A stretch of 64,000 nt of DNA, from contig JAJDUI010000012.1 in assembly GCA_022826745.1 (NCBI GenBank), positions 69,378-133,377 of the forward strand, in the 5' to 3' direction. Origin of the DNA: Thermoanaerobaculia bacterium (lineage in GTDB: Bacteria > Acidobacteriota > Thermoanaerobaculia > Multivoradales > Multivoraceae). Below the pieces are notes generated by a model, which saw nothing but the letters and a program-made list of their open reading frames with translations, ran no database searches and was not told the origin of the DNA. Positions within the stretch are counted from its first letter, which is position 1, and each line of letters opens with the position of its first letter. The translations under genes were made by a program, and so were the position numbers. Positions 1 through 64,000 of this stretch are shown piece by piece.

Positions 1-2160
1 GACGACCGCCGCGCCGGCGGCCGCGGCACGCCGGCCCAACGTGTCGAGGTCGGGCAGCCGTCCTTCCGCGGCGCGCAGCAGGTCCAGGGCGTAGAGCGAC
101 GGCACCCGGGCCCGGCCCTGCACCAGGTCGACCCGCGGGTAGGAAGCGTCGAGCCGGCCGGCCGCCGCGCCGGCCGCGAGCCGCAGGAGGAGTTGCTCGC
201 GACGCGTTCGGTCGATGTCGACCGCCAGGCGGTAGCCCGCCCCGCCGAGAGCGCGGCGGCGCTCGTCGAGCAGCAGGGCGTCCTCCCCCGAGCGTCGCGG
301 AAAGACCCCTTCAGCCAGCCCCGGCACGAAGACGAGATCGAAGGAGCGACCGGCCGCCTCCTCCACTCCGCCGACGAAGACGCGTCCGTAGCGGCGCTTC
401 GGCGGTTCGCGGCGGCTGAATCTGAGGCGCTCGGCAAGCACCCACTCGACCTCGGAGAGGCCGACCTCGTCGACTTCCGAGAGCGGCCGCAGCTCCGCCA
501 GGACCTCGAGCACGGACTCCGGGCGCCGCAGCGACATTGTCGCCAGCCGGCCGAGACGATCGAGCCACACGCCCCAATCGGCGCTCTCCGGCAGTTCGTC
601 CAGAAACTCCACCAGCGGCAGCGCGAAGCTCCTGAGGGTGGCCAGACGCGCGATCTGGCGCTCCAGGTAGCGCCGGCGGCCCTCGTTCTCGTCAGCGGCT
701 TCGCGGAGTTGCAACCGGAACTCGGCGTCGAGTCCCTCGAGGCGTTTCCGCCAGCGGTCGGCGCCGCCGACGACGGCCGCGTCCACCAGCAGCCGCTCCC
801 ACTGCGCGGGGGCGCGGAGCGCGCCGGCGGGGGCCGCGTCTTCCTGAGAGTCGGCGGCTTCCTCCGGGTCGACGTCGGCAGCCGAGGCCTCCGGACTCGT
901 CGGCGCTGCCTCGGGAGGCTCCGCCGACTTGAGCACGAGCTGCTCGCCGGCCGGTTCCACCCAGGGGACATCCTCGACCTTGGGTGGCGCGCCATCGGCA
1001 GCGGGCTTCGGCGTCTGGCCGAGCGACAGGTACTCCGCGAACCGGCTCGCCGAGAGCCGCTCCCCCGCGCAGGCGAGCAGGGCCAGGAAGGCGCGGCCGG
1101 CCGGGTTGGGTCGCAGCGAACCGCGCGTGACATAGGCCGGGATCCCGGCGCGGCCGAGCGCGTCCTCGATCAGGGGCAGGTAGGCCGTAGGCTGACGCGC
1201 CAGGATCGCGATCCGGTCGAAAGGAAGTCCGCCGGCAGCGGCGGCCCGGATGCGGCGCGCGATCTCGACACACTCCTGGCCCTCGCCCGCGGCTGAGAAG
1301 AGGTCGACCGACGTGGTCGTTTCCGTGGCGGGGGACCTCCCGGCCGCGTCCGCTCCCGTCTCGAACACGAAGCGCTGCACGCGGCTGAGCGCGCCGTGTC
1401 CGTCGCCTTCCGTTTCCCGGTCCAGATCGGTCACGGTCCCACCGCCCAGCACGAAACTCAGCCACTCCAGCGACTCCTGGTCCCCCGCGGCCGCGGTCGC
1501 CAGCACCTCGCGGCCGCGGGTGGCCAGCGACCGCAGAACGTCGGCCTGGGCTCGGCTTCGCAGGGGAAGATCGAGCCAGATCGAGCGCGGCGGCACGATC
1601 GCCCGCCCCTCGGCGAGGGCATCCGAGGCGAGGCGAAGAACCGCGGGCCGGTCGGCCAGTCCGAACCGCTCCATCTCGCCGGCGAAGCGCTCGAGCAGAA
1701 GCCCCAGATCCCTCGTGCCGTCGTCGTCCAGGAGCGCCGACGCGGGGACGCCGGCCGCACGCAATTCGCCGATCGTCGCTGCCAGCGAGCGGGCGAACCC
1801 CGGCATGCCGGCGACCGGCGCCAGGCGCTCCAGTTCGCCGTCCGCCTCCGCCAGGCGCGCGGCACGCGCCGCGATGGCCTCGGTACCGAGCGGTGTGACG
1901 GGGCGAACGCCGCGGGCGGCGAGGTCGAGTGCGGCGGCCTGGAGCGTCCACTGATCGAACGACATCGCGTGGACGCCCAGCACGCCGCCACCTGTCCCCG
2001 ACAGCCTGCGCAACAGGTCGTCCGCGGCGCCGCGGGACGGCGCGAGCAGCAGGACCTCGTCGCCACCCCGAAGGGACTCGCGCAGCCGGCTCCCGGCCAC
2101 CGCCAGCCTCGCCCGAGCGGAGGCCGAAACCAGGATCGACGCGGTGGCCCGGTCCGTCAC
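1..2160 (-). CDS. AddB-like / PD-(D/E)XK-family DNA repair nuclease-helicase subunit, N-terminal 720 codons (3' end off window)
   Basis: The minus-strand frame is open from GTG at 2160 to position 1; it is absent from the ORF track because no stop lies in the window. My translation 'VTDRATASILVSASARARLAVAGSRLRESLRGGDEVLLLAPSRGAADDLL...RLPDLDTLGRRAAAAGAAVV' is protein-like with G/C-ending codons. The start overlaps the upstream gene's stop as GTGA (2157-2160). The family call rests only on overall resemblance to AddB/RecB-like scaffolds; nuclease motifs would be off window. Confidence 0.4.
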   Translation of the reverse strand, partial: MTDRATASILVSASARARLAVAGSRLRESLRGGDEVLLLAPSRGAADDLLRRLSGTGGGVLGVHAMSFDQWTLQAAALDLAARGVRPVTPLGTEAIAARAARLAEADGELERLAPVAGMPGFARSLAATIGELRAAGVPASALLDDDGTRDLGLLLERFAGEMERFGLADRPAVLRLASDALAEGRAIVPPRSIWLDLPLRSRAQADVLRSLATRGREVLATAAAGDQESLEWLSFVLGGGTVTDLDRETEGDGHGALSRVQRFVFETGADAAGRSPATETTTSVDLFSAAGEGQECVEIARRIRAAAAGGLPFDRIAILARQPTAYLPLIEDALGRAGIPAYVTRGSLRPNPAGRAFLALLACAGERLSASRFAEYLSLGQTPKPAADGAPPKVEDVPWVEPAGEQLVLKSAEPPEAAPTSPEASAADVDPEEAADSQEDAAPAGALRAPAQWERLLVDAAVVGGADRWRKRLEGLDAEFRLQLREAADENEGRRRYLERQIARLATLRSFALPLVEFLDELPESADWGVWLDRLGRLATMSLRRPESVLEVLAELRPLSEVDEVGLSEVEWVLAERLRFSRREPPKRRYGRVFVGGVEEAAGRSFDLVFVPGLAEGVFPRRSGEDALLLDERRRALGGAGYRLAVDIDRTRREQLLLRLAAGAAAGRLDASYPRVDLVQGRARVPSLYALDLLRAAEGRLPDLDTLGRRAAAAGAAVV

Positions 2161-3539
2161 GGCGGCGGGATGAGTTCCAGGGCGGCCAGCCGGTTCCGTC
2201 CCCGCACGTAGAGCACGCCGTGGGCGAGCACCGGCGCCGCCCAGGCCGGATAGCGCAGCAGGTCGACGGTGCGGCCGTCGACCTCCGCCTGCAGGCGAAG
2301 GTGGCCTTCCTGCTGGTAGCTCTCGGGCGTCGCTCGGATGAGCAGCAGGTCGCCGACCTCGCTGTGGACCACGAAGTGACCATCGACGTAGAGCAGTTGC
2401 GTGCGTGCGAGGCGGGGCTGACTCCAGTGGACTTCTCCGGTCGCCCAGTCGACGGCGCGAAGCTCGGCGTTCGGCGACTTCTCGCCGCTCGAGACGTAGA
2501 CGACCCCCTCGTGGTGGATGGGCGTGTTCCAGTGGGCGGCGATCGCCTGGTTGCGCGGACCGTCCTGCCAAACGGGCCGGAATCCTCCCCTGCCGCTCTT
2601 CGTGTCGCCGCCGTACTCGAGCAGCACCGCGCCCTTCTCATACGACTCGGTCAGCAGCACCTGGTTGCCGACGACGATCGGATTTGCCGCGTTGACGCTC
2701 GTCAGCCGGCGCGCCCGCCAGCCGAAACCGTCGATCTCCCGGCCGTCCTTCGGATCGAAGAGGATGAGGCCGGAGCGGCCGAAATGGAAACCCCGCCGCT
2801 CGCCGGCGAAATCGACGACGATCGGGCTCGCGTAGCTCGCCAGGTCGTCGCCCAGGCGATACCGCTCCTCGCCGGTCCGTTTGTCGAAGGCGACCAGGGC
2901 GGTGCCGTTCGGTTCAACCCGGCCGCTGTGGATGTTCGGTGCGCCGGGCGGACTGCCGCCGACCGCGACCAGCAGCAGGTCGCCTTCGACCCACGGCGCA
3001 CTGGCGACGCCGAAGAAGTTCTGCTGGACGCCGTAGTCCGCGTGAGTGTCTCGCTCCCAGAGGACGGCGCCGTCGAGGACCCGGTGGCAGCGGAGGATGC
3101 CGTCGGCACCGACCGCGTAAACGCGCACACCGTCGATCAGCGGCGCCGTTCGCGGGCCGCCGTCGTACCCGTAGTAGTCCTCGTAGTCCGTGCGATACGC
3201 CGAGCGCCAGAGTTCTTTGCCGGTGTCGGCGCGAACGGCGACCAGGAGCGCTTGGTCGCCGAAACGGGTGAAGTAGAAGAGCCGTCCCCGGGCTACGGAT
3301 GGCGCCGCGTAACCCTCGCCCAGCTCGAGGTGCCAGAGCAGCGGCAGCGGATCCGTCGCCCAGTCGGAGCGGATGCCGGTCTCGGGCGACTTCGAATCAC
3401 GGTTCGGGCCGAGGAAGCCCGGCCAGTCGATGCCGTCCGTGCGCGTGCGGAGGTCGGGCGGCAGGATGCCGTCGTCAGCGGCCGCGGCGACCGAAGCCGC
3501 GAGCGCGGTCAGGAAAACGAGGCAAACGCGTCGCAGCAC
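2157..3539 (-). CDS. secreted PQQ-like / BamB-like beta-propeller repeat protein
   Basis: 460-aa ORF with the signal peptide 'MLRRVCLVFLTALAASVAAAADD'. It has repeated blade motifs of the type 'AVRADTGKELWR', 'VLDGAVLWE', 'AFDKRTGEERYR', 'AVDWATGEVHWS'. Confidence 0.75.
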   Translation of the reverse strand: MLRRVCLVFLTALAASVAAAADDGILPPDLRTRTDGIDWPGFLGPNRDSKSPETGIRSDWATDPLPLLWHLELGEGYAAPSVARGRLFYFTRFGDQALLVAVRADTGKELWRSAYRTDYEDYYGYDGGPRTAPLIDGVRVYAVGADGILRCHRVLDGAVLWERDTHADYGVQQNFFGVASAPWVEGDLLLVAVGGSPPGAPNIHSGRVEPNGTALVAFDKRTGEERYRLGDDLASYASPIVVDFAGERRGFHFGRSGLILFDPKDGREIDGFGWRARRLTSVNAANPIVVGNQVLLTESYEKGAVLLEYGGDTKSGRGGFRPVWQDGPRNQAIAAHWNTPIHHEGVVYVSSGEKSPNAELRAVDWATGEVHWSQPRLARTQLLYVDGHFVVHSEVGDLLLIRATPESYQQEGHLRLQAEVDGRTVDLLRYPAWAAPVLAHGVLYVRGRNRLAALELIPPP

Positions 3540-3545
3540 CGGTGC

Positions 3546-3929
3546 TCAGACCAGGTCGATCCGGTCCGGCCGGTTCGGCACCAGGCAGAGAAACTCGAAC
3601 GGCGCCTCGATCACTTCGTAGGAGTGCGCCAGACCCGCGGGGATGAGCAGCACGTCGTCGGCGCCGACCTCGACCGTCTCGTCACCCAGCACGATCCGGG
3701 CGCGGCCCCGAAGCACGTACTGTTCGTGCTCCACCTGGTTCGTGTGCAGCGGCATCCCGCCGCCGTCCTCCATCCGGAACCGCCGCATGGCGAAGTGCGG
3801 TGCATCATCGTCGGTGCCTAGCAGCACCTGGGTGGTCGTGGCCGTGCCGAGCTCAACCCGGTTGGGCGGCGCGTCGTCGGCGTGGCGGACGACGGCGGCA
3901 TGGGACTGCGCAGAGAACTTCGGGCTCAT
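3546..3929 (-). CDS. cupin domain protein
   Basis: 127-aa ORF with cupin motifs 'PLHTNQVEHEQYVLRGRA' and 'DDVLLIPAGLAHSY'. It lies 6 nt upstream of the next gene on the same strand. Confidence 0.75.
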   Translation of the reverse strand: MSPKFSAQSHAAVVRHADDAPPNRVELGTATTTQVLLGTDDDAPHFAMRRFRMEDGGGMPLHTNQVEHEQYVLRGRARIVLGDETVEVGADDVLLIPAGLAHSYEVIEAPFEFLCLVPNRPDRIDLV

Positions 3930-3974
3930 CGACCCGACTCTACCGCCGCCGGCCTCGTCCGAAAGCTGCCTCGT

Positions 3975-4112
3975 TCAACGCCCTCGGTAGCGGGAGCGCT
4001 CCGGCCCGTCCGGCGTCTTCGAGAAGAGCTTGACCAGCAGGCCGGCCCCCAGCGCGATGTCGTAGATCACGCCGAGGACCAGGACGGCAACGAGGAGAGC
4101 AACCAGCAGCAT
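3975..4112 (-). CDS. possible 45-aa single-TM membrane peptide
   Basis: Below the ORF-track size cutoff. My translation is 'MLLVALLVAVLVLGVIYDIALGAGLLVKLFSKTPDGPERSRYRGR' with G/C-ending codons. A GAGG lies about 11 nt upstream of the ATG, and the ORF fills the gap between two same-strand genes. There is no family support. Confidence 0.3.
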   Translation of the reverse strand: MLLVALLVAVLVLGVIYDIALGAGLLVKLFSKTPDGPERSRYRGR

Positions 4113-4124
4113 GACGAAGCGGCC

Positions 4125-4982
4125 TCAGGGTGAAGGAGCGATGCTGGCGCCCGCCCTAATTCCCCAGCGGCCGTCTTGCTCGGTCACCTGGTAGATCGTG
4201 TCGAAGGTGTGGATCCTGGCGCCGCCGGCGCCGTAGCGGGTGATTCTGACCGCGACGTTGACGCCTCTGGCGCCGACCTGAATCGCCTCCATGGAGTCGG
4301 CTTCGGAGCGCTCCCAGCCGAGCCGCTCGGCGAACGCGTCGAAGTCGAACCCCTCCATGTACTCGGCGGCGGATTCCCGGACCGTGGCCCTGCCGACTCC
4401 CACCCGAACGTGCGGGAAGTGGAGGGCCGCGACCATCGCCTCCTCGTCCCGGGCATTGAAGGCCGCAAGGTAACGCTCGACGGCGGCGATGGCGGCCGAA
4501 GCGGTCGCCTTGCGGTCATCCTCGAACAGGTCGTCGAAGCCCGCGGCGAGCCTCGCCTGGATGCCGATCGATCCGTCCTTCTCCGTCACCACGTAGAGGA
4601 CCTGGTTGCTGAAGATGGCGGAGCCATCGGCGCGAAGCCGCGTGTACCGCCCGGCGACGTGGGCCTGACCGTCGCTACTGTGAACGACCGTCGCCGAATC
4701 GAGCCGGGTTCGATCCCAGCCCGTCACCAGTACCTGGTCGAAGTCGATCGTCGCCGCGTAGGCCGCGGAGTCGGCGAAGACGCGACCGTCGAAGTCAGCC
4801 GTGGGCCGCACGTGCGGGTACTGGAGCGTCGCGACGAAGGCGGCAGGCTCGCGGGTGTTCCAGGCATCGACGAAACGGTGGACGGCCTGAGTCGCTTCTT
4901 CTTCCGTGACACCGGCCGCGGTGGTTGCTGCGACGGATGGGAAGAGAACAAGCCCGAGCAGACAATACAAGGTTGGGCACAC
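4125..4982 (-). CDS. secreted protein with two tandem NTF2/SnoaL-like domains
   Basis: 285-aa ORF with a GTG start and a hydrophobic N-terminus. It has an internal duplication: 'AVHRFVDAWNTREPAAFVATLQYPHVR...VTEKDGSIGIQAR' versus 'AVERYLAAFNARDEEAMVAALHFPHVR...VTEQDGRWGIRAG'. Confidence 0.6.
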   Translation of the reverse strand: MCPTLYCLLGLVLFPSVAATTAAGVTEEEATQAVHRFVDAWNTREPAAFVATLQYPHVRPTADFDGRVFADSAAYAATIDFDQVLVTGWDRTRLDSATVVHSSDGQAHVAGRYTRLRADGSAIFSNQVLYVVTEKDGSIGIQARLAAGFDDLFEDDRKATASAAIAAVERYLAAFNARDEEAMVAALHFPHVRVGVGRATVRESAAEYMEGFDFDAFAERLGWERSEADSMEAIQVGARGVNVAVRITRYGAGGARIHTFDTIYQVTEQDGRWGIRAGASIAPSP

Positions 4983-5411
4983 TGTCGCTGGAGTCTATCG
5001 GGGCAGTCGCGGCGACAGAAGGGTCGAACGAGCTAACCTGCCGCCCTCGCTGCTAAGCCCCCCTGCTATCGAACTCTCCTGTCCCACCCCCGGCCAATGA
5101 GCGCTTCTCGCCTGCCAGTTATCCAGTTCAGTCGCTTACCCGGCAAGAAGGCCCCAGACCCTCGCCGCAAAGGAGCAAGTCACCTGGACGGTCCCCCACG
5201 TGTAGCCCTCACCTGGCCCCACCTCTCGGACAGCCGCACTAACTAGAACTTCACCACCTCTGAGAACCGGATTCCGCCCGCCGTCCTCCTATTCGTCCCA
5301 TGACCACGGTAACCGACTCAAGCCATCTAAAGCTAGCCCAAGATCCGCTAGGCCACCCACCCTGTTCCCCTTCTCGAACCTCAGCGCACCGCTCTCATCA
5401 TCACGTGCATC

Positions 5412-6395
5412 TCACTCCACAGCCTCCACACCAGAATCTCCCTCCTCCTCCCAGATACAGTATTCGGCTTCGTAGTCCGCTCTCCCTGGCGAGAATGTAC
5501 GCACGTACACGCCATTCGCGTCACCCAAGGCCGCCTTCCAAACCACGGGTCTGCCACTATCCCTTCTACGGGTTGGTACAAAGGTCATCAAGCGAACCTG
5601 CACAAGAACGCCTCCCTCCCGAACCTTGACTCTCTTCTTCAACGCCTCTAGACACTCACCATGCCACCGCTTCCAGTACCGCCGCTCGTCCCAACTGTTC
5701 ACCTCTCCCTCCCTCAAGCTCAGACTCGCATGCCACTCGGCGAACTCCTCCGGGAAAGGCGGTATCTCCTCCTGCGCCGGAGTGTGTACCTTCCAGAACG
5801 TCTCAGCAGCGTACAGAGCATCCTCGTAACCGTTCTTCGACGGCATCCAACCCCTGTTCCGCACTAATTGGAGATCATCCTCGAGTCGGTCTTTCCTCAG
5901 AACTTTGGCAACAGTAACTCCCAAGTAGGTTCGCACCGGCCTCGAGTCGTCGAAAACCCGGTGGTTCACATGAAACCAGTCCTCAAGCTTGTCCACCCGA
6001 TACAGACCGCTTTCCGGAAAAACAAGATATGTGTCCGCCCGACGAGCCTGATTCAGCGTCCGAACATTTGCCATCATCCCCAGCGCGCCCGTCTCGGTTT
6101 CCAGGAAGAAGCGCTGTCTGCCAATCCGGCCATCCTTGCTCGTCATCTCAGTCGGCTCACGCACCGTACTGAACAACCCCGAACCAGCCGACGATCCACG
6201 CGTGGCCTGCTCTGTCACCTCCACCTTCGCGTTCTGGTTCACTTCCAACGAACCATCAAGATCCTCGGAGTCGAGAATCGAGAGCCTGTCAACAGGCAAC
6301 TCATTTGGTGCGTAGCCACCGTTTCTCGGGCCGCACGCCCAAAGCCAGCAAGCCAGTAGGGCGCATGAAAGCACTCCTGGATAACACCGCTGCAA
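5412..6395 (-). CDS. hypothetical lipoprotein (low-G+C island gene)
   Basis: 327-aa ORF with a TTG start (alternative GTG at 6374). The N-terminus 'VLSCALLACWLWACGP' looks like a lipoprotein signal with a lipobox Cys. It is Trp/Glu-rich with no motif I recognise, and its codon usage and G+C are unlike the flanks. Confidence 0.55.
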   Translation of the reverse strand: MQRCYPGVLSCALLACWLWACGPRNGGYAPNELPVDRLSILDSEDLDGSLEVNQNAKVEVTEQATRGSSAGSGLFSTVREPTEMTSKDGRIGRQRFFLETETGALGMMANVRTLNQARRADTYLVFPESGLYRVDKLEDWFHVNHRVFDDSRPVRTYLGVTVAKVLRKDRLEDDLQLVRNRGWMPSKNGYEDALYAAETFWKVHTPAQEEIPPFPEEFAEWHASLSLREGEVNSWDERRYWKRWHGECLEALKKRVKVREGGVLVQVRLMTFVPTRRRDSGRPVVWKAALGDANGVYVRTFSPGRADYEAEYCIWEEEGDSGVEAVE

Positions 6396-6398
6396 GAC

Positions 6399-6779
6399 CT
6401 AGCTCCGGTTATGTACGAAAAGAGGAGGAATACCTGTGAACAGAACCAGTACCACAGAAGCAATTTCTGGTTGGTAGAGGTCCTCTAGGATCCAACGACC
6501 AGGCTCATACGCATCACCGAGCGTGTAGGTCCATACCAGAAAGGACGCGGTCGTGATCACGATCTGGAGTCGATCGGTTACTCCCTGCACCTTGCTGAGA
6601 TAAACGGGAATGAGCACTGCAAAGAGACTTGCAGTACAAAGTAGTATGGGCTGCCGGAGGTCATCGCTGCCGACCAGAATAGCCGTGATCGCGAGGTACA
6701 GGCTGACGAATTCAGCCGGGATTAGGCGGAGCAGCCTGTCTGTGTAGTTGTGATCATCTCGAAGCTGTCGGCTCAACAC
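6399..6779 (-). CDS. hypothetical multi-pass membrane protein (low-G+C island gene)
   Basis: 126-aa ORF with about 4 hydrophobic segments ('FVSLYLAITAILVG', 'ILLCTASLFAVLIPVYL', 'IVITTASFLVWTYTL', 'IASVVLVLFTGIPPLF'). GGGGAGG lies just upstream of the GTG start. Many codons end in A/T. Its stop is 3 nt from the start of the next gene. Confidence 0.55.
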   Translation of the reverse strand: MLSRQLRDDHNYTDRLLRLIPAEFVSLYLAITAILVGSDDLRQPILLCTASLFAVLIPVYLSKVQGVTDRLQIVITTASFLVWTYTLGDAYEPGRWILEDLYQPEIASVVLVLFTGIPPLFVHNRS

Positions 6780-6884
6780 CCACCTCCCCTGCAGATTCCG
6801 GTCGTTGGCGCACGCTCTGTCGACGGCAGAACCGAAGTCCCAAGGGTCTAGCGCGACCTCGGATTTTGTTTGGGAGATGGAAGG

Positions 6885-7470
6885 TTAACAGCGCTTGAAG
6901 GCCGTGATCCGGCCATTAGGAGTCCAATGCCGGCAAACCCGCGACTCCAGTCGGCCATGTAGTTCGTGCTCCCGGCTCGGGAAACCTACTGTGACGCTGA
7001 TGTCGGCAGCAGGCGGCTTTGCAGTAACGGCCTCCTCGGCCGTCGGTGCATTCCCAAACCCGCACACGGTTGGGCTAGCGAGCCCTGCATGGGAGTGATT
7101 AGCGACCCTGCGTCTGCGGCACCTCAGCCTTCAGGTGACTCTTCCGGAGCTCCGACGTGCTGCAGCCCACATGGAGCCGGAAGGTGCGACGGAGCGTCCT
7201 CTCGCCGCCGAAGCCCACTATTCTGCCGACTCGCTGGGCGGGCAGCTTGCTCTGGCGCAAGATCTCGCATTCCCGCAGCACGTGACGGTTCGTCAGCGGG
7301 TACCAAACGTCAAGCCCAGGCGCTGACGGAAGAGCGGCCGACGCTCGACGCTCTCATGGTTATCGCTCCTGACCGTTGACAGCAACACGACCTCGTAGCT
7401 GGTCGCTTCGTTCAAAGGCCTCGATAAACCGACTGTTGCGTCCAGGTAAGTTCCGTCAGTTTGCTGCCTG
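6885..7470 (-). pseudogene. decayed duplicate of the AraC-HTH 3' end plus the alpha/beta-hydrolase 5' end (copy of the 9018-9360 / 8830-9021 junction)
   Basis: Nucleotides 7131-7370 align by eye with 9061-9300. Translated, 'VLRECEILRQSKLPAQRVGRIVGFGGERTLRRTFRLHVGCSTSELRKSHLK' matches 'VRRACELLRQSNMPVERVGREVGFGGERTFRRSFRLHVGCSASEFRKSHLK'. 'ATGAGAGCGTCGAGC' (MRASS) is conserved, but a 1-nt gap shifts the frame and an in-frame TGA follows. Downstream, 'MQGSLAQP/CGFGNAPTAEEAVTAKP...RLESRV' resembles the hydrolase N-terminus 'MIQAPYYPIVYLRGYAMTSGEVEETVSTP...VFESPL', again with a frameshift. Confidence 0.7.
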
Positions 7471-7494
7471 CGACCTCCCCCGCATGCGGGACGG

Positions 7495-9021
7495 TCATCG
7501 GTTCCAGGCGCTCACGGTGAACCTGAGCTCGCCCTCGATTCCGGGTCGCACGTTTCGACCGCTCCCGAATGGAATCTCCCCGATCTGGCTGTCTTCCTCC
7601 GGAGACTCACGCAACGAGAGTGCACGAGCTGTCCGGTTTGGCGTCCTGCGATCCCATCCGTAGTGCAGGACCGAGCCACGGCCGTCCGTATTCCGCGTGA
7701 CCTCGAGGTTCACCTTATCCGCGAACAGTACGCCCCCTTCGTAGTGATCGGCGCGGAAGCTGTCGTCGCCCTCGTACTCAGGCACCCGAACACCGATGCG
7801 AAGAGCAAAGCCCAAGGACCTGCGGCGCCGGTTGACTCGTCCGCTATCCATGACGAACGCCGTGAGCAGCTTGATCGGCCGATGGAGATCACGGTTCGTC
7901 CGGCGCACGGCCGAGCGCTCTCGATAGGTCCGTCGACTGAGCTGAACCGGAACACCCCGCACACTGAACACCGCGTCGATGTAGTACGAAGCGCAAACAT
8001 CGACTCCCTTTCCGGCAGCCCGAGACACCCTGGGTGGGAGCGTCACGTCCACTTCCGTCATCTCGACCAGCACCCGCCAGTCTCCGAAGAGGAACCGGCG
8101 CAGGTTCTGGTAGCCGGATTCCGAATTGACGAGCCCATACGGGCCCGAGTGGCTTCGGTGGACGAACGCTCGGGCGGCATTGGCAACAGACGCGTTCTTG
8201 ATCTGCACGAGCCCATCACTCAGCGGTCCCACGGCTCGCCTGGAGAGGCCCTTGGCGGCTGGATAGTCACGCGCGTCGGTACCGACGAGGCAGAAGACGC
8301 GCTCCTCGGGAAACCAGCCGTCAAGCGAGTTCAGGTCCCGCCCCTGGCCCAAGTGAAGAAACTCCCGCATCCTCCTGGGCCCGAAGTTGCCTGCGTTGTT
8401 CGGATCGAGAAAGTCCCTCACGCCTTCCACCCAGCCAAGTCCACGACGAAAGTTGATTCCGCCGTGCGGCGTACCGTAGGTGAACAGCTTGTCCACGCCC
8501 TTACTCCGCCAACCGGAGCGGACCGGCCTGTTGCCCGACAGGTCGGGTATGTCTGGATTCTGCAGGTAGCACCGACAGATCAACCCGCCCATGGAGTGCG
8601 CTACAAGGTAGACGCGGAAGTGCTCAGGGTCTTCCCCCTCCTCCAGAACCGCGTTCCGCACATGAAGCAAGAACTCACGCAGCTTTCGGGCGTGGAACTC
8701 GATCTCTTTCCTTTTTCCGTCTCCGAGGTCATCGTCCGCGACGTCGTAGTAGCGGAAGATCCACACAGACCGTGAATCGATCGGCCCTTCCGGCCGAAGC
8801 TGGCCGTCGCGATAGGCATCGAGATAGCCATGGTCCTTCATCAACCTGATCAAAGGCGACTCGAACACGTGGGGCTGCACTTCGCCACTGTAGAGTTGGC
8901 GGACTCTGGTCGACCCGCGATTGAACCCCATGTAGGGAGTCGAGACGGTCTCTTCTACCTCCCCGCTGGTCATTGCGTAGCCTCGGAGATAGACGATGGG
9001 ATAGTAGGGAGCCTGAATCAT
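7495..9021 (-). CDS. alpha/beta-hydrolase, lipase/esterase-like (GxSxG), with an uncharacterised C-terminal half
   Basis: The real start is ATG at 9021 ('MIQAPYYPIVYLRGY'), which overlaps the upstream stop as ATGA; the track ORF 7495..9240 has a junk N-terminal extension. The nucleophile elbow is 'VYLVAHSMGGLICRCYL', and 'FTYGTPHGG' is typical of PGAP1/DUF676-like serine esterases. There is no signal peptide. The last ~230 aa match no motif I know. Confidence 0.7.
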   Translation of the reverse strand: MIQAPYYPIVYLRGYAMTSGEVEETVSTPYMGFNRGSTRVRQLYSGEVQPHVFESPLIRLMKDHGYLDAYRDGQLRPEGPIDSRSVWIFRYYDVADDDLGDGKRKEIEFHARKLREFLLHVRNAVLEEGEDPEHFRVYLVAHSMGGLICRCYLQNPDIPDLSGNRPVRSGWRSKGVDKLFTYGTPHGGINFRRGLGWVEGVRDFLDPNNAGNFGPRRMREFLHLGQGRDLNSLDGWFPEERVFCLVGTDARDYPAAKGLSRRAVGPLSDGLVQIKNASVANAARAFVHRSHSGPYGLVNSESGYQNLRRFLFGDWRVLVEMTEVDVTLPPRVSRAAGKGVDVCASYYIDAVFSVRGVPVQLSRRTYRERSAVRRTNRDLHRPIKLLTAFVMDSGRVNRRRRSLGFALRIGVRVPEYEGDDSFRADHYEGGVLFADKVNLEVTRNTDGRGSVLHYGWDRRTPNRTARALSLRESPEEDSQIGEIPFGSGRNVRPGIEGELRFTVSAWNR

Positions 9022-10346
9022 GAACTGGCTCCGCTGGCATACGAACTCACCTGTCGCCGCGCCTCGTCCTTCAGATGGCTCTTCCTGAACTCCGACGCAC
9101 TGCAGCCCACGTGAAGCCGGAACGAGCGGCGGAACGTCCGCTCGCCGCCGAAGCCAACCTCTCTCCCGACCCGTTCCACCGGCATGTTGCTCTGGCGCAG
9201 GAGTTCGCAGGCGCGCCGGACGCGACGAATGGTGAGCCACGCCCCGAATGTCATGCCCACGCGCTGGCGGAAAAAGCGCCCGAAGCTTGACGCTCTCATG
9301 GCCGCCACCCTGGCGGCCGTGTCAAGCCTGAGTTCCTCGCCCAGGTTCTGGTCAACGAACTCCTCCACCCGCCTAAGGCGTTCGTAGTACTGGAACGGAT
9401 CCAGGTCGCGGGCCGGAGCGGTGGCCTTGGGGCTCGCCGAGACAGGCGGAGGAACGTCGTCAGCGCTCGAAGAGCGAGCGTCTCGGAGGAGTTCGAGATC
9501 CGCATAGGCCAGGCCGTACTCCTCGATCAGTCCGCCGACGCCGACCGGGACTCTCCTGGTCCACCCAGGCGCCCACTCGACAAATGTGTGGAACTCGTCG
9601 TTCCCGCCGCCGATGTCGGCATGGGCCGGCAGTTCGGTGACGAAGGTCGCATCGAACCGTCTACCTGCCTGATCGGCGCGCAGGACGAGCGTGTCGACGG
9701 CACACACCCAAGCCACGACACCTGCCTCCAGCAAGGCCTCGACGTGCTTCCGGGAGTCCCGCCCCCAAAGGGGGAACTCCGCTTCCAGGCCCGCCCTGGC
9801 GAGCTGGTCCGAGCGCCGGTCCAGATAGGCGCCTGACGACAACTCGCCGAATGCCACGAACTCGGCGCCTTCGCGACGAAGCTCGCGCAAGCCGACCTCC
9901 GTCGCCGCCTCGTACTCCCTGGAGGGACCTTTCGAGTCAATCTCAATGAGGTGGAGGGGCAGGCCCACGGCAGCGGCCTGTCGCTCGAGCAGCTCCTGTC
10001 TGAGGCCATGAACCACCGAACGCCCGCTGCTCTGGTCGACCTGTGTCACCAGGCCGCACACATCCCAATCGGGATCAGATCGGAGCAGGTTGAGCGCCCA
10101 AACAGTGTCCTTGCCCCCCGTCCACCACTGCCAAACTCGCCGCACACGCGATGGGGTCGGTCGCGCGATCATTCGTGGAGAAATGCTAGGCAGCGTCCGC
10201 GCTACAGGGTAGGGGTCAAAGCCAGGTGGCCGGAAGTCGGCGTCCTGTGGCCGCTGCCAGAGCCGCCACGACCGTTCGATCGCTCCTCGGGAAGCGCGGA
10301 AAACCCTACCGATCGGCCGGTAAACGAACCTTGGGATAGCGCTCAT
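9018..10346 (-). CDS. PP-loop ATPase (DUF71 / Dph6-like, ATP_bind_4) fused to a C-terminal AraC-type HTH domain
   Basis: The N-terminal half carries 'WWTGGKDTVWALNLL' (SGGKDS-type PP-loop) and 'GGGNDEFHTFV' (the GEYHTFV-type C-terminal motif of the family). The C-terminal ~110 aa are a typical AraC HTH ('FGAWLTIRRVRRACELLRQSNMPVERVGREVGFGGERTFRRSFRLHVGCSASEFRK'). The start is uncertain; an alternative ATG at 10172 ('MIARPTPSRVRRVWQWWTGGKD') fits the family N-terminus better. Confidence 0.7.
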   Translation of the reverse strand: MSAIPRFVYRPIGRVFRASRGAIERSWRLWQRPQDADFRPPGFDPYPVARTLPSISPRMIARPTPSRVRRVWQWWTGGKDTVWALNLLRSDPDWDVCGLVTQVDQSSGRSVVHGLRQELLERQAAAVGLPLHLIEIDSKGPSREYEAATEVGLRELRREGAEFVAFGELSSGAYLDRRSDQLARAGLEAEFPLWGRDSRKHVEALLEAGVVAWVCAVDTLVLRADQAGRRFDATFVTELPAHADIGGGNDEFHTFVEWAPGWTRRVPVGVGGLIEEYGLAYADLELLRDARSSSADDVPPPVSASPKATAPARDLDPFQYYERLRRVEEFVDQNLGEELRLDTAARVAAMRASSFGRFFRQRVGMTFGAWLTIRRVRRACELLRQSNMPVERVGREVGFGGERTFRRSFRLHVGCSASEFRKSHLKDEARRQVSSYASGASS

Positions 10347-10425
10347 TCCGATGCACTACGCACTGCGTACAACCAGGATCAGTCGGACCGATCCGCAGCG
10401 CGAAAACGGACTAGGATGAAAGAAG

Positions 10426-11970
10426 ATGCGATCATCTCAAGCCTACATCCTGTCGGTGGTCCATGCGGTGATCGCGGGCCACCTGATCCCGGTCATCCTG
10501 CCGGCTGCCCAGACGGTCGAAGAAGAGGAGCCGCCGAACATTCTGTTCGCGATCGCTGACGACTGGGGCTTCCCGCATGCCTCCGCCTATGGCGACCCCG
10601 TCGTCGAGACGCCGTCATTCGACCGCATCGCGAGCGAGGGCGCCCTAGCCCACGACGCCTACGTCTCGTCACCCTCCTGTACGCCGTCGCGCGGAGCGAT
10701 TCTCACCGGCCAGTGGCACTGGCGGCTCGAGGGCGCCGCGAACCTGTGGAGCGTCTTCCCGGATCGATTCGAGACGTACCAGGAGTTGCTCAGGGCGGCC
10801 GGCTACCGAACGGGCATGACGGGCAAGGGTTGGGGGCCGGGACGGACAGAAACGGAGGGCCGGGAACTCGCCGGGAGGCGCTTCGAGAGCTTCGAGACGT
10901 TCCTTGCCGGGCTGGGAGAGGCTCAGCCGTTCGCGTTCTGGCTCGGAACCTCCGATCCACACCGGCCTTTCCGGCCCGGGTCGGGCGAGGAGAGCGGCAT
11001 GGACCTGGACGCGATCCGGCTTCCCGCCGCCTTTCCCGATCACCCGGACACGCGCGGCGACGTGGCCGACTACCACTGGGAGGTGCAGCGGTTCGACGCC
11101 CTGGTCGGCGACGCGCTCCGGCTGCTCGACGAGCAGGGTCTCGCGGAGACGACGATCGTCGTCATGACGAGCGACCACGGGATGCCGTTCCCCCGCTGCA
11201 AGAGCAACCTGTACGACTGCGGTTCGCGGGTGCCGCTGGCGATCCGCTGGCCCGAACGACTCGAGGCCGGCGTCGAGATCGACGCTTTCGTGAGCCTGAC
11301 GGACCTGGCGCCCACGTTCCTGGAAGCCGCGGCTCTTCCTCGACCGGAGGCGATGACCGGGCGCAGTCTGGTTGCGCTTCTCGAGGCCGGCAACGACGAG
11401 GCCGCGGTCGAGACGGTGGTCGAAGTCGACGGACGCGACTTCGTGCTGACCGGCAAGGAGCGGCACGTACCGGCACAGGAGGCGCCCGACGTGGGCGGCT
11501 ACCCCGGCCGGGCCATCCGCACCCATGACTTCCTCTACATCCGCAACTTCCGGCCCGACCGCTGGCCCAACGGCACGCCGAACCACGAGCAGGCCGCCTA
11601 CTCCGGCGCCTGGTACGCGGACACGGACAACGGGCCGACGAAGACCTACATGATCGAACACCGCGACCGGGACGCGGAGCACCGGCGGCTCTACGACCTG
11701 TCCTTCGCCAAGCGGCCCGCGGTCGAGCTCTACGACCTGCGGAGCGATCCGGACCAGCAGGTCAACGTCGCCGGCGACCCGGAGTACGAGGCGACCCGGG
11801 ACGAGCTCGGCGAGCGACTGATGGAGCGACTGCGGGCGACCGGCGACCCGCGCGCCACCGGCGACGGCGACGTCTTCGACCAGTACCCGTACCTGGGCGG
11901 CGCGCCGCGCCACCCGAGCCTGCCGCGGTCGCCGCCGGGAACACTCCGGCCTCCCGCTGACCAGCCGTGA
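10426..11970 (+). CDS. sulfatase (formylglycine-dependent, N-sulfoglucosamine sulfohydrolase-like)
   Basis: 514-aa ORF with 'PNILFAIADDWGFPHASAYG' and the C-x-P-x-R maturation motif 'SPSCTPSRGAILTG'. The N-terminus is hydrophobic. Confidence 0.85.
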   Translation: MRSSQAYILSVVHAVIAGHLIPVILPAAQTVEEEEPPNILFAIADDWGFPHASAYGDPVVETPSFDRIASEGALAHDAYVSSPSCTPSRGAILTGQWHWRLEGAANLWSVFPDRFETYQELLRAAGYRTGMTGKGWGPGRTETEGRELAGRRFESFETFLAGLGEAQPFAFWLGTSDPHRPFRPGSGEESGMDLDAIRLPAAFPDHPDTRGDVADYHWEVQRFDALVGDALRLLDEQGLAETTIVVMTSDHGMPFPRCKSNLYDCGSRVPLAIRWPERLEAGVEIDAFVSLTDLAPTFLEAAALPRPEAMTGRSLVALLEAGNDEAAVETVVEVDGRDFVLTGKERHVPAQEAPDVGGYPGRAIRTHDFLYIRNFRPDRWPNGTPNHEQAAYSGAWYADTDNGPTKTYMIEHRDRDAEHRRLYDLSFAKRPAVELYDLRSDPDQQVNVAGDPEYEATRDELGERLMERLRATGDPRATGDGDVFDQYPYLGGAPRHPSLPRSPPGTLRPPADQP

Positions 11971-11998
11971 AGCGGCTGGGCAGGCGGCGGTAGTCCGA

Positions 11999-12766
11999 AT
12001 GCGTCAACGGCGGCTGATCGGGATCGTCGGCGGCCTCGGGCCGTTCGCCCACATCGACTTCGAGCGGAAGCTCCTGGCCGCCGCGAGCGAACTGGTCGGC
12101 GCCCGGCGCGACCAGGACTTCCCTCAATGGGTGCTGTCGAGCATCCCGCAGACACCGGACCGGACGGAGGCGTTCTTCGGCGAAGCGGAGGATCCGACGC
12201 CGTCGTTGAGTCGGAGCCTGGAGCGGTTGCGAGGCGCCGGGGCCGACTTCGCGGTCGTCGCCTGCAACACGGCGCATCTGTTCCTGGAGCGGCTGCGGGA
12301 CGAGAGTCCCCTGCCGATCATCAGCCTGATCGAGACGACGGCGGACGAGGCGGCGCGCATCGCGCCGGGAGGATCGGTGGGATTGCTTGCCACGTCCGGA
12401 ACGCTCCGCTCGCGGCTGTACCACGATCCTCTGGAAGCTCGCGGGCTGCGGGCGGTGAGCCCGCTTGGCTTCGACGACGGCGAGGAGTTGCAGCTTCGCT
12501 GCGTGATGGAACCGATCTACGGGCCCTGGACCGACGGACGACACCAGGGCGGTGGGATCAAGACGGATGGAGGGTCGGCGCGGGCGCGGGCGCTGCTGGA
12601 GCAGGCGGCGGGGCGGTTGGTCACGGAGGGCGGCGCCGACGTCCTCGTGGCGGGGTGCACGGAGATTCCACTGGCGCTTGAAGGGCCAGAGGTCGCGGGG
12701 CGGCCGTTGCTGGATCCGGCGGCGTTGCTGGCTGGGGCGGCGATCAGACGCGCGTACGACCTCTGA
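11999..12766 (+). CDS. aspartate/glutamate racemase family protein
   Basis: 255-aa ORF with 'IGIVGGLGP' and the two catalytic-Cys motifs 'VVACNTAH' and 'VAGCTEIP'. Confidence 0.85.
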   Translation: MRQRRLIGIVGGLGPFAHIDFERKLLAAASELVGARRDQDFPQWVLSSIPQTPDRTEAFFGEAEDPTPSLSRSLERLRGAGADFAVVACNTAHLFLERLRDESPLPIISLIETTADEAARIAPGGSVGLLATSGTLRSRLYHDPLEARGLRAVSPLGFDDGEELQLRCVMEPIYGPWTDGRHQGGGIKTDGGSARARALLEQAAGRLVTEGGADVLVAGCTEIPLALEGPEVAGRPLLDPAALLAGAAIRRAYDL

Positions 12767-12843
12767 CGCATCCAGTTCGGGCTCGCCGCTTCGCGGCATC
12801 GCGCCTGATGCGGGTCAGAGGACCCGCGCACCCAGCAGAAGCG

Positions 12844-12878
12844 GAACCGCCGGCGGCCTTGCGGCGCGCCGGCGGTTC
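12844..12878. terminator. strong hairpin between convergent genes (bidirectional terminator candidate)
   Basis: Perfect 12-bp inverted repeat GAACCGCCGGCG (12844-12855) / CGCCGGCGGTTC (12867-12878) with an 11-nt loop. It sits between the stops at 12766 (+) and 12906 (-). There is no clear U-tract. Confidence 0.5.
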
Positions 12879-12905
12879 GCTTGAGCGGACTGACAGGAGG
12901 CCTGA

Positions 12906-14384
12906 TCAGCCGCCGGCGGCGCCGGCAGCGGCGGCTTCAGCCTGCTCGCGCTGCTCGGCCATCTGCTCGAGGAAGGCGTTGGCGGCCTTCGCCTCCTCCA
13001 TGTCGACGGCGCCGTCCTTGTTCTGGTCCATCATCTCGAAGTACTGCTTGACTCCGCCGGGGGCTTCGTCGAGCTGCATCTTGCCGTCGCGGCTCTCGTC
13101 CGAGAACGCGACGACCGCCGTCAGGTCGAGGCCGTCGCCACCCTGGAAGGCGCCTCGGCCCTTGTTCTCCTCGTTGATGTAGGACATGAAGCCGAAGCTC
13201 ATCTCGTCGGTCGTCGGCTCGCCCCAACGCACGGTCTCGGTGGGATCCGGATTGGCCGGGTTGTCCTCCGAGTTGTCGAACACCGTGGTCAGAACGACCC
13301 GGGTACCTTCCGGCACCTTCTTGCGGTCCTTGTACTTGTAGGTGGTCTGCCAGTTGAAGTCGTAGTTCGGCACGTCGAGCAGGACTTCGTGGCTGCCGTC
13401 CGGGTAGTAGGCCTCGTACTTCGCCGCCTTGCCGCGCAGGTGCATGTGCGGCAGGTAACCGACGATCTCCGAGTCCGAGGGGAAGGTCCACTCGGTCTGG
13501 ATCGTGTAGTCCGACTCGCCCGGCGGCACGGCGAAGTCGTACTTGCCCATGTCCGCGTTGAAGACCTCGTACTTCACTTCCTCGTCCTTGCCGTAGAACT
13601 TGAGCGCCACGGAGGACTGATCCCAGGAGCCGGTGCCGGGGCCTGGCTCCTTGTGGTAGTGCATCTGCCAGCTCAGGTTGCGTCCCGCCTTCAGCACGTC
13701 GGCCATGCCGTCCTCGTGGATCACCGGGTCGTTGCCGGGAGCGATGCCGCCAAGACCGGGGACGATGATGTGGTGGACCGCCGGGCTGCCGGGCCGGAAC
13801 TCGATCGCCTTGACGAAGCGATCCTCGGGGATCATCTCTTCGGTGACGGTCGTCTGGAAGTAGATGTAGAGATCCTCGACGTCGTCCTCGACGAAGTAGG
13901 GCTCATCGAACTGGAGGACGAGATCCGGCTCGCCGATCAGCCAGCCGTCGCTGCTCGGCCAGTCGATCGGGGCCGGGGCGTCCGCGGGATCACCGGCCGG
14001 GGCACCGGACTCGGCCCAGCGGACCAGCAGATCGATCTCCTCCTGGGTCAGCGTGCGCTCGTTGGCGAAGACGCCGTTGTGCTCCGGCGCGGCATCCCAC
14101 GGAGGCATCGCGCGCGAAGCGACCTGGCGAGCGATCGAGCGGGCCCAGGGCCGCGTCTCTTCGTAGGTCGTCAGCGCCATCGGCGCGACCATGCCGCCGA
14201 GGTTGGCGCCGTTGGGACGGTGGCAGACCTGGCATTCCTGCTGCAGCACGGCCGCCACGTCGCCATAGAAGGTGATCGGTTCGGGGTCGACCGCTGCCGC
14301 CGAGGCGGCACCGGCAAGCGCCAGCGAGGCGAGGGCGCCGAGGGCGACCAGTCGGGTCACGGATGAGATCTGGGGACGGTTCAT
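12906..14384 (-). CDS. secreted heme-c (CxxCH) protein with a copper type II ascorbate-dependent monooxygenase-like domain and a C-terminal EF-hand
   Basis: Signal peptide 'LVALGALASLALAGAASA'. 'CQVCH' is a heme-c site. The His/Met pattern 'VHHIIV', 'QMHYH', 'HMHLRG' and 'DEMSFGFM' matches PHM/DBH-type CuH/CuM ligands. 'DQNKDGAVDMEE' is an EF-hand loop. Confidence 0.7.
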   Translation of the reverse strand: MNRPQISSVTRLVALGALASLALAGAASAAAVDPEPITFYGDVAAVLQQECQVCHRPNGANLGGMVAPMALTTYEETRPWARSIARQVASRAMPPWDAAPEHNGVFANERTLTQEEIDLLVRWAESGAPAGDPADAPAPIDWPSSDGWLIGEPDLVLQFDEPYFVEDDVEDLYIYFQTTVTEEMIPEDRFVKAIEFRPGSPAVHHIIVPGLGGIAPGNDPVIHEDGMADVLKAGRNLSWQMHYHKEPGPGTGSWDQSSVALKFYGKDEEVKYEVFNADMGKYDFAVPPGESDYTIQTEWTFPSDSEIVGYLPHMHLRGKAAKYEAYYPDGSHEVLLDVPNYDFNWQTTYKYKDRKKVPEGTRVVLTTVFDNSEDNPANPDPTETVRWGEPTTDEMSFGFMSYINEENKGRGAFQGGDGLDLTAVVAFSDESRDGKMQLDEAPGGVKQYFEMMDQNKDGAVDMEEAKAANAFLEQMAEQREQAEAAAAGAAGG

Positions 14385-14600
14385 TCGAGGTCTCCGCGAG
14401 GTGTGGTGTCCAGCGTTCTTGACGGGCGCAACGCTCCCGCTCTGCGCGACATACTATACGACTACTCAGTTTACGCGGGTGAACGCGATCGGGTTTCGCC
14501 GAACCGGCAACCGATACCGTAGGCGTTGCGCGATAACCGGTAGGCGCGAGTAAACCAAGCCCCGCCGACAACCGTATAGACACCCGAGGAGGAGAGCATC

Positions 14601-15587
14601 GTGAGCACGACTGTCGACGTGCAGGGTCTTCGGCATGTCTACAAGGGCGGCACCGTCGCCCTCGACGGGGTCGATCTGACGATCGGCGCGGGCCTGTTCG
14701 GTCTGCTCGGCCCGAACGGCGCCGGCAAGAGCACGCTGATGCGGATCGTCTGCACCCTGCTCAAGCCGTCCACCGGCATCGTGACCGTCTTCGGCCACGA
14801 CGCGGTCAAGGAGCGCCGCGCCGTCCGCGCCCACCTGGGCTACCTGCCGCAGGAGTTCGGCGCCTGGCGCCTGCACCGGGTGGAAGAGGTGCTCGACACC
14901 CTCGCCGATCTCTCCGGTCTGGACGATCGCGCCGCGCGGCGCGATCGCGTCGATACCGTGCTCGACAACGTCGGCCTGGGCGATGTCGCCCATCGCAAGG
15001 TGAAGAAGCTCTCCGGCGGCATGAGGCGCCGCCTGGGCATCGCGCAGGCCCTGATTCACCAGCCCCGCCTGCTCGTGGTCGACGAACCGACCGTCGGCCT
15101 CGACCCGGAGGAGCGCATCCGGTTCCGCCAGTTGATGGCGACCCTGGGGCGCGAGCGGACGATCATCCTCTCGACCCACATCGTCGCCGACCTGGGAACC
15201 GGCTGCAATGACCTCGCCCTTCTCGACGCCGGCAAGATCGTCTTCCGCGGCTCGCCGACACAATTGCTCGAACGGGCCGAGGGCCAGGTCTTCGAACTCG
15301 CCCTGCCGCTCTCCGCGCCGCAGCCCGAGGGCGACTTCGAGATCGTCTCGCGCACCGACAGCCTGAACGGGGCGACGTACCGCGCCGTCGCCGCGCCGGG
15401 CGGCGTTCCGGAAGGCGCCCGAATCGCCGCCTCGCCGACGCTGGAGGAGGGCTACCTCGCCTTCATGGTCGCGCGCGGCCGCGCCGACGCCATCGTGAGC
15501 GACGAGCACTTCGGGGAGCACGACGAGATCGACCTCGCCGAAGTCCCGGCCGCGGCGGACGCCACCGGAGAGGAGGCACGACCTTGA
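14601..15587 (+). CDS. ABC transporter ATP-binding protein (ABC-2 type)
   Basis: GTG start preceded by GAGGAGGAG. Walker A 'GPNGAGKST', signature 'LSGGMRRRL', Walker B 'LLVVDEPTVGLD', H-loop 'ILSTHIV'. Confidence 0.9.
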   Translation: MSTTVDVQGLRHVYKGGTVALDGVDLTIGAGLFGLLGPNGAGKSTLMRIVCTLLKPSTGIVTVFGHDAVKERRAVRAHLGYLPQEFGAWRLHRVEEVLDTLADLSGLDDRAARRDRVDTVLDNVGLGDVAHRKVKKLSGGMRRRLGIAQALIHQPRLLVVDEPTVGLDPEERIRFRQLMATLGRERTIILSTHIVADLGTGCNDLALLDAGKIVFRGSPTQLLERAEGQVFELALPLSAPQPEGDFEIVSRTDSLNGATYRAVAAPGGVPEGARIAASPTLEEGYLAFMVARGRADAIVSDEHFGEHDEIDLAEVPAAADATGEEARP

Positions 15588-18500
15588 TCTCGTTTTCCAA
15601 CGTCTGGTCGCTCGCCAGGGCGGAGATGCGCACGATCCGCCGGCTGTTCCGCTTCTGGCTGTTCGCGGTCATCGCGCTCTTCTTCTGCCTGTTCCAGTAC
15701 GGCTACTTCTGGGTCATCCACGGCCTGTTCTCCGGTTTCTCGGCCTCCGCCGGCTCCTTCAGCCCCAAGTTCCTGCTCAGCCAGACCGCCCTCTGGCAGA
15801 CGCTGGTCCTCGGCGTCGGCGTCGTCTTCCTCGCCTTCGACCTGCGCGCCCGCGACCGGCGCGACCGGGTCATCGAAGTGCTCGACAGCCGGCCCTACAC
15901 GAACGCCGAACTCGTGTTCGGGCGCTTCTTCGGCGCCCTGTTCATGGTCTGGGGCGTGGCGATCGTCGCCATGATCATCATCCAGGGCTTCGGCCACGCG
16001 GGCATGGCCTTCGGCTGGTGGGTCGGCGAACCGGCGATCTGGAGTTCCGTGTGGGCCTACCTCCTGATCGAGGCGCTGCCCGCGCTCGCCGTCTACGTCG
16101 CCTTCGTGCAGGTCGTCTCCCTGGTCAGCAACAACCGCCTGATCGCCGCCCTGGCGGGCGTCGGCCTGGCCGTGGGAACCACCTACCTGAGTTTCCAGGT
16201 GCCCGTCTACGTCCTGCCTTCGCTGGCGCTTGGCGGCGGTTTCGTCAGCAGCATCTCCGACCTGGCGCCCCAGATCTGGACCGGCATCAGCCTGCTGAAC
16301 CGGGGCAGCTTCGCCCTGCTCGGCGCGGGCCTGCTGGCGACCGCGGTCGCCGTCCATCCGCGTCTCGACGACACGAAGCGGCGGACGTGGGCCATGGCCG
16401 GCGGCGCCGGGTTGCTGGCCGGCGCCGCTCTCATCCTGACGACGGTCACGTGGAGCACGACCCAGCTCAACGAGCGCGACGCGTGGCGCGCGGCCCATGA
16501 GCAGCGTCGTACCGAGGCTGTCGTCGACCTTCAGGCGATCCGCGGCTCGGTGGACGTCGAACGCGGCGGTCGTCTGACCCTGGACCTCGAGGTCCACTTC
16601 GTGCCCGGCGATGCCTCGGCCCCCATCTTCACCCTGAATCCGGGTCTGGAGGTGGACGGCGTCTGGGACGCGAGCGGCGCGGCTCTGGACTTCAGCCATG
16701 ACAATGGCCTGCTCGACATCGACTCGGTGTCGACGACGCCGTCCGGGCAGGCCACGGGCGTCCGGATTCGCGCCCAGGGGCGGCCCGACCTCCGTTTCGC
16801 CTATCTCGACGCCGCGGTCGACTTCAACACGATCGAGTGGCAGGACGCCCAGATCGTCATTCTGGGCAACCTGAACGGCTTCGCTCAACGCAACTTCGTC
16901 GCGCTCCCCGCCTCTCTCGCGTGGCTCCCGCGACCCGGAGCAGCGGTCGGCGTCGACGATCCCCGGCAGCGCCCCCGCGACTTCTTCGAACTCGACCTCG
17001 AGGTCAGAACCCCCTCCGGATGGACGGTCGCGGGGCCAGGCAAGGCCCAGCCCAGCGGCGATGGCCAGCGCTTCGCGCCGGCCGGTTCGGTGCCGGAGGT
17101 CATGCTCGTCGCCGGAAGGTACGACCGCTGGACAACGGAGATCGAGGGCACGGAGGTCGAACTTCTGCTCCACCCCGGTCACCTGCGGAACCTGGACTTC
17201 TTCGCCGACGCCAGGGAGGAGATCGAAGCCGTAGCGGCCGAGCGCTTCGCCACCGCCCGCGAACTCGGACTGGCCTACCCCTACCGTCAACTGACCCTGG
17301 TCGAAGTGCCGTGGACGCTACGCGCCTACGGCGGCGGCTGGCGCATGGACACCGAGCGGGCGCCGCCCGGCATGCTGCTGCTCAGCGAGAGCGGTCTGCC
17401 GACCTCGCGCTTCGAGTTCCGGTTCCGCAACCCGGAGCGCTACGAGGACCAGGAAGGCGGACTGGCGCGGGCAAAGACCAACGGGCTGCAGCAGTTCTTC
17501 CGCACCGACTTCACAGGCGGCAACGTGGAGGTCGGCGGCGTTCGCAACCTCTTCCTCTACCAGACCGGCGCCCGCGGCCCCGAGGCCCTGGCGCTGGAGG
17601 CCCTGTGCCACAACCTCGTGAACCGGCTGATCAACGGCGGCGAGTCGTACTTCTCGGCCCACCTGTTCGACCGGGAGTTCGGCTGGACGATCGGGAGCGT
17701 GATGCAGGCCGGGTTCTCGGGCCAGTTCGGGAGCGGCGGCGGCACGATGGCCAGCGGCATCGTCAGGGGCATCACGGACCGCCCCGGCGTCTGGGACGCG
17801 GTGCTCGCAAGCTCCCTCACCGACCTCGACGTAGAGGAAGATCCGAAGCGCGCCGTGAACGCTCTCTACCTCAAGACCTCCGCCCTGGCCACCGCCATTC
17901 TCGACGGCGCCGGCCGGGAGCGAGCCGCCGCCATGATGGCCAACCTCCTCCGCGACCATCGGGGGACGACGTTCACCGCGGCCGATCTCGACCGCGCCGC
18001 CCAGGAGGCGGGCGTGGATCTGGCCGGTCTGGTGGGCGACTTCCTGCACCAGACCGATCTGCCGGGTTTCATCGTCTCGCCGGCCGAGCTCGAACGGCTG
18101 CCCGACGACGACCAGGGTACGCCGCAGTACCAGACCCGCCTGTTCGTCCGCAACGGCGAGGAGGCACCCGGGCTGTTCCGGCTCCGCTACGCGGTGCGCG
18201 CCCCGGGCGGAGCGCGTTGGGACTCGAGCGAACCCGTCCTCATCCCCGGACATACGAGCGTCGAGTTCGGTCTCGTCACCTCCCGGCCGCCCGGGACGAT
18301 GCTCGGGTCGCCGTACCTCTCCCTGAACCGCCGCGAGTTCCCCGTCGAACTGCCACGGGTCGACGACGAGACGATCACGGACAGCGAGCCGCTGCGAGGC
18401 ACCCGACCGGCCGACTGGATGCCGGCATTCCTCGACTCCGGCGCCGACACGATCGTCGTCGACGACCTGGATCCCGGTTTCTCCGTGGCGACGGACGAGG

Positions 18501-19117
18501 CGGAAGCCGGGGGCTTCAGGCTCCAGGGCGGCCTGGCAGGCTTCTTCGCACCCGCGGTCGAGACCGACCAGGGGTTGCAGGTCTACAACCTCTTCAGCGG
18601 CATTCCCGGCACCTGGTCGCGGTACGAACAGGCGTCGAGCTGGGGACGCTATCGCCGGACCACCGCCCTCGTGCCGAAGGGCGAAGGGAGCCGGCGCGCC
18701 ACCTACACGGCGGAGCTTCCCGAAGCCGGCCGCTGGCGGGTCGAGCTGCACGTGCCGTCGCTGTCGCCCGTGCCCGGCGGCGGCGAGATCCGCCGCGAGG
18801 TGCGGATCGGAGGCGGGGACGGCGGCCCGCCCGGCGACGACGCCCGCGGCGCCCAGGTCAACGTCTCGTTCGGCCTGAACCTGGGCACTTACGACCTTGA
18901 GCTTCGCAACGCCGGCAGTTCGCGGCCGATCGACTTCGACGCCGAAGGGGCAGGCATCGGCTGGGCGGTACTCGGCGACTTCGATCTTGCCCCGGGAACG
19001 GTGGAACTCGAACTGAGCGACGACACGACCGGCAACGTCGTGGCCGCCGACGCGGTGCGCTTCGTGCGCCTCGACAACGGCGCCGGCGCCGACACGACCG
19101 GCGGGGGTGCGCCGTGA
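15584..19117 (+). CDS. ABC-2 type permease fused to a ~880-aa extracytoplasmic domain (degenerate M1-aminopeptidase-like region plus golvesin-C-like end)
   Basis: TTG start overlapping the upstream stop (TTGA), with GGAGAGGAGG upstream. The N-terminal ~290 aa have about 6 TM segments and an ABC-2 style 'DRVIEVLDSRPYTNAELVFGRFFG' motif. No HEXXH is present; the nearest is 'CHNLVN'. The C-terminus 'WAVLGDFDLAPGTVELELSDDTTGNVVAADAVRFVRL' resembles golvesin-C-like domains. Confidence 0.7.
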   Translation: MISFSNVWSLARAEMRTIRRLFRFWLFAVIALFFCLFQYGYFWVIHGLFSGFSASAGSFSPKFLLSQTALWQTLVLGVGVVFLAFDLRARDRRDRVIEVLDSRPYTNAELVFGRFFGALFMVWGVAIVAMIIIQGFGHAGMAFGWWVGEPAIWSSVWAYLLIEALPALAVYVAFVQVVSLVSNNRLIAALAGVGLAVGTTYLSFQVPVYVLPSLALGGGFVSSISDLAPQIWTGISLLNRGSFALLGAGLLATAVAVHPRLDDTKRRTWAMAGGAGLLAGAALILTTVTWSTTQLNERDAWRAAHEQRRTEAVVDLQAIRGSVDVERGGRLTLDLEVHFVPGDASAPIFTLNPGLEVDGVWDASGAALDFSHDNGLLDIDSVSTTPSGQATGVRIRAQGRPDLRFAYLDAAVDFNTIEWQDAQIVILGNLNGFAQRNFVALPASLAWLPRPGAAVGVDDPRQRPRDFFELDLEVRTPSGWTVAGPGKAQPSGDGQRFAPAGSVPEVMLVAGRYDRWTTEIEGTEVELLLHPGHLRNLDFFADAREEIEAVAAERFATARELGLAYPYRQLTLVEVPWTLRAYGGGWRMDTERAPPGMLLLSESGLPTSRFEFRFRNPERYEDQEGGLARAKTNGLQQFFRTDFTGGNVEVGGVRNLFLYQTGARGPEALALEALCHNLVNRLINGGESYFSAHLFDREFGWTIGSVMQAGFSGQFGSGGGTMASGIVRGITDRPGVWDAVLASSLTDLDVEEDPKRAVNALYLKTSALATAILDGAGRERAAAMMANLLRDHRGTTFTAADLDRAAQEAGVDLAGLVGDFLHQTDLPGFIVSPAELERLPDDDQGTPQYQTRLFVRNGEEAPGLFRLRYAVRAPGGARWDSSEPVLIPGHTSVEFGLVTSRPPGTMLGSPYLSLNRREFPVELPRVDDETITDSEPLRGTRPADWMPAFLDSGADTIVVDDLDPGFSVATDEAEAGGFRLQGGLAGFFAPAVETDQGLQVYNLFSGIPGTWSRYEQASSWGRYRRTTALVPKGEGSRRATYTAELPEAGRWRVELHVPSLSPVPGGGEIRREVRIGGGDGGPPGDDARGAQVNVSFGLNLGTYDLELRNAGSSRPIDFDAEGAGIGWAVLGDFDLAPGTVELELSDDTTGNVVAADAVRFVRLDNGAGADTTGGGAP

Positions 19118-20199
19118 GCGCCCTTCGACCCCCGGGGCTGCGACTGCTCACCGCCGCCGCAACCTGCGCCACGATCCTCGGCTGCCAGGCCGCGGGCACG
19201 ACGGACACGGTCGACTTTCTGGTTCCGGTGAGCGCCACCGAAGTGGCGACCGGCAACGTGGAGGACCTGATCGTCGCCACCGGCACGTTGCGGACCGCGG
19301 AGAGCATCGTGCTTCAGGTCGAGACGCCCGGCCGGCTGCTGATCGGCCGCAACCGGGACGGCAGCCGGCTGGCCGAGGGCGACCCCGTGGTCCCCGACCA
19401 GATGATCGCCGAAGTCACGGGCGAGGACGCGCGGCTCGCGGCGCGGGTCGAAGCCACCCACCAGGCGTACCAGGGCGCGCTCGCCGAGCGTGACGCCCGC
19501 GCCAGGCTGTTCGAGCAGGAGCTGATCGCCGCCGAGGAACTGCGCCGGGCGGAGACCGCGCTCGAAGACGCCAAGGCAACCTGGGAGCAGAGCCTGCTGA
19601 CCGAAGACCGCGCCAGGATGCTGACCCCGATCGGCGGCGTGCTGATGGAGCTCGCCCGCGACGCGAGAGGCATGCCGATCGCCGATGGCCAGCTCGTTTC
19701 ACAGGGCTTCCAGGTCGCGCGGATCGCTCCCGTCGACTCCCTGGTCGCCGACATCGACCTGGTGGGGCCGGAGCTGGCGCGCGTCCACCCCGGCCAGAAG
19801 GGGCGGCTCCGCCACTTCGCCTGGGAGGACATCACGTTCGAGGGCGCCGTCGTCCGCCTCTCCCCCGAAGTCGACCCGACGACGCACACGTTCCGCGCCG
19901 AGGTCGCGATCAACAACCCCGGGGGCCTGCTCCGGCCCGGCATGTTCGTCGAGGTCACCCTGGTCGTCGAACAGCGCAGCGACGTGCCGGTGATCCCCCG
20001 CGAGGCGGTCACCGAGCGCGGCGGCCGGCGGGTCGTGTTCGTACTCGACGGCCAGCGCGCCGTGCGCCGCGAGGTCGTCCTCGGCCTGGGCGACGACGAG
20101 ATCGCCGAGGTCCGCCAGGGGCTCGAGGTCGGCGAGCGGATCGTCGTCCGCGGACTTGAGACACTGACCGACGGCACGCGCGTCCGGGTGTCCGGCTAG
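19114..20199 (+). CDS. efflux transporter periplasmic adaptor (membrane-fusion protein, HlyD/RND MFP family), lipoprotein
   Basis: GTGA overlap with the upstream stop. Lipobox 'ATILGCQAAG'. Coiled-coil-rich middle, and a C-terminal 'VPVIPREAV...VFVL...V.LG' beta-barrel pattern typical of MFPs. Confidence 0.85.
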   Translation: MSALRPPGLRLLTAAATCATILGCQAAGTTDTVDFLVPVSATEVATGNVEDLIVATGTLRTAESIVLQVETPGRLLIGRNRDGSRLAEGDPVVPDQMIAEVTGEDARLAARVEATHQAYQGALAERDARARLFEQELIAAEELRRAETALEDAKATWEQSLLTEDRARMLTPIGGVLMELARDARGMPIADGQLVSQGFQVARIAPVDSLVADIDLVGPELARVHPGQKGRLRHFAWEDITFEGAVVRLSPEVDPTTHTFRAEVAINNPGGLLRPGMFVEVTLVVEQRSDVPVIPREAVTERGGRRVVFVLDGQRAVRREVVLGLGDDEIAEVRQGLEVGERIVVRGLETLTDGTRVRVSG

Positions 20200-20227
20200 C
20201 GCCGCCCACCAGGAAGGTCGGGCAACC

Positions 20228-23200
20228 GTGATCGCTGCTCCTGGTGAAGGCTCCGGCCCGGCGCGACTCGCCGCCCGGCGGCCAGTAGCCGTCACGGTTA
20301 CCGCCCTGGCATGCGCCCTGGTGGGCTGGATGTCATGGCGCGAACTGCCCATCGATCTCCTCCCCGACCTGCGCTCGCCGACGATCGTCGTCGCCGTGCG
20401 CTCCGGCGACCGGCCGCCGACGGAGATGGAGCGGCTCTACGGCGAGCAGGTCGAGCAGCGCCTGTTCACCGTGCGCGGCATCCGCGAGGTGCAGCAGGTC
20501 GCCCGCACGGGCCGCCTGATCGCGACCGTCCGCTTCGACTGGGAAGCCGACATGGACCTGGCCCTGATCGAGGTTCAGAAGTCGATCAATCCGGTCGCGG
20601 CCGACGCGGAGGTCGACGAGGTCCTCGTCCGCCAACTGGATCCGAGGCAATCCCCGGTCATGACCCTGGGTCTGGCCGCCGAGCCGGACGGTCCCGATCT
20701 CGCTGAGCTCAGGCGCCTGGCCCGCCGGCAGGTCGCGCCCGCCATGGAGCAGCTCGCCGACGTCGCCGAGGTGAGGGTGCTTGGCGGACGGGAGCTGGAA
20801 GTGCGCGTGCGGGTCGACCGCTACCGCATGCAGGCGTTCGGCGTCACCCTGGGTCAACTCGAGCAGCGGCTGGTGGCCGAGAACGTCGACATCGACGCCG
20901 GCACCCTGGAGGACCGGGGCCAGGTCTTTCTGGTCCGCGGCATCTCGCGTTTCCGCAATCCGCGCGACGTCGAGCGCGTCGTCATCCGGTACCGAACGCA
21001 AGCGGGCGCCGCGGGCCAGGAGACCCGCCAGCCGATCCGGGTATCCGACGTCGCGGAGGTCGAAGTCGCCGACGCCGAGATCGACCACCTGGTGCGGGTG
21101 AACGGCCGGGAGGGGGTCGGCCTGCAGGTGTTCAAGGAGGCCGGCGCGAACACCGTCGAGGTTTCGCGCACCGTCAGATCGGCGCTCGAAGACCTGGAAC
21201 TCGACCTGCCCCGGGTCGAGGTGTCCATGGTGAACGACGACGCCGCCCTAGTCGAGGACGCGATGGCCGACCTGCAGAACGCCGCGCTGGTCGGCATCGC
21301 GCTCGCGATCGTCGTGCTGGTCCTGTTCCTGCGCTCCTTCGGTCCGACCGTCGTCGTCGCTTCCGCGGTGCCCGTTTCCCTCTTCGTCGCCCTGTTCGCG
21401 ATGCGCCTCTGGGACCACTCGCTGAACATCATCACCCTGGCGGGCCTCGCCCTCGGCGCCGGCATGCTGGTAGACAACGCGATCGTCGTCGTCGAGAGCA
21501 TCCACCGGCGCCACCGGCCCGGCGTGCCGGCGGCCGAGAGCGCCGCCCGCGGCACCGGCGAGGTCGCCGGCGCGATCGCCGCCTCGACGCTGACCACCTG
21601 TGTCGTCTTCCTGCCCGTCCTCTTCGTGCAGGGGCTGGCCGCGCGTCTGATCGAGGGCATCGCCTTCACCGTCACCGCGTCGCTGGCCGCTTCGCTCGCC
21701 GTCGCGATGATGCTGATTCCGGCCCTGTCGCGCTGGTTCCTGCCGCGCGCCAAGCCGGGGGCCGGCACCGACGCCGGTGAAGCGGCGGCCGAAGCCGCCG
21801 ACGCAGGGTCGACCGGCCCGGGCGACGCGGACGAGCGTCCCCTCGGCTGGGCTTTCGGAGCGCTGGAGCGGCTCGTGCTCTTCCTGCTGCGCCTGCGCTG
21901 GGTCGTCGTCGGCGCGGCCGTACTCGCCGCCGCGGTCGCGGTGAACGTCCTGCTCGGCCTCGGCAGCGAACTGCTGCCGCCGGCCGACCCGCGGCAGTTC
22001 TCGGTGCGCATGGTCGGACCGCCGGGCCAGCGGGTCGAGGCGACGGCGGCCGCCGTATCCACTCTCGAGGAGGCGGTCCGCCAGGCCGCTGGAGAGCACC
22101 TTGAGGCGATCCAGGCCGAAGTCGGCCGCTTGCCCGAGGATGACCGGCTCGTGACGACCGAACTGACCGAGGAGAACACGGCCCGACTCCTGGTGCGGAT
22201 GTCGGCCGAGGGTCCCACCGGGAGCCAGATCGTCGGCGCCCTGTCTTCGAGCTTCGCCGATCTGCCGGGCACGGAGATCGAATGGGAGGTCGGCACCTCC
22301 GCGCTGGCCGAAGCGCTGGGTTCGTCGGGCCCGCCGATCGTGGTCGAGATCGCCGGCCAGTCCCTGCCCGACCTGCGCGCCGCGGCGACCAGCCTGCGCG
22401 GCTCGCTCGCCGCCAGCGAGGAACTCTGGAACGTCCGTTCGTCCTTCGAGGGCGGCCCGCCCGAACTGCGGATCGAACTCGACCGGGCGATGGCCGACGG
22501 TCTGGGCGTGGACCTGGAGACGATCGCCCGCGTGCTCCAGTCGGCTCTCGACGGACGCAAGGTCACGCTGCTTTCCGTTGGCGACGAAGAGCGCCACGTC
22601 GTCCTTTCGCTGCCCCAGCCCAGGCCCGAGGAACTCGCCGGACTGCGCTTCACGAGCAGTGACGGGGCCGACCTCGTCCTCGGTCAGGTCGCCCGTTTCG
22701 TACCCACCGAAGGGGCGCGGGAGGTCTTCCGCCGCGACCAGCGCCGCGTGGCGCAGGTGACAGCCAGGATCACCGAGGGAAGCGACTACCCCAGGGCGAT
22801 CGCCGCCGCGAACGACGCCATCTCGTCCACCGAGCTGCCCCCCGGATTGATTGTCAGGCTCGCCGGGGAGGAGGAGGAACGGGAGCGGGCAACCTCGGAA
22901 CTGCGCCTGGCCGGCCTGCTGGCGATCGTCCTCGTGCTGATGGTCCTGGCAGGCACGTTCGAGTCCCTGCTGCAACCGCTCACCGTGCTGTTCGCCATCC
23001 CGCTGGCCCTCGTCGGCGTCGCCTGCACCCTGGGACCGCTTGGGCGGCCGGTCGGGGTCATGGCCCTGCTCGGCCTGATCGTGCTCGCCGGCGTAGCAGT
23101 CAACGACGCCGTCCTGCTGATCGCCGCCGCGCGGCGGCTGATGGCCGCCGGCGTCGAGCGGCGAGCGGCCCTGGCCCGCGCCGCTGCGATCCGGCTTCGG

Positions 23201-23413
23201 CCGATCCTCATGACGACGCTCACCACGGTGCTGGTCCTCGTGCCGCTCGCCGCCGGCGCCGGGGAGGCGGCTGAATTGCGGAGCCCGATGGCCTACACGA
23301 TCATCGGCGGCATCGTGACCTCCACCCTCGGTTCGCTGCTGGTGCTGCCCTGCCTGTACCTCATCCTGGCCGGCCGTGGCGGCGGAACGCGACGCACGGA
23401 AGCCGAAGCCTGA
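20228..23413 (+). CDS. RND family efflux transporter permease
   Basis: 1061-aa ORF with the AcrB-like N-terminus 'RRPVAVTVTALACALVGWMSWRELPIDLLPDL'. TM4 reads 'GLALGAGMLVDNAIVVVESI', and the two-fold 6-TM plus large-loop organisation is present. Confidence 0.9.
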   Translation: MIAAPGEGSGPARLAARRPVAVTVTALACALVGWMSWRELPIDLLPDLRSPTIVVAVRSGDRPPTEMERLYGEQVEQRLFTVRGIREVQQVARTGRLIATVRFDWEADMDLALIEVQKSINPVAADAEVDEVLVRQLDPRQSPVMTLGLAAEPDGPDLAELRRLARRQVAPAMEQLADVAEVRVLGGRELEVRVRVDRYRMQAFGVTLGQLEQRLVAENVDIDAGTLEDRGQVFLVRGISRFRNPRDVERVVIRYRTQAGAAGQETRQPIRVSDVAEVEVADAEIDHLVRVNGREGVGLQVFKEAGANTVEVSRTVRSALEDLELDLPRVEVSMVNDDAALVEDAMADLQNAALVGIALAIVVLVLFLRSFGPTVVVASAVPVSLFVALFAMRLWDHSLNIITLAGLALGAGMLVDNAIVVVESIHRRHRPGVPAAESAARGTGEVAGAIAASTLTTCVVFLPVLFVQGLAARLIEGIAFTVTASLAASLAVAMMLIPALSRWFLPRAKPGAGTDAGEAAAEAADAGSTGPGDADERPLGWAFGALERLVLFLLRLRWVVVGAAVLAAAVAVNVLLGLGSELLPPADPRQFSVRMVGPPGQRVEATAAAVSTLEEAVRQAAGEHLEAIQAEVGRLPEDDRLVTTELTEENTARLLVRMSAEGPTGSQIVGALSSSFADLPGTEIEWEVGTSALAEALGSSGPPIVVEIAGQSLPDLRAAATSLRGSLAASEELWNVRSSFEGGPPELRIELDRAMADGLGVDLETIARVLQSALDGRKVTLLSVGDEERHVVLSLPQPRPEELAGLRFTSSDGADLVLGQVARFVPTEGAREVFRRDQRRVAQVTARITEGSDYPRAIAAANDAISSTELPPGLIVRLAGEEEERERATSELRLAGLLAIVLVLMVLAGTFESLLQPLTVLFAIPLALVGVACTLGPLGRPVGVMALLGLIVLAGVAVNDAVLLIAAARRLMAAGVERRAALARAAAIRLRPILMTTLTTVLVLVPLAAGAGEAAELRSPMAYTIIGGIVTSTLGSLLVLPCLYLILAGRGGGTRRTEAEA

Positions 23414-23426
23414 CCGGGAACGCGCC

Positions 23427-26400
23427 GTGAAAGCAGGTCTCGACACGCTCGCCATCCGCCGTCCGGTCGCGGTGTCGATGTTCTTCGTCGGCCTCGTCCT
23501 GCTGGGGGGCTTCGCGTGGCAACGGCTGCCGGTGGAGCTCTTCCCCGCGCTGACGGGCGATTCGCTCTACGTCAGTTTCTTCCGTCCGGGCAGCGAGCCG
23601 GAGACGGTGGAACGCGAGATCCTGATGCCGCTCGAAGCCAGGGTGCGAACCCTGCCCCGGGTGGCCGAGACCTGGGGCGAGGTCACCGGCTCCTCCGGCA
23701 GCTTCACCGTCCGCTTTGAACGAGGCGTCGATCTCAAGGTGCGGGAACTCGAGATGCGCCGCATCGCCGCGGATCTGGCCCGCACGCAGCCGCGCGACGC
23801 GTTCCTCGACGTGCAGTCCGACGACACGAGTGTGTTCTCGAGCTTCGCCATGATCCTGCAGGCGACCGGTTCGGACGACGAGGACGCGCTGCACGACCTG
23901 GTCGAGGAACTGATCACGCCCCGGCTCGCCGCGGTGCCCGGGGTCAGCCAGGCAATGGTGGGCGGCGGCGCCGCTCGCCAGTTGACCGTGTGGGTCGACC
24001 CGAACCGCTGCGCGGCGCTCGGCGTGACGACGGAGGAGGTCACCGCGGCCGTACGCGGCGCGGCCGGACGGCTTCGCTACCTCGGCAGCCTGGAGGACGA
24101 AGCCGGGCGAACGGCCGTGATGCTCGACGGCCGTCCCGTCGGCACCGTGTCGATGGGCGAGGTCCGGGTCGTCCCCGACCGCCCGGTGCTGGTCCGGCAC
24201 GTCGCCGACGTCGAGATCGGTTCCGGGCGTCGCCAGATGCTCTACCGCGTGAACGGCGAGCCATCCGTCGGCGTTCTCGTGTTCCAGGAGGAAGGCGCGA
24301 ACCTGGTCCGCCTCGGCCGCGACCTGCGCCGCCGTATCGAGGAGATCAACGAGGAGTTCACCCCGCTCGGGATTCGCCTCCTCGTCAGCTTCGACGCCGC
24401 CGAACTGGTCGAAACGCAGATCGACCGGCTGCGGAACCTCGGCCTGTCGGGTTTCGCGATCGCTCTCCTGGTCCTGTTCCTGTTCCTTCGCCAGTGGCGC
24501 GCCGTGGCCGTGGTCGCGGTCGCCGTACCGGTCAGCCTGGCCGTCGCCCTTTCCTTCCTCTACGTGGCCGGCCTGTCGCTCAACCTCTTCACTCTGTTCG
24601 GTCTCGCCGTCGGCATCGGACTCATCGTGGACAACAGCGTCGTCGTGTACGAGTCCGTCCAGCGGCGCCTGGAACGCGGCAGGAGCCCCGACGACGCCGC
24701 CGCGGGCGGCATTCGCCGCACCGGCCGCGCCATTGTCGCCGCTTCCGTCACGACCGGGATCGTCTTCCTGCCCGCAGTCATCGTCGACCTGGAGTCGTCG
24801 CTGGTCCAGAACCTGATCGGGCTCCTGTCACTCGCCATCCTGCTGCCCCTGTTCGGCTCGCTGCTCGTGGCAATCGGCCTGGTGCCCCTGCTGGCGCGCC
24901 ATCTCGCCGCACCGGCGGCGATCCGCCGGTTGAGCAAGCTGCGCCAACGTCGCGAGCGCTTCGGCGGCAAGGCGCCGCCGGACCCCACCCGAATCCTCTT
25001 CGCGGGCGTGCTCGCATCCGCGCTGCGCCGGCCGGCGAGCTGGATCACCGGAGTCGTGACCGCCGTCGTCCTGAGCGTCATCGCCGCCCTGTTCCTCGTC
25101 GCTTCCAGCGGACCGGGTCAGGCGCCGATCGCCGACCAGGTCCAGCTCTCCGTGCGCCTGCCGGAGGGACGCGGCAGCCTCGAGTCGGCGGTCCGGGCCT
25201 TCGAACGTCTCGAAACGGTCCAGGAGGTGGACGGCGTAGACCGCGTGGAGAGCATGATCCGGGAAGAAGGGGGATCGCTGACCGTCCACCTCGTGGACGA
25301 AGACGAACGGCCCGAGGACCTGACGGCGGCCTTCGTCCGTAGACTCCTGCGGCCGCCCGCCCGCCGCGCCGGCGTCGAACTCCTGAATCCGGGCGAGGGA
25401 GAAGGACCGGGCGGCCGTGGTGGCGGCGGCGGGGGCGCCCAGGAACTGCTCGGCGGCGGCCCCTCCCGAGTCGTGCTCTCCGGCAACGACAACGAACAGT
25501 TGACCGACCTCGCGGCCCAGGTCACGGAGCGGTTGCGGGAGATCGAGGGCATCGCGAGCGCCTACCCGGCGGTGCGCCCGGGGCCCGATGAACTCCACGT
25601 GAGTCCGAACCGCCGGGCCTTCGACACCTTCGGCGTGCTGCTGGACGAGGTGTTGCCCATGCTCAATCTGGCCGGCCGGGAAGGCACCCGGATCGCCACC
25701 GGCTTCCCGCTGGCCAGCGGACGGGAGCTCCCGATCGTCGTGCAACGGCAGGAGAGCCAGCGCGACGAAGCGCAGTTGATGGACGGCAGCAGCTTCAACC
25801 GCGACGTCTCGCTCAGCGGCCTGCAGCGGCTCCGCGTCTCGACCGGGATCGGCGTGCTGCCGGTCGCCGCCCTGGCGCAGGTGCGGCAGGCGCCTCCCTC
25901 CCCGGTCATCACCCACCACAACGGAGTCCGCGAACGCGAGGTGCTGTACACGTTGTCGCAGGACGTGCCGCGGCGGGGCCCGGCCCGTGACGCGTTCGAC
26001 CGGAGTCTGGACGAAGCGATCGCCAGCATTCACCGGCCCGCAGGCACGACGATCGCGCTCGACCGCTCCGAGGAAAGCACGAACTGGTTCCGGCGCATCG
26101 CCGTGCCGGTCGTTCTTCTCGTCTTCCTCGTGCTGGCCGTGACGTTCGAGTCGATGACCCTGCCGATCCTCGTCCTCATCGCGCTTCCGCTCGCCCTGCT
26201 CGGTTCCGTGTGGGCGCTGGTCGTGACCGGCATGGGGTTCGAGGCGATGGCTCTCCTGGGGGCACTGGTGCTGCTGGGACTCGCGATCAACCCGGCCGTC
26301 CTGCTCGTCGACCGGATGCAGCAGCACACCCTGGGCGCCGGCTGGAGCGCCGGCGCGGCCGCACTCGCCGCGGTCCGCGAGCGGGCCCGTCCCGTGTTGA

Positions 26401-28232
26401 TGACGTCCGCCACGACGATCGCCGCCCTGGCGCCCCTCTCTATCTCGACCGGCCGCGAGAACGAACTCTGGCCACCCTTCGCCACGCTCGTGATCGGCGG
26501 CCTTCTGACCGCGACCGTGCTGACGCTGCTCGTCATCCCCGTCGGCTTCGTCTTCCTCCGCCGGCTCGACGAGCTGTTCAGTCGCGTGGGCCCCTGGGTG
26601 GTGCTCACCTGGCTCGGCGCCGTCATCGCGACCACGGCGCCTCTGTTCGCGTTCGGCGTGATCGAGTCGCTGTTCTGGCAGGTCACCACGACGGTGCTCA
26701 TCGCCGGCGCGCTGCTGGGTCTCACCGTCTGGCTGCTGCCGAAACCGGCGACGCCGGAACCGGAAGCCGTCAGCGGGCCGCCCAGGCTCGTCGTTCGTCA
26801 CCTGCGCAAGACGTACGGCCTTCCCGGACCGGTGCGCCGGGCGCTGCGAGCTTCCACGGAGTTCGCCAGGCGCGTCGCTTCCGCCGGCGGCCAGGCGTTC
26901 CATCCGGCCGACGCGCGCGACCGGCTCCTGCCCCTGTTGCTGCTGCTGGCCGGCGCGATCACCCTGGCCGTGCGCATCCGCGGCGGTCTGGTCATCCTCG
27001 GCATCTGGATCGCGATCCTGCTCCTCGGCTCCAGCCTGCTGCGCGAGATCCGGCGGGCCCGCGGCCACGCCGACGCGCTGGGGCGCGTGAAGCCGGGCGG
27101 CATCGAGGGTGTGCTGACGGCCCTGCTGCCCTGGGGGATCCTCGCGTGGCTGGTCGGCCCGGAGATGGTCGCCGACCCGGAGATCGCCGGCTTCGTCGCC
27201 CTGGCCATCGTCTCCGCGATCATCCTGCTGATCCAGCTCGGGCGGCGTACGGCACGCGTGGAGACGATGCGCCGGGACCAGAAGACGTCTCGGCGCCGCC
27301 GCGCCCGGGGCCTGCGCGGCCAGATCCTCCGTCTCTGGCGCGCCGCCGCAACCAAGCTCTTCGGCCTCGACCTGCCGATCGACACCGTAAAGGCCCTGGC
27401 CGCGGTCAGCTTCGAGGTCGACCGCGGCATGGTCGGCGTGCTCGGCCCGAACGGCGCCGGCAAGACGACCCTGCTGCGGCAGTTGACCGGCATCCTGGAC
27501 TCGACCCGGGGCCGCATCACGCTGGGCGGCGTGCCGCTGCTCAGCGTCCGCAAACGCCTCGCGCGCTACGTCGGCTACCTGCCCCAGGACGCCGGCCTGC
27601 CCCCTCGTCTGACCGCCCGCCAGTACCTCGAGTACTACGCCGCGCTCTACCAGATCGACGCCTCCGAGCGGGCCGAGCGCATCTCGACCCTGCTGCGGGA
27701 GGTCGGTCTCGACGAGCGGGCCGACGAGCAGATCGGCGGCTACTCCGGCGGCATGCGGCAGCGCGTCGCGGTGGCGCGCACCCTGCTCCGACTGCCTCCG
27801 ATCATCGTCGTCGACGAGCCCACGGTCGGCCTCGATCCCCGGGAACGGGTCCGCTTCCGCAACCTGCTCTCGCGTCTGGCCAAGGACCGGATCGTCCTGT
27901 TCTCCACCCACGTCGTCGAAGACGTCGCCGTGGCGTGCGAGCGGGTCCTCGTGCTGACGCGCGGCCGCATGGTCTTCGACGGCCATCCGGCGGCCCTGTC
28001 GCGGGAAGCGGAGGGCCGGGTGTGGTCGTGGCGGACCGCGGACGGCGGCGAGGCGCCGGATCTGCCGGAAGGCGCGGTGCTGGCTGACCAGAAGCCGGAA
28101 GCCGACGGCACCAGCAGCCTGCGCGTGCTTGCCGCGGCCCGTCCCGACGAACGGGCCGAGCCGGTCGAACCGACCCTGGAGGACGGCTACCTGTGGCTCG
28201 CCCGGTCGGTGCGTGGAGAGGCGCCGGCATGA
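23427..28232 (+). CDS. RND efflux permease fused in one ORF to extra TM segments and a C-terminal ABC ATPase domain
   Basis: Likely GTG start at 23427, 13 nt after the previous stop ('VKAGLDTLAIRRPVAVSMFFVGLVLLGGFAWQRLPVELFP'). The RND body runs to about nt 26580 (TM4 'GLAVGIGLIVDNSVVVYESV'). Two TM helices follow, then the ABC-like strand 'PRLVVRHLRKTYG' (about 26781), a ~190-aa hydrophobic insert, and a complete NBD. The NBD has Walker A 'GPNGAGKTT' (about 27444), 'YSGGMRQRV', 'IIVVDEPTVGLD' and 'LFSTHVVED'. The frame is open throughout. Confidence 0.75.
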   Translation: MKAGLDTLAIRRPVAVSMFFVGLVLLGGFAWQRLPVELFPALTGDSLYVSFFRPGSEPETVEREILMPLEARVRTLPRVAETWGEVTGSSGSFTVRFERGVDLKVRELEMRRIAADLARTQPRDAFLDVQSDDTSVFSSFAMILQATGSDDEDALHDLVEELITPRLAAVPGVSQAMVGGGAARQLTVWVDPNRCAALGVTTEEVTAAVRGAAGRLRYLGSLEDEAGRTAVMLDGRPVGTVSMGEVRVVPDRPVLVRHVADVEIGSGRRQMLYRVNGEPSVGVLVFQEEGANLVRLGRDLRRRIEEINEEFTPLGIRLLVSFDAAELVETQIDRLRNLGLSGFAIALLVLFLFLRQWRAVAVVAVAVPVSLAVALSFLYVAGLSLNLFTLFGLAVGIGLIVDNSVVVYESVQRRLERGRSPDDAAAGGIRRTGRAIVAASVTTGIVFLPAVIVDLESSLVQNLIGLLSLAILLPLFGSLLVAIGLVPLLARHLAAPAAIRRLSKLRQRRERFGGKAPPDPTRILFAGVLASALRRPASWITGVVTAVVLSVIAALFLVASSGPGQAPIADQVQLSVRLPEGRGSLESAVRAFERLETVQEVDGVDRVESMIREEGGSLTVHLVDEDERPEDLTAAFVRRLLRPPARRAGVELLNPGEGEGPGGRGGGGGGAQELLGGGPSRVVLSGNDNEQLTDLAAQVTERLREIEGIASAYPAVRPGPDELHVSPNRRAFDTFGVLLDEVLPMLNLAGREGTRIATGFPLASGRELPIVVQRQESQRDEAQLMDGSSFNRDVSLSGLQRLRVSTGIGVLPVAALAQVRQAPPSPVITHHNGVREREVLYTLSQDVPRRGPARDAFDRSLDEAIASIHRPAGTTIALDRSEESTNWFRRIAVPVVLLVFLVLAVTFESMTLPILVLIALPLALLGSVWALVVTGMGFEAMALLGALVLLGLAINPAVLLVDRMQQHTLGAGWSAGAAALAAVRERARPVLMTSATTIAALAPLSISTGRENELWPPFATLVIGGLLTATVLTLLVIPVGFVFLRRLDELFSRVGPWVVLTWLGAVIATTAPLFAFGVIESLFWQVTTTVLIAGALLGLTVWLLPKPATPEPEAVSGPPRLVVRHLRKTYGLPGPVRRALRASTEFARRVASAGGQAFHPADARDRLLPLLLLLAGAITLAVRIRGGLVILGIWIAILLLGSSLLREIRRARGHADALGRVKPGGIEGVLTALLPWGILAWLVGPEMVADPEIAGFVALAIVSAIILLIQLGRRTARVETMRRDQKTSRRRRARGLRGQILRLWRAAATKLFGLDLPIDTVKALAAVSFEVDRGMVGVLGPNGAGKTTLLRQLTGILDSTRGRITLGGVPLLSVRKRLARYVGYLPQDAGLPPRLTARQYLEYYAALYQIDASERAERISTLLREVGLDERADEQIGGYSGGMRQRVAVARTLLRLPPIIVVDEPTVGLDPRERVRFRNLLSRLAKDRIVLFSTHVVEDVAVACERVLVLTRGRMVFDGHPAALSREAEGRVWSWRTADGGEAPDLPEGAVLADQKPEADGTSSLRVLAAARPDERAEPVEPTLEDGYLWLARSVRGEAPA

Positions 28233-28906
28233 TCACGGTGCTGCGGACCTCCGCGGTCCTGCTCGCCGGACGCAGGTACTGGTTGCTGCCATTCCTGCCT
28301 CTCGTATGGCTGGGAATACAGGCCGTCATGCTGGTGGCCGGGATGCGGCCCAGCGTGGAGCCGGTGGCCGCCCAGAACGCCCTGATCGGCGTGCCGGTGG
28401 CGGTTCTCGCCATCTTCCTGGGCGGGCGCACGATCACCGGCGAACTCGACCAGCACAGCCTGGAGATCGCCTACACCGTGCCCGGAGGCGCCCACCGCGT
28501 CTGGCTCGGCAAGCTCGCCGCCGCCATCCTGATGCTGCTCACCAGCCTGGTTCTCCTGGCCGTCGTCACCTATGCCTTCTTCACCGACTTCCCGGTCCTG
28601 TCGAGCCTGTACGGCGCCACCCAGGGAGTCGTCTTCTACCTCGCGGCGGCGATGGGCTTCGGAACGCTGTTCCGCAGCGAGGTTGCCGGCTCCCTGGCCA
28701 CCGTCGGCCTTCTCGGCCTGAACAGCCTGCTCAGCGCGCTCCGCATCTCACCGTTCTGGAATCCGCTCACCGTGGAAGAAGCCGACGCGGCGCAGATGCT
28801 CGCGCTGAACGTTCAGAACCGCATTGGCGTCGCTCTCGCGATCGCGGCGATCGTTGCGCTCACCTTCAGCCGAGCGGAACGTCGCGAGAAGATGCTCGCC
28901 GGCTGA
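28229..28906 (+). CDS. 6-TM ABC-2 type permease (copy 1)
   Basis: ATG overlaps the stop of the fused ATPase (ATGA, 28229-28232). It has the ABC-2 style motif 'ITGELDQHSLEIAYTVPGGAHRVWLGKLAA' and multiple TM segments. It is a paralogue of 29784-30467. Confidence 0.75.
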   Translation: MITVLRTSAVLLAGRRYWLLPFLPLVWLGIQAVMLVAGMRPSVEPVAAQNALIGVPVAVLAIFLGGRTITGELDQHSLEIAYTVPGGAHRVWLGKLAAAILMLLTSLVLLAVVTYAFFTDFPVLSSLYGATQGVVFYLAAAMGFGTLFRSEVAGSLATVGLLGLNSLLSALRISPFWNPLTVEEADAAQMLALNVQNRIGVALAIAAIVALTFSRAERREKMLAG

Positions 28907-28990
28907 ACGCAGCCTTCGTACTCGATCTGACACGCAGCCACCCGCCACCCCGCCCCGCTCAGGTCACTCCACCGCAAGCGCACTCCGTTT

Positions 28991-29008
28991 TCCGTCTAGA
29001 TCCATAGG
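28991..29008 (+). promoter_or_regulatory. conserved 18-nt motif upstream of peptide gene 1
   Basis: TCCGTCTAGATCCATAGG is identical at 16/18 positions to 30576-30593 in the equivalent intergenic region of the duplicated module. It lies 157 nt upstream of the ATG. Its function is unknown. Confidence 0.35.
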
Positions 29009-29164
29009 CGGTCCACCGCCGCCGCAAGCGCCCCTGGGCGTTGCGGCGCTCCGGACCTGTGGAGGTCTTCCGCACGCGGAGGATCTTCCGCCGATCCACG
29101 TCGGCTGTCTGCCCGAACCGGGCCGACGGCAACACGAGACCTATGGAACGAAAGGAAACGAATC

Positions 29165-29464
29165 ATGATGAAGAAGATCCTGCCTGTTGCAGTGACAACA
29201 CTGGTGCTTGTGCTGAGTGCTGGTAGTACGTTCGCAGAGCCACCGGACCCCGCCGCCCCAAGCGACACATCCGGCATCGACTACGACCAGTTCCAACGAC
29301 TCCCGGACGCCGAAATGGCGGCAGTGACCGGAGGCGCCTGGTGGTCCGGAGGCTGCACCGGCGTCATTCGCGGGGCTGGCTTCATTCTCTGGTTGCATGG
29401 TCTTGCCGGCAACCCGGTCCAACAGGGTGTTGGGCTCTACATGCAACAGGTGGAGTGTGCGTAG
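29165..29464 (+). CDS. small secreted peptide precursor 1 (Sec signal plus double-glycine-type motif plus 42-aa two-Cys core)
   Basis: 99-aa ORF with RBS GAAAGGAA. Signal peptide 'MMKKILPVAVTTLVLVLSAGSTFA'. 'LPDAEMAAVTGG' fits the L(-12) E(-8) M(-7) V(-4) G(-2) G(-1) pattern. The core is 'AWWSGGCTGVIRGAGFILWLHGLAGNPVQQGVGLYMQQVECA'. It is a paralogue of 30727-31008. Confidence 0.6.
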   Translation: MMKKILPVAVTTLVLVLSAGSTFAEPPDPAAPSDTSGIDYDQFQRLPDAEMAAVTGGAWWSGGCTGVIRGAGFILWLHGLAGNPVQQGVGLYMQQVECA

Positions 29465-29485
29465 CCGGCCCGTCTTCTGCCGGCT
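29463..29485 (+). terminator. hairpin overlapping the stop codon of peptide gene 1
   Basis: AGCCGGC (29463-29469) / GCCGGCT (29479-29485) form a perfect 7-bp stem with a 9-nt loop, followed by TCAGTT. The T-tract is weak. Confidence 0.35.
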
Positions 29486-29745
29486 TCAGTTGACGACACT
29501 CGCCGCCTTCTCTCTGAGGTCCCCGAGGGACGGACAGACTGCATAACGCGGCTCTCACTTTGACAGGCGCGATGACGATGTTCATTAGTCCACAAAGCCA
29601 CTTCCAAATGGGGGCTGCATCACCTGCGGCACAAGGGCGTCAATCGGCCCCACGTGCCTCTCCAAGTGGGCGCATCATCTTCGTCGCCATCGCGCCGTCG
29701 TCGTCCGTCTCGCTTCATCAGCTCCCAGGTACCAAGCACAGCAAG

Positions 29746-29787
29746 ATCTGGCTCGCTCGGGCAGCGGTCGTTGCAGCCCCGGCATGA
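29746..29787 (+). pseudogene. remnant of an ABC ATPase 3' end retained in the duplicated module
   Basis: 'ATCTGGCTCGCTCGGGCAGCGGTCGTTGCAGCCCCGGCATGA' (IWLARAAVVAAPA*) aligns with the 3' end of the fused ATPase at about 28189-28232 ('YLWLARSVRGEAPA*'), including the ATGA junction. Upstream of about 29740 I see no NBD similarity. Confidence 0.45.
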
Positions 29788-30467
29788 TCACGATCATCCG
29801 ACTCTCCGCAGTGCTCCTCGGGGGCCAGCGCTACTGGCTGCTACCCCTGTTGCCCCTGCTGTGGCTGGCGGGCCAAGCAATGCTGCTCGTCGCCAACGTT
29901 CGGCCGAGCTTCGAACCCGTCGCCGCACAGAACACACTGATAGGAGTGCCAGTCGCGGTCCTCGCAGCGTTTCTGGGCGGCCGGATCATCGCTGGCGAAC
30001 TCGACCAGCGCACAATCGAGATCGCCTACACAGTACCCGGGGGTACCCGCTTCGTCTGGTTTGGGAAGCTCGCAGCCGCGGCCTTGCTCCTGGCTGCCAG
30101 CGCGGCATTGAGCGCGGCGTTGACGTTCGCTCTCTTCACTCCGTTCCCCGTCCTCCAGACTCTCTATGGGGCAGTGCAGGGAGCCCTCTTCTCCCTGGTA
30201 GCGACCAACGGGCTCTCAACACTCTTCCGCAGCGAAACCGCAGGTGCCATGGCCGCCACCGTTGTACTTCTCGTGAACGTTCGGTTCCCAACGACCCACT
30301 TCCGCGTCTCGCCGTTCTGGAACCCGCTCACGGTGGAGGGAGCAGACGCCGATCGGTTGGTCGCGATGGCCGTCCAGAACCGGATCGGGATCGCGCTCGT
30401 CATTGCCGCCATCCTCGCGCTCACCTTCGCCCGCGCGGAACGCCGCGAGCGAATGCTGGGCGGCTGA
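29784..30467 (+). CDS. 6-TM ABC-2 type permease (copy 2, paralogue of 28229-28906)
   Basis: 227-aa ORF colinear with copy 1: 'MITIIRLSAVLLGGQRYWLLPLLPLLWL...IAGELDQRTIEIAYTVPGG...SPFWNPLTVEGADA...QNRIGIALVIAAILALTFARAERRERMLGG'. By eye about two-thirds of residues are identical. No cognate ATPase gene is adjacent. Confidence 0.75.
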   Translation: MITIIRLSAVLLGGQRYWLLPLLPLLWLAGQAMLLVANVRPSFEPVAAQNTLIGVPVAVLAAFLGGRIIAGELDQRTIEIAYTVPGGTRFVWFGKLAAAALLLAASAALSAALTFALFTPFPVLQTLYGAVQGALFSLVATNGLSTLFRSETAGAMAATVVLLVNVRFPTTHFRVSPFWNPLTVEGADADRLVAMAVQNRIGIALVIAAILALTFARAERRERMLGG

Positions 30468-30575
30468 GATCGCACCCGGTACTCCTCACTGGCGCGCAGG
30501 TGCACCCCTCCCGCGCGAACCACGCCATCGTCCGCGCGGCCTCGTCTTCACGAGTGCCAAGTCCGTCCGCTCGAA

Positions 30576-30593
30576 TCCGTCCAGATCCATAGA
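30576..30593 (+). promoter_or_regulatory. conserved 18-nt motif upstream of peptide gene 2
   Basis: TCCGTCCAGATCCATAGA is the second copy of the motif at 28991-29008. It lies 134 nt upstream of the ATG. Confidence 0.35.
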
Positions 30594-30726
30594 TGGCGTA
30601 CGACCGTTCGTTGCGCCGAGAACCGCGCCGGTGAGTCGACGGGCGAAGCACCTCCAAGGCGAAGCCACGCCCTCAAGAACCTCGCGGGATCAACCAAAGA
30701 ACAAGAACCGAGAAAGGAACCCAACA

Positions 30727-31008
30727 ATGAAGAGAGCCCTGACCATCGCACTGGCGGTCGTCGTGTTCGGCGCCGGCACTGTGTTCGCACTGGCGCCGCA
30801 CCCGACTCCAGTGGACGACGCCGCGAACATCGATGCCTACGACCTCGGACCGCTCTCCGAAACGGATCTCCGCGCCGTCTTCGGCGCTCGATGGACCGCG
30901 TGTACCGCCGACCTTACGATGGCCCAGATGCACTTCATGGCCGGCAATCCAGTCGCGGGAGCCTTCCATCTCCTCGCGGCGTATCTCCGTCCGGCGATCT
31001 GCTCGTGA
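30727..31008 (+). CDS. small secreted peptide precursor 2 (Sec signal plus G-A double-glycine-type motif plus 39-aa two-Cys core)
   Basis: Internal ATG of track ORF 30403..31008, with RBS GAAAGGAA. Signal peptide 'MKRALTIALAVVVFGAGTVFALA'. 'LSETDLRAVFGA' fits L(-12) D(-8) L(-7) V(-4) G(-2) A(-1). The core is 'RWTACTADLTMAQMHFMAGNPVAGAFHLLAAYLRPAICS'. It shares 'IDxYD', 'AGNPV' and both Cys positions with peptide 1. Confidence 0.6.
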   Translation: MKRALTIALAVVVFGAGTVFALAPHPTPVDDAANIDAYDLGPLSETDLRAVFGARWTACTADLTMAQMHFMAGNPVAGAFHLLAAYLRPAICS

Positions 31009-31128
31009 GAACGGGCGGAGGAGCCGGAGCTTGACTACCGTCGTCCGGCACGCCGCCGTGCTGCTCGGGGGTCCAGGGAATCGAGGTTCAGATGACCCGT
31101 TGAATCACCGCGAATCCCGACTACCGGG

Positions 31129-32205
31129 TCAGAACTCGCAGGCCAGTCCGGGGTAGCGGAACACGACGCCCGGATCGAGCTGCTTCGGCTTGTTCGCCGC
31201 CTCTTCGGCGCGGGCGCCGGCGAGCATTCCCTCCATCCCGTAGTTGCCCTCGTGACAGGCGTACTCATAGATCGCGTCCTCGGTGCGCTTGAGGGGAATC
31301 GACGCCGTCCAGGGCTTCGTCCATGTCCCCGGATCGTTCACCGTGACCTCCCATTCCAGCGTCTCCGGGTCTGTCAGGGTGAACCGCTCGGTGATCGTGA
31401 GCTGCTCCGAAGAGCCCATGAAGTCGTTCTTCTCCGAGTAGTTCGCCGTCTCGACCACCAGCGTGTCGCCGTCCCAGTGGCCGCGGGAGTCGCCGTTCCA
31501 GAGGCGGACGTCGTCGTCGAGAACGGACTCGTCGCCCAGCCGAATGACGCGGGCGTCGTGGATCATCTCCTGGTGGATGACGACGTGGTCCGGGCTCTGG
31601 AAGAACTGGTGGTAGCCGTTGTAGCCGGCGAAGATGAAGGGGGCGCCGTAGCTGATACAGCGCTCGGCGATCGGGCGGTCGAGCCAGGAGTCGGCCGGAT
31701 GCTCCATCAGGTGCTTAACCCGCTTGCAGAGACGCTCCCTCGCCGGTTCGGTGAAGGGCGGGATCAGTCCGTCCGGTGGATCGACGACCAGGGAGGTGCG
31801 CTTCGTGAAGTAGCGGTCCGCGATCCAGAACTGGTTGTAGTTGCCGGTCGTCGGGTCGTATGAGGTCGCCTTGGTCCGCTCGATCGCAGCCAGGACGAGC
31901 TGGTCGCCGAACAGGGCGTCGGCGCCCGGGTTCGTCGCCTCGGCGACGGCCGCCATCAGCTCCTGGAACTCCTCGTCCGTCAGGCGTTCCTTGCCCGCCC
32001 ATGCGGCGGGGCGCTGCAGCGGCGTGCCGTTGTTGTTGGCCCACACGCCCTGGAGGTCGGGATGGCCGTAGGCGGTACGCGGGATCGTCCAGTCCGCGTC
32101 TGCCGCGTTGTTGTTCGCTGCCGGCACCGCACCGGCGGCCAGCCCGAGCAACAGGGCCATCACGCCAATCGTCGCCACGGCTCTCAACCGTTCGTTCTTC
32201 CTCAT
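31129..32205 (-). CDS. conserved hypothetical secreted protein
   Basis: Likely start is ATG at 32205 ('MRKNERLRAVATIGVMALLLGLAAGAVPA'), preceded by GGGAGGG; the track ORF extends to 32319. I recognise no catalytic motif. The C-terminal region reads 'YEYACHEGNYGMEGMLAG'. Confidence 0.6.
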   Translation of the reverse strand: MRKNERLRAVATIGVMALLLGLAAGAVPAANNNAADADWTIPRTAYGHPDLQGVWANNNGTPLQRPAAWAGKERLTDEEFQELMAAVAEATNPGADALFGDQLVLAAIERTKATSYDPTTGNYNQFWIADRYFTKRTSLVVDPPDGLIPPFTEPARERLCKRVKHLMEHPADSWLDRPIAERCISYGAPFIFAGYNGYHQFFQSPDHVVIHQEMIHDARVIRLGDESVLDDDVRLWNGDSRGHWDGDTLVVETANYSEKNDFMGSSEQLTITERFTLTDPETLEWEVTVNDPGTWTKPWTASIPLKRTEDAIYEYACHEGNYGMEGMLAGARAEEAANKPKQLDPGVVFRYPGLACEF

Positions 32206-32275
32206 CCGACTACCCTCCCAAGACGGGTGAACATCGCGTCCTCCGATCATAGCCGCCGGTTCACGGCGATCCTCG

Positions 32276-32770
32276 TCACGTCCAGCCCCAGGCGTTCGCT
32301 TCGTCATCCCAGAGCGCATAGCAATCAGTCGCCAGACCGGCCTCGAGGACCCAGTTGGGCATGTCGGTCACCAGTCCGGTGGGGCCCTGCTGGACCGTGA
32401 TCGGGCGGCCGTTCGCGGTCCAGGCCGACAGCACGTGACCCAGCACCTGCGCCCCCTCACCTTCTCCGGACTCCACGTCGAGCGAGTCGATCCGTACCCG
32501 CCACTCGACGTTCTCGCCGGAACCGTCAGGGCGAATGAAACGAAGCTCGTCGCCGTCGGCTTCGAAGTCCGCCACCAGGTCGATCGATTCGATCTGCGCG
32601 ATGAACGACGCGCGCAGCGTGTCCACGTCCGGCTGAGGTTCCGACGGACCGCAGGCCGCGATCGCTCCGACCAGAGCCAGGGACAACAGACCGCCGCCGA
32701 GAAGCCGGCCGCCGGCGCGAGGACGCGCCGCGGACCGACCTGACTGCCGTGTTTCGACGATGTGGAACAT
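32276..32770 (-). CDS. hypothetical lipoprotein
   Basis: Only the last 164 codons of track ORF 32276..34639 look real. The start is ATG at 32770 ('MFHIVETRQSGRSAARPRAGGRLLGGGLLSLALVGAIAACGP', lipobox AIAAC). The upstream part of that ORF is antisense to the MFS gene. Confidence 0.55.
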   Translation of the reverse strand: MFHIVETRQSGRSAARPRAGGRLLGGGLLSLALVGAIAACGPSEPQPDVDTLRASFIAQIESIDLVADFEADGDELRFIRPDGSGENVEWRVRIDSLDVESGEGEGAQVLGHVLSAWTANGRPITVQQGPTGLVTDMPNWVLEAGLATDCYALWDDEANAWGWT

Positions 32771-32902
32771 GGCGTCAACTCTAACGCCTGGCCCACGTAC
32801 TACTCTCGCGACGCTCCAGTACCTCGCCGGCACTCCAGGCCCGGGGACGGCGATTCCGCGCTCTCTTCCGCGGCAACCCCACCGGCGGAGCCGGTCCACA
32901 CC

Positions 32903-34135
32903 ATGACCACGCCTCAACCCAACGAGCAGCCCCGCCGCCAGGCCGGCGTCGGCTTCATCTTCGCCGTGATCCTGCTCGACATGCTGGGGGTCGGCCTGAT
33001 CATCCCCGTCTTCCCCGAACTCGTCGAGCAGTTCCGGGGCGGCGACACGTCCTCCGCCGCCGTTGCCGTGGGCGCGATCGCCGCCTGCTATGCCGTGGCG
33101 CAGTTCGTCTGCGCCCCGATCCTCGGCGCCCTGTCCGACCGCTTCGGCCGGCGGCGGATCCTGCTGCTGTCCATGTTCGGCCTTGGCGTGGACTACCTGG
33201 TCATGGGTTTCGCGCCATCGCTCGGCTGGCTGTTCGCTGGCCGGATCGTCGCCGGCGTGATGGGCGCCAGCATCACGACGGCGAACGCCTACATCGCCGA
33301 CATCTCGACGCCCGAGACGCGGGCCCGGAACTACGGGCTCGTCAACGTCGCCTTCGGCGTCGGCTTCATCCTCGGACCAATCTTCGGCGGCCTGCTCGGC
33401 GGCATCGACCTGCGGCTGCCCTTCTTCGTCGCGGCCGGCCTGTGCCTCCTGAACTCGCTCTACGGCTTTCTCGTGCTGCCGGAGTCCCTGGCGCCGGAGA
33501 ACCGGAACGCCTTCTCGCTCCGCAACGCGAATCCGGCGTCGAGCATCGCACATCTCCGCACCTACCCCCTGGTCGCCAGCCTGGCCGTCGCCTTCCTGCT
33601 GATGGCGCTCGCGCAACGCGGCCTCGAAACCTCCTGGGTGCTCTACACGGGCTATCGCTACGGCTGGAACGAGTTCCAGAACGGCCTCGCGCTGGCGGCC
33701 GTCGGCGTCGCCGCGGCCCTGGTCCAGGGCTTCCTGGTGCGACCCGCGGTCACCTGGCTGGGCGAGCGCCGGGCTGTGCTCGTCGGCTTCGGCATCGGCA
33801 CGCTGGCCTTCGCCGGCTACGGCCTCGCGCCGAACGGCCCGGTCCTCGTCGCGGTGATCTTCGCCGGATCGCTCGGCGGCATCGCCGGGCCGGCGGTCCA
33901 GGCGATCATCGCGGGCACCGTGGCGCCGACCGAGCAGGGGAAGATCCAGGGGGCGCTCACGTCGCTGATGAGCCTGTCGGCGATCGCGGCGCCGCTCGTC
34001 TTCACCAGCGGCGTGTTCAGCTACTTCACCTCCGACGCCGCCCCGTTCGAGCTGCCCGGCGCGCCCCTCCTGGGCGGATCGCTGCTGATGGCCGTAGCCA
34101 TGCTGCTGCTGGTCCGCGCGTTCCGGCGACACTGA
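32903..34135 (+). CDS. MFS transporter (TetA/drug:H+ antiporter-like)
   Basis: ATG at 32903 ('MTTPQPNEQPRRQAGVGFIFAVILLDMLGVGLIIPVFP'), MFS motif A 'GALSDRFGRRRILL', and about 12 TM segments. Confidence 0.85.
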   Translation: MTTPQPNEQPRRQAGVGFIFAVILLDMLGVGLIIPVFPELVEQFRGGDTSSAAVAVGAIAACYAVAQFVCAPILGALSDRFGRRRILLLSMFGLGVDYLVMGFAPSLGWLFAGRIVAGVMGASITTANAYIADISTPETRARNYGLVNVAFGVGFILGPIFGGLLGGIDLRLPFFVAAGLCLLNSLYGFLVLPESLAPENRNAFSLRNANPASSIAHLRTYPLVASLAVAFLLMALAQRGLETSWVLYTGYRYGWNEFQNGLALAAVGVAAALVQGFLVRPAVTWLGERRAVLVGFGIGTLAFAGYGLAPNGPVLVAVIFAGSLGGIAGPAVQAIIAGTVAPTEQGKIQGALTSLMSLSAIAAPLVFTSGVFSYFTSDAAPFELPGAPLLGGSLLMAVAMLLLVRAFRRH

Positions 34136-34196
34136 CGACTCAGGCACCCGCCAACCAGCCGGCGCAGGTAGAATCGGCCGCTCAAGGAGGTCCACG

Positions 34197-35024
34197 ATGC
34201 CGTTCGACAACTCGTCGCTTCCCATTCGACTCTTCACCGCTTCCCACGAGCGTTCGTGGAACCCCGCCGACATCGACTTCTCGCAGGAGCGCGCCGACTG
34301 GCTGTCGTTCTCGGACGACGAGCGGAACCTGCTGATCCGCCTCGTCTCCGGCTTCCGGGTCGGCGAGCGCGGCGTGACCCACGAACTCGCGCCGCTCCAG
34401 TTCCGCTTCCGCCAGGACGGCCGGCTGGAAGACGAGATGTACGTCACCGCGCAGATGTACGAGGAGGCTCGGCACGTCCAGTTCTTCGAGACCTGGCTGA
34501 TCGAGGCGCTGCCGGGCCGGTTCGGGGTCGACATCCCGTATCCCGACCTCCACGGCGACATGTTCGCCACCCGCCTGCCGGCGGTGATGCGTGCCCTGTT
34601 CACGGACGACAGCCCCGAGGCGCTGCTTCGCGCCGTCATGCTGTACCACTTCTACGTCGAAGGCGTCGGCGCCGAGGCCAGCTATCCGATCTACTACAAG
34701 ATCTTCGAGCGGACCGGCAAACTGCCCGCCCTCAACCGCGGCATCCGCCTGATCCAGCGCGACGAGGCGCGCCACATCGGGTTCGGCGTGTACGTTCTGC
34801 AGAGGCTGCTCGCGGAGCACCCGCGCCTGACCGACCAGTTCGAGGCGCAGGTCGAGGCGATGCGCCCGTTCGCGGAGGACGGCCCGAACCAGACCTTCGC
34901 CGGCTTCGAGCCGGGCAAGGCGCCGTTCGGTCTCGACTACGACGAGTACCGGCAGCTCTACCTCGACAAGCTGGAAGAGATGCGGCAGAGCATCTACGAC
35001 GGCCGGCTCGCGGCCGCGGTGTAG
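34197..35024 (+). CDS. R2-like ligand-binding oxidase (ferritin-like di-metal carboxylate protein)
   Basis: 275-aa ORF with SD AAGGAGG. The metal ligand motifs 'MYEEARH', 'YVEGVGAEASY' and 'IQRDEARHIGFG' match ribonucleotide reductase R2-like proteins. Confidence 0.75.
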   Translation: MPFDNSSLPIRLFTASHERSWNPADIDFSQERADWLSFSDDERNLLIRLVSGFRVGERGVTHELAPLQFRFRQDGRLEDEMYVTAQMYEEARHVQFFETWLIEALPGRFGVDIPYPDLHGDMFATRLPAVMRALFTDDSPEALLRAVMLYHFYVEGVGAEASYPIYYKIFERTGKLPALNRGIRLIQRDEARHIGFGVYVLQRLLAEHPRLTDQFEAQVEAMRPFAEDGPNQTFAGFEPGKAPFGLDYDEYRQLYLDKLEEMRQSIYDGRLAAAV

Positions 35025-35051
35025 GAGCTTGCGTTCCGCGGAGGCGACATC

Positions 35052-36404
35052 GTGAAGGCAGCGAGACTGCTCACCGTAATCGTGGCCCTGGTGCCGACCG
35101 TGGCGCCTCTCCCCGCGCAGCCACGGGCCGATCACGTCGTGCTCGTCTCGGTCGACGGCCTCCGACCGGACTTCTACCTGCCCGGCTCGACTTGGCCGGC
35201 CACGAACATGCAGCAGATGGCCCGCGACGGAGCCCACGCCGAGGGCGTGCGCGGAGTGTTTCCCACTGTCACCTACCCGTCGCACACGACAATCGTCACC
35301 GGCGCGCTGCCGGCACGCCACGGCGTCTACTACAACCGGCCGTTCGAACCGGAGGGACAGACCGGCGAGTGGTACTGGTTCGAGTCCTCGATTCAGGTCG
35401 ACACGCTCTGGGACGCGGTGCGCGCCGCGGGCAAGCAGACCGCCGCGATCTCGTGGCCCGTCACCGTCGGCGCTCCGATCGACCGCTTCGTGCCTGAGAC
35501 GTACTCCCTCGACCCGAACAGCGACCGCCTCGCCCCGATGCGCGAGGGCACGACTCCCGGCCTGTGGCAGGAACTCGAGCGGGAGGCCACCGGCCGGCTC
35601 AGCCTGCGCAACTACGGCTCCGCCTACCTCACCCGCGACGACACGACCGGCGCCATGGCCGCATACGTCCTGGAGACCCACCGGCCGGCTCTGATCGCGC
35701 TCCACCTGATCACGACCGATTCAGCCCAGCACGCCCATGGGCGGGAGTCGGATCGCGCCCGGCGCGCCGTCGCCGCCGCCGACCGGGCGATCGGCGCCGT
35801 CCGCGACGCCGCGGACAGGGCCGACATCCTCGAACGTACGGCCTTCGTCGTCACCGGCGACCACGGCTTCGTGGACCTTCACACCCAGCTCATGCCCAAC
35901 GTCTGGCTGGCCGAAGCCGGGCTGCACGGTACCGAACCCGATCGTGGCGAGTGGCGGGCCACCTTCCACCCGACGGGCGGAGCGACCTTTCTGCACCTGC
36001 GCGACGAGGCCGACGCCGAAGCTCTGAACGCCGTCCGGGACATCCTGGCCGACCTGCCCGAGACGGTACGCCGCCTGTTCCGCGTCGTCGAACGCGACGC
36101 ACTCGACCAGGCCGGCGCCGCCCCCGAGGCCCGCCTCGCCCTCGCCGGAAACCTCGGCGTCAGCTTCGGGTCAGACGCCTCCGGAGAGGCCATCCGACCC
36201 ACCGACGGCGGCGCGCACGGCCACTTCCCGACCGACTTCCCGGAGATCCTCACCGGCTTCGTCGGCTGGGGTTCGGGCTTCGAAGCCGGCCGTACCGTCC
36301 ACCGGATGGAGCTGACCGACATCGCCGACCTCGTCGCGATGCTGCTCGACGTCGACTTCGAGAGTCCGGACGGGGCGCCGCCGCTGGGTGTTCTGACCCG
36401 CTGA
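35052..36404 (+). CDS. ectonucleotide pyrophosphatase/phosphodiesterase (NPP, alkaline-phosphatase superfamily), secreted
   Basis: GTG start and a signal peptide. 'VLVSVDGLRPDF' and the nucleophile motif 'FPTVTYPSHTTIVTG' are present. Confidence 0.8.
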   Translation: MKAARLLTVIVALVPTVAPLPAQPRADHVVLVSVDGLRPDFYLPGSTWPATNMQQMARDGAHAEGVRGVFPTVTYPSHTTIVTGALPARHGVYYNRPFEPEGQTGEWYWFESSIQVDTLWDAVRAAGKQTAAISWPVTVGAPIDRFVPETYSLDPNSDRLAPMREGTTPGLWQELEREATGRLSLRNYGSAYLTRDDTTGAMAAYVLETHRPALIALHLITTDSAQHAHGRESDRARRAVAAADRAIGAVRDAADRADILERTAFVVTGDHGFVDLHTQLMPNVWLAEAGLHGTEPDRGEWRATFHPTGGATFLHLRDEADAEALNAVRDILADLPETVRRLFRVVERDALDQAGAAPEARLALAGNLGVSFGSDASGEAIRPTDGGAHGHFPTDFPEILTGFVGWGSGFEAGRTVHRMELTDIADLVAMLLDVDFESPDGAPPLGVLTR

Positions 36405-36417
36405 GCGACTCGATCCG

Positions 36418-38640
36418 CTATGCCGTGAGCCCGCGGTACACCTTCGGCAACTGGCTCGGCAAGGCGGCGATCTCGTCGATGACGAGGTAGCGGCGTTCGG
36501 GGCACATCTCGCGCAGGTAGTCGTGGCCGGCGGGGTCGACGGTGATGCAGAAGGTGGAGATGCCCTGGCGTTCCGTCTCCCGGAGCGCGACCATCGTGTC
36601 GCGGATGCCGTAGACGCGGGAGGCGCGGTCGCTGCCGTAATCGAAGTCCTGGGGGTAGCCGTCCGAGAGGATGAGCAGGACCTTGACCTTCGCCTCGCGC
36701 TCGGCGAGCCTGGCGGCGGCATGGCGGATCGCCGGTCCCATCCGGGTGCTGCGCTTCGGCTCCATCGCCGCGATCCGGTCTTCGGCCTCCCGGTCGAGGT
36801 CGTCGTCGAACTCCTTGGCGACGAAGAACTCGACCTCCTTGCGGCCGAAGCCGGAGAAACCGTAGATCGCGTAGTCGTCGCCCAGGGTCTCGAGCGCGTC
36901 GGCCATCAGAACCAGGGACTCCTTCTCGATGTCGATCACCCGGCGGCCCGGCGGCAACGGCTGAGGATTGTCGGGCCAGTCGAAGTCGTCGAAGACACCG
37001 ACGTACTCGGGTTCCGGCGTCTTGCCCGCGGGCGCCTCGGGCTCGTCCACCGGCGCCTCCGCGTCGGTCGAGGCGCTCATGTCGAGCAGAAAGGCGGCGG
37101 CCACGTCCCGGTGCTGGCGGCGGCGGCTCATGTACACGGCGCCATCCGGCGGCCGGCCGGCGCGGCGGTCGACGTGGGTCTCGACCACCCGGTCGAGGTC
37201 GAGCTCCTCTCCCTCGATCAGCCGCCGCATCCGCCGGAACTCCTCCGGCTTGAGCAACTCGAACTGCTTCCTGACCCGCCGCAGCAGATCGGCGTGGAGG
37301 CGTCGCGTCTCGTCGACGAACCGGTCTGCCGAAGCCGTTGTGCCGTTCGGGGACGCACCGGGCGGCTCGATCGGTTTCTCCCGCAAGTGGCACCAGCGCC
37401 GGCGGTAGCCGGCCAGTTCGTGGTCCCACTCGTCGTAGTAGTAGACCTGCTCCCGGTCGAGCCCGGCCTCCGCCAGCTCCCGCTCCAGCCGCTTCGACAG
37501 TTCCTCGAGGCGGGCCGCCAGCTCCTCGGGATCGAGTTCGATCGGCGTTCCCTCCTCGTCACTCCCTTCGGCCTCGATCGCACCCGTGACGTCGAGGTCG
37601 GTCAGCGGCAGGCCGGCGGTGCCCGAGAGGTCGCCGTCCTGCAGGCTGAGCACGCCCAGCTCGTCGACCTGCAACTGCTCCATCAGGCCGGCGGCGATCG
37701 GGCCCGGTTCCACGTCGTCCCGCACTTCGACTTCGGATGCGAGCTCCTGCCACTCACGGCGCAGCTCGACGCGTTCAGGCGCCGGGTCGCCGTGGTGTGC
37801 GGGGGCAGGCACGTCGAGGGATTGGGCTTCGGTTACGGGATCCGGGTCGGCGCCGCGATCCCGCGGCCGGTCATCGTCGGCGGCGGCCTCGGGGCCGGCA
37901 GGGCCGAGAGTCGAGCGCAGGGCGGCGAACGCGGGATAGAGCGCCCGGACCGCGCGCAGAGTGTGCTCGACGGTGGCGCCGGGGTTCAGCAGCGTCGCCG
38001 CTTCGCCGGAATGCCGGCCAGAGGGCCGGCGCACCGACAGCCGGCTTGCCGTATCGGCACTGTCCCCGCCCGCCAGCAGTCGGGACCGCTGCTCGAGCAG
38101 GAGTGCACGCGCCAGGTCGAACAGGGCCGCTTCCCGCGGCTGCCGGCGCCCAGCCGGCCGTTGCGGCGGGCCCAGCGACGAATCGAGCGCATCGTCGATC
38201 AGCCGCAGCAGATCGCGGCCCACCCCCCGGAACACGCGCGCGAGAGCAGCGTCGATGCGCGCACCCTCGAGCCGCGCGAACAGCGCACGAGCGAGGCCCG
38301 GCTCGTCGAAAGCGGCAAAGAAGTCGGCGAACCGGACCGGACCGCGGCGATAGGTGCCGAACAGCACGCCGCCCAACTGGTGCAGCACCGCCATCCGGTA
38401 GACCATGAAGTTGCCATGGCTGTCCGGCAACCGGTCCATCCGCTCCGGCAGGTAGAAAGCCGCGCCGTCCGTGGTCGGCCGGCCCGCGGCCGCCGCGCCT
38501 TCCAGGTCGAGATGCCCCGCTCGCGACCTGTCCCCGGCTTCAAGATCGGCGAGCGGCCGGACCTCGGCCGGACGCGCCAGCATCGCCTCGACGTAGATCT
38601 CGAGGACGCGGGCGACGTCGTCGAGGGCGACCGCGGTCAA
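36418..38640 (-). CDS. CbbO/NorD-like VWA-domain protein
   Basis: 740-aa ORF with a TTG start overlapping the upstream stop (TTGA). The C-terminal VWA domain has the MIDAS motif '[10 protein letters not shown]'. The long N-terminal region is typical of CbbO/NorD partners of CbbQ/NorQ ATPases. Confidence 0.75.
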
Positions 38641-39488
38641 GGCAGCAGCGTCGACGCCACCTCGGTCACCGCGCGCTGGACCTCGTCGTCGTCGGTGATC
38701 GCCCGGCAGATCGCGGCGACGCAGGCTTCGCGCACGCCGATGCCGCCGGCGATCAACTGCGCCGTGTAGATGAGCAGGCGGGTGCTGACGCCCTCGTCGA
38801 AGCCGCGGTGATGCAAGTTGCGAATGCGCTTGCCGAGTTCGGCCAGGTCGCGGGCCAGCGTCACGTCGATGTCCGCCTCGTGGGCGATGATCTCGGCTTC
38901 GATCTCCGGCGGCGGATAGTCGAACTCGAGCGCCACGAAGCGCTGGCGCGTGCTCGGCTTCAGGTCCTTGGCGACGCTCTGGTAACCCGGGTTGTACGAC
39001 AGAACGAGCAGGAAGTCCGGGTGCGCGGGCAGGATCTCGCCGCGCTTCTCGATCGGCAGGATGCGGCGATGGTCAGTCAGCGCGTGGATCAGGACTGTCG
39101 TGTCCTTGCGCGCCTCGACGATCTCGTCCAGGTAGCAGATCGATCCGTCGCGCACGGCCCGGGTCAGCGGACCGTCCATCCACACGGTGTCGTCGCCTTC
39201 GAGCAGGTAGCGGCCGACCAGGTCCGTCGCGGTCAGATCCTCGTGGCAGGCGACGGTGACGAGCGGCGTCTCGATGCCCGCGCGCGTGCCTGCGTCTCCT
39301 CCACGGTAGAGGCGTTGCGTCATGTGCTCCAGGAACCGGGTCTTGCCGCAGCCCGTCGGCCCCTTGAGCAGCACCGGCATGCGCGCCCGGTGCGCGGCGA
39401 GGAACAACTCCACCTCGTCGCCGACCGGCAGGTAGTAGGGCGCCTCCGGCTCGGGCCGCGGCGGCGCCGCTTGCAGAGGCTGAGTCAT
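38637..39488 (-). CDS. CbbQ/NirQ/NorQ-family MoxR-like AAA+ ATPase
   Basis: 283-aa ORF with Walker A 'GPTGCGKTR', Walker B '[10 protein letters not shown]', and '[10 protein letters not shown]...KPSTRQRF' characteristic of the CbbQ/NorQ group. Confidence 0.85.
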
Positions 39489-39507
39489 GTGCCGCAGAGG
39501 TGGAGAA

Positions 39508-39789
39508 TCACGAGTGGTCGATCGCCCGAGCGAGCGCGAAGTCCTTCTCCGTCACGCCGCCGGCCGAATGAGTGCTGAGCGTCAGCCGGACCCGGTTGTA
39601 GCGAACATCGATGTCCGGGTGGTGATCCGCCGCCTCGGCCAACTCCGCAACGAAGTCGACGAAGCGCACCGCCGCCGGAAAAGTCGGAAACTGGTACTCC
39701 CTCGAAATCGACGGAGCCTCCAGATCGGCCTCCCAACCGTTCAACTCACCGCACGCGCTCCGAATCTCGTCCGCCGTCATCGCCGCCAT
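39508..39789 (-). CDS. phhB: pterin-4-alpha-carbinolamine dehydratase (PCD/DCoH)
   Basis: 93-aa ORF with '[41 protein letters not shown]', the PCD signature with HHP. Confidence 0.85.
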
Positions 39790-39823
39790 TGCCGGTTACC
39801 TCCGCCGCGCGACCCTAGCAGCC

Positions 39824-39847
39824 GCCGGCCAGAAGGCCGGCGCACCG
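39824..39847. repeat. 24-nt palindrome-containing element, copy 1
   Basis: GCCGGCCAGAAGGCCGGCGCACCG is identical to 45412-45435. It contains a perfect 7-bp stem GCCGGCC/GGCCGGC with an AGAA loop, and lies in the divergent intergenic region 39790-39878. Confidence 0.7.
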
Positions 39848-39878
39848 GCACTCTCCGCAGTGGTACTGTCGGCGGCCT

Positions 39879-41090
39879 ATGAAATTCGGCATCTTCTACG
39901 AGCATCAGCTACCGAAGCCGTGGGGGCCGGACTCGGAGCACCGGTTGCTTCAGAACTCGCTGGAGCAGATCGAACTCGCGGACCGGCTCGGGTACGACTA
40001 CGCCTGGGAGGTGGAGCACCACTTCCTGGAGGAGTACTCCCACAGTTCGGCGCCAGAAGTGTTCCTGGCGGCCGCGTCGCAGCGGACGAAGAACATCCGC
40101 CTCGGCCACGGCATCGTCCAGTTGACGACGAACCACCCGGCGAGGGTAGCGGAGCGCGTCTCCACCCTCGACCTGGTCTCGAACGGCCGCGTCGAGCTCG
40201 GCCTCGGCGAAGGCTCGAGCGTCACCGAACTCCATCCCTTCGGCCGCAGCTTCCGCGACAAGCGGATCGTCTGGGAGGAGGCGGTCCAGGCCTGCCTGCC
40301 GATGTTCTGGAACGAAGGCTGGGAGTACCACGGCCACTACTTCGACTTCCCACTTCGCAACGTGATCCCGAAGCCGCTGCAGCGGCCTCACCCGCCGCTC
40401 TGGGTCGCCTGTTCGCAACTCGACACGATCCGCTACGCCGCCCACCGCGGCATGGGCGCTCTGTGCTTCAAGTTCGCCGACCTCGACTCCGCCCGGGCCT
40501 GGGTCAACGCGTACTACAACACGTTCACGCAGGACCAGCGCAAGCTCTGCGACTACCAGACGAACCCGAACCTGGCCACGGTCAGCGGCTTCATGTGCGC
40601 GCCGACCGACGAAGAGGCGCAACAGAAGGCCGACGGCTGGACCTTCTTCCAGTTCGCTCTCCAGCTCTACAACAAGGAAGGGCCGTTCGAGCCCAAGTCG
40701 AACAACTTCTGGGAGCGCTACCAGGAGTGGAAGCAGACCCCCGAGGGCCGGCGTCGCTCCGACAGCGAGCTGATCGGCTCCCCGGAGACGATCCGCGAGC
40801 GCCTGCGGGAACTGGAACGGGCCCGCGTCGACCAGGTCATCCTGCTCAACCAGGCCGGCAAGAACACGCACGAGGACATCATGAGCAGCCTGGAGCTGTT
40901 CGCCCGCGAGGTCATGCCCGAGTTCAAAGAGCGCGAGGACGAACAGCAGGAATGGAAGCGGGCGGTTCTCTCCGGCGAGCAGAGGCTCGACGAGATCGAC
41001 ACGGAGCCGTTCAACGTGACCGCCCGCCTGAAGCCCACCCTGCCGCCGTCTGAAGAGGCGCTGGCCGCGGCCCGGAAGTGGGCCAGCTAG
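39879..41090 (+). CDS. LLM-class (luciferase-like) flavin-dependent oxidoreductase
   Basis: 403-aa ORF with 'MKFGIFYEHQLPKP', 'YDYAWEVEHHF' and 'RLGHGIVQLTTNHPARVAERVSTLDLVSNGRVELGLGEG'. Confidence 0.85.
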   Translation: MKFGIFYEHQLPKPWGPDSEHRLLQNSLEQIELADRLGYDYAWEVEHHFLEEYSHSSAPEVFLAAASQRTKNIRLGHGIVQLTTNHPARVAERVSTLDLVSNGRVELGLGEGSSVTELHPFGRSFRDKRIVWEEAVQACLPMFWNEGWEYHGHYFDFPLRNVIPKPLQRPHPPLWVACSQLDTIRYAAHRGMGALCFKFADLDSARAWVNAYYNTFTQDQRKLCDYQTNPNLATVSGFMCAPTDEEAQQKADGWTFFQFALQLYNKEGPFEPKSNNFWERYQEWKQTPEGRRRSDSELIGSPETIRERLRELERARVDQVILLNQAGKNTHEDIMSSLELFAREVMPEFKEREDEQQEWKRAVLSGEQRLDEIDTEPFNVTARLKPTLPPSEEALAAARKWAS

Positions 41091-41173
41091 CTCATCCACC
41101 GGCGACCGCAACCGAATCATCACTTCTGCGTAGTCAAGTACGACAGCACGCAACCCAACACAGGAGACTCTTC

Positions 41174-41956
41174 ATGTCCCTTCTCTTCCAGCGCCGCCGG
41201 CCTGTCTCGCTAGCCGGCTGCACCCTGCTCCTGGCAGCCGCGTTCTCCGCCGCGCCGCTCCTCGCCGACGATGAACTGCCGTCGCCCGAGGAGATCGTCG
41301 CCCGCTACATCGAGGCCCTCGGCGGCGAGGAAGCGATACGCGCGCACACGTCGAGGACGATCAAGGGCACGTTCGAGATCCCGGCCATGGGCGCGTCGGG
41401 CCCGTCGTCGGTCTACGCGATCGCGCCCGACAAGATAATCATCAAGAGCGAGATGCCGGGCTTCGGCGAGAACGTCCAGGCTTACAACGGGGAGATCGGC
41501 TGGATCGACAACCCGATGGCGGGCGCACAGATACTGGAAGGCGAGATGCTGGACCAAATGAAGCGTCAGGCTCGTTTCTACGCGGACCTGGAGCGCGCCG
41601 ACCTCTTCCCTCAACAGACGACGGCCGGAGAGACCGAGTGGAACGGTGAAGCCGCGTACAAACTCGATGTCGTCGATGTCGACGGCAACGAACTCGCCCA
41701 GTACTTCGCCAGGGAGACCGGCCTCCTGGTCGGTGCGGAGGGAACACAGACGACGGACATGGGGCCGATGGACGTGACGATCACGATCGGCGACTACAAG
41801 GAGTTCGGCGGAGTGCTGATCGCCACGTCGACCTCGACCAACCTCGTCTCGGCGGGCATGGGGTTCATCCAGACCGTCGACTCCGTCACCTACGACGACG
41901 TCGACCCGAGCGTCTTCGAGCCCTCCGACGCGATCAAGGCGCTGCTGCCGGAGTAG
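41174..41956 (+). CDS. secreted LolA-like / outer-membrane lipoprotein-sorting-fold protein (paralogue 1)
   Basis: ATG at 41174 ('MSLLFQRRRPVSLAGCTLLLAAAFSAAPLLA'). It is colinear with 42000-42812, sharing 'IARYIEA.GGE.AIRAHTS.TIKG.FE.PAMG...GETEWNG...DSVT.DDV.PSVFEPSDAIKALL'. The fold assignment is tentative. Confidence 0.55.
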   Translation: MSLLFQRRRPVSLAGCTLLLAAAFSAAPLLADDELPSPEEIVARYIEALGGEEAIRAHTSRTIKGTFEIPAMGASGPSSVYAIAPDKIIIKSEMPGFGENVQAYNGEIGWIDNPMAGAQILEGEMLDQMKRQARFYADLERADLFPQQTTAGETEWNGEAAYKLDVVDVDGNELAQYFARETGLLVGAEGTQTTDMGPMDVTITIGDYKEFGGVLIATSTSTNLVSAGMGFIQTVDSVTYDDVDPSVFEPSDAIKALLPE

Positions 41957-41999
41957 ACCTGCCGCTCACGAGCACACACAACGAACTCAGGAGACCTCC

Positions 42000-42812
42000 A
42001 TGTCCTTCAAGTCCACCAGCCACAAGGCCCTGCTGGCGCTCGCCTGCTGCGGCCTGATTCTCGGCGCCTGCGCCGCCTACGAAGCCGGAGAAGCCCCGGC
42101 CGCGGCCGCGCCAGAACCTCCCCCACCGCCAGAGCTGACGGAAGAGCAGAAGATCATCGCCCGCTACATCGAGGCGAGCGGCGGCGAGGACGCAATCCGC
42201 GCTCACACCTCGATGACGATCAAGGGCGGGTTCGAGATGCCGGCGATGGGCATGTCCGGAGACGCCACGACGTACTCGCTGGCGCCCGACAAGACCCTGG
42301 CCCTGATCAGCCTTCCCGGTATGGGCGAGATCGTCACTGGCACGAATGGAGACGTCGCCTGGGCCGAGGACCCGATGCAGGGACCGCGGTTGCTGGATGG
42401 CCAAATGCTCGCCGATGCCAGGCGCCAGGCCCGCTTCTACGTCCAGCTGGAATACGACGATCTGTACCCGGAGCAGAAAGCGGCCGGAGAGACCGAATGG
42501 AACGGCCAGACCGTCCACCAGCTCGACCTGGTCGACACCGACGGCAACGAGTCTTCGCACTACTTCGCCGCGGACACGGGCCTCCTGATCGGCATCGAGG
42601 CAACGCAGACGAACGAAATGGGAACGATGGACGTGGCGATCACGATGAGCGACTTCAAGGAGTTCGGTGGCATCCTGGTTCCCACCTCCACCCTGATGAG
42701 CATGCCCAGCATGGGGATGGAGTTCACCCAGACCGTCGACTCCGTGACCTTCGACGACGTCGAGCCGAGCGTCTTCGAGCCCTCCGACGCGATCAAGGCG
42801 CTGCTGGAGTAG
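42000..42812 (+). CDS. LolA-like lipoprotein (paralogue 2)
   Basis: 270-aa ORF with the lipobox 'LILGAC'. It is a tandem paralogue of 41174-41956. Confidence 0.55.
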   Translation: MSFKSTSHKALLALACCGLILGACAAYEAGEAPAAAAPEPPPPPELTEEQKIIARYIEASGGEDAIRAHTSMTIKGGFEMPAMGMSGDATTYSLAPDKTLALISLPGMGEIVTGTNGDVAWAEDPMQGPRLLDGQMLADARRQARFYVQLEYDDLYPEQKAAGETEWNGQTVHQLDLVDTDGNESSHYFAADTGLLIGIEATQTNEMGTMDVAITMSDFKEFGGILVPTSTLMSMPSMGMEFTQTVDSVTFDDVEPSVFEPSDAIKALLE

Positions 42813-42981
42813 AGGCTCGGCCCGTTCGAGACAGATCCTTCCCCGGTGCGGCCGTGTCGGCGCGGTCGCACCGGCGCTCCTCGTCGCCGCGGCGACACTG
42901 CTCGCCGCCGCGGCACCGACCGAAGCCCAGGGCAGCCGCCGGCCGCAGGCGCGCCTGACGGACTTCTACGAGCAGTGGCTC

Positions 42982-45375
42982 GTGGAGGCGGAGCCGCTAC
43001 TTGGCGAGAAAGAGCGCCGGGCCTTCGAGCGGCTGGAAGGCCCGGGCGCGCGCGAACGCTTTCTCCGCGCCTTCTGGGCGGCGCGGCCCGAGCGCCTGCT
43101 CGAGCGCTGGCAGGAGAACCGCGAGGCCCGCGATCAGCTCCGGGAACGCTCACGCGCGATGGAGCGCGCGGTCCTCCTGGCCGGAAAGCCCGCGTTCCGG
43201 CAGCCGATTGAACCCTGCGAGTCGGAACTCCGGCGGATCGAGACCTGGACCTTCGACCGCTGGCGGCTCGAACATCAGCTCGGTCGCACGCCGCCGCCGG
43301 GCGAGGACGAGATCGTCCTGGCGTTCGTCCAGCAGGTGAACTTCGACCCGCGGTCGATGCGGCTGTGGTCGCCGGACTCGGGCGTCGACCTGACCTTCGA
43401 ACCGGAACAGCCGGCAGGCGCGGACGACGACTCCAAGACACAGCCGGCCGGCGCTCTCCGGGTGCTGGACCAGGCGGAACGGCGCCGCTGCCTGACCCCG
43501 ACCGAGCGCCGCCGCCTGGAGCGGCGGCTCGGCCGCGCCGTCAGTTGGAAGGAGTTCATCGAGCGGCTGGGCTGGACCGACGAGGCGTCCGCCGCCGGCT
43601 GGGTGGACCGCTTCCTGCGCGTTGAAGCAGTGCTCGACGTGGACGCGATGGCCCTGCCGGGCGTCGCGCTCGACCTCGAACCCCTCGGCAGCGAGAACCG
43701 GCGCACGGCGATTCGCGGCCGGCTGCGGCTGCCACCCGACCACCTCGCCGCGATCGGCGCCGGCCAGATCCTCGATCGCGTGACGATCACCGGCGATGTC
43801 TTCCTGCGCGACCGCCTGGCCGACGCCTTCGTCGTCACCCATCACGTGAGCGGCGGAAGCGCGGAAATCGCCCTTGACTTCTACCGCCGGCTTCCGGCCG
43901 GCAACTACCGGCTCGAGCTCCGCGCAGAGGATCGCCTGGGCCGCGGCTTGCTCCGGATGAGCCGCACGCTCGAGGTGCCCGGGCTCGAGGTGCCGCCCGG
44001 CGTCCCGGGCCTCGGCCTCCTGAGCCGCCGCGAGACGATCGTGCTCAACCAGATGCCGAGCGTCGAGTTGCTGGCGCCCGAAGGCCGCGTCCTCGGTTCG
44101 ACCTTCACCGCCCGTGTCGTCGCCAGCCCGGCGGTCGCCCAGGTCGTCTTCCTGCGCGACGGCGAGACGGTCGCACACGCCTCTGCCCCTCCCTTCGTGC
44201 GAGACCTCGATCTGCCGAGTCGCCGCCACCGGATCGAGATCCGGGGACAGGACGCCGCGGGTGTGCTCCTGGCCCGTCACGCACTGGAGATCGAGCGGGA
44301 AGAACATCCGTTCTCCATCGCGCTCGAGCGCCCGGACCCGGCCTTCGTCGAGGAGGCGCTCGACCTGTCCGTGCGCGTCGACGTCCCGTCCGGCCGCGAG
44401 CTCGACCGCGTCGACTGCCATCTGGACGCCACTCTCCTCGAGAGCAAGACGGCGCCGCCCTTCCGATGCCGGGTTCCGGCCGGACTGCGCCTTCCTCTGA
44501 GCTTCGTCCGGGCCGCCGCCACGCTCCCCACGGGCGAGACGGTCGAGGACCTCGTCTTCCTCGGGTCGGGAGCGCCGGAAGAGATCGAGGTGCGCCTCGT
44601 CGACCTGCTGGTCTCGGTCGGAGGCCGGCAGGCCGGGCCGGCAACGGGACTGGACGCGGCCGACTTCCGTGTGCTGCACCGGGGCGTCGAGGCACGGATC
44701 CGCGACTTCCGGAACCTCGCCGACCGGCCGCTCACCGTGGCCCTGCTGATGGACGTCTCGAGTTCCATGGGCCGTGGCGTACGCGTCGCCGCGACCAGTG
44801 CCCAGCGTTTCTTCGAGGGCATCCTCACCGATCGAGACGCCGCCAGCCTCATCGTCTTCAATCACGACCTGGACCGTCTGGCGCCCTTCTCAGACGACAC
44901 GCGCCTGCTCCGCTACGCCGCCGAGGGCCTGCGGGCATGGGGTTCCACCCGGCTCTACGACGGGATCTCCTATGCCGTTTCGTCGTTCGCGGGCCGTCCG
45001 GACCGGCGCGCCCTGGTCGTGCTCAGCGACGGCGCCGACACGGACAGCAATCTCGACTTCGAGCGCGTGCTGGCGCAGGTCGAGCTGGCCGGCGTCGTCG
45101 TCTACCCGATCGCCCTGCGGATCAACGACCCGGACACCGCCGAGGCTTTGGAACGCCTCGCGGATCGCAGCGGCGGCCGCTACCACGTCGCCGCTTCAGT
45201 CGAGGACCTGGACCGCATCTACCGTGAGATCGAGCGCGATCTCCGGTCCCAATACCTGATCGCGTTCGAACCGCCGCCCGGCGTCGAGGCGCGCACCGAC
45301 GGGCTGCGGGACATCGAGGTCGAGGTGGCGCGAGCGGGGCTGACGGTGACGGGCGTGCGGAGCCGGGGGAGGTAG
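42982..45375 (+). CDS. GWxTD-like N-terminal domain plus VWFA-related (acidobacterial-type) VWA protein; start uncertain
   Basis: The N-terminus 'WLVEAEPLLGEKERRAFERLEGPGARERFLRAFWAARP' matches the GWxTD-family opening. The C-terminal VWA has the MIDAS motif 'LLMDVSSSMG' and 'VVLSDGADTDS'. The frame stays open upstream and encodes a signal-like 'RVGAVAPALLVAAATLLAAAAPTEAQG', but has no ATG/GTG/TTG (see findings). Confidence 0.7.
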   Translation: MEAEPLLGEKERRAFERLEGPGARERFLRAFWAARPERLLERWQENREARDQLRERSRAMERAVLLAGKPAFRQPIEPCESELRRIETWTFDRWRLEHQLGRTPPPGEDEIVLAFVQQVNFDPRSMRLWSPDSGVDLTFEPEQPAGADDDSKTQPAGALRVLDQAERRRCLTPTERRRLERRLGRAVSWKEFIERLGWTDEASAAGWVDRFLRVEAVLDVDAMALPGVALDLEPLGSENRRTAIRGRLRLPPDHLAAIGAGQILDRVTITGDVFLRDRLADAFVVTHHVSGGSAEIALDFYRRLPAGNYRLELRAEDRLGRGLLRMSRTLEVPGLEVPPGVPGLGLLSRRETIVLNQMPSVELLAPEGRVLGSTFTARVVASPAVAQVVFLRDGETVAHASAPPFVRDLDLPSRRHRIEIRGQDAAGVLLARHALEIEREEHPFSIALERPDPAFVEEALDLSVRVDVPSGRELDRVDCHLDATLLESKTAPPFRCRVPAGLRLPLSFVRAAATLPTGETVEDLVFLGSGAPEEIEVRLVDLLVSVGGRQAGPATGLDAADFRVLHRGVEARIRDFRNLADRPLTVALLMDVSSSMGRGVRVAATSAQRFFEGILTDRDAASLIVFNHDLDRLAPFSDDTRLLRYAAEGLRAWGSTRLYDGISYAVSSFAGRPDRRALVVLSDGADTDSNLDFERVLAQVELAGVVVYPIALRINDPDTAEALERLADRSGGRYHVAASVEDLDRIYREIERDLRSQYLIAFEPPPGVEARTDGLRDIEVEVARAGLTVTGVRSRGR

Positions 45376-45411
45376 GGCTCCGCGGATTGACGGATTCCGC
45401 CTGCGGCGGAT

Positions 45412-45435
45412 GCCGGCCAGAAGGCCGGCGCACCG
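45412..45435. repeat. 24-nt palindrome-containing element, copy 2
   Basis: GCCGGCCAGAAGGCCGGCGCACCG is identical to 39824-39847. It lies 37 nt after the stop at 45375 and 20 nt before the ATG at 45455. Confidence 0.7.
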
Positions 45436-45454
45436 ACGGGCGTAGACTGCCGGC

Positions 45455-46741
45455 ATGGGCGGGGCGCGGGCGGCGAAGGCGGCGATCGAGCGCGCCCTGA
45501 TCCGGCCGTGCCGCGAGGCGAAGGGCGGCGCGGGCTTCTGGCTCTTCGTAAGCCATCTCGTCGCCACGTTCGGCATCGCGCTGTCGAACTTCCTCCTCTT
45601 CTTCACCCTGATCTGGGCCGCCGTCCGGCGGAAGCGGCTCCACTTCGCCAGCGGCGACGGGGACCGGCGACGGCGACGACGGCTCCTGCTGCCCCTCGCC
45701 GCCTACTCCGGCTGCTTCGTGCTCTCGGCCGTCTTCTCCTACGGACCGGCGACCAGCCTGGGCGAACTGTCGACGCTCTTCTCCGTCCTGACCCTGCCGC
45801 TGGCTCTGCTGCTCGTGCGCGGCGAACGGCAGGTGCGGGTCGTCATCGCGTCCGTGGTCGGGATCTCGGCCGTGCTCGCAGTCTACGGCCTGGCCCAGTT
45901 CGCCTTCACCGACTACGGCCCTCTCCACCAGCGGATCCCCGGGCCGTTCTCGCACTACATGACCTTCTCCGGCGTCCTCCTGCTCGGCCTCGCCCTGATC
46001 GCCGGCCGCCTCAGCAGCGCGGGCGGATGGCGTTCACGCGTCAACTGGGTCGGTCTGGCGCTCGTCGGCGGCGCGCTCGTCCTGACCCTGACGCGCAGCG
46101 CCTGGCTCGGCGCTTTCGCTCTCGCGGTCGCGGCGATGGCTCTTCAGCGCCGGCGCGTCTTCCTGGGTTTCGCCGCCGCGCTGGTGCTGGCCGTCGCCTC
46201 GCTGGCCGCCGTGGCGCCGACCCTGTGGCCGACCTACTGGCAGCGGGCGACCTCGATGGCGGAGGTCCGCTATCCCTCGAACTACGACCGATTGTGCATG
46301 CTCTGGGCGGGCGGCCAGATGATCGCCGACCGGCCCCTTACCGGCATCGGCCCGGCCATGGTCCGCGAGTGGTATCCGGTCTACCGCCATCCGACCTCGG
46401 TACGGCCGCGCGTGAAGCACCTGCACAACACGTTCGTCCACATGGCGGCCAGCCGCGGCATTCCGTCCCTGCTCGCCTACCTGTGGCTGATGGCCGCGGC
46501 GGCGGCGATGGCGTTCGAGGGCTATCGCCGCGAAGGCGGGCGGGCCGGGCCGCGGGCCGACCTCTACCTGGGCGTCCTGTTCGCCCTGCTGGCCCTGAAC
46601 GTGGCCGGCCTGTTCGAAGCGAACTGGCGCGACACGGAGATTCAGCGCTGGACGCTGTTCCTGCTGGCACTGCCGGTTATCCTCCGCGCTCCAGACGACC
46701 AGCCCGGAGACTCGGCATGCACTTCGACCGCCTCAGCCTGA
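45455..46741 (+). CDS. O-antigen ligase / Wzy_C-family membrane protein
   Basis: 428-aa polytopic ORF with 'LTLTRSAWLGAFALAV' and 'HLHNTFVHMAASRGIPSLLAYLWL', as in O-antigen ligase-like proteins. Confidence 0.7.
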   Translation: MGGARAAKAAIERALIRPCREAKGGAGFWLFVSHLVATFGIALSNFLLFFTLIWAAVRRKRLHFASGDGDRRRRRRLLLPLAAYSGCFVLSAVFSYGPATSLGELSTLFSVLTLPLALLLVRGERQVRVVIASVVGISAVLAVYGLAQFAFTDYGPLHQRIPGPFSHYMTFSGVLLLGLALIAGRLSSAGGWRSRVNWVGLALVGGALVLTLTRSAWLGAFALAVAAMALQRRRVFLGFAAALVLAVASLAAVAPTLWPTYWQRATSMAEVRYPSNYDRLCMLWAGGQMIADRPLTGIGPAMVREWYPVYRHPTSVRPRVKHLHNTFVHMAASRGIPSLLAYLWLMAAAAAMAFEGYRREGGRAGPRADLYLGVLFALLALNVAGLFEANWRDTEIQRWTLFLLALPVILRAPDDQPGDSACTSTASA

Positions 46742-48135
46742 TCCAGCTCCTCGACCTTCTGTCGGCGCGGGAGATCTCCTGCGCCGAGTTGATGAACGCC
46801 ACGCTGGATCGCATCGAGGCCACGCACCCGAAGCTCAACGCCGTCGTCAGCCAGCGTCCGCGCGAAGAGTTGCTGGCGGACGCCGAAGCGGCCGACGCGC
46901 GACACTCCGCCGGGGACGCCCGGCCCCTCGAGGGCATGCCCCTCGGCGTCAAGGACCTCGAGGACGTGGCCGGCATGGTGACGTCGATGGGCTCGCGGGT
47001 GTTCCGCGATCAGGTGGCCGAAGCCGACTCGACCCAGGTGGCGCGGCTGCGAGCGGCCGGTGCGATCGTGGTCGGCAAGACGAACACCCCCGAGTTCGGG
47101 TTCACCGCGATCACGAAGAACCCCCTGTTCGGCGTCACGCGGTCGCCCTGGAACGCGGAGCGGACGCCCGGCGGCTCGAGCGGCGGTTCTTCCGCCGTGC
47201 TGGCGGGCGGCGTGCTGCCTCTCGTCACCTCCTCGGACGGCGGCGGCTCGATCCGCATTCCCGCCAGCTTCACCGGCGCGTTCGGCCTGAAGCCCAGCCA
47301 GGGCCGGATTCCGCGGGGGCCGATGAAGGCCTGGGACTACGGTAGCACCGCTGTCTACGGACCCCTGACCCGCACGGTAGAGGATGGCGCCCTGTTCCTT
47401 GACCTGGTCGCCGGCCCGTCGCCCTGCGATCCCGGTTCGCTGCCCCATCCCGGGCTGAGTTATCGCGAAGAGCTCGAGTCGGGGCTACCGTCCTCCATCC
47501 GCATCGCCTGGTCGCGGGACCTCGGCTATGCAAGGGTCCAGGCGGACGTGGCCCGGGTGGCCGCGGACGCGGCGTCCGTGTTCGATCAGGCCGGTTTCTC
47601 CGTCGAACCGCTCGAGGAGCACGTGCCTGGCGGTCCGCCGATGCTCACCGCCGCCTGGGGTGCGCTGGGCAACTTCCTGATCGCCGGCCAGATCCACGAA
47701 GCGCTTCGGAACCAGCGCCAGGACATGACCCACTCGTTCGCCGAGGCGCTGGAACGCTCCTGGGAGATGACGCCCGAGACGTTCGGCGCCGCGGCCCGCG
47801 AGCGCGGCCGGCTGAACCTCTGGTGCGGCGAGGTCTTCGACCGCTTCGATCTGCTGCTGACGCCGACCGTTCCCTACGATCCGCCGCCCGCCCGCGGTCC
47901 CTTCCCCACCCACACGGAGGGCCGGGAGCAGGTGCCGGCGGGGGTCGCGGCGTTCACGATTCCGTTCAACATGTCCGGCCACCCGGCGGCGACGGTGCGC
48001 GCCGGCCTCTCCGACGCCGGCCTGCCGGTCGGCCTGCAGATCGTGGGACCACGCCACCGGGACGATCTGGTGATGCGGGCCGCGCGGCTGTTCGAGCAGG
48101 CACGCCCCTGGCATCCGGACTGGCCGGAGGTCTGA
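46717..48135 (+). CDS. amidase (amidase-signature family)
   Basis: Real start is ATG at 46717 ('MHFDRLSLIQLLDLL'), inside track ORF 45508..48135. It has 'PLGVKDLEDV' and 'GGSSGGSSAVLAGGVLPLVTSSDGGGSIRIPASFTG'. It overlaps the upstream gene by 25 nt. Confidence 0.85.
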   Translation: MHFDRLSLIQLLDLLSAREISCAELMNATLDRIEATHPKLNAVVSQRPREELLADAEAADARHSAGDARPLEGMPLGVKDLEDVAGMVTSMGSRVFRDQVAEADSTQVARLRAAGAIVVGKTNTPEFGFTAITKNPLFGVTRSPWNAERTPGGSSGGSSAVLAGGVLPLVTSSDGGGSIRIPASFTGAFGLKPSQGRIPRGPMKAWDYGSTAVYGPLTRTVEDGALFLDLVAGPSPCDPGSLPHPGLSYREELESGLPSSIRIAWSRDLGYARVQADVARVAADAASVFDQAGFSVEPLEEHVPGGPPMLTAAWGALGNFLIAGQIHEALRNQRQDMTHSFAEALERSWEMTPETFGAAARERGRLNLWCGEVFDRFDLLLTPTVPYDPPPARGPFPTHTEGREQVPAGVAAFTIPFNMSGHPAATVRAGLSDAGLPVGLQIVGPRHRDDLVMRAARLFEQARPWHPDWPEV

Positions 48136-48154
48136 TCCCGGCGGGCGCTCGGCC

Positions 48155-49177
48155 TCAGGGAATGACCGCCACCTTGACGGCGCCGCTCTGCTTGTCTCCC
48201 GCGATCTCGAAGGCTCGCTCGAACTCGTCCAGCGCCACTTCGTGGGTGACCAGGCCCGAGAGGCCCTCGCCATCCGCCGCGAGGATACGCACCGCCTCGG
48301 CGAAGTCGGCCGCTCCAGGGCGGCGGGCGTAGCAGTTGGACCACTGCAGGCGGCCCTCCTTGCCGAGCAACATGAGCGGATCGAGGGTCAACGGACCCAT
48401 GAAGACGCCCAGGACGCAGACCGTGCCGCCGGGAGCGAGCGCGATGGCGGCGGCCGTCATCGTGTCGGCCAGACCGCCTACCGTCTCGACCACGAGCTCG
48501 GCGTCGTGGCCGGTCAGGTCTTCCGCAGGGCCTTCGTCGATCACCCGGTGGGCGCCGAGCCGTCTCGCCAGTCCGGCCTGGTGCGGATAGCGGGCCGTGA
48601 TGGCCACGGCTCCGAACCCCCAGGCACGGGCAACCGCGACGACCGCGAGGCCGATCGAGCCCGCGCCCAGGATCAGCAGACGGTTGGGCGGCCTGGCCTG
48701 GTCCGCGCCGCACAGCCGGAGCCCGTGAACCGCGACGGCGAGAGGCTCAGCGAGCGCGGCGACCGGCAGCGGAAGCCCATCCGGAACCCGGTACAGGCGG
48801 TGCGCCGGGACGACCACGGCGTCGGCGAAGCCGCCGGGCCGCCGCAGGCCGTAGAGCTGGAGGTCCCGGCAGATCGAGTCCCGGCCTTCGCGGCACGGTT
48901 CGCAGTCGCCGCACGAGGCCAGGGGCTCGACCACTACCGCCTCGCCGGCGGCGAAGCCGGCAACTTCCGGGCCAAGCTCGTCGACTGTGCCGGCCATCTC
49001 GTGGCCCATGATCGAGCCCGGATCGATGATGGGTTTCGGGCTGTGAACCAGGTGCAGATCCGTGCCGCACAAGCCGCAGGCGGAGATCCGGAGACGGACC
49101 TCGCCGGGGCCGGGCTCCGGCAGCGGACGCTCGGCCAGCGCCACTTCTCCCGGACCCCGATAGATGCCCGCGCGCAT
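48155..49177 (-). CDS. zinc-dependent alcohol dehydrogenase family (MDR) oxidoreductase
   Basis: 340-aa ORF with 'CGLCGTDLH', 'GHEMAGTV', the structural-Zn motif 'CGDCEPCREG' and the Rossmann motif 'LILGAGSIGL'. Confidence 0.85.
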   Translation of the reverse strand: MRAGIYRGPGEVALAERPLPEPGPGEVRLRISACGLCGTDLHLVHSPKPIIDPGSIMGHEMAGTVDELGPEVAGFAAGEAVVVEPLASCGDCEPCREGRDSICRDLQLYGLRRPGGFADAVVVPAHRLYRVPDGLPLPVAALAEPLAVAVHGLRLCGADQARPPNRLLILGAGSIGLAVVAVARAWGFGAVAITARYPHQAGLARRLGAHRVIDEGPAEDLTGHDAELVVETVGGLADTMTAAAIALAPGGTVCVLGVFMGPLTLDPLMLLGKEGRLQWSNCYARRPGAADFAEAVRILAADGEGLSGLVTHEVALDEFERAFEIAGDKQSGAVKVAVIP

Positions 49178-49188
49178 CGCGCGGACCT

Positions 49189-49225
49189 TAGCTCAGAGGC
49201 CGCCCAGCTAACTCAGAGGCCCAGC
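49189..49225. repeat. imperfect 17-20-nt tandem duplication spanning a stop codon
   Basis: TAGCTCAGAGGCCGCCCAGC (49189-49208) is followed by TAACTCAGAGGCCCAGC (49209-49225). The second unit contains the stop at 49213-49215 and the last codons of the PDZ gene. Confidence 0.6.
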
Positions 49226-50160
49226 TCCGAGCAGTCGGCTACCTCGCCGTTCACCGTACAGGCGCAGTCGCCGTCCGTGCAGTCGACGTTCACTTCGCAC
49301 TCGCCGGAGTCGCCGCAGGCCGAGGCAGCGAACTCGAAGGAGTTCGCGTTGGCCACGTCCACCGTGCAGTCCTCGCCGTCGTCGCAGTCGACCTTGACCT
49401 CGATCACCCGGGCCTCTCCATCGGCCGCGGACGCAACCGCGTGGACCGACGGCGCGATGGCCATGGCGACTTCGCGCTCGCGTTCCTCGAGCGTGGCGTC
49501 GATCTTCTTCACCTGGCCGTCGCGCCAGACTTCGAGCACGACCGTGTCGCCGTCCTCGTTGCCACGGATGGCCCGCGCCAGGGCGGACGCGGAAGCCACC
49601 GGCTTGTCGCCTACGGCGGTCACGATATCGCCGACCTCGAGGCCGGCGCGCAACGCCGGGCTGCCGTCGACGACTTTGCCGACCATGACGCCTGCATCGT
49701 CGGGCACGCCGAAGTGGGTCCGCAGTTCCGGCGTCAACTCGGAGAGCTGCACGCCCAGGAAGGCGCCGCCGCCGTGCCGCCCGTGAAGACGCGCGCCGGC
49801 ATCGCCGAGCCGCTTCATCACCTGGTGCACGCGTCGCCGCACCCTCTCGCCGACCTCTCCGTCACCCTCGTGAGCCTCGATCAGGACGACGTCGTGGCCG
49901 TCGGCCTCGAGGATCCGGACGTTCTCCTCGGAGACCCACTCGTGGTCACCGTCGTGGAGAACCCGGACGTCGCCGTCGTCCCCGACAAACACGACGCGCG
50001 ACGAAGACTCGGGACAGTCTTCGCCATCGCAGTCCGCCGACGCCATGATCTTCTGCACATGGATCCTGCGGACCTTCTTCTCTTCGTCGTCCTGCGCGAG
50101 AGCCGGCGTCACAACCGCCAGCGCCAGCGCCACTACCAACCAGACCTTCATTCGCGACAT
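49213..50160 (-). CDS. secreted PDZ-domain protein with Asp/Cys-rich flanks
   Basis: Likely ATG at 50160 ('MSRMKVWLVVALALAVVTPALAQ'), preceded by GGAAGAGGA. The PDZ core is 'GVMVGKVVDGSPALRAGLEVGDIVTAVGDKPV'. It has 'DCDGEDC' near the N-terminus and 'DCDDGEDC...CGDSGECEVNVDCTDGDCAC' at the C-terminus. Confidence 0.7.
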   Translation of the reverse strand: MSRMKVWLVVALALAVVTPALAQDDEEKKVRRIHVQKIMASADCDGEDCPESSSRVVFVGDDGDVRVLHDGDHEWVSEENVRILEADGHDVVLIEAHEGDGEVGERVRRRVHQVMKRLGDAGARLHGRHGGGAFLGVQLSELTPELRTHFGVPDDAGVMVGKVVDGSPALRAGLEVGDIVTAVGDKPVASASALARAIRGNEDGDTVVLEVWRDGQVKKIDATLEEREREVAMAIAPSVHAVASAADGEARVIEVKVDCDDGEDCTVDVANANSFEFAASACGDSGECEVNVDCTDGDCACTVNGEVADCSELGL

Positions 50161-50282
50161 GGTTCGGTCCTCTTCCTGTTCGCTTCCGTGTTCGCTCTGC
50201 ATACTAATCGGCGCGCCACCGGCCCGCCTCTGTAGTGAGAACGCTCCCTGGGCGGATTCGTTCCCGCGAAGGGAAAGCTCGC

Positions 50283-51056
50283 TCAGGAATCCTCCATCGA
50301 CGCTCGCACGGTCCGCAGATCCTGGAGCGCCGCCTTGGCCATCGAACCGCCGTCACGCGCGACTTCGACGAAACGGAATCCCTGACGGATGCGCTTGGGC
50401 GCCTCCTTGACCGTGCCGGCGACTCCGGCGAACAGACCGTGACGCCTGCAGCCATCGAGGATCCTGTCGATCGCCGCGGTGAACTTCTCGTCCTCCTGGT
50501 CGGCGGCCGGCCGGAGTCCCAGCGACACGCTGAGGTCGCTCGGGCCGACGTAGACGCCGTCGAGGCCCGGCACAGAGAGGATGTCGTCCAGGCTGTCGAG
50601 TGCCTGCTGGGTCTCGATCATCGGGATGCAGTAGATCTGCTCGTTCGCCTCCTCCAGGTAGTTCCCGCCGTAGAGCAGGCCGGCGCGGAACGGACCGAAA
50701 CTCCGTTTTCCGCGCGGGGGGTACCGGCACGCGGCGGCCGCGGCTTCCGCCTCGGCACGGCTGTTCACCATCGGGATGATGATCCCGTGGGCGCCGGCGT
50801 CGAGCATCTTGCCGATGATTCCGGGCTCGTTCCATGGCACCCGGACGATCGGCGTCGTGTCGGACGCAGTCATCGCCTGCAGCATCTCGGTAGCGCGCTG
50901 GTAGTCGACCAGGCCGTGCTGCATGTCGATCGTCGCCCAGTCGAAGCCGAGGCGGGACATGAGTTCGGCGCTGTGCGTGTCCGGGAACGCGAGCCAGGCG
51001 CCGAGCGCCGGCTCGTCGTTGTCGATCTTGTCGCGGAGACGGTTCTTCATCGGCAT
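50283..51056 (-). CDS. HpcH/HpaI-family aldolase
   Basis: 257-aa ORF with 'GAWLAFPDTHSAELMSRLGFDWATIDMQHG', 'VRVPWNEPGIIGKMLDAGAHGIIIPMVNS' and 'YPPRGKRSFGP'. Confidence 0.85.
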   Translation of the reverse strand: MPMKNRLRDKIDNDEPALGAWLAFPDTHSAELMSRLGFDWATIDMQHGLVDYQRATEMLQAMTASDTTPIVRVPWNEPGIIGKMLDAGAHGIIIPMVNSRAEAEAAAAACRYPPRGKRSFGPFRAGLLYGGNYLEEANEQIYCIPMIETQQALDSLDDILSVPGLDGVYVGPSDLSVSLGLRPAADQEDEKFTAAIDRILDGCRRHGLFAGVAGTVKEAPKRIRQGFRFVEVARDGGSMAKAALQDLRTVRASMEDS

Positions 51057-51123
51057 GGCCTGGACCCTCCTTCAAGCTCTGCGGGAAACGTGGCGGCGGA
51101 GGTTAGCAGCAGCCCCCGAACCG

Positions 51124-52197
51124 TCAGGGGATCAGCGATTCGTCGGGTTCCAGGGATGCCGCGAAACCGGCCAGCAGGTCGGCCGAGTGATCGATGTCGT
51201 CCAGCGAGATCGTCTCGACCGCGCTGTGCATGTATCGGTTCGGAACGCTGATCAGCCCCGTCGCCACGCCCGCCCGCGTGATCTGGATCGAGTTCGCGTC
51301 GTTCGGCGCCGCCCGCCCGAGAGCCGCCAACTGGAACGGGATCTTCTCTTCCTCAGCGACCGCTTCGAGCCGATCGCTGACCTTCGGGTTCATGTTCGGA
51401 CCGCGCACGATGACCGGGCCGCCTCCCAGGCTCAGGTCGCCCTCCTGGCGCTTGCTGATCGTCGGACAGTCCGTGGCGTGAGTGACGTCGACCGCGATGC
51501 CCACGTCGGGGTCGACACCGTGGGTGCTGGTGCGCGCGCCACGCAGGCCGATCTCCTCGCACACCGTCGACACCGCGTACACCGCGACCTTCGGGTTCTT
51601 CCTTGCGACGCGCCGCAAGGCCTCGATGACGACCCAGAGACCGGTCGTGTTGTCCATCTTCGGGGCGTTGGCGAGGCCGTTTCGCATCTCCCGGAAACCG
51701 AGGTCGAGGGTTACCGGATCACCGACCCGCACCACCGTCTTCGCGTCGTCTCCGTCCTTCGCGCCGATGTCGAGCCAGAGGTTCTCCATCTTGACCGCGC
51801 GCCGGCGCTCCTCGGTGTCGAGCAGGTGGATCGGCTTGCGGGCGATGACCGCCGGCACGGGACCGTCCTTCGCCCATACGGTCATCCGCTGGCCGATCAA
51901 TTGCTGCGGATCCCAGCCGCCGATCGGCTGTACCCACAGGAAGCCCTTGTCGTCGATGTAGCTGACCAGAAGGCCGATCTGGTCGCAGTGGCCCGCGAAC
52001 AGCACGCGCCGGCCATCCGGCTTCTCGCCGGCCTCGACGTTCACCGCCGCGATCACGTTGCCGTGAACGTCGGTCGACACGTCGTCGGCGAACCTGCCCG
52101 CGTAGGCGCGAACGACTTCCTGTACCGGCTCCTCGTGGCCCGAGGGGCTCGGCGCGGCCAACAGATCGATGAAGAACTTTCGTGCTGTCTTGTTCAC
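51124..52197 (-). CDS. M42-family metallopeptidase (glutamyl aminopeptidase / FrvX-like)
   Basis: 357-aa ORF with 'LLAAPSPSGHEEPVQ', 'LFAGHCDQIGL', 'STVCEEIGLRGA' and 'VDVTHATD'. Confidence 0.85.
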   Translation of the reverse strand: MNKTARKFFIDLLAAPSPSGHEEPVQEVVRAYAGRFADDVSTDVHGNVIAAVNVEAGEKPDGRRVLFAGHCDQIGLLVSYIDDKGFLWVQPIGGWDPQQLIGQRMTVWAKDGPVPAVIARKPIHLLDTEERRRAVKMENLWLDIGAKDGDDAKTVVRVGDPVTLDLGFREMRNGLANAPKMDNTTGLWVVIEALRRVARKNPKVAVYAVSTVCEEIGLRGARTSTHGVDPDVGIAVDVTHATDCPTISKRQEGDLSLGGGPVIVRGPNMNPKVSDRLEAVAEEEKIPFQLAALGRAAPNDANSIQITRAGVATGLISVPNRYMHSAVETISLDDIDHSADLLAGFAASLEPDESLIP

Positions 52198-52219
52198 TTG
52201 CTGCTCCCAGCCGCCAATA

Positions 52220-52246
52220 CGCCCGACCGCGGGTCACGGTCGGGCG
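52220..52246 (-). terminator. hairpin downstream of the isoprenyl transferase gene
   Basis: Perfect 10-bp stem CGCCCGACCG (52220-52229) / CGGTCGGGCG (52237-52246) with a 7-nt loop. It lies 40 nt past the stop at 52286. On the minus strand it is followed by TATTGG, a weak U-tract. Confidence 0.5.
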
Positions 52247-52285
52247 GCTACCGCGGCTGTCCTGTGTTCCTGGTGTCCCCGAATC

Positions 52286-53149
52286 TCAACGTCCTCTGCG
52301 GCGCTGGCGGCTGCTGTACGACCGCAACGCGCGCAGAAGGTCGATCTTACGCAGAGCGGGCCAGTGCGTGTCGCAGAAGTAGTACTCGGAGTAGGTGCTC
52401 TGCCAGAGCAGGAAGCCGCTCAGGCGGACCTCGCCGCTGGTGCGGAGGATCAGGTCCGGCTCGGGCTGGCCCGAGGTGTAGAGGTAGCGCTCGATGGACG
52501 AGGCGCTGAACTCGTCGACGACCTCGTCGAGAGACTTGCCGACCGCCGAGTTGTCCAGCAGGTAGTTGCGGAAGGCGCTGGCGATCTCCTCGCGGCCGCC
52601 GTAGGCCATCGCGATGTTCAGTCGGTAGCGGTCGTAGCCGCTGGTGGCCGCCTCCGCCTCCCGGATCGCGGTCTGGAGGCTCTCCGGCAGGAGCTCGATC
52701 TGTCCCAGGAACCGCACGCGGATGCCCTTCTGATGGACATCGTCATGGTTCGTGAGCTCCCGGGTCTTCTCCTCGAACAGATCGAACAGGGCCTGCACTT
52801 CCTTCGCGGAGCGATTGAAGTTGTCGAGCGACATGCTCCATACCGTGACGGTCGAAACCTGCGCTTCGTAGCACCAGTTGAGCACCTCCCAGAGCTTCTC
52901 GGCGCCCCGGAAGTGCCCGGCGCTGACGTTGCCGAGCCCCTGCTGGCGCGCGAAGCGCCGGTTCCCGTCCATGATCAGTCCGATGTGTTGAGGCAACCTC
53001 CAGGTTCGCACCTTGGACTCGAGCCGGCGCTGGTAGGCGACGTAGAACGGCCACTTGATCAGGGCCTTGACACGCCGCCAGAGTTCGCTCGCGGGGCGCG
53101 CTTCGCGCACCGGGACGGCACCTGATTCGACCGAGTCGAAAACGCTCAT
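52286..53149 (-). CDS. uppS: isoprenyl transferase (undecaprenyl-diphosphate synthase family)
   Basis: 287-aa ORF with 'PQHIGLIMDGNRRFARQQG', 'VSTVTVWSMSLDNFNR' and 'LILRTSGEVRLSGFLLWQSTYSEYYF'. Confidence 0.85.
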   Translation of the reverse strand: MSVFDSVESGAVPVREARPASELWRRVKALIKWPFYVAYQRRLESKVRTWRLPQHIGLIMDGNRRFARQQGLGNVSAGHFRGAEKLWEVLNWCYEAQVSTVTVWSMSLDNFNRSAKEVQALFDLFEEKTRELTNHDDVHQKGIRVRFLGQIELLPESLQTAIREAEAATSGYDRYRLNIAMAYGGREEIASAFRNYLLDNSAVGKSLDEVVDEFSASSIERYLYTSGQPEPDLILRTSGEVRLSGFLLWQSTYSEYYFCDTHWPALRKIDLLRALRSYSSRQRRRGR

Positions 53150-53295
53150 CCGGAATCCTGCCGTCGTTCGTCCCGTTGCTGTTGCGGAAGCCTGTACACG
53201 CCCGAAATCTCTCTCCCCGCTGTGTTACTTTTCGCTGGCGCCCTTTTGCCGCCGTCCGCTCAACAACCGCAAGCCGCGCCAAGGCCACGCCACCG

Positions 53296-54657
53296 ATGAC
53301 ACCGCGAGACTCTCAGGAGTCGACCCGGCATCATAGCGACGTTCGAGATCGACAACGCCGCTCCAGGCGACTGATCTTCCCGGTTCTGTCACTGTTCGCT
53401 ATCGCCAGCCTGGCCGGACCCGCGGCGACGCCGGCGCTGGAGACGACCGACGGCACCGAAGCGCTGAGGCTGTACCTCGACTGCGACTGGGGCTGCGACT
53501 TCACGTTCCTGCGCAGCCAGGTCACCTACGTCAACTGGGTGCGTGACCGCCGCGACGCCGAGGTTCACATTCTCGTGACCATCCAGTCCGGCGGCAACTC
53601 CCGCGAGTACACCTTCAACTTCATCGGCCTGGAGCGCTTCGAGGGAGTGGACCAGAGGCTGATCCACACGTCCTCGTTCACCGACACGGACGACGAGCGC
53701 CGCCGCGGCATCCAGCGCCTCCTGGAGCTGGGCCTGGTGCGCTACGTGCTGGAAACGCCGCAGGCCGAAGGGCTCGCAGTGGAGTTCGAGAACGGGGAAG
53801 AGCAAGGCGAGCCACACACGCTCGTGGTGGACGACCCCTGGAATCACTGGGTCTACCGCCTTCGGCTGAACACCGACTTCCGAAGCGAGGATCGGAGAGA
53901 CTCGCAGTCTTACCAGGCGAGTGCTTCGGCGGGCCGCACGACGGACCTGTGGCGCATGGGAATGGGCGTCTTCTACTCCTACCGGGAAAGCAACTTCGAG
54001 TTCGAGGACGGCAGCACCTTCAAGAACGTCTCGCGGAGCACGAACTACTTCGGCCAGGTGATCCGCACGCTGGCCCCGCACTGGGGAGTCGGCGTCGGCG
54101 CCAGCAGCCGGGAGTCGACCTTCCTGAACCTGGAGAACTCCTACCGCGCGGCGGCGGCCATCGAATACAACTACTTTCCCTACAGCGAATCGTCCGAGCG
54201 CGAGTTCACGTTCGCCTACTTCATCGGCGGTACCAGCCTCGACTACGAGGAGATCACCGTCTTCGACAAGCTGGAGGAGACCTTCACCGACCAGGGCGCG
54301 TACATCGCCTTCGGCATGGAGAGGCCCTGGGGCGAAGCCCACCTCGACCTCCAGTACAGCCACTTCATCGACGACTTCGACCGCAGCCGGATCGAGTTCA
54401 GCACCGACATCGAGTACCACATCGTGCGTGGACTGAGCTTCGACCTCTACGCCGGCATATCGAGGATCCGGGACCAGATCTACCTGCCGAAGGGCGGCGC
54501 GACCGATGCCGAGGTCCTCGTCGCCAGACGCCAGCTGGAGACGGACCTCTCCTTCCGCGGCGGCATCCAGCTCCGCTACACGTTCGGCTCGATCTACAAC
54601 AACGTCGTGAACTCCCGGCTCAGCAGCGAGAGCGGCGGCTTCTCCCGCATCTTCTAG
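53296..54657 (+). CDS. putative outer-membrane beta-barrel protein
   Basis: Likely ATG at 53296, with the signal-like segment 'LIFPVLSLFAIASLAGPAATPA'. The second half shows an alternating amphipathic pattern, and the terminal '...GGFSRIF' ends in Phe as in many OMPs. I recognise no family. Confidence 0.5.
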   Translation: MTPRDSQESTRHHSDVRDRQRRSRRLIFPVLSLFAIASLAGPAATPALETTDGTEALRLYLDCDWGCDFTFLRSQVTYVNWVRDRRDAEVHILVTIQSGGNSREYTFNFIGLERFEGVDQRLIHTSSFTDTDDERRRGIQRLLELGLVRYVLETPQAEGLAVEFENGEEQGEPHTLVVDDPWNHWVYRLRLNTDFRSEDRRDSQSYQASASAGRTTDLWRMGMGVFYSYRESNFEFEDGSTFKNVSRSTNYFGQVIRTLAPHWGVGVGASSRESTFLNLENSYRAAAAIEYNYFPYSESSEREFTFAYFIGGTSLDYEEITVFDKLEETFTDQGAYIAFGMERPWGEAHLDLQYSHFIDDFDRSRIEFSTDIEYHIVRGLSFDLYAGISRIRDQIYLPKGGATDAEVLVARRQLETDLSFRGGIQLRYTFGSIYNNVVNSRLSSESGGFSRIF

Positions 54658-54692
54658 AAGCCGCCCGCGGCCCGCTCCGCTATCGTGGCGGA

Positions 54693-56045
54693 ATGACTGT
54701 CGTCATCGCCGGTGGCGGCGACATCGCGTACCGGCTCGCGTCCTCCCTGGCGCGTGAGGAGGACGTGTTCGTCGTTCTGCCGTCAGAAGCGAACCGCGGC
54801 CGCTTCGAGCACCTGGACCTGCAGATCACGGTTGGCCCGGCGGCCAGTCGCTCGACGCTGCAGCAGGTCGGTCTCGGTGACCGGGACACGTTCATCGCCT
54901 GCGCGGACTCGGACGAACGCAACATCATCGCCTGCCTCGCGGCCCGCGGCCGGTCGCAGGCCACGACGTACTGCTTCATCTCGCAGGACGAGCACCACGA
55001 GAGTTTCAACGACCCCGAGCAGACGACCCTCGAAGAAGTGATCGACCACCTGATCTGGCCCCAGTGGTCGCTCGCCAGGGAGATCGCGCGGATCGTGCTG
55101 GAGCCGCGAGCGCTCGACGTGGAGAACTTCCACCGCGGCAGGGTCTGGCTGATGGAGTACCGGTTGCCGGCGGACTCTCCCCTCTGCGGGAAGACGCTCG
55201 CCCAGGCGCCCCTGCCGCCGAACTCCCTCGTCGTCAGCCGCGTGAGCAACGGCGAACTGATCGTTCCACGGGGGCAGGACCGCCTGGAGGCCGGCGACAA
55301 GGTGCTGTTCATGGGTCGGCGCAACGCGCTTCGGCAGGTCGCGAAGCAGTTCTTCGCCGCGCCGGAGACCGTCGTGCGCAGCGTGACGATCATCGGCGGC
55401 GGCCGCACGGGAAGGCTCCTGGCGCAGGAGCTGACGCAGGGCCTCTGGCCCGAGGTAAGGGTCATCGAGGTCTCGCGACGCCGTTGCGAGGACATCGCAA
55501 GCCAGGTCGGCCGTGCCATCGTCTTCTGCGGCGACGGCACGGACCTGAACGTCCTGGAAGAAGTCGGCGTCGCGCGCAGCGACGCTCTGGTCGCCATGGC
55601 CGGCGACGACCAGACGAACCTCCTCTGCTCGCTGATTGCCAAACAACTGGGGATTCCGAAGGTCGTGACCGGCGTCAGCCAGGACACGAGCAGCGCCCTG
55701 TTCGAGCGGGTCGGCATCGACGTCACCCTGAACGCCCGCGCCGCCGCGATCGCCGAGGTGTTGCACCAGATTCAGGCGCCGCGCCTGCAGTACCGGGCCA
55801 CGCTCGAGGCCGGGCGAGCGGAAGTCGTCGAAGTCGCCGTGCCGCCGGACTTCGAGACGAGCCGGCTGCGCGACATGGACATGCCGACCGGCGTCATCGT
55901 CGGCGCCGTCCTGCGGCAATACAACACGATCGTGCCCGGCGGCGACGATGAAGTGCGGGCCGGCGACCGCCTGCTGGTCGTTGCCACGCCCGAGGGCGCG
56001 GAGACCGTAGGTCCCGCCTTCGGTCTGACGCCGGACGCCTCGTAG
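54693..56045 (+). CDS. trkA: Trk system potassium uptake protein TrkA (two RCK/NAD-binding modules)
   Basis: ATG at 54693, inside track ORF 53949..56045. It has 'MTVVIAGGGDIAYRLA' and a second Rossmann motif 'VTIIGGGRTGRLLA', with RCK_C-like 'GDRLLVVATPEG'. It is adjacent to trkH. Confidence 0.85.
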   Translation: MTVVIAGGGDIAYRLASSLAREEDVFVVLPSEANRGRFEHLDLQITVGPAASRSTLQQVGLGDRDTFIACADSDERNIIACLAARGRSQATTYCFISQDEHHESFNDPEQTTLEEVIDHLIWPQWSLAREIARIVLEPRALDVENFHRGRVWLMEYRLPADSPLCGKTLAQAPLPPNSLVVSRVSNGELIVPRGQDRLEAGDKVLFMGRRNALRQVAKQFFAAPETVVRSVTIIGGGRTGRLLAQELTQGLWPEVRVIEVSRRRCEDIASQVGRAIVFCGDGTDLNVLEEVGVARSDALVAMAGDDQTNLLCSLIAKQLGIPKVVTGVSQDTSSALFERVGIDVTLNARAAAIAEVLHQIQAPRLQYRATLEAGRAEVVEVAVPPDFETSRLRDMDMPTGVIVGAVLRQYNTIVPGGDDEVRAGDRLLVVATPEGAETVGPAFGLTPDAS

Positions 56046-56053
56046 CGCCGCCC

Positions 56054-57532
56054 GTGCGCGTCTCCCTGGTCCTCCGCACGACCCTGGCCCTGGTGGGCTG
56101 CTTCGGAGCCGTCCTGCTGGCGCCGTCGGCGGTCGAGGCGGCCTACGGACACAGCCGCAGTGCGATCGCCTTTCTCGGCGCGGCCCTGCTCGCCATTGTG
56201 CTGGGGCTGGGTTCCAGGCTCCTGCCGGGCCGGGGGCTCGAGATGCGGAGGATGGAAGGGCTCGCGACCGTGGCCGTGGCCTGGTTGTTGCTGGTCCTGA
56301 TCGGCGCCATCCCCTACTCCGCGAACGGCTTCGCCCCGACCGACGCGCTGTTCGAGTCGATGTCGGGGCTGACCGGCACCGGCGCCACGATCCTCACCGA
56401 CTTCGACGCGGTCAGCGAGGGCATCTTCCTGTGGCGCAGCCTGAGCGAGTGGGTGGGCAGCATGGGCATCATCGCCCTCTTCATCGCCGTGCTGCCCGCG
56501 CTCCGCATCGCCGGCCGCCAGATGTTCTTCGCCGAAGCGCCGGGGCCCACGGAGGAGCGCCTCACGCCCCGGATCCGCAACACGGCGCTCTACCTCTACT
56601 CGTTCTACGTCGGCCTGACCGCCCTGGAGATCGGCCTCCTCATCCGGTTCGGCATGCCGCCCTTCGACGCCGTCTGCAACTCCCTCTCCACCGTGTCGGC
56701 CGGCGGCTTCTCTCCCAACCCGAGCAGCATCGGCGGCTACGGCAGCAGCCTGATCGAGTGGACCGTCATGGCGTTCATGCTCCTGGCCGGAGCGAACTAC
56801 GCCTTCCAGTTCCAGGTCGTTCGGGGCCGACCGCTCACGTTGTTGAGAAGCGAGGAGTTCCGGCTCTACGTCCTGATCGTGCTCTGCGCGACCCTGCTGC
56901 TGGCCTGCACGCTGAAGAGCGACGAAGTGCCACTGTGGGAATGGGTCGCCACGGACGCCCTGTCGGAGGAGACCCTGCGGCGCGCCGGCTTCCAGGCGCT
57001 CACGATCATCACGACGACCGGATTCGCGACCGAGGATTTCGCGCTCTGGGCCCAGGGCAGCCAGACGATCCTCCTGCTGCTCATGTTCTGCGGCGGCTGC
57101 GGCGGTTCAGCGGCCGGCGGCCCCAAACTCGTGCGGGTATGGCTGATCGCCAAGTCGACCCTGCTCGAACTGTTCCAGACCGTCTTTCCGCGGGCCGTGC
57201 GGCCCCTGCGCCTGGACGGCCGCAGAGTGCCCGACGACGTGATCCGCGCCGTCGTCTCGTTCCTGCTTCTATACCTCGTGCTGTTCGCCCTGAGCGTCGG
57301 GGTCGTGGGGCTGGCAGGCACGGACATGCCCACCGCGGTGACCGCCAGCATCGCCACCCTGGGCAACATCGGCCCGGGCCTCGGAGACGTCGGCCCGTTC
57401 GGCAGCTACGCCCACTTTCCCGATGCAATCAAGGTCTACCTGTCTCTCAACATGTGGATCGGCCGGCTCGAGATCATCACCGTCCTGATCTTCCTGCACC
57501 CCGCCGCCTGGCTGGGCATTCGCTGGCGGTAG
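56054..57532 (+). CDS. trkH: TrkH-family potassium transporter
   Basis: 492-aa polytopic ORF with selectivity-filter-like motifs 'SGLTGTGATI', 'STVSAGGFS', 'ITTTGFAT' and 'ATLGNIGPGLG'. Confidence 0.85.
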   Translation: MRVSLVLRTTLALVGCFGAVLLAPSAVEAAYGHSRSAIAFLGAALLAIVLGLGSRLLPGRGLEMRRMEGLATVAVAWLLLVLIGAIPYSANGFAPTDALFESMSGLTGTGATILTDFDAVSEGIFLWRSLSEWVGSMGIIALFIAVLPALRIAGRQMFFAEAPGPTEERLTPRIRNTALYLYSFYVGLTALEIGLLIRFGMPPFDAVCNSLSTVSAGGFSPNPSSIGGYGSSLIEWTVMAFMLLAGANYAFQFQVVRGRPLTLLRSEEFRLYVLIVLCATLLLACTLKSDEVPLWEWVATDALSEETLRRAGFQALTIITTTGFATEDFALWAQGSQTILLLLMFCGGCGGSAAGGPKLVRVWLIAKSTLLELFQTVFPRAVRPLRLDGRRVPDDVIRAVVSFLLLYLVLFALSVGVVGLAGTDMPTAVTASIATLGNIGPGLGDVGPFGSYAHFPDAIKVYLSLNMWIGRLEIITVLIFLHPAAWLGIRWR

Positions 57533-57553
57533 CGCTGCTACAGTCCGCTTCCC

Positions 57554-58381
57554 ATGGAACTCCTGGCGTCCGGCTACACGCTGATCGAGGGCCCTCGAGT
57601 CGACGCTGCTGACCGCCTCTACTTCAGCGACGTCCACAACGGCGGCGTCTACCGGCGCAGCCCTGACGGCGAGATCGAGACCGTCGTGCCGAAACGCCGG
57701 GGCGTTGGCGGCATCGCGCTCCACGCCGACGGCGGCATCGTCTGCTCCGGGCGCAACATCTGTCACGTCAAGGACGGCGTCACGCGCGTCCTCTTCGACC
57801 CGCCGGACACGCCCGGTTTCAACGACCTGTTCGTGGACTCGAAGGGCCGAATCATCTGCGGCACGATGCGCACGAACCCCTTCGGCGGGGCCACGGAGCG
57901 CACGCCCGGAGAGTGCTGGCGGATCGAAGCGGAAGGCGAAGCGGTCGAGCTCTACGGCGACGTGAACCTGACCAACGGCATCGGCTTCTCGCCCGACGGA
58001 CGTACCCTGTACCATGCCGACACCGCCATGGGGCACGTGATTGCCCACGACGTGACGAACGATGGCCGTTGCGTGAACCGACGCGGCATCGCCGAACCGG
58101 ACCGCGGCCGCCCCGACGGCCTCGCCGTCGACGAGGAGGGCTGCCTCTGGGTCGCCTGCTTCGCCGGTGGCTGCGTGACCCGCTTCGACCCAGCGGGGCG
58201 CATCCTCAGCCACCTGGAAGTTCCCGCCAGGAACATCACCAGCGTCTGCTTCGGCGGCAGCGACCGCCGCGACCTCTACGTCGTCACCGCCGGCGACCCG
58301 GACGACCCCGAGAGCAGCGGCTCGATCTTCCTGACGCGCGCAGCGGTTGCAGGGCTGCCGGTACCAATGGCGACGATCTGA
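57554..58381 (+). CDS. SMP-30/gluconolactonase/LRE-family protein
   Basis: 275-aa ORF with 'LIEGPRVDAADRLYFSDV', 'NGIGFSPDGRTLYHADT', 'PDGLAVDEEGCLWVA' and 'ITSVCFGGSDRRDLYVVTA'. Confidence 0.85.
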   Translation: MELLASGYTLIEGPRVDAADRLYFSDVHNGGVYRRSPDGEIETVVPKRRGVGGIALHADGGIVCSGRNICHVKDGVTRVLFDPPDTPGFNDLFVDSKGRIICGTMRTNPFGGATERTPGECWRIEAEGEAVELYGDVNLTNGIGFSPDGRTLYHADTAMGHVIAHDVTNDGRCVNRRGIAEPDRGRPDGLAVDEEGCLWVACFAGGCVTRFDPAGRILSHLEVPARNITSVCFGGSDRRDLYVVTAGDPDDPESSGSIFLTRAAVAGLPVPMATI

Positions 58382-58385
58382 CGAG

Positions 58386-59825
58386 CTAGGAACCCAGGCG
58401 CTCGACCTCGTAGACGACCCGGCCGAACACGTCGCGGTGCCGCAGCACGATCCGTGGCCGCTCACCGACCCAGTCGACGTCGACGCTGAGGAACCCGCCG
58501 CCGACTCGGTGGAAGCGGTGATACTCGCCGTCCTCGCCGGGTGTGCCGCCGGCGTGGGCGTCGCTGGCCGGGCCGACGGAGAACTCGTTGAGCCCGGTCT
58601 CGGGGTGAACCGAGTGGTACTGCCAGTGGCGGTCGCCGACGATGACCAGGAAGCGGTCGTCCAGGTTCGCGCGGAACCACTCGCGGATCGCGTCGCCTTC
58701 GTGGCTGAAGGTCGCGTTGGCGTGATTGTCGGCCTTGTTGCTGCGATCCGGGCCGACGATCGGCGTGGGCGAAACGAGGACCTTCCAGTCCGCGTCGCTG
58801 GCGAGCAGGGACTCCCGCAGCCAGCGCCACTGCTCGGCGCCCCAGATCGTCTTGCCGGGACCGTCCGGCATGTCGTTGGGCGAACGGAAGTCGCGGCCTT
58901 CGACCAGCCAGAGCTGCAGCCCTTTGCCCCAGCGGATGGTCCGGTACGGGCGTTCCGGCGCCGGGTTCTGCTCCGCGAACACGGCCAGGCCTTCCTCGAA
59001 GGTCAACGGCGCGGAGATACCGGGTTCGATCCCGGGCCAGGAGTCGTTTCGCAGCAGGTCGTGGTCGTCCTTGAGCCAGTAGCCGGGGACCGAACGCAGG
59101 AAGGAGGCGATCGCCGGCAGGGTGAACATCCGTTGCCAGTGGTAGCGCGCGAGTTCGACCGATGTCGCGCGCGGCGACTCGTTGTCCAGGTAGACGTTGT
59201 CGCCGATCGACAGGTAGAAGTCGGGCCGCTCGGCCGCCATCGACGGATAGATCCTGAAACCGTCCGGACGGTCGCGACGGCCGTAGTACTGGCAGGTCAT
59301 CGCGGTGAAGCGAATCGGCCGCCGCCGGTCGGGCGCCGGAGCGGTTCGGAAGCTCGCCGTTTCGAGGGCGCTCCTCGTGTCGCCCGCCGTCGGGCGCGCG
59401 TCGACGGTGACCAGGTAGGCGGTGTCCGGCGTCAGCTCGTCGAAGGCCACCTGACGAGTGAAGTCGCCGTCCGCATCGGTCCGCAGCCAGCCGGAGACAC
59501 GCACCGGATTCGCACCGTCGTTGGTGCCGACCGGCTCGGCGTCACGGAGCGTGACCCGGACCTCACCGTCCGCGCCCGGAACGGCGCCCTCGAGCGACGA
59601 GACGTCCACCCCCGCCGCAACGGTGACGACCGGCCGGCCTGAGATCTCAGGGCCGCTCCGCCGCCGCGGCTCGGCCGTGGTCCGGGTCCAGACCACCGCA
59701 GAGGTCGCGGTTACCTCCCCCACCCGGACGCCGCTGGCGAGGAACACCGCATCCGCCGCGTCGCCGGCCGGCTGCGCCGCCGCCGCGCCGGCCAACAGGA
59801 CGAGCGCGATGAGAGAGCGAATCAA
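58386..59825 (-). CDS. PhoD-like phosphatase (metallophosphatase), secreted
   Basis: Only the last 480 codons of track ORF 58386..60794 look real. The TTG start at 59825 overlaps the SDR stop (TTGA) and gives 'MIRSLIALVLLAGAAAAQPAGD'. It has 'FYLSIGDNVYLD', 'WLKDDHDLLRND' and 'VIVGDRHWQYH'. Confidence 0.75.
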   Translation of the reverse strand: MIRSLIALVLLAGAAAAQPAGDAADAVFLASGVRVGEVTATSAVVWTRTTAEPRRRSGPEISGRPVVTVAAGVDVSSLEGAVPGADGEVRVTLRDAEPVGTNDGANPVRVSGWLRTDADGDFTRQVAFDELTPDTAYLVTVDARPTAGDTRSALETASFRTAPAPDRRRPIRFTAMTCQYYGRRDRPDGFRIYPSMAAERPDFYLSIGDNVYLDNESPRATSVELARYHWQRMFTLPAIASFLRSVPGYWLKDDHDLLRNDSWPGIEPGISAPLTFEEGLAVFAEQNPAPERPYRTIRWGKGLQLWLVEGRDFRSPNDMPDGPGKTIWGAEQWRWLRESLLASDADWKVLVSPTPIVGPDRSNKADNHANATFSHEGDAIREWFRANLDDRFLVIVGDRHWQYHSVHPETGLNEFSVGPASDAHAGGTPGEDGEYHRFHRVGGGFLSVDVDWVGERPRIVLRHRDVFGRVVYEVERLGS

Positions 59826-60589
59826 CCGCAGCCCAGCACTCCGCCGTCGACGGTGAAGGTCTGGCCCGTGGTCCACGAGCCCGCCCGCGACGCGAGGTAG
59901 ACCGCGATGCCCGCGCAGTCGACCGGCTCGCCGAGGCGCCGCAGCGGCGTCCTTCCGGCGACCGCCTGCTCCCGCTGCGGGTCCTCCCACAGGGCGCGGG
60001 CGAAGTTCGTCTTGACCAGCCCGGGGCAGACGGCGTTGACGCGGATGTTGTCGGGACCGAACTCCGCCGCCAGGTTCCGCGCGAGCTGCATGTCCGCGGC
60101 CTTCGAGATCGCGTAGGCGCCGAGCATCGAGTTGCCGCGGAAGCCGCCGACCGAGGACACGATGACGATCGACCCGTCCTTGCGCTCCTGCATCTCGGGA
60201 ATCACCATCTGGCAAAGCCAGTGGACGCTCTTGATGTTGACCTCCATCACCTTGTCGAACGCCGAGTCCGGAATGCCCAGGCTCGATCCGTAGTACGGAT
60301 TGACCGCGGCGTTGACGACCAGATTGTCGATCTTCCCCCAGCGCTCCCGGGTCGCCGCGACCAGCCGTTCCAGCTGGTCCTTGTGGCCGACGTGGCAGGG
60401 GTGCGCCATCGCCTCGCCGCCGTTCTCGTTGATCGAGGCCGCGACCGCGTCGCAGGCATCCGCCTTGCGGCTCGAGATGACCACCTTCGAACCAAAGGCT
60501 GCCAGGGCTTCCGCCATCGCCTTGCCGATGCCCTTCGTCGATCCGGTGATGACGCTCACTCTGCCGGTGAGGTCGAAGAGATCCTTCAT
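59822..60589 (-). CDS. SDR-family oxidoreductase
   Basis: 255-aa ORF with 'VITGSTKGIGKAMA' (TGxxxGxG), 'NAAV' and 'YAISKAA' (YxxxK). Confidence 0.85.
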   Translation of the reverse strand: MKDLFDLTGRVSVITGSTKGIGKAMAEALAAFGSKVVISSRKADACDAVAASINENGGEAMAHPCHVGHKDQLERLVAATRERWGKIDNLVVNAAVNPYYGSSLGIPDSAFDKVMEVNIKSVHWLCQMVIPEMQERKDGSIVIVSSVGGFRGNSMLGAYAISKAADMQLARNLAAEFGPDNIRVNAVCPGLVKTNFARALWEDPQREQAVAGRTPLRRLGEPVDCAGIAVYLASRAGSWTTGQTFTVDGGVLGCG

Positions 60590-60666
60590 CGTGCGCTTCT
60601 CCTTGTACGAGGGTTGAGGGCCGCAGAGGGTACCAGCCTGCGGCCGCTGTTACAGTCCCCGCCGCG

Positions 60667-61842
60667 ATGACCGACGCCCCGCACCCAGGCGGCCCGCCCG
60701 CGGACCCGATTCCCATGCGGGTCGGCATGACCGCTCCTGAAGCGTTCCCGGCCGCCGAAATGGCCGAGGCGGCCGGCCGCGCCATCCTCGACATCGGTAA
60801 GGACTTCGCCTTCTACCCCGGGGATCTCGGCCATGCCGGCCTGCGCGAGGTGCTCGCCCGGCGGGAAGCGGATCGCGAAGGCGCGGACTTCGACCCCGAC
60901 GAGGTCGCGCTGACCAACGGCTCCATGCAGGCAGTGACCCTGGTGGGCAGGGTGTTGATGGAAGAGCCCGGCGACGTCGTGATCACGGAGGAGACGACCT
61001 ACTCGGGCACGCTCGGCGCTTACCGAGGGCTCGGCTACCGCCTGGTCGGTGTGCCGGTAGACGGACAGGGCATGGACATCGACGCACTGCGCGGAACGCT
61101 GGCATGCCTTGCAGCGGACGGTCACAAACCGCGCTTCATCTACACGCTGCCGACCTACCACAACCCCACCGGCGCGGTGATGCCCCGCGAGCGGCGCCTC
61201 AAAATGATCGAGGCCGCTCGCGAGTTCGACGTCCTCCTGGTCGAGGACAACTGCTACGCCGACGTCCACTACGAAGACGCGCCGCGACCGCCGCAGAGCC
61301 TCTACACGCTGGCAAACGGCGAGGGCGTCGTGTACATCGGCTCGCTGTCCAAGATCCTCGGCGCCGGCGTCCGCATCGGCTACTTCCTCGCGAAGCCGCC
61401 GCTCCAGCAGCGCTTCCTGGACGAGCGTTTCGACGCCGGCCAGAGCACCCTGTCGTCCAGCATCGTCGCCGAACTGCTGCGCGGCCGCCTGCCCGCGCAG
61501 ATCGCGCGCAACAACGCCGCCCTGCTGCCGAAGCGCGACGCGCTGCTCACGGCGCTCGGCGAGCAGCTCGGCGGCGTCTGCACCTGGCGCAAGCCGGCCG
61601 GCGCCATGTTCCTGTGGGTCGGCCTGCCCGAAGAAGTCGACCGCGAAGCGCTGTTCGCGGTGTGCGAGCAGCGCGGCCTCGACTACGGCTACGGCGCCGC
61701 CTACCACGCCGATGGCGAGGACGTACCGTTCCTGCGCCTCGCCTACGCCTGCCCCTCCGTTGACGGGATCCGCGAAGGGGTGGAGTTGCTGGCTGAGTGC
61801 CTGCGGGAAGTGGCGCCGGACGTTTTCGCTCAGTCCACGTAG
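60667..61842 (+). CDS. PLP-dependent aminotransferase (class I/II)
   Basis: 391-aa ORF with 'YTLPTYHNPTGAVM', 'LVEDNCYADV' and 'GSLSKILGAGVRIGY' (PLP lysine). Confidence 0.8.
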   Translation: MTDAPHPGGPPADPIPMRVGMTAPEAFPAAEMAEAAGRAILDIGKDFAFYPGDLGHAGLREVLARREADREGADFDPDEVALTNGSMQAVTLVGRVLMEEPGDVVITEETTYSGTLGAYRGLGYRLVGVPVDGQGMDIDALRGTLACLAADGHKPRFIYTLPTYHNPTGAVMPRERRLKMIEAAREFDVLLVEDNCYADVHYEDAPRPPQSLYTLANGEGVVYIGSLSKILGAGVRIGYFLAKPPLQQRFLDERFDAGQSTLSSSIVAELLRGRLPAQIARNNAALLPKRDALLTALGEQLGGVCTWRKPAGAMFLWVGLPEEVDREALFAVCEQRGLDYGYGAAYHADGEDVPFLRLAYACPSVDGIREGVELLAECLREVAPDVFAQST

Positions 61843-63260
61843 CCCAACGCCCTGAGACGCCGGCGCACGTCCTCGTCGAGCTGGTCGTCCTCGATCTCTT
61901 CGGCGGAGACGATCTCACCGGCCAGGTTGCGCTCCGCCAGCAGGCCGAGCATCCGCTCGACGATGTCCGGCCGGTCGGCGGCCAGGTCCTCCAGCTCGCC
62001 CGGATCCGCATCCAGGTCGAAGAGCATCGGCGCCGTCCCCTGGGAGGGCGACTGCGGCAGCACCAGCTTGTAGGGGCCGCGGATCACGGAGGCGGCCCGG
62101 TGGCCGTCCACGTCGAGGTGGGTGTAGATGTCCAGCGGAGCGTCGCCGCGGCGGCGCGCCGCCAGCAAGTCGCGTCCGTCGGTGGGCGGCGCCTCGATAC
62201 CCAGGTAGGCGAGCAGCGTCGGCAGGACGTCGACGTGCTGCGCCGGCTCTTCCACGCGCCGCGGCGGCACCCCGGGCAGGCGCATGACCAGCGGGACCCG
62301 CAGCACCTCCTCGTAGAGCGACAGGCCGTGCTCCCAGCGCCCGTGCTCCGCGAACTCCTCGCCGTGATCGGAGAGATAGATCACCGCCGTGTCCTCGACC
62401 AGGCCGCGCGCCTCCAGCTCGTCGAGCAACTCGCCGAAGGCGCGGTCGTTCTGGGCCACCTCGGCGTCGTACAGCCGCGAAAGCGCGTCGGCGGTCTCCG
62501 GCTCGGGCTCCACCTCGCCGCGGTTCAACCCGAGCAGGTAGCGAACGGTCCGGTAGTGCGCGGGCGCGCCGCCGGCCTCGAACATCTCCTCGAACTCCGG
62601 CGCGGGGTCGTAGGGTCCGTGGGGGTCGATCGCGTGGAGAAAAAGGAAGAACGGCGCCGCCCCGTCCTGCCGCTCATCGAGCCACAGCCGCACGCGGTCC
62701 AGCATCGTCTCGTCGCGCTCGCGGTCCTCGCTGCGGAAGCGGGTGAATCCCTGGGCGAAGCCGAAGGCGCGGCCGACGTTCGGGTTGCGAACCAGGCCCA
62801 TGCCCTCGTAGCCGTGGACGGCCAGGATTTCGGCCAGGGTCGTCGCGTCCTCGGGCAGCACGGAACGGCGGCCGACGGTGCGATGCGCCGGCGGCAGCAG
62901 GCCGGTGAACAGGGAGGCCACCGCAGGCCGGGTCCAGGACGACTGTGCGTAGGCGTTCTCGAAGAGGACCGCGCCCGCGGCGAAGGCGTCCAGCCGCGGC
63001 GAGGTCGGCTTCCCGTAGCCGTAGACGCCGAGCCGGTCGGCGCGGACGGTGTCGACGACGTAGAGGACGATGTTCGGCCGCCGGACGGCCGCGTCGCCCG
63101 GCGCTTCGCCTCCGCAGCCGGCCAGCGCGACTGCCAGCGCGACTGCCGAAACGAGCCGCCCGATCGCGGGAAGGCCCGATAACTGGGACGCCGCGCGCGA
63201 TCGCGGCCTCAACCGGCCGGCGAAGCGAGTCGCGGCTTCGGTTGCGTGGTCATCAGGCAC
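61830..63260 (-). CDS. sulfatase-like hydrolase/transferase (alkaline-phosphatase superfamily), lipoprotein
   Basis: 476-aa ORF with the lipobox 'LALAGCGG'. 'PNIVLYVVDTVRADRLGVYGY' is present. 'SSWTRPAVASLFTG' has Thr at the position of the Cys/Ser in canonical CxPxR sulfatases. Its 3' end overlaps the convergent gene by 13 nt. Confidence 0.75.
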   Translation of the reverse strand: MPDDHATEAATRFAGRLRPRSRAASQLSGLPAIGRLVSAVALAVALAGCGGEAPGDAAVRRPNIVLYVVDTVRADRLGVYGYGKPTSPRLDAFAAGAVLFENAYAQSSWTRPAVASLFTGLLPPAHRTVGRRSVLPEDATTLAEILAVHGYEGMGLVRNPNVGRAFGFAQGFTRFRSEDRERDETMLDRVRLWLDERQDGAAPFFLFLHAIDPHGPYDPAPEFEEMFEAGGAPAHYRTVRYLLGLNRGEVEPEPETADALSRLYDAEVAQNDRAFGELLDELEARGLVEDTAVIYLSDHGEEFAEHGRWEHGLSLYEEVLRVPLVMRLPGVPPRRVEEPAQHVDVLPTLLAYLGIEAPPTDGRDLLAARRRGDAPLDIYTHLDVDGHRAASVIRGPYKLVLPQSPSQGTAPMLFDLDADPGELEDLAADRPDIVERMLGLLAERNLAGEIVSAEEIEDDQLDEDVRRRLRALGYVD

Positions 63261-63306
63261 GGCGACCGAACCGTAGCAGCGCCGCTCCTGTTACCCTCCG
63301 CCCGCC

Positions 63307-64000
63307 ATGAACTCAACAACCGCGCTCGCTTCCCCGCTAGTGGCCGGGCTCGCGGTCGTGACCGGTCTCGTCGGGGTCCTCAAGGCCCGGTTCGGCCTGA
63401 TCTCGCCCCTCGTCGGCTTCGCCCTGTTCTCGTTTCTGATGCCCCTGGGCCTCCTGCTCGGCCTGCTCCTCGGGTTGATCGGCCTGGTGCGGACCCGCCG
63501 CAACCAGCGCCGCGGCGGGGCGTCCCAGGCGTGGGCCGGAGCGCTCCTGTCCGTCGTGGTGCTCGGCTGGGTGCTCACGCTCGCCTACGGAACCGCGCAG
63601 GCGCCGACGATCCACGACATCACGACGAACATCGACGACCCACCGGCCTTCGAAGCCGCGGCCGCCGAGGACAGCCGCGGCGCCGGCTTCGCCTACCCGA
63701 GCGGCGGAGCTACCGTGCCCGATCAGCAGCGGCAGGCCTACCCCGAACTCGACACGCTCCACCTCGACATCTCCGGAGACGAAGCCCTGTGGCGGGTCCG
63801 CCACACGGCGGAGGATCTCGGCTGGACGCCGATCCTCGAAGACCCGGAGAACGGGCGCTTCGAGTTCTCGGACACGACGCCCTGGTTCCGTTTCGTCGAC
63901 TTCGTCGCCGTCCGCGTCCGCGACGACGGCGCCGGCACGGCCATCGACGTGCGCTCCGTGTCCCAGGTCGGAGTCGGCGACCTGGGCGAGAACGCGGCCC
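63307..64000 (+). CDS. DUF1499-like membrane protein (3' end off window)
   Basis: Open frame from ATG at 63307 to the window end; it is not in the track because no stop lies in the window. My translation is 'MNSTTALASPLVAGLAVVTGLVGVLK...FRFVDFVAVRVRDDGAGTAIDVRSVSQVGVGDLGENAA', with 3-4 TM segments. The 'RS.S.vG.sDlG.N' ending resembles DUF1499. Confidence 0.55.
   Translation, partial: MNSTTALASPLVAGLAVVTGLVGVLKARFGLISPLVGFALFSFLMPLGLLLGLLLGLIGLVRTRRNQRRGGASQAWAGALLSVVVLGWVLTLAYGTAQAPTIHDITTNIDDPPAFEAAAAEDSRGAGFAYPSGGATVPDQQRQAYPELDTLHLDISGDEALWRVRHTAEDLGWTPILEDPENGRFEFSDTTPWFRFVDFVAVRVRDDGAGTAIDVRSVSQVGVGDLGENAA

Follow-up and report, generated by a model that had tools for sequence, protein, structure and literature searches.

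Gene content and layout of the locus

The window, a stretch of 64,000 nucleotides from a Thermoanaerobaculia bacterium, carries nine open reading frames on the + strand between positions 14601 and 31008. All were recovered where an initial annotation, made from the letters alone, had placed them.

14601..15587, +: ABC-2-type ATPase (ATP1), 328 aa, with a C-terminal regulatory-type domain (Pfam ABC_tran E 2e-31)
15584..19117, +: giant permease, 1177 aa (Pfam ABC2_membrane_2 N-terminal, Golvesin_C C-terminal)
19114..20199, +: lipoprotein periplasmic adaptor (membrane fusion protein), 361 aa (NCBIfam RND_mfp 155.9 bits, cut-off 94.9)
20228..23413, +: RND permease 1 (RND1), 1061 aa (Pfam ACR_tran E 4e-199)
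23427..26735, +: RND permease 2 (RND2, ~1060 aa), then two extra membrane helices (Pfam ACR_tran E 3e-147)
26787..27380, +: first beta strand of the fused ATPase (LVVRHLRKTYG), then an insertion of ~185 aa (alignment and model)
27381..28232, +: rest of the fused ABC ATPase and C-terminal domain (Pfam ABC_tran E 9e-28)
28229..28906, +: core small ABC-2 permease (PERM1), 225 aa, its start overlapping the stop of the fusion gene
28991..29011, +: conserved 21-nt motif TCCGTCTAGATCCATAGGCGG, opening a structured leader of ~175 nt 5' of peptide 1
29165..29464, +: peptide 1 precursor, 99 aa (translation; family profile E 1e-36)
29784..30467, +: accessory small ABC-2 permease (PERM2), 227 aa (Pfam ABC2_membrane_2 28.3 bits, cut-off 27.2)
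30576..30596, +: second copy of the motif, TCCGTCCAGATCCATAGATGG, 130 nt before peptide 2
30727..31008, +: peptide 2 precursor, 93 aa (translation; family profile E 5e-31)

The locus is built of two layers, a six-gene cassette (14601-28906) and a peptide/permease add-on (28907-31008). In the former, genes overlap at TTGA (15584-15587), GTGA (19114-19117) and ATGA (28229-28232), and the remaining junctions are gaps of 28 and 13 nt, exactly as originally described. These overlapping or near-abutting junctions, together with a uniform GC3 (0.88-0.93), support a single six-gene operon, which on sequence grounds would encode a composite envelope exporter; the export function is proposed. GC3 is 0.69 and 0.78 in the peptide genes and 0.79 in PERM2, and intergenic gaps do not delimit a peptide-permease operon. 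Ribosome-binding sites lie 5' of ATP1 (GGAGGAG) and of peptide 1 (AAAGGAA).

The six-gene core

ATP1 is best matched by DrrA, GldA and NosF-like NCBIfam models. With the ATPase fused to RND2 it shares 37% identity and a C-terminal TLE[ED]GYL motif. The giant permease comprises an ABC-2 membrane domain (residues 1-~307), an M1-aminopeptidase-like region (~315-1000) and a C-terminal Golvesin_C-like beta-sandwich. Its membrane segments are confined by hydropathy to residues 27-288, and the M1-like domain is topologically predicted to be periplasmic. The AlphaFold2 model (pLDDT 86, pTM 0.84) retrieved IRAP, ERAP1, PepN and EryP from the PDB with Foldseek (E 1e-15 to 1e-13, ~650 columns), a resemblance absent from the initial annotation. 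Neither HExxH nor GxMEN occurs in any of 45 family members, and a domain with an M1 fold that lacks the catalytic zinc motif most likely binds a ligand and does not cut it.

The adaptor matches Pfam HlyD_D23 and bears a lipobox (ILGC, residues 21-24). Among solved structures, RND1 is nearest to ZneA and MdtB. Its TM4 reads VDNAIVV in 59 of 63 family members and its TM10, taken from the window protein alone, GVAVNDAVLL; in RND2 the corresponding segments are VDNS and GLAINPAVLLV, with the asparagines kept across the family. Both paralogues thus have Asn in place of AcrB D408 and K940, which makes their energy coupling uncertain.

Fusion of RND2 to an ABC ATPase, already proposed, is borne out: ACR_tran and ABC_tran lie within one unbroken reading frame (23376/23427-28232; 1601 aa), double-domain proteins of ~1600 aa form more than 120 full-length protein clusters, and the two parts are joined directly in 78 species-level genome loci. 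An AlphaFold2 model of the C-terminal part (pLDDT 82) places the two helices that follow RND2 at residues 2-33 and 40-61, a strand at 79-88, and helices at 93-110, 118-141, 146-169, 183-207 and 212-242. According to alignment and model, the first beta strand of the ATPase is parted from the remaining domain by four membrane helices. The insertion, which the earlier reading had not recorded, also contains an amphipathic helix; its flanks match the uninterrupted VDVQGLRHVYKGG / TVALDGVDLTIGAG of ATP1, and it is present in every aligned homologue. Walker A, signature, Walker B and H-loop are intact in the fused ATPase, whose nearest PDB sequences are the nucleotide-binding domains of ABCA4/7/3/1 and whose fold resembles TM_1403 and NosF.

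PERM1 matches Pfam ABC2_membrane_2 weakly (16.4 bits, below the 27.2 cut-off), and in the majority of 80 genome loci, from different phyla, a gene of its type directly follows the fusion gene. The order giant permease, adaptor, RND1, RND2::ATPase, small permease recurs in ~65 of these 80 species-level loci, from Acidobacteriota, Gammaproteobacteria, Desulfobacterota and others, and loci L001-L006 repeat it with ATP1 included. No paper on this six-gene RND/ABC cassette was found in the literature, which supports the suggestion that a system of such composition is undescribed.

Peptide genes, accessory permeases and their variation

Both peptides belong to a narrow family of 90 unique homologues (90-123 aa); a search of 1.84 billion representative proteins gave only 30 matches at E<=0.001. 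Independent gene callers predicted the peptide genes on 11 contigs from several metagenomes in identical gene order, and the identical peptide 1 protein is found in 11 contigs. The small reading frames pointed out earlier are real members of this family, and their products do look like secreted cargo. Peptide 1 consists of a Sec-type signal (residues 1-24; 29165-29236), a pro-region with a double-glycine leader (25-57; 29237-29335) and a core (58-99; 29336-29461) with Cys64 and Cys98. Peptide 2, a representative of the more conserved 'class 2' core type, has a signal (residues 1-21), a pro-region (22-54) ending in ...LSETDLRAVFGA and a core (55-93) with two cysteines, the second penultimate.

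The leader, another feature not listed initially, follows the double-glycine consensus. All 90 homologues have G at -2; the counts are 64 for G/A at -1, 67 for V at -4, 82 for M/L at -7, 84 for D/E at -8, 80 for L at -12 and 74 for L/F/I at -15. Position -1 is E, K, R or T in the other 26 (29%), which is atypical for C39 substrates and counts against the reading that we favour below. In database comparisons peptide 1 matched a single model, that of the BlpC pheromone, weakly and through its leader (E 0.023). Cores are 39-49 residues long, hydrophobic (GRAVY 0.70) and glycine-rich (16%), with a charge of ~+1. Two invariant cysteines, predicted to form a disulfide that bounds the core, have a spacing of 33-38 residues in 63 of the 64 members inspected and of 40 in the other, the second always being penultimate. 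The oxidised cores of peptides 1 and 2 have predicted monoisotopic masses of 4427.155 and 4204.009 Da.

The upstream motif was found twice in the window, against 0.00 matches expected. A relaxed version occurs only in 14 peptide-bearing loci, on the + strand every time, and in the loci aligned it sits 5' of a peptide gene. The leader that it opens has a fold z-score of -4.9 and shows compensatory changes at seven base pairs across 12 sequences. Such a motif and structured 5' leader suggest regulated expression of the peptide genes.

PERM1 and PERM2 are 66% identical, and accessory permeases in general share 63-72% identity with the core permease. Accessory copies are restricted to the Candidatus Multivorans group, where they adjoin peptide genes; the paralogy noticed in the window extends to its relatives, and wherever the core permease is retained the number of permease copies equals or exceeds that of peptide genes. 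No peptide/permease cassette encodes an ATPase. Divergence among accessory permeases is greatest at residues 136-180, and their N- and C-termini preserve the conserved segments of a working ABC-2 subunit. Downstream permeases tend to covary with the peptide core (identity 0.79 for the same core type versus 0.72 for different ones), but the correlation between a peptide core and the overall identity of its neighbouring permease is weak, which again counts against the favoured reading. On the short L020 contig no permease was detected despite its peptide and C39 genes, a further point against it, as are the intergenic gaps mentioned above.

The peptide/permease add-on is specific to one lineage, undergoes recombination and varies between near-identical strains. 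Where strains share 93-94% DNA identity, homology breaks off within the peptide gene, once the signal or leader has been encoded, and returns only at the downstream flanking gene; of the 147 pairs of peptides whose leaders share at least 80% identity, 67 have cores below 40% identity. All peptide genes found lie within ~4.7 kb downstream of the fusion gene. The initial annotation had staked its reading on pump homologues carrying such genes, and the outcome fell in between: most pump loci lack them, while 17 loci within Candidatus Multivorans have them 3' of the pump. Among close relatives, L003/L004 (fusion protein 89-92% identical) have an intact core with a VapB/PIN pair in place of the peptides, and L015 and L075 an intact core with nothing downstream in the peptide position. 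In L011 the region carries an IS3-like fragment. A scan for further small signal-bearing ORFs beside the pump turned up no recurrent one other than a 140-aa protein in Vicinamibacterales.

A stand-alone C39 peptidase adjoins the peptide genes in two related loci, L020 and L011 (Pfam Peptidase_C39 E 2e-29), and was likewise missing from the earlier description. The Q/C/H/D residues are present, and its N-terminus has an RR followed by a hydrophobic stretch; being a separate protein with its own signal or anchor, it is predicted to act outside the cytoplasm. A Pfam scan of the 39 window ORFs upheld the reported absence of an outer-membrane factor, C39 peptidase and modification enzyme. The lack of the first two in the window weighs against the favoured reading. 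The absence of a regulator did not stand, since a gene for an AraC-type HTH protein lies 4 kb upstream (9018-10346, -); this gene is not a conserved neighbour of the locus. Neither an alternative exporter nor a sensor kinase or response regulator was found near the locus.

Relation to known systems and proposed function

The analogies drawn initially with MdtABC and with MacAB and its peptide substrate are reasonable functional leads. In E. coli, the MdtB/MdtC pair works as an MdtB2C heterotrimer (PMC7015380). MacAB-TolC expels the Sec-exported, disulfide-bonded enterotoxin STII from the periplasm, as PvdRT-OpmQ does periplasmically matured pyoverdine (PMC5985334). As in MdtABC and MuxABC, a single operon of the window locus places two tandem RND paralogues after an adaptor gene. 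It differs from them in the fusion of RND2 to an ABC ATPase through six membrane helices, the addition of two ABC-2 permeases and a second ATPase, the asparagines at both AcrB positions and the lack of an outer-membrane factor gene, and the NCBIfam MdtB and MdtC scores are far under cut-off (313 vs 1584 and 337 vs 1774 bits). MacAB-TolC and PvdRT-OpmQ combine an ATP-driven transporter with an adaptor and use the periplasm-to-outside route proposed here for the peptides. Nevertheless, the window permeases are of the ABC-2 rather than the MacB/FtsX type, the adaptor scores 34.9 against a MacA cut-off of 342 bits, and the locus has an RND pair; by this comparison it would resemble these systems in mechanism alone and is not a member.

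The peptides recall class II microcins and bacteriocins, such as colicin V exported by CvaAB-TolC, in meeting the leader consensus position by position, in their small, Gly-rich, hydrophobic, unmodified-looking cores with a predicted disulfide, in core diversity under conserved leaders and in the C39 genes beside members in L011 and L020. They depart from them in the Sec signal preceding the leader, in the share of atypical residues at -1 and in having no C39-ABC fusion transporter, the C39 peptidase standing alone where present. As in LanFEG, BcrAB and McbEF types, ABC-2 permease genes adjoin the peptide gene and may outnumber it, in the manner of orphan immunity genes. However, the window cassettes lack an ATPase, leaving the RND-fused ATPase and ATP1 as the only candidate partners, and the window permeases have no significant match to named NCBIfam immunity-permease models. 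Finally, the giant permease shares the multi-domain fold of M1 zinc aminopeptidases, including the lanthipeptide leader peptidase EryP, but has neither the HExxH...E zinc site nor GxMEN and is fused to ABC-2 membrane and Golvesin_C-like domains.

That the nine genes form one machine dedicated to peptide export and immunity, with the cis-encoded peptides as primary substrate, was the initial proposal. Adjacent, co-directional genes, the recurrence of peptide genes 3' of the pump in 17 related loci and the repetition of the nine-gene order in independent assemblies speak for it. We consider it very improbable, because the six-gene core occurs over several phyla at 45-75% identity with no comparable peptide gene downstream and is intact in the peptide-free relatives L003/L004, L015 and L075, and because the peptide genes have a distinctly lower GC3 and an upstream motif of their own. 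What survives of the proposal is the secreted-cargo character of the peptides and the permease paralogues beside them; what falls is a pump dedicated to them. The peptides might also not be toxins at all, being double-glycine-processed pheromones or small accessory subunits, periplasmic or in the membrane, that modulate the pump, comparable to AcrZ in its effect on AcrB. The BlpC-like leader, the regulatory look of the 5' regions and strict co-location with the pump fit such roles, which we nevertheless judge unlikely: swapped cores under conserved leaders, and the strain-to-strain replacement of core and downstream permeases, are hallmarks of antagonistic peptides rather than of signalling or structural ones, no sensor kinase or response regulator lies nearby, and most pump loci lack the peptides, although a structural subunit should accompany every pump.

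Somewhat less doubtful, though still on the unlikely side, is a bacteriocin-and-immunity system independent of pump export. Membrane transporters are the receptors for many class II bacteriocins, and the peptide could leave by another way and kill through the small permease of the pump or another membrane protein, the accessory permeases then being toxin-insensitive variants or decoys rather than exporters. As most lineages have the pump and no peptides, proximity could reflect only duplication of the core permease gene, the last of the pump. Paralogy of the accessory permeases to the core permease, their excess over peptides, and a recombination hot spot with alternative inserts (VapB/PIN, IS3-like fragment) agree with this scenario. 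Against it stand the retained termini of a working ABC-2 subunit, linkage to the pump in all family members found and the lack of another exporter nearby.

On balance, we lean slightly towards a general hybrid exporter, in series with the cassettes, that was co-opted in one lineage for secretion of bacteriocin-like peptides and protection of their producer. The gene order of adaptor and RND paralogues would give an MdtABC-like pump, probably a heterotrimer, tethered through RND2::ATPase to an ABC-2-type transporter whose permease partners would be the small 225-aa protein and the giant one. Hard-wired two-step export would be its most likely working mode: the ATP-driven ABC-2 part would pull an amphipathic substrate from the cytoplasm or inner membrane and pass it to the RND/adaptor part, and out through an outer-membrane channel encoded elsewhere. 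The precursors of the putative bacteriocin- or microcin-like peptides encoded at 28907-31008 would be exported by the Sec system, form a disulfide loop in the periplasm through the invariant cysteine pair and lose their leader there, as the signal-bearing or anchored C39 peptidases of two related loci suggest, before the pump expels the hydrophobic core of 39-49 residues across the outer membrane. The extra permeases, devoid of an ATPase, would plug into the RND-fused one and clear the peptide from the inner membrane of the producer, thereby protecting it, and/or feed the pump.

Core cassette, composition and spread

All nine same-strand open reading frames described in the initial annotation are present at exactly the coordinates it gave, and its junctions are confirmed as well, namely TTGA (15584-15587), GTGA (19114-19117) and ATGA (28229-28232), together with gaps of 28 and 13 nt. 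The features are as follows.

14601-15587, +, ABC ATPase (ATP1; Pfam and NCBIfam)
15584-19117, +, giant permease of 1177 aa with an N-terminal ABC-2 membrane domain and a C-terminal Golvesin_C (Pfam/NCBIfam)
19114-20199, +, RND-type adaptor with an ILGC lipobox (Pfam/NCBIfam)
20228-23413, +, RND permease (RND1; Pfam/NCBIfam)
23427-28232, +, RND2-ATPase fusion, a 1601/1618-aa ORF that combines an entire RND permease with an entire ABC ATPase
28229-28906, +, small ABC-2-like permease (PERM1)
29165-29464, +, peptide 1, 99 aa, typical Sec signal
29784-30467, +, small ABC-2-like permease (PERM2), 66% identical to PERM1
30727-31008, +, peptide 2, 93 aa, typical Sec signal

The G+C content of the window is about 70%, and GC3 amounts to 0.88-0.93 in the core genes, 0.69 and 0.78 in the peptide genes and 0.79 in PERM2. 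No sigma-70 promoter or terminator exceeding chance was found in 28800-31300. The nearest genomes are Candidatus Multivorans MAGs (Acidobacteriota, Thermoanaerobaculia), with 97-98% protein identity over the ATPase part; a literature search for Candidatus Multivorans gave no match, and the names of related MAGs, as names only, suggest a sponge or marine metagenome origin for some of them.

Several neighbours were also recorded. The divergent upstream gene (12906-14384, -) encodes a product of 492 aa that weakly matches Cu2_monoox_C, cytochrome c and EF-hand, and stays beside the pump solely within the Candidatus Multivorans group. The stretch 4001-10000, with a G+C of 0.60-0.64 in surroundings of about 0.70, may be an acquired island; its ORFs 4125-4982, 5412-6395 and 7495-9240 (all -) have no Pfam match, and an AraC-type HTH fused to a Diphthami_syn_2 domain lies within it at 9018-10346 (-). 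A CbbQ/NorQ-type AAA_5 ATPase adjoins a 740-aa von Willebrand A (VWA) protein at 36418-39488 (-), with a second VWA protein downstream at 42982-45375 (+); these genes resemble MoxR/VWA-type chaperone pairs and bear no relation to the pump/peptide locus.

Proteins of about 1600 aa carrying both ACR_tran and ABC_tran formed more than 120 clusters in a protein search, at 54-98% identity. Scanning species-representative genomes with the linker-plus-ATPase region as query recovered 80 loci (given L numbers here), 78 of which hold an RND2-like ORF of more than 1300 aa, in most cases with the small permease directly 3'. An assembly or frameshift artefact as the source of the fusion is ruled out by the full-length clusters and these 78 genome loci. 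The order giant permease, adaptor, RND1 is also found upstream in about 65 of the 80, and L001-L006 retain ATP1 as well. The hosts are labelled Candidatus Multivorans, Thermoanaerobaculia, Vicinamibacterales, Gammaproteobacteria (Pseudomonadales, Candidatus Azotimanducaceae), Desulfatiglandales/Desulfobacterales and one Planctomycetia MAG, and include an isolate genome, that of Acidobacteria bacterium Mor1 (L072; CP011806). A gammaproteobacterial subset (L037, L043, L047, L050, L051, L055, L064, L071 and L077) carries the fusion gene and the small permease only, no giant permease, adaptor or RND1 being recognisable directly upstream by the same locus test, and fusion plus small permease may be the minimal unit. 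In L055, a giant-permease homologue sits downstream. The initial annotation knew of no described system with this composition, and our literature search likewise returned no paper on an RND-ABC fusion: the core is an undescribed yet widespread RND-ABC hybrid cassette.

Architecture of the pump proteins

Diderm bacteria have two main kinds of efflux machinery, RND and ABC pumps, which are regarded as separate and differently energised. As in an MdtABC-type pump, the adaptor gene precedes a tandem pair of RND permease paralogues within one operon (19114-20199, 20228-23413, 23427-28232). The MdtABC resemblance claimed earlier holds for this gene order, but extends neither to the equivalog scores nor to the AcrB-type proton relay. 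RND1 reaches 336.8 bits on MdtC and 313.1 bits on MdtB, against NCBIfam cut-offs of 1774 and 1584 bits, and RND2, with 231.9 and 220.2 bits, is also far below the equivalog cut-offs; both are under the RND_permease_2 cut-off of 1250. The relay of AcrB (D407, D408, K940, R971, T978) is not matched in full by either window protein. The position of D407-D408 in TM4 is occupied by Asp-Asn in RND1 and RND2, family-wide in both paralogues, and that of K940 in TM10 by Asn, which is family-wide in RND2 and was confirmed for RND1 in some homologues only; equivalents of R971 and T978 are kept in RND2. Given the TM4 and TM10 substitutions, the energy coupling of these permeases may therefore differ from the textbook relay.

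In the fusion, RND TM12 is followed by two membrane helices, the first ATPase strand (LVVRHLRKTYG), an insertion of about 185 aa comprising an amphipathic helix and four membrane helices, and then the strand leading into Walker A (VKALAAVSFEVDRG…GPNGAGKT). The corresponding flanking pieces are contiguous in the free ATPase ATP1 (VDVQGLRHVYKGG TVALDGVDLTIGAG). An AlphaFold2 model (pLDDT 82) gives the same split-ATPase layout. By sequence, the nearest solved structures to the fused ATPase are ABCA-type nucleotide-binding domains, and by fold TM_1403 and NosF. Both ATPases of the locus possess the Walker A, Q-loop, signature, Walker B and H-loop motifs by which an ABC-2/type V exporter is judged. 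Among the permeases, PERM2 scores 28.3 bits on the Pfam ABC-2 model, above the 27.2-bit cut-off, with PERM1 (16.4 bits) and the giant permease (21.7 bits) below it. The locus differs from MacAB-TolC in that its permeases are of the ABC2_membrane_2 rather than the FtsX/MacB_PCD type, and in that its adaptor scores 34.9 bits on the MacA model against a cut-off of 342.

The membrane segments of the giant permease are confined to residues 27-288. Its large domain was modelled (pLDDT 86, pTM 0.84) with a four-domain M1 fold, the best 50 Foldseek PDB matches listed being all M1 enzymes (E 6e-16 to about 3e-13), among them IRAP, ERAP1, PepN and the lanthipeptide leader peptidase EryP; a PDB sequence search gave no significant match. 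Neither the window protein nor any of 44 homologues contains the HExxH-x18-E zinc site or the GxMEN exopeptidase motif. A role as active M1 peptidase or leader peptidase was rejected, the M1 fold lacking its catalytic motifs, and for the same reason the modelled domain would be a binding module rather than a catalytic one. A GldF/GldG-type identity was also discarded, the GldF match being weak (E 0.0024).

Peptide cassettes downstream of the pump

The peptides constitute a new family which resembles the double-glycine-leader bacteriocins, yet bears a Sec signal. This family is small and narrow, its profile retrieving 65 clusters in a word-indexed search and, from a set of 1.84 billion proteins, only 30 representatives at E<=0.001. 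Precursors consist of a signal peptide (MKK…AFA), a pro-region of about 32 aa and a core of 39-49 aa. The double-glycine leader consensus is known from class II bacteriocins, and was tested here as Gly at -2, a small residue at -1, hydrophobic residues at -4, -7, -12 and -15, and an acidic residue at -8. Among 90 unique leaders, G occupies -2 in all 90, and -1 is G/A in 64 and E/K/R/T in 26; V is found at -4 in 67, M/L at -7 in 82, D/E at -8 in 84, L at -12 in 80 and L/F/I at -15 in 74. Both window peptides match the consensus (…LPDAEMAAVTGG and …LSETDLRAVFGA), and a weak BlpC-leader match (E 0.023) is in line with it. Unlike in double-glycine bacteriocins, the leader is not at the extreme N-terminus, all members having an n-h-c signal ahead of it (MKK…, about 15 hydrophobic residues, AFA/VFA). 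The cores are hydrophobic (mean GRAVY 0.70), with 16% glycine and a charge of about +1, and contain two invariant cysteines, the second always penultimate, spaced by 33-38 residues in 63 of the 64 members examined and by 40 in one. For the oxidised cores, the predicted monoisotopic masses are 4427.155 Da (peptide 1) and 4204.009 Da (peptide 2).

Both window peptide genes are preceded, 130-155 nt before their start codons, by the motif TCCGTC(Y)AG(R)TCCATAG(R)YGG (the TCCGTCYAGATCCATAG motif; 2 matches observed in the window versus 0.00 expected). In the related loci that were aligned (L005-L019, L028, L034 and L056), it likewise precedes peptide genes; it is absent from the 72 peptide-free loci searched. 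In the class-1 cassettes, its TCCATAGG pairs with CCTATGGA just 5' of the ribosome-binding site, closing a four-hairpin leader (fold z-score -4.9, compensatory changes in 7 pairs) for which an Rfam search gave no family match. Motif and structured leader, located in the window at 28985-29180 and 30576-30726, may act as a promoter together with a cis-regulatory RNA.

In its canonical form, C39 is a cytoplasmic domain belonging to an ABC exporter, normally the N-terminal one, and bacteriocin researchers assume that this exporter cleaves the double-glycine leader on the cytoplasmic side. The absence of a C39 peptidase and of an outer-membrane factor from the window, reported from inspection of the sequence, was borne out by the Pfam scan of its ORFs, by tblastn for C39, and by the lack of an OEP-family gene among the ORFs scanned. 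Two related loci carry a stand-alone C39 protein. In L020 (Candidatus Multivorans azotirespirans), it is encoded at 11709-12332 between the fusion gene and a peptide gene (Peptidase_C39, E 2.3e-29), with the Gln/Cys/His/Asp residues in …RQRGESDCGAAAL…, …DHFVVV… and …DDP…; in L011, a homologue 58% identical to it (about 13760-14388) belongs to a tight permease-C39-peptide array by an IS3-like fragment. Both proteins are predicted to be exported or anchored, because they begin with an N-terminal Arg-rich segment followed by a hydrophobic helix. A C39 protein with its own signal or anchor would fit leader removal outside the cytoplasm, in agreement with the Sec signal of the precursor.

Whether the gene order including the peptides recurs has a divided answer: the core order does so across phyla, but among the loci fetched peptide genes were found in the Candidatus Multivorans group only. 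There, none is farther than about 4.7 kb downstream of the fusion gene, and the genes alternate as permease-peptide-permease-peptide, with at least as many permease copies as peptide genes in loci retaining the core permease. An identical peptide 1 is present in 11 contigs from several metagenomes; upstream gene order was alike in 6/6 places examined, and the 93-aa peptide 2 was present in 5/6. Close relatives without a peptide gene are L003/L004 (VapB/PIN pair), L012, L015 and L075. Apart from a 140-aa Vicinamibacterales protein, no recurring small secreted ORF was seen downstream of the pump in other phyla. The Vicinamibacterales protein, conserved at 140-143 aa after the small permease (L002 15631-16053, L031 12524-12955), combines a signal peptide with a hydrophobic segment in its centre and a pair of cysteines, and has no sequence kinship to the peptide family.

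In class 1, the main class, 147 pairs share at least 80% identity in the leader, and in 67 of them the cores are less than 40% identical; the reverse pattern is rare (3 pairs). A conserved leader with a variable core was rejected for the family as a whole and applies to class 1 only, since in class 2 the core is no less conserved than the leader. Compared with L007-L009 (93-94% DNA identity), homology spans PERM1, the intergenic region and the peptide 1 signal or leader, breaks at 29246-29379 and picks up only at 31129; the exception is L009, in which PERM2-peptide 2 is covered by a stretch of 77% identity. What varies as a unit is therefore the peptide core together with the permease(s) downstream of it, much as in polymorphic toxin and bacteriocin loci. 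Intergenic gap lengths defined no operon order.

Other genes also occupy the variable region that separates the pump from the flanking gene downstream. An AbrB/VapB-like antitoxin ORF lies there in L003/L004 (15586-16261, with a PIN-domain partner), L005 (17653-17937) and L011 (15157-15504), and in some strains it takes the place of the peptide cassettes. The cassette region of L011 further contains a fragment resembling an IS3-family integrase core (12380-13021; …YSYQRPHQALGGLTP…) and an adjoining inverted peptide gene (11736-12077, -), which suggests mobile-element-mediated rearrangement.

Proposed mechanism and implications

We propose that the core is an adaptor plus two-RND pump, for which MdtABC is the analogue (PMC7015380), hard-wired to an ABC-2 exporter via the fused ATPase. 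The RND permease and the ATPase are physically tethered; we infer the substrate path, stoichiometry and energy coupling. Substrate in the membrane or cytoplasm would be taken up by the ABC part and passed on to the RND part, to be expelled by the latter via an unlinked outer-membrane channel. Cassette precursors would undergo Sec export, disulfide formation in the periplasm and leader removal before expulsion by the pump, a route with a precedent in MacAB-TolC, which exports the Sec-exported, DsbA-oxidised enterotoxin STII (PMC5985334). The accessory permeases, in turn, would borrow the fused ATPase to shield the membrane of the producer. Unlike LanFEG/McbEF-type immunity transporters, no cassette includes an ATPase gene, and the only candidates are the RND-fused ATPase and ATP1.

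A bacteriocin and self-protection role for the cassettes is proposed, the indirect indications being core swapping, the replacement of cassettes from strain to strain and the presence of no fewer permease copies than peptide genes, and the peptide export and immunity interpretation made at the outset is retained in part only. One dedicated nine-gene machine is disfavoured: all nine genes stand together in the window, but the comparative data are against it. The cassettes could instead be independent of pump export, the permease acting as a resistant target or decoy. What bears on the peptide-permease relationship is modest covariation, permease identity being 0.79 for the same core type versus 0.72 for different types, with the greatest variation of accessory permeases at residues 136-180; strict pairing of a core with its upstream or downstream permease was rejected, overall identity being weakly correlated (Pearson about 0.05-0.31). 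A further rival reading makes the peptides signalling or accessory peptides. The most ambitious version of the proposed bacteriocin route and hybrid pump is improbable in our estimation: it would have the fusion be a new hybrid transporter class in which ATP hydrolysis drives or gates an RND pump with a degenerate relay, beyond substrate feeding, and, separately, would make the cassette peptides the first Sec-dependent bacteriocins with a double-glycine leader, matured by a stand-alone C39 peptidase acting outside the cytoplasm.

An RND-ABC gene fusion conserved in several phyla, with at least one cultured strain among its hosts (Acidobacteria bacterium Mor1), is an argument that both pumps can act as one machine. 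The two-step model in which an inner-membrane pump feeds a tripartite pump has long been discussed, and the fusion makes it directly testable. Finally, the locus defines a new and diversifying family of small peptides, for which a Sec signal ahead of the double-glycine leader and an exported stand-alone C39 point to a different, periplasmic maturation route.

Follow-up and report, generated by a model that had tools for sequence, protein, structure and literature searches.

Organization of the Locus

The window, meaning the whole 64,000-nt stretch of DNA that was analyzed, carries a six-gene cassette in the order free nucleotide-binding domain (NBD), giant ABC-2 permease, RND adaptor, RND1, RND2-NBD fusion, and small ABC-2-like permease:

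14601..15587, + strand, free ABC ATPase of 328 aa that opens the cassette, paralogous to the NBD of the fusion (Pfam ABC_tran, E 2e-31)
15584..19117, + strand, giant permease, 1177 aa, with an N-terminal ABC-2-type membrane domain and a C-terminal region of ~850 aa ending in Golvesin_C
19114..20199, + strand, RND-type periplasmic adaptor (membrane fusion protein), 361 aa (TIGR01730 RND_mfp, Pfam HlyD_D23)
20228..23413, + strand, RND1, unfused RND permease paralogue, 1061 aa (ACR_tran over its full length, E 4e-199)
23427..28232, + strand, fusion gene (RND2-NBD), 1601 aa from GTG 23427, longest frame from 23376
28229..28906, + strand, small six-helix ABC-2-like permease, 225 aa, ATGA-coupled to the fusion

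Three start/stop overlaps were observed. The TGA stop of the free NBD overlaps the TTG start of the giant permease (TTGA), the adaptor start overlaps the preceding giant permease gene (GTGA), and ATG 28229 of the small permease overlaps the TGA stop of the fusion (ATGA), the last of these confirming a coupling claimed in an original prediction made from the sequence. The same six genes in the same order, with unrelated flanks, were found at loci L001, L002, L003, L004, and L085 and on the P0142 contig. A promoter and terminator scan of 14000..31300 returned nothing over shuffled expectation, and the PADLOC defense-system models gave generic ABC ATPase matches only.

The giant permease was present in every cassette examined. 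ABC2_membrane_2 was matched in four of five orthologues (best E 8e-11) and Golvesin_C in all five, with further weak matches to Peptidase_M1, a Zn-metalloprotease, and NosY. Its TM segments are confined to residues 21–288, and the C-terminal region of ~850 aa is likely periplasmic. The adaptor scored 155.9 bits against a cutoff of 94.9 for NCBIfam TIGR01730 RND_mfp and was also matched by Pfam HlyD_D23.

The small permease follows the fusion in every cassette examined. The ABC2_membrane_2 model was matched in 37 of 45 family members (best E 1.3e-6), and the protein of the window taken alone fell under the Pfam cutoff (16.7 vs. 27.2 bits). Its AF2 model had a pLDDT of 85 and a pTM of 0.85, and the high-probability Foldseek matches were all type V ABC membrane domains (KpsM, NosY, Wzm, PmtCD), with TM scores of 0.5–0.59 and weak E values of 0.2–2. 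The ABC-2 label that the original prediction gave to this gene has no more than moderate support. BLASTP found no relationship between the small and the giant permease.

The Fusion Gene

The reading frame of the fusion is open without a break over 23376..28232 on the + strand, corresponding to 1618 codons from the first GTG. The probable start is GTG 23427, 13 nt past the RND1 stop, giving 1601 aa. Pfam placed ACR_tran at residues 25–1061 (model positions 4–1020 of 1021, E 3e-147) and ABC_tran at residues 1343–1483 of the same polypeptide (E 9e-28), so that the claim of a single ORF joining a full RND body to an NBD held. The two parts are connected by six extra TM helices, four of which lie between the first strand and A-loop of the NBD ('RLVVRHLRKTY') and its second strand. 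The parts of the fusion are as follows:

23427..26579, + strand, RND2 body, an entire RND permease of 12 TM helices, both periplasmic loops present (ACR_tran 4–1020 of 1021), its end 'LRRLDELF' having its last nucleotide at 26579
26595..26738, + strand, the added helices TM13 and TM14, forming a hairpin predicted to bring the chain back to the cytoplasm (hydropathy peaks, short acidic connecting loop)
26781..26819, + strand, detached first beta-strand of the NBD with the A-loop Tyr, PRLVVRHLRKTYG (AF2/DSSP, alignment to the free NBD)
26820..27383, + strand, 188-aa insert inside the NBD, comprising an amphipathic helix, TM15–18, a conserved cytoplasmic loop, and an Arg-rich helix
27042..27110, + strand, conserved cytoplasmic loop of the insert, REIRRARGHADALGRVKPGGIEG, the best-conserved part of the linker
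27384..28229, + strand, NBD core and C-terminal domain (catalytic motifs, nearest structures)

An artefactual origin, in which a frameshift, an indel, or a chimeric assembly had joined two genes in the window, was considered. In its favor, long chance ORFs are common in DNA of 70% GC, where one of ~4.8 kb is possible by chance, and the raw reads of the window were not inspected. Against it, the identical continuous frame was found in more than 120 independent cluster representatives (54–98% identity, ~98% coverage, contigs up to 7 Mb). In 120 of these representatives, PF00873 and PF00005 occurred together in all except three truncated entries. The fusion is present in about 35 genome species of sponge- and soil-dwelling Acidobacteriota, many closed chromosomes included. 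Across the junction GC3 stays at ~0.9 (0.82–0.98 in every 150-nt interval), and a chance ORF is excluded by this codon-position GC together with the homology.

The original prediction would have been refuted if all homologues encoded RND and ABC as separate genes and reads did not support the junction; no homologues with separate genes were found, and the architecture was the same throughout, apart from the truncated entries. Among the homologues examined, no unfused or split member was identified. The sole apparent case, P0125, was rejected as an unfused version, since it sits behind an RND gene that is itself in fragments on a long-read contig of 2x coverage, and was judged to be a split caused by sequencing error. 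An artefact is thus all but excluded, and the fusion of a complete RND permease to an ABC ATPase is a genuine, ancient, and conserved gene.

The linker also shows the marks of a maintained sequence. Synonymous changes exceed non-synonymous ones in its codons (e.g., 87 vs. 50 against L017), which indicates purifying selection and argues further against an artefact, and it is nearly free of indels. The fusion and the exact cassette order are kept from ~98% down to ~32–35% linker identity, over a broad range of Acidobacteriota. When the linker alone was used as a phmmer query, 33 representatives were retrieved among 1.84 billion, all of them within the fusion family and none outside it.

Literature searches (RND-ABC fusion, PF00873 with PF00005, Candidatus Multivorans with species names, golvesin) returned nothing relevant, most subscription journals being outside their scope. 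No description of the tethered RND and ABC arrangement was found in the literature searched.

The Membrane Linker and the Split First Strand

The AF2 model of the linker/NBD region had a mean pLDDT of 85.9 and a pTM of 0.72. TM13 and TM14 were modeled as helices 11–30 and 37–58 (pLDDT 85–92). The detached strand was in strand conformation, assigned by AF2/DSSP as an 11-residue strand (model residues 76–86, fusion residues 1121–1131). Within this region R79, L81, K83, Y85, G89, and P90 did not vary among 80 sequences, and the strand can be aligned to VDVQGLRHVYKGG, the N-terminus of the free NBD. It likely pairs with the NBD sheet, the expected partner being strand 1320–1331, and completes the fold 'in trans-sequence fashion', the pairing being inferred from the DSSP assignment alone.

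The insert following this strand shows four hydropathy peaks, with K/R-rich loops on the predicted cytoplasmic side and a 'PEMVADPE' loop outside. AF2 placed its helices at 90–107, 115–138, 143–166, 180–204, 206–239, and 251–267. The linker TM helices are only moderately conserved. As judged from this charge distribution, a positive-inside pattern, the first strand and the NBD are predicted to be cytoplasmic, and the refuting case of a periplasmic NBD was not borne out. The original prediction had proposed two TM helices ahead of the first strand and then an insert of ~190 aa with about four helices; both held (188 aa, four helices). The first strand is predicted as a real paired beta-strand.

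Two other readings of the region were rejected. The segment ILRLWRAAATKLFG, directly before the NBD core, was considered as the true first strand; it was discarded because 'RLVVRHLRKTY' matches the N-terminus of the free NBD, and AF2 gave a helix at this position (model 251–267). The six linker helices were also considered as a cryptic ABC-2 membrane domain, and hhalign of the linker against small-permease profiles yielded probabilities of 0.1–1.3%. By the same method, the insert showed no homology to the small permease, and the two halves of the linker were not related to each other.

A contiguous NBD with a beta1-beta2 hairpin is therefore not present, as 188 residues with four TM helices stand between beta1 and beta2. 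The regulatory insertion of CFTR NBD1 occupies the same permissive site, the interval between the first and second beta-strands, but consists of ~35 soluble, disordered residues. A TM insert within an NBD, directly after the adenine-stacking Tyr, would represent a new route linking an ATP site to membrane helices.

ATPase Motifs and Relatives of the Two NBDs

All motifs quoted in the original prediction were found at their places. The catalytic motifs of the fused NBD are as follows:

27444..27470, + strand, Walker A 'GPNGAGKTT'
27576..27590, + strand, Q-loop
27741..27764, + strand, signature 'YSGGMRQR'
27801..27836, + strand, Walker B/D-loop IIVVDEPTVGLD
27903..27917, + strand, H-loop 'STHVV'

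The fused NBD thus has the full motif set of an ABC ATPase (A-loop Tyr, Walker A, Q-loop, signature, Walker B with the catalytic Glu, D-loop, and H-loop), and the corresponding positions (Y85, G295–T303, Q342, S395–R401, D418–E419, L424–D425, H450) are invariant in 80 sequences; in the numbering of the fusion protein, the Walker A Lys is K1346 and the Walker B Glu is E1464. The claim of an apparently competent NBD held to this extent; that it is a competent ATPase, ATP hydrolysis included, is inferred from sequence alone.

By sequence and fold, the nearest structures were ABC-2/ABCA-type NBDs (ABCA4/3/7/1, 4yer, 1vpl, NosF, LptB). The best NCBIfam matches were GldA, DrrA, and PQQ_ABC_ATP, and membership in the DrrA/GldA/NosF/ABCA group was supported. 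The fused NBD has its closest paralogue in the free NBD, with 37% identity over 282 aa, C-terminal domain included. Degenerate asymmetric ATP sites, which would have hinted at an obligate heterodimer of the two NBDs, were not found, both NBDs being fully consensus.

Of the known ABC systems, the ABC-2/type V exporters (NosDFY, KpsMT, Wzm-Wzt, PmtABCD, LanFEG-type immunity pumps) have the NBDs closest in sequence and fold, and the partner permeases here show ABC2_membrane matches and a type V-like fold. The pmtABCD genes are laid out as NBD-TMD ... NBD-TMD, which the present cassette resembles. In contrast to these exporters, the scores lie far under every NCBIfam equivalog cutoff (e.g., GldA 168 vs. 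402). A membrane insert of four helices also interrupts the NBD, which is joined covalently to an RND permease.

MacAB-TolC, YbhGFSR, and YhiI-RbbA-YhhJ likewise have an ABC ATPase encoded with a periplasmic adaptor in a diderm. They differ from the cassette, where the adaptor is of the RND type and is followed by two RND permeases, and where ABC and RND occur on one chain. A MacB-type protein would have the FtsX/MacB four-helix membrane domain and a large periplasmic domain on the NBD; this was not the case, and no FtsX or MacB_PCD match was obtained on the fusion with Pfam or NCBIfam.

Behind the fused NBD lies a domain similar to the additional C-terminal domains seen in 4yer and NosF-type ATPases. 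This resemblance is one of the points in favor of a regulatory NBD, i.e., a nucleotide sensor or assembly switch of the RND complex instead of a transport motor. A further observation hints at signaling links: one subclade adds an N-terminal sigma-r4 and HxxxCxxC extension. In addition, one distant cassette has an ECF sigma gene upstream of it. Against this explanation, the full catalytic set is invariant, the catalytic Glu and the H-loop His included, and a dedicated permease gene is always coupled to the NBD. A regulatory function is accordingly regarded as improbable.

The RND Permeases and Their Proton Relay

RND2 satisfies the criteria of an RND permease, namely 12 TM helices, two large periplasmic loops (TM1–2 and TM7–8), and a full-length model match; its hydropathy peaks are grouped at 13–31, 338–493, 540–558, and 914–1044. 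The nearest solved relatives are HAE-1 pumps such as AcrB, MexB, and MdtB (E 1e-60 to 1e-67). RND1 and RND2 share 29% identity. The positions corresponding to the AcrB relay, as determined by alignment to E. coli AcrB, are as follows:

24630..24635, + strand, RND2 D402/N403 (= AcrB D407/D408)
within 26283..26297, + strand, RND2 N955 (= AcrB K940)
26382..26408, + strand, RND2 'RARPVLMTS' (R/T = AcrB R971/T978)
21470..21481, + strand, RND1 TM4 'VDNA'
23096..23110, + strand, RND1 TM10 'AVNDA'
23192..23218, + strand, RND1 TM11 'RLRPILMTT'

The claim of 'VDN' in both paralogues held (24627.. in RND2, 21470.. in RND1). In both proteins the equivalents of D407, R971, and T978 are kept, D408 is replaced by N, and, as an addition to the original prediction, K940 is replaced by N as well. 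The two replacements occurred in 113–114 of the 114 RND2 sequences and in every RND1 sequence examined, while the three retained residues were invariant in the same sets; the RND1 sample was small, with four sequences in one alignment and five in another. Neither protein therefore has the full AcrB-type relay (D407, D408, K940, R971, T978), and RND2 is an RND-superfamily member with a non-AcrB relay.

The changes D408N and K940N inactivate AcrB, as established by mutagenesis, so that proton coupling of both RNDs is assumed and not shown. The single TM4 Asp resembles CusA, whose TM4 'VDA' was aligned, and single-Asp relays function in other RND-superfamily members such as CusA. Coupling of both RNDs to protons through a reduced single-aspartate relay is still plausible. 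The acidic D941 in TM10 of RND1 was considered as a possible relay partner in the manner of CusA; four RND1 sequences have it and L085 has lost it, so it is no family feature.

Compared with the AcrB/MexB HAE-1 permeases, the RNDs of the cassette share the full-length ACR_tran match, the adaptor partner, and the D407, R971, and T978 equivalents. Their identity to AcrB is ~21–23%, and they differ in the invariant D408N and K940N, in a poly-Gly insert in the periplasmic domain, and in the C-terminal fusion. Of the AcrB phenylalanine cluster, F178, F610, F615, F617, and F628 are not conserved; only F136 among the checked positions is kept, in RND2.

Two adjacent RND genes after a single RND-type adaptor gene are also found in MdtABC/MuxABC, and MdtB and MdtC were among the top NCBIfam and PDB matches. 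MdtB and MdtC are 50% identical, however, and in the present pair both proteins lack D408 and K940 and one bears six extra TM helices and an ABC ATPase. The heteromeric-RND criterion of two RND paralogues and one adaptor per operon was met, with the order adaptor-RND1-RND2 in all cassettes examined; a mixed trimer itself was not shown. Pfam and NCBIfam matches to SecD/SecF on both RNDs reflect the common membrane fold.

The altered relay bears on a second alternative, an ATP-energized or ATP-gated RND, in which the tethered NBD would drive or license the RND cycle through TM13–18 packed on the RND membrane domain, with ATP replacing or supplementing the proton-motive force. It is supported by the invariance of D408N and K940N, which suggests a crippled relay, by a TM insert wired into the ATP site directly after the invariant A-loop Tyr as an unusual coupling route, by the conserved loop at 27042..27110, which could serve as a transmission element, and by the restriction of the linker to the fusion family. 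Against it, the equivalents of D407, R971, and T978 are still invariant, as expected with proton use, and single-Asp relays function elsewhere. Moreover, RND1 has no NBD; the fused NBD is coupled to its own ABC-2-type permease, and its free paralogue also has a permease, pointing to a conventional job; and NBD dimerization on a trimeric RND is geometrically awkward. The alternative is considered unlikely but is not excluded. If true, this would be a dual-energy efflux machine and the first case of an ABC ATPase directly powering or licensing an RND-superfamily transporter.

Proposed Mechanism

The original prediction gave no mechanism. The preferred reading is a hard-wired relay in which an ATP-driven ABC-2 step hands cargo to the two-paralogue RND/adaptor pump. 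It rests on no experiment, interaction data, or multimer model, and could as readily prove wrong as right. The chain runs from TM12 of RND2 through two extra TM helices to the first strand with the A-loop Tyr, then through four TM helices to the remaining NBD, the cytoplasmic location being derived from the charge pattern.

According to this relay reading, the six-gene operon would build a composite envelope pump of which the fusion, as the fifth gene, is a part. The tethered NBD would power ABC-2-type membrane domains, the first candidate being the translationally coupled small permease; as a second possibility, it may form a heterodimer with the free NBD and act with the giant permease, the layout being NBD-TMD ... 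NBD-TMD. Driven by ATP, this module would extract or flip an amphipathic cargo from the cytoplasm or the inner membrane and release it next to the RND1/RND2 pump, beside the entry that the pump has on the periplasmic side or in the outer leaflet. The pump, running on its reduced single-aspartate proton relay, would then expel the cargo via the adaptor and an outer-membrane channel whose gene lies elsewhere. Proximity and stoichiometry would be fixed by the covalent tether, permitting a direct hand-off.

Inner-membrane transporters that supply tripartite pumps capturing substrates from the periplasm are an established idea (PMC4338810). A comparable concept is found in SecA-SecYEG-SecDF, where an ATPase and an RND-superfamily proton motor act on one cargo, with ATP driving the step from the cytoplasmic side and protons the one in the periplasm. 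Beyond the RND fold, however, those proteins have no relationship to the ones of the cassette; the Sec components are separate chains, and their ATPase belongs to a type other than ABC.

Several points speak against the relay. RND pumps are trimers, whereas NBDs work as dimers, which represents a stoichiometry mismatch; the consensus ATP sites in both NBDs offer no specific argument for a heterodimer; and no outer-membrane factor was found in the cassette or the window.

A further alternative is co-localization only, where the fusion acts as a 'Rosetta stone' keeping an independent ABC-2 exporter by an independent RND pump (co-expression, co-assembly, or a shared adaptor), without hand-off or conformational coupling. 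It is supported by the apparent completeness of each half alone, by the moderate conservation of the linker TM helices, and by the adaptor-bearing ABC-2 exporters that exist in E. coli (YbhGFSR, YhiI-RbbA-YhhJ), RbbA being among the NCBIfam matches of both NBDs. Against it, the fusion and the cassette order persist at the lowest linker identities with no unfused member found, and the linker is under purifying selection and nearly indel-free. In addition, the NBD is split by the TM insert and not merely appended, which a neutral tether would not need. Co-localization alone remains possible.

RND and ABC pumps are usually classed apart, with separate energy sources, and cargo moved across the inner membrane is commonly assumed to diffuse from one independent transporter to another to reach the periplasmic entry of a tripartite pump. 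The fusion provides a natural system for asking whether an ABC exporter can hand cargo directly to an RND pump. It also raises the questions of how a trimeric RND accommodates a dimeric ATPase and whether an RND cycle can be driven or gated by ATP.

Peptide Modules Downstream of the Cassette

Peptide-plus-permease modules without extra NBDs were found downstream of the cassette in about 30 loci. In the Candidatus Multivorans clade, fast-evolving two-cysteine secreted peptides are encoded just downstream, each with an extra permease paralogue, and in the relay reading these peptides may be a cargo in that clade. In the window, the peptides are encoded at 29165..29464 and 30727..31008 and a cognate permease at 29784..30467. 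Such modules are absent beside the distant cassettes L001, L004, and L085, which indicates that the peptides are not a general cargo. In this sponge-symbiont clade the adjacent modules point to peptide warfare or self-protection as a possible role; were this so, the cassette would be relevant to symbiont ecology. The downstream peptides bear Sec-type signals, and thus need no ABC step to reach the periplasm.

The Fusion Reading Frame and Its Conservation

An open plus-strand frame of 1618 codons extends from 23376 to a TGA stop at 28230-28232. The fusion most likely starts with the GTG at 23427, 13 nt past the upstream RND gene's stop; the resulting 1601 aa come close to the length of most close homologues (1600-1606 aa). 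The original prediction, made from the sequence alone, was that an RND permease and an ABC ATPase share one polypeptide. This held: Pfam placed both ACR_tran (full length, model 4-1020 of 1021, E 3e-147) and ABC_tran (E 9e-28) on the fusion, and each motif that had been quoted was found at its position. Long ORFs often arise by chance at the window's GC content of about 69%; third-position GC of the fusion was 0.82-0.98 in all 150-nt windows from 25827 to 28226, junction included.

A search for homologues covering 5.8 billion protein clusters matched at least 120 cluster representatives at 54-98% identity. They measured about 1570-1880 aa, three truncated entries excepted, with terminal extensions in a few, and PF00873 and PF00005 were both present on all long enough to span the ATPase domain (NBD). 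Their source assemblies came from NCBI, ENA, JGI and Logan, with contigs of up to 7.4 Mb. When one genome was scanned for each species, about 35 species belonging to Candidatus Multivorans, Thermoanaerobaculia, 'Holophagales' and other Acidobacteriota carried the junction and NBD region, at 69-98% identity; many of them are represented by closed chromosomes. An artefact can be ruled out almost completely as the origin of the fusion.

The linker, a region of six extra helices (TM13-18) joining the RND body to the NBD core, was compared with nine of the species-scan loci. Synonymous codon changes outnumbered non-synonymous ones (87 to 50 for L017, 52 to 22 for L010), and the linker is therefore translated in the fusion frame and under purifying selection. 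In the codon comparisons this selection was weaker on the linker than on the NBD.

Protein P0125 (539 aa), the only apparently unfused relative, was considered as such and rejected. It is preceded by an overlapping 517-aa RND fragment on a long-read contig with 2x coverage, and a sequencing frameshift is the best, and a likely, explanation of the split.

The Six-Gene Cassette

The genes that always accompany the fusion encode another RND, a single adaptor, another NBD and two permeases of ABC-2 type.

Genes of the cassette in the window
14601..15587, free NBD
15584..19117, giant ABC-2 permease
19114..20199, RND-type adaptor
20228..23413, RND1, the unfused RND paralogue
23427..28232 (+), fusion
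28229..28906, small permease

Neighbouring genes either overlap, at TTGA, GTGA and ATGA, or are separated by 28 and 13 nt. All six genes recur in this order at loci L001 (66% identity), L002/L003 (57%) and L004 (54%), where the flanks are unrelated. The order was also kept in the most distant members found (32-35% linker identity), locus L085, labelled Acidobacteriota UBA4820, and the contig of homologue P0142.

The small permease is annotated as 'hypothetical' by NCBI, and ABC2_membrane_2 was matched in 37 of 45 relatives. Its confidently predicted fold resembled the membrane domains of KpsM, NosY, Wzm and PmtCD (TM 0.5-0.59), but with weak E-values. The giant permease combines an N-terminal ABC-2 domain with a Golvesin_C end; its C-terminal region of about 850 aa lacks TM segments, is presumed to be periplasmic and shows faint M1-peptidase/Zn-metalloprotease similarity. 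Neither the window sequence nor the consensus of the alignment showed an evident HExxH, 'CHNLVN' standing at the position checked, and NCBIfam has no model for this protein. The same region was also faintly similar to the C-terminus of xanthan lyase. No outer-membrane factor was found in the cassette or the scanned window ORFs.

Some genomes carried two fusion copies, namely L029 and L030 (both on OZ242353.1) and L018 and L032 (both in Ca. Multivorans azotirespirans), which are 85% and 89% identical to the C-terminal region of the window fusion; the cassette has therefore been duplicated within lineages. A subclade of the fusion (P0068, P0075 and P0076, 1840-1876 aa) bears an extra N-terminal extension of about 240 aa with Sigma70_r4 Pfam matches and an HxxxCxxC motif like that of zinc anti-sigma factors. 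On the distant P0142 contig, the cassette is immediately preceded by an ECF sigma gene and a small ORF. Either a genuine triple fusion or a gene-calling run-on may account for the extension. Sulfatase and phosphodiesterase-family genes nearby (10426..11970, 35052..36404 and 61830..63260) are unrelated to the cassette and fit the sponge-associated Acidobacteriota MAGs from which the closest matches came.

The RND Bodies

The nearest solved relatives of RND2, the RND body of the fusion, were HAE-1 pumps (E 1e-60 to 1e-67). Relay positions were aligned with E. coli AcrB, CusA, MdtB and MdtC, using 114 RND2 sequences and, in two comparisons, four and five RND1 sequences. In AcrB numbering, D407, R971 and T978 were kept in RND2 and in the RND1 sequences examined, and both carried N at D408 and at K940; position 941 was Pro in RND2 and usually Asp in RND1, L085 excepted. 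Neither has the AcrB-type proton relay. A single TM4 aspartate and the TM11 arginine are left, a reduced relay that resembles CusA, whose TM4 also carries only one Asp in this alignment.

RND2 has a Gly-rich insert, GEGEGPGGRGGGGGGAQELLGGGPS, in its periplasmic domain (25392..25466); throughout the family, a poly-Gly tract that varies in length is retained at this position.

Anatomy and Topology

The fusion is a conserved single polypeptide in which a full RND body is combined with six additional TM helices and with a cytoplasmic NBD that is split yet complete in its motifs.

Segments of the fusion (residues of the 1601-aa protein)
1-1051, complete RND body, ending in 'LRRLDELF'
1057-1104, TM13 and TM14 with a short acidic loop between them
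1105-1165, K/R-rich cytoplasmic stretch, containing PRLVVRHLRKTYG at 1119-1131
1167-1272, TM15-18
1206-1228, conserved K/R-rich loop REIRRARGHADALGRVKPGGIEG between TM16 and TM17
Between TM17 and TM18, acidic loop 'PEMVADPE'
1273-1319, Arg-rich segment with 15 K/R
1320-1601, NBD core and C-terminal domain

Because the number of helices is even on either side of the detached first strand and the pattern is positive-inside, both strand and NBD were placed in the cytoplasm. A periplasmic NBD, which would have refuted the original prediction, was thus not obtained.

An AlphaFold2 model of residues 1046-1601 (80-sequence alignment, mean pLDDT 85.9, pTM 0.72) showed six long helices and an 11-residue beta-strand precisely at 'RLVVRHLRKTY'. 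Since DSSP gives strand status only to hydrogen-bonded partners, and the remaining extended strands of the model all lie within the NBD, the detached strand is inferred to pair with the NBD sheet and is predicted to complete it, an inference drawn from the assignment without coordinates. In alignments the strand matched the free NBD's N-terminal sequence, VDVQGLRHVYKGG, and its Tyr occupies the position of the adenine-stacking A-loop residue. From these two points, the insert lies in the beta1-beta2 hairpin, directly after the A-loop. This Tyr, the R, L and K of the strand and the following G-P were invariant.

Walker A, Q-loop, signature, Walker B with its catalytic Glu, D-loop and H-loop were likewise invariant in the fused NBD; that the domain is regulatory is regarded as very improbable. 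Its closest relatives by sequence were ABC-2/ABCA-type ATPases (ABCA4, E 2e-55 over two domains; 4yer, 2e-33; NosF; LptB) and by fold 4yer and NosF. NCBIfam matches to GldA, DrrA and RbbA each fell far under the equivalog cutoff. The free NBD was 37% identical to the fused NBD over the core and C-terminal domain.

A phmmer search of 1.84 billion representatives with the linker only returned just 33 proteins at E <= 1e-3. Full-length matches were all 1528-1601 aa long with the linker at about 1025-1320, and the others look like fragments. No relationship was detectable between the linker and the small permease or between the linker halves.

Possible Mechanism and Relation to Known Systems

In the relay reading, which we hold as likely as not and which is inferred, the tethered NBD would power ABC-2 membrane domains. 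It might dimerise with itself and act on the small permease, or it might pair with the free NBD, in which case the membrane pair would consist of the giant and the small permease. Cargo freed by the ABC-2 step would be captured and then expelled by the RND1/RND2-adaptor pump, the covalent tether enforcing proximity of the ABC and RND parts. Inner-membrane transporters are known to cooperate with tripartite pumps that capture from the periplasm (PMC4338810), and by analogy the relay would be a hard-wired version of such cooperation. How a dimeric ATPase fits onto a trimeric RND is left unresolved by this reading. Mere co-localisation of the ABC and RND parts remains possible.

Direct driving or gating of the RND by ATP would be supported by the reduced proton relay and by the position of the insert at the A-loop; against it stand the invariant D407/R971/T978 and the NBD having its own permease, and it is considered unlikely. 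If ATP did act directly on the RND cycle, the fusion would be categorically new.

Every domain of the fusion belongs to a known superfamily. In the full-text literature searched, which excludes most subscription journals, no description was found of an RND covalently joined to an ABC ATPase, of a membrane insert of four helices within an NBD, of the family-specific six-helix linker or of the fixed six-gene cassette. Public database names are automatic only ('efflux RND transporter permease subunit', 'ATP-binding cassette domain-containing protein' and a JGI double name).

Peptide/Permease Modules Downstream of the Cassette

One to three tandem modules follow the cassette in the window and in about 30 loci of the Candidatus Multivorans clade (among L006-L040), about 900-6600 nt past the NBD end. 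Each consists of a precursor peptide of about 95 aa and an extra small-permease paralogue, without an extra NBD, giving up to four permease copies per locus.

Module genes in the window
29165..29464, peptide
29784..30467, permease paralogue
30727..31008, peptide

The peptides carry a Sec-type signal, a double-glycine-leader-like motif, L-[ST]-[DE]-x-[DE]-[LM]-x-x-V-x-G-G, and a hypervariable core of about 40 residues flanked by two invariant Cys; matches to BlpC and ComC were sub-threshold. Peptide identity was 49-64% where the C-terminal part of the fusion was 98% identical, the peptides diverging far faster than the pump. On this sequence pattern, the modules could represent peptides of bacteriocin type, accompanied by cognate permeases for immunity or export that would borrow the cassette ATPase. 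Modules were absent beside distant cassettes and therefore cannot define the general function of the fusion family; they are a clue to cargo in the Candidatus Multivorans clade only.

GC content was 0.62-0.66 at 28900..31100, compared with about 0.72 in the cassette, and this dip coincides with the modules. The segment may have been acquired more recently or may be turning over faster.

Follow-up and report, generated by a model that had tools for sequence, protein, structure and literature searches.

Double-glycine leaders have so far been treated as cytoplasmic signals that substitute for Sec signals. In a 64,000-nucleotide stretch of DNA from a Thermoanaerobaculia bacterium (hereafter the window), one short gene seems to carry both, and the question is what its product could be and how it would leave the cell. 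This gene, here called peptide 1 (29165..29464, + strand), is an ATG-started open reading frame whose translation gives 99 amino acids before a stop codon at 29462-29464 (+ strand). A Shine-Dalgarno-like box, AAAGGAAA, is located at 29151-29158.

The product has a layout of 24 + 33 + 42 residues, which would correspond to a Sec-type signal, a pro-sequence and a Cys-containing core. The signal peptide (residues 1-24, nt 29165-29236, + strand) was read from the sequence. It has a positively charged n-region (MMKK), an h-region of 15 hydrophobic residues and T-F-A at positions -3 to -1, and its cleavage site was assigned by eye. An acidic pro-region (residues 25-57, nt 29237-29335, + strand) and a hydrophobic core of 42 residues (residues 58-99, nt 29336-29461, + strand) follow, both delimited by sequence and conservation. 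Cys residues occupy core positions 7 and 41 (C64 and C98). The pro-region ends with a double-glycine-leader-like motif, LPDAEMAAVTGG (residues 46-57, nt 29300-29335, + strand), recognized by family conservation and a six-frame pattern scan. The original prediction had described this open reading frame, its translation, the position of the motif and the two-Cys core, and all of its sequence statements hold; it had also correctly recognized the combination of a Sec signal and a double-glycine motif as atypical. Other known types of processing were considered and rejected: the peptide lacks the G|F..E motif of prepilin-like processing, the C-terminal PEP-TM-basic tail of PEP-CTERM/exosortase sorting and the lipobox Cys of lipoproteins.

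An open reading frame of this size could be a non-functional chance product of low-GC intergenic DNA in a variable region. Its G+C content is indeed lower than that of the upstream RND genes, as had been predicted (0.607 at 29150-29449 versus 0.70-0.76), and its GC3 is 0.69 versus 0.88-0.93 in neighboring genes. In addition, its core has a dN/dS near 1 against the closest relative, and neither this peptide nor its paralogue has a family model in Pfam or NCBIfam, where only sub-threshold leader matches were found. Against this stand approximately 40 homologues that conserve the reading frame, length (90-103 amino acids), signal, G56 and both Cys residues, down to about 30% identity and with insertions and deletions of whole codons. 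The Shine-Dalgarno box is also conserved at the peptide genes. Constraint within the gene is strongest in the signal, where dN/dS was 0.10-0.23 for three locus comparisons and 0.48 for the fourth; the core shows 0.56-1.04, and neighboring genes 0.08-0.29. Because the homologues keep these features and the overall dN/dS is below 1, peptide 1 is a real gene, and by its sequence it is predicted to encode a secreted pre-pro-peptide with a double-glycine-style leader behind an export signal. The conservation pattern effectively refutes a chance origin.

The family is tiny. It includes about 21 true representatives at 50% identity among 1.84 billion, and 22 close homologues of peptide 1, and occurs only in metagenome-assembled genomes (MAGs) of Ca. 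Multivorans-like Thermoanaerobaculia. OZ246956.1, OZ244786.1 and OZ242040.1 are examples of complete genomes with the locus. The layout of signal, double-glycine-type motif and two-Cys core is real and conserved in the family, in line with the original description. G56, C64 and C98 are invariant across the aligned members, and the signal junction x-F-A|E-P-P is conserved family-wide. The pro-region is exactly 33 residues long in 26 of 30 members, with a net charge of -2 to -8, and the cores are hydrophobic, 39-48 residues long, with a net charge of -2 to +4. A core that is near-neutral and not cationic counts against a bacteriocin-like function.

A second member is encoded in the window itself. 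Peptide 2 (30727..31008, + strand; 93 amino acids) was identified as a paralogue of peptide 1 by BLASTP (32% identity, E = 1e-11) and by the family HMM (E = 1.7e-27). It has the signal MKRALTIALAVVVFGAGTVFA, the motif LSETDLRAVFGA (nt 30853-30888, + strand, found by pattern match) and a two-Cys core ending in RPAICS, and an AAAGGAA box lies 8 nt ahead of its ATG.

How closely the motif resembles a true double-glycine leader can be judged from the published recognition rule, Leu-12/Glu-8/Leu-7/Val-4 (hydrophobic at -4) and Gly-2 with GG, GA or GS (PMC6363468), and both window motifs fit every key position of this consensus. When the 64-kb window was scanned in six frames (127,996 residues) with the pattern L-x3-[DE]-[LMIVF]-x2-[VIL]-x-G-[GAS], the only two matches were those in peptides 1 and 2. 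Conservation among 30 aligned members is high at L-12 (27/30), D/E-8 (26/30), M/L/I-7 (29/30), V/L/I-4 (29/30) and G-2, i.e., G56 (30/30). At position -1, 23 members have G or A, the other seven have R, K or T, and two further homologues have E or S. Since about one quarter of members carry R, K, T or E at -1, one double-glycine-specific protease cannot process all of the family; a strict GG/GA/GS protease would reject these residues. Curated leader HMMs (TIGR01847, BlpC and others) matched at best with E values of 0.02-0.06 and about 14 bits, far below cut-offs such as 70 bits. The best NCBIfam match of peptide 1 was the BlpC leader (E = 0.023, sub-threshold). Of the 19 families listed among sub-threshold NCBIfam matches, five represent bacteriocins or lantibiotic precursors (lichenicidin A2, GG_sam_targ, BlpC, bactofencin and bacteriocin_sig), with eight member matches together.

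The original prediction had described a textbook motif that matches the leader consensus of substrates of peptidase-containing ABC transporters (PCATs); peptide 1, however, is not a textbook PCAT substrate. In a classical PCAT-dependent class II bacteriocin or microcin, the hydrophobic N-terminus would belong to a long leader and not be a Sec signal, and a C39-peptidase ABC transporter encoded elsewhere would cleave after GG in the cytoplasm and export the core in one step. Long leaders of the double-glycine type do exist, e.g., Nif11 and NHLP (PMC6363468), the window peptide fits the consensus completely, and our C39/PCAT scan covered only window ORFs. Still, no Peptidase_C39 or PCAT was present among the approximately 44 window ORFs scanned, and the only two ABC ATPase domains in the 64-kb window are both of the DrrA/GldA/ABCA type and have no peptidase. 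All features of a cleavable Sec signal are present at the N-terminus, under the strongest constraint in the gene, and given this signal, cleavage by a cytoplasmic C39 domain is topologically incompatible with the peptide. The two invariant Cys residues suit periplasmic oxidation, and the tolerance at -1 and the sub-threshold leader HMMs likewise argue against the classical route, which we regard as very improbable.

Peptides with double-glycine leaders (class II bacteriocins, class II microcins and competence or bacteriocin pheromones, processed by PCAT/AMS transporters) are among the closest known systems. In both, a 12-residue amphipathic recognition helix directly precedes the core, leaders are conserved where cores are hypervariable, and the cores, rich in Gly, are hydrophobic and near-neutral and carry a Cys at the C-terminal end. 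Colicin V-type microcins have a similar core. The differences are that the motif is not N-terminal here but internal, behind a Sec-type signal of 24 residues and 21 further residues; that no C39 peptidase or PCAT is nearby; that -1 tolerates R, K, T and E and curated leader HMMs are not matched; and that the peptide is expected in the periplasm, whereas the C39 domain is cytoplasmic.

The motif also marks the boundary between the conserved N-terminal half and the hypervariable, mosaic core. At least four unrelated cassettes occur at the same core position. Locus L004 resembles the window in the signal (2 of 24 codons non-synonymous) but not in the core (25 of 35), and loci L006 and L008 show the reverse. 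Homologue P0020 departs from the window peptide exactly at GG, and P0008 after CTGVIR. A homologue search pattern that included AGNPV had been proposed; the pattern exists in the family, but AGNPV is a turn found in some core types only. In L004, with its swapped core type, the transporter genes are the most divergent (73-84% identity), and flanking genes are 96-98% identical. On these sequence comparisons, the locus is a recombination hot spot that reshuffles signal, pro-region and core segments between strains, and such reshuffling is typical of antagonism or recognition loci. Peptide genes also decay and turn over; L021, for example, contains the remnant of a leader as well as a truncated copy.

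The genes around the peptides form a same-strand string that begins at 14601..19117 (+ strand; assigned by domain searches) with an ABC ATPase (14601-15587, + strand) and a 1177-residue protein (15584-19117, + strand), in which an ABC-2/GldF-like permease is fused to about 900 residues of unassigned sequence and a Golvesin_C domain. Next are the periplasmic adaptor, or membrane-fusion protein (MFP), of an RND pump (19114..20199, + strand; 361 amino acids; Pfam HlyD_D23; NCBIfam RND_mfp, E = 1.2e-45, above cut-off) and RND1, an AcrB/MdtB/C-like RND permease (20228..23413, + strand; 1061 amino acids; Pfam ACR_tran, E = 3.7e-199; NCBIfam RND_permease_2). RND1 is followed by a fusion protein, RND2::NBD (23376..28232, + strand; longest ORF 1618 amino acids), the true start of which is probably a few codons downstream of the longest-ORF start. 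According to Pfam, NCBIfam, PDB matches of the nucleotide-binding domain (NBD) and hydropathy, it consists of an RND permease resembling AcrB, followed by an extension (about 270 residues, with approximately six hydrophobic segments) and a DrrA/GldA/ABCA-type ABC ATPase. The fusion is a single ORF of 1588-1639 amino acids in six other loci, and no reports of RND-ABC fusions in Acidobacteria turned up in a literature search.

The start codon of perm1, an ABC-2-type permease (28229..28906, + strand; 225 amino acids; weak Pfam ABC2_membrane_2 match), overlaps the stop codon of the fusion gene (ATGA, 28229-28232). Perm1 has 768 homologues, and its named top matches are all in Acidobacteriota MAGs. 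Between the two peptide genes lies perm2 (29784..30467, + strand; 227 amino acids; Pfam ABC2_membrane_2, E = 1.3e-6), a paralogue of perm1 (65% identity, E = 2e-86), and the NBD of RND2::NBD is the sole ATPase within the operon for both permeases. Peptides alternate with ABC-2 permease paralogues downstream of the MFP-RND-RND::ABC-ATPase genes, and the order NBD-perm-(PEP-perm)n-(PEP) is strict in 14 non-redundant peptide-bearing loci, the window included. A peptide-free relative, L017, has NBD-perm only, i.e., one permease, and an extra permease occurs only where peptides are present. As the operon exists in L017 without any peptide, it predates the peptides and is not dedicated to them. All of this evidence comes from one narrow clade, so the gene order may partly reflect shared ancestry and not function.

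An alternative reading is that of an uncleaved accessory or regulatory subunit. In that case, the protein of about 75 residues left after signal removal would stay in the periplasm or the inner membrane with the adjacent ABC-2 permease or RND pump, for example as a substrate adaptor, gate or regulator, and the double-glycine-like helix would serve as a protein-protein contact and not as a cleavage site. The strict one-to-one alternation of peptides and permeases points in this direction, and so do the poor conservation of -1 as G, A or S, the lack of an encoded protease at the locus and the constant 33-residue spacer, suggestive of a structural ruler. Moreover, several core types hold a hydrophobic stretch of about 20 residues, possibly membrane-spanning or dipping into the membrane. 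Structural subunits, however, are not normally hypervariable, and the core shows mosaic recombination, dN/dS values reaching about 1 and at least four unrelated cassettes; the transporter is conserved without any peptide in L017; and the peptide genes decay and turn over. We consider such a subunit unlikely.

Upstream of the peptide genes, a 21-nt element was first spotted by eye and then confirmed by a scan, with two matches in the window versus none expected. One copy, TCCGTCTAGATCCATAGGCGG (28991..29011, + strand), lies 174 nt ahead of the ATG of peptide 1, and the second, TCCGTCCAGATCCATAGATGG (30576-30596), 151 nt upstream of peptide 2. The element precedes peptide genes in 17 of 21 loci compared and is absent from the peptide-free L017, and we propose it as a putative promoter or operator of peptide genes. 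Such a dedicated, conserved element suggests regulated transcription and favors an alternative in which the peptides are secreted pheromones that set pherotypes for strain-specific communication, in the manner of ComC, BlpC or AgrD, and the permeases are their exporters. A conserved leader, a hypervariable mature region and allelic cassettes are the classic pherotype pattern, and the top-ranking, though sub-threshold, NCBIfam hit to the BlpC leader fits as well. Yet neither the window nor the syntenic loci yielded a gene for a histidine kinase or a response regulator, hydrophobic cores of 39-48 residues with a probable disulfide are larger and look more membrane-active than known pheromones, and the tandem pairing with ABC-2 permeases looks like an immunity pairing. 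A signaling role of this kind appears quite unlikely.

Taken together, these peptides probably represent a new kind of weapon or signal in bacteria, and the reading that we prefer, with a probability of roughly 0.45, is that peptides 1 and 2 are pre-pro-peptides from a family, previously unannotated and restricted to one lineage, of secreted peptides that are bacteriocin-like and membrane-active. According to this model, the N-terminal signal would direct Sec export, and signal peptidase I would cut at ..TFA|EPP. In the periplasm, the invariant Cys64 and Cys98, at core residue 7 and the penultimate residue, would be oxidized, and the resulting disulfide would staple a predicted helix-turn-helix hairpin almost head-to-tail. 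In the AlphaFold2 (AF2) model, the peptide 1 core forms a helix at 58-79, a turn at AGNP and a helix at 84-94 (block-mean pLDDT 77-87), with the two Cys residues 16 and 15 residues from the predicted turn, and a short helix (48-54) lies within the double-glycine-like motif; the mean pLDDT of 64 makes this a model of moderate confidence only. A Foldseek search of the model against PDB gave no match at E <= 0.001, and the best match, a pore-forming-toxin hairpin (E = 7.6), was dismissed as not meaningful.

The acidic, length-invariant pro-region of 33 residues would hold the hydrophobic core in a soluble or inactive state. The amphipathic helix at its C-terminal end (L-12, D/E-8, M/L-7, V-4, G-2) may derive from, or be convergent with, a double-glycine leader, and could act as a recognition and cleavage tag for a periplasmic or extracellular protease other than a PCAT, or for a transporter. 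The core or pro-peptide would then cross the outer membrane, plausibly, if speculatively, via the adjacent MFP-RND1-RND2 pump. A route of this type, Sec followed by export through the pump, was part of the original prediction, and a Sec step followed by a tripartite pump has precedent in the E. coli heat-stable enterotoxins STa and STb, which use Sec, then DsbA and then MacAB/TolC (PMC8277102, PMC6356903). The accompanying claim that the adjacent pumps perform the cleavage has no basis, because they contain no recognizable protease domain; none was found in the 1177-residue ABC-2/Golvesin_C protein or the RND2 linker either. The variability at -1, a locus without a protease, a window in which no outer-membrane factor gene was found and an operon that also exists without peptides are observations that count against a bacteriocin-like peptide.

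STa has a signal of 19 residues, a pro-sequence of 34 residues and a Cys-rich mature peptide (PMC6356903), similar to the 24, 33 and 42 residues of peptide 1. Periplasmic disulfide formation would be expected in peptide 1 as in STa and STb, and an MFP-dependent tripartite pump is the proposed second export step here too, with MFP, RND1 and RND2::NBD encoded directly upstream on the same strand. In contrast to these toxins, with which it shares no sequence similarity, peptide 1 would have one disulfide and not two or three, its core is hydrophobic and predicted to be helical, and the adjacent pump is an RND/RND::ABC hybrid rather than MacB. The enterotoxin genes also have neither tandem permease partners nor hypervariability.

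In the preferred model, the alternating ABC-2 permeases, powered by the RND2-fused ATPase, would provide peptide-specific self-protection or export, like LanFEG-type immunity transporters; this role is suggested by gene order and by co-occurrence with the peptides. Known Sec-dependent bacteriocins with ABC immunity transporters include enterocin P, lactococcin 972 and SdpC/SDP. SdpC is a Sec-exported pro-protein that is trimmed to a 42-residue, disulfide-containing hydrophobic peptide. These systems likewise have a Sec signal in place of a dedicated leader, and ABC transporter genes adjoin the structural gene. A LanFEG-like layout is present in the window, where one DrrA/GldA-type NBD and two ABC-2 permeases (each with about six transmembrane segments and about 230 residues) by the peptide gene mirror LanF with LanE and LanG. 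Sec-dependent bacteriocins and LanFEG differ in that they are from Firmicutes, with no outer membrane to cross, are not known to have an internal double-glycine-like leader and show no sequence homology to the proteins described here; the ATPase of the operon, unlike that of LanFEG-type systems, is fused to an RND pump.

A more far-reaching proposal, which we hold to be unlikely, is that a leader helix of the double-glycine type moved behind a Sec signal and now acts as a periplasmic export and processing tag, read by the hybrid RND::ABC machine or by a periplasmic protease with relaxed specificity at -1. The peptides would then represent a new diderm class of two-step bacteriocins, in which each toxin cassette has its own ABC-2 permease and all share one pump-tethered ATPase. 

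If our reading of the family is right, double-glycine leaders are not bound to PCATs and one has been reused in the diderm periplasm, and the rules for genome mining of bacteriocins and microcins would need to be wider. Current bacteriocin-mining pipelines look for an N-terminal leader together with a PCAT, and this peptide family would therefore be missed. The family would also offer an initial entry point to antagonism or recognition between strains of an uncultured marine clade of Acidobacteriota (Ca. Multivorans and other Thermoanaerobaculia). The locus further brings to attention the RND::ABC-ATPase fusion, which is widespread and apparently undescribed, and which in the proposed model would be the energy source of the partner permeases.

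Other features of the intergenic regions were also analyzed. Comparison of the two peptide modules by blastn found similarity in the permease genes only (71%), with spacers not detectably similar. The interval 28000-31400 gave no promoter-like site in a sigma-70 scan and a single terminator-like site, located within perm2 (a number below chance expectation), and 27000-33000 gave no Rfam match at E <= 1. The region upstream of peptide 2 folds no better than shuffled sequences (z = 0.1), so the predicted leader structure of peptide 1 is not common to both genes. For peptide 1, the GC-rich 5' region (28985..29167, + strand) is conserved in 10 loci and has a predicted multi-hairpin fold with a minimum free energy of -92.6 kcal/mol (z = -5.0 versus shuffles), with compensatory changes in three pairs only and a covariation term of +1.3.

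The peptide 1 gene (window 29165-29464, + strand) opens with ATG, spans 99 codons plus a stop, and is preceded by a AAAGGAAA box ending ~7 nt short of the start codon. Its product agrees exactly with the translation quoted in the original prediction and consists, in order, of the segments MMKKILPVAVTTLVLVLSAGSTFA, EPPDPAAPSDTSGIDYDQFQRLPDAEMAAVTGG and AWWSGGCTGVIRGAGFILWLHGLAGNPVQQGVGLYMQQVECA, with the GG-type motif, LPDAEMAAVTGG, at residues 46-57 (nt 29300-29335). The gene had also been said to have a lower G+C content than its neighbours, and this is borne out by values of 0.607 versus 0.70-0.76 (GC3, 0.69 versus about 0.9). A paralogue, peptide 2 (30727-31008, + strand; 93 aa), is 32% identical to peptide 1 (E = 1e-11) and is laid out in the same way, with LSETDLRAVFGA where peptide 1 has the GG motif. 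In a six-frame translation of all 64 kb, the pattern L-x3-[DE]-[LMIVF]-x2-[VIL]-x-G-[GAS] matched these two peptides only.

The peptide family is unannotated and very small. Neither peptide matched a model in Pfam or NCBIfam. A word-index search across 5.8 billion proteins yielded 22 relatives; the sole name attached to any of these, 'hypothetical protein', came from an Acidobacteria MAG. An exhaustive search of 1.84 billion cluster representatives gave 23 profile matches at E <= 0.001: two low-complexity repeats and 21 true members, 90-102 aa in length. Matches in reference genomes were all to MAGs labelled Thermoanaerobaculia or Candidatus Multivorans (phylum Acidobacteriota), an uncultured lineage. 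Frame, length and key residues are retained in the family down to about 30% identity, and dN/dS in the signal peptide (0.10-0.48) indicates purifying selection. The peptide 1 gene clearly reads as coding, and a chance ORF, which this conservation excludes, has a negligible probability.

In an alignment of 30 family members (mean column identity, 42%), only G56, C64 and C98 are invariant. Double-glycine leaders are recognized through a helix bearing Leu-12, Glu-8, Leu-7 and Val-4, with GG, GA or GS after it (PMC6363468), and the family motif agrees with this rule. Numbered back from the presumed cleavage site, L occurs at -12 in 27 of the 30 members, D/E at -8 in 26, M/L/I at -7 in 29, V/L/I at -4 in 29, and G at -2 in all 30; motif conservation in homologues, a check named at the outset, thus holds in 26-30 of 30 at these positions. 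The residue at -1 is G in 16 members, A in 7, R in 4, K in 2 and T in 1, and is E or S in further homologues outside the 30; after R, K or E at -1, the next residue is always Gly.

Because the motif is conserved and is located where the conserved half of the peptide meets the variable half, its resemblance to GG leaders is, on sequence grounds, real and functionally meaningful. The predicted GG-type leader stands to this extent, but membership among substrates of C39-peptidase ABC transporters (PCATs) fails on four features: the motif lies inside the precursor, downstream of a Sec signal; position -1 is not limited to G, A or S; curated HMM cut-offs were not reached; and no Peptidase_C39/PCAT was found among the ~44 window ORFs scanned, nor any other protease, sensor kinase or outer-membrane factor. 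The C39 domain is cytoplasmic, and a Sec-exported pro-peptide cannot encounter it, which is a topological problem for PCAT processing. Classical PCAT processing of the peptide is contradicted by both the Sec signal and the genomic context, and we consider it very improbable.

In 26 of the 30 members, exactly 33 residues separate the predicted signal-peptidase site (between x-F-A and E-P-P) from the G-G site. The E-P-P following the site is almost invariant, and the N-terminal half of the pro-region (peptide 1 residues 25-57) is poorly conserved despite this fixed length. The pro-region is acidic in all members (net charge -2 to -8), whereas the cores are hydrophobic, with a net charge of -2 to +4. 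Every core contains exactly two Cys residues, one 2-8 residues in and the other 1-4 residues from the C-terminus. An AlphaFold2 model built from the family alignment was of moderate quality (mean pLDDT 64) and had no significant PDB neighbour; in it, the leader-like motif forms a short helix (48-54) and the core (residues 58-99) is folded as helix 58-79, an AGNP turn and helix 84-94, with block-mean pLDDT of 77-87. Since the turn is 16 residues from one modelled Cys and 15 from the other, a disulfide stapling the core hairpin would be geometrically natural.

Upstream of the peptide genes, on the + strand, are an ABC ATPase (14601-15587), an ABC-2/GldF-like permease of 1177 aa with a C-terminal Golvesin_C domain (15584-19117), an RND adaptor (19114-20199), RND1 (20228-23413) and a 1618-aa ORF (23376-28232) that encodes an AcrB-like RND permease and a DrrA/GldA/ABCA-type ABC ATPase (NBD) as one fusion protein. 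The gene for the 1177-aa protein is translationally coupled to those of the ABC ATPase and the RND adaptor, and ~900 aa between its permease part and Golvesin_C have no Pfam match. Only two ABC ATPase domains are present in the whole window. In the fusion, the two parts are linked by an extension of ~270 residues with ~6 hydrophobic segments; an NBD-beta1-like 'RLVVRHLRKTYG' lies ~180 aa of membrane segments away from the Walker A region. In 6 other loci, the fusion is likewise encoded by one ORF (1588-1639 aa). Homologues of its C-terminal part number in the thousands, mostly in Acidobacteriota MAGs, and many of them carry PF00873 as well as PF00005. We found no description of an RND::ABC fusion of this kind in the literature. 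Its stop codon overlaps the start of the ABC-2-type permease gene perm1 (28229-28906) in an ATGA at 28229-28232, and the order continues with peptide 1, perm2 (29784-30467; 65% identical to perm1) and peptide 2. The arrangement NBD-perm-(PEP-perm)n-(PEP), where PEP is a peptide gene, was found in 14 of 14 non-redundant peptide-bearing loci, window included, with 1-3 peptides and 2-3 permeases each. Only one more distant relative was examined; in this locus, L017, the RND::NBD fusion is accompanied by a single permease and by no peptide.

Peptide genes in this array are mosaic. Locus L004 and the window have nearly the same signal peptide but unrelated pro-regions and cores, while L006 and L008 share the core with the window and have divergent leaders; the switch point relative to peptide 1 is exactly at GG in the homologous protein P0020 and after CTGVIR in P0008. 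Across strains, the first peptide slot holds at least four core cassettes that are unrelated to one another, and dN/dS is 0.56-1.04 in the core versus 0.08-0.29 in adjacent transporter genes. Between L004 and the window, right-flank genes (31129-35024) are 96-98% identical, but the transporter genes are only 73-84% and the peptide 44% identical; the transporter-peptide block (RND1 to perm2) thus seems to be exchanged in its entirety, behaving like a recombining allele. Decay products, i.e., a frameshifted third permease in L001 (11998-12755), and a leader remnant fused upstream of a permease (9579-10550) and a peptide with an N-terminally truncated signal (11236-11517) in L021, suggest that modules of the array are gained and lost rapidly. 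A reading in which the peptide stays uncleaved, as an accessory subunit of the pump or permease, would be favoured by the one-to-one order of peptides and permeases, the tolerance at position -1 and the constant spacer of 33 residues, but it does not fit this hypervariability or the existence of an operon without the peptide; we regard it as unlikely, though the strongest of the alternatives. A pherotype-style signal would suit the leader/core pattern, but no sensor was found nearby, and this reading is less probable still.

The closest working analogy for peptide 1 is the pathway of heat-stable enterotoxin, a pre-pro-peptide (signal, 19 aa; pro-sequence, 34 aa) that is exported by Sec, oxidized by DsbA, trimmed and expelled by a tripartite pump (PMC6356903, PMC8277102). 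LanFEG-like ABC-2 immunity offers a second analogy, for the peptide-permease arrangement. These analogies, and the failed PCAT membership, lead us to propose a Sec-exported, bacteriocin-like peptide. Following export, the signal would be cleaved; the core would be a disulfide-stapled hairpin; the acidic pro-region, ending in a GG-derived recognition helix, would be processed by a non-PCAT protease, with a putative cut after G-G/A; and the interleaved permeases, energized by the RND-tethered ATPase, might provide cassette-specific self-protection or export. Each single ingredient of the system already has precedent, but we found no described system in which a Sec signal precedes an internal GG-type leader and a hypervariable core with two Cys, in tandem with ABC-2 permeases and behind an RND::ABC fusion.

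A 21-nt element, TCCGTCYAGRTCCATAGRYGG, occurs at 28991-29011 and 30576-30596 (+ strand). Nearly every locus carries it 151-175 nt 5' of peptide 1; the window and L016 carry it at that distance 5' of peptide 2 too, and other peptide slots have degenerate copies 70-93 nt upstream. The element was found on the coding strand only and before peptide genes only (L001-L016, L019, L020), and is absent from peptide-free L017. It is a putative promoter or operator, and as such would make each peptide gene a regulated transcription unit by itself. The 183 nt before peptide 1 (28985-29167) are more conserved than the peptide core, and this 5' region is predicted to fold into multiple hairpins (MFE -92.6 kcal/mol, z = -5.0 versus shuffles). 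Covariation is weak (compensatory change in 3 pairs only), no Rfam match was found, and the corresponding region of peptide 2 folds no better than shuffles; the 5' region could be a cis-regulatory RNA, or merely GC-rich palindromes.

At the distal end of the array, a VapB-like antitoxin and PIN-domain toxin pair is present in L001 (13430-14099), L007 (11797-12472), L008 (11489-12158), L019, L020 and L021, and absent from the window. A 396-aa secreted protein with no match in Pfam or NCBIfam (31129-32319, - strand), 90-96% identical in relatives, marks the constant right-hand edge of the variable array.
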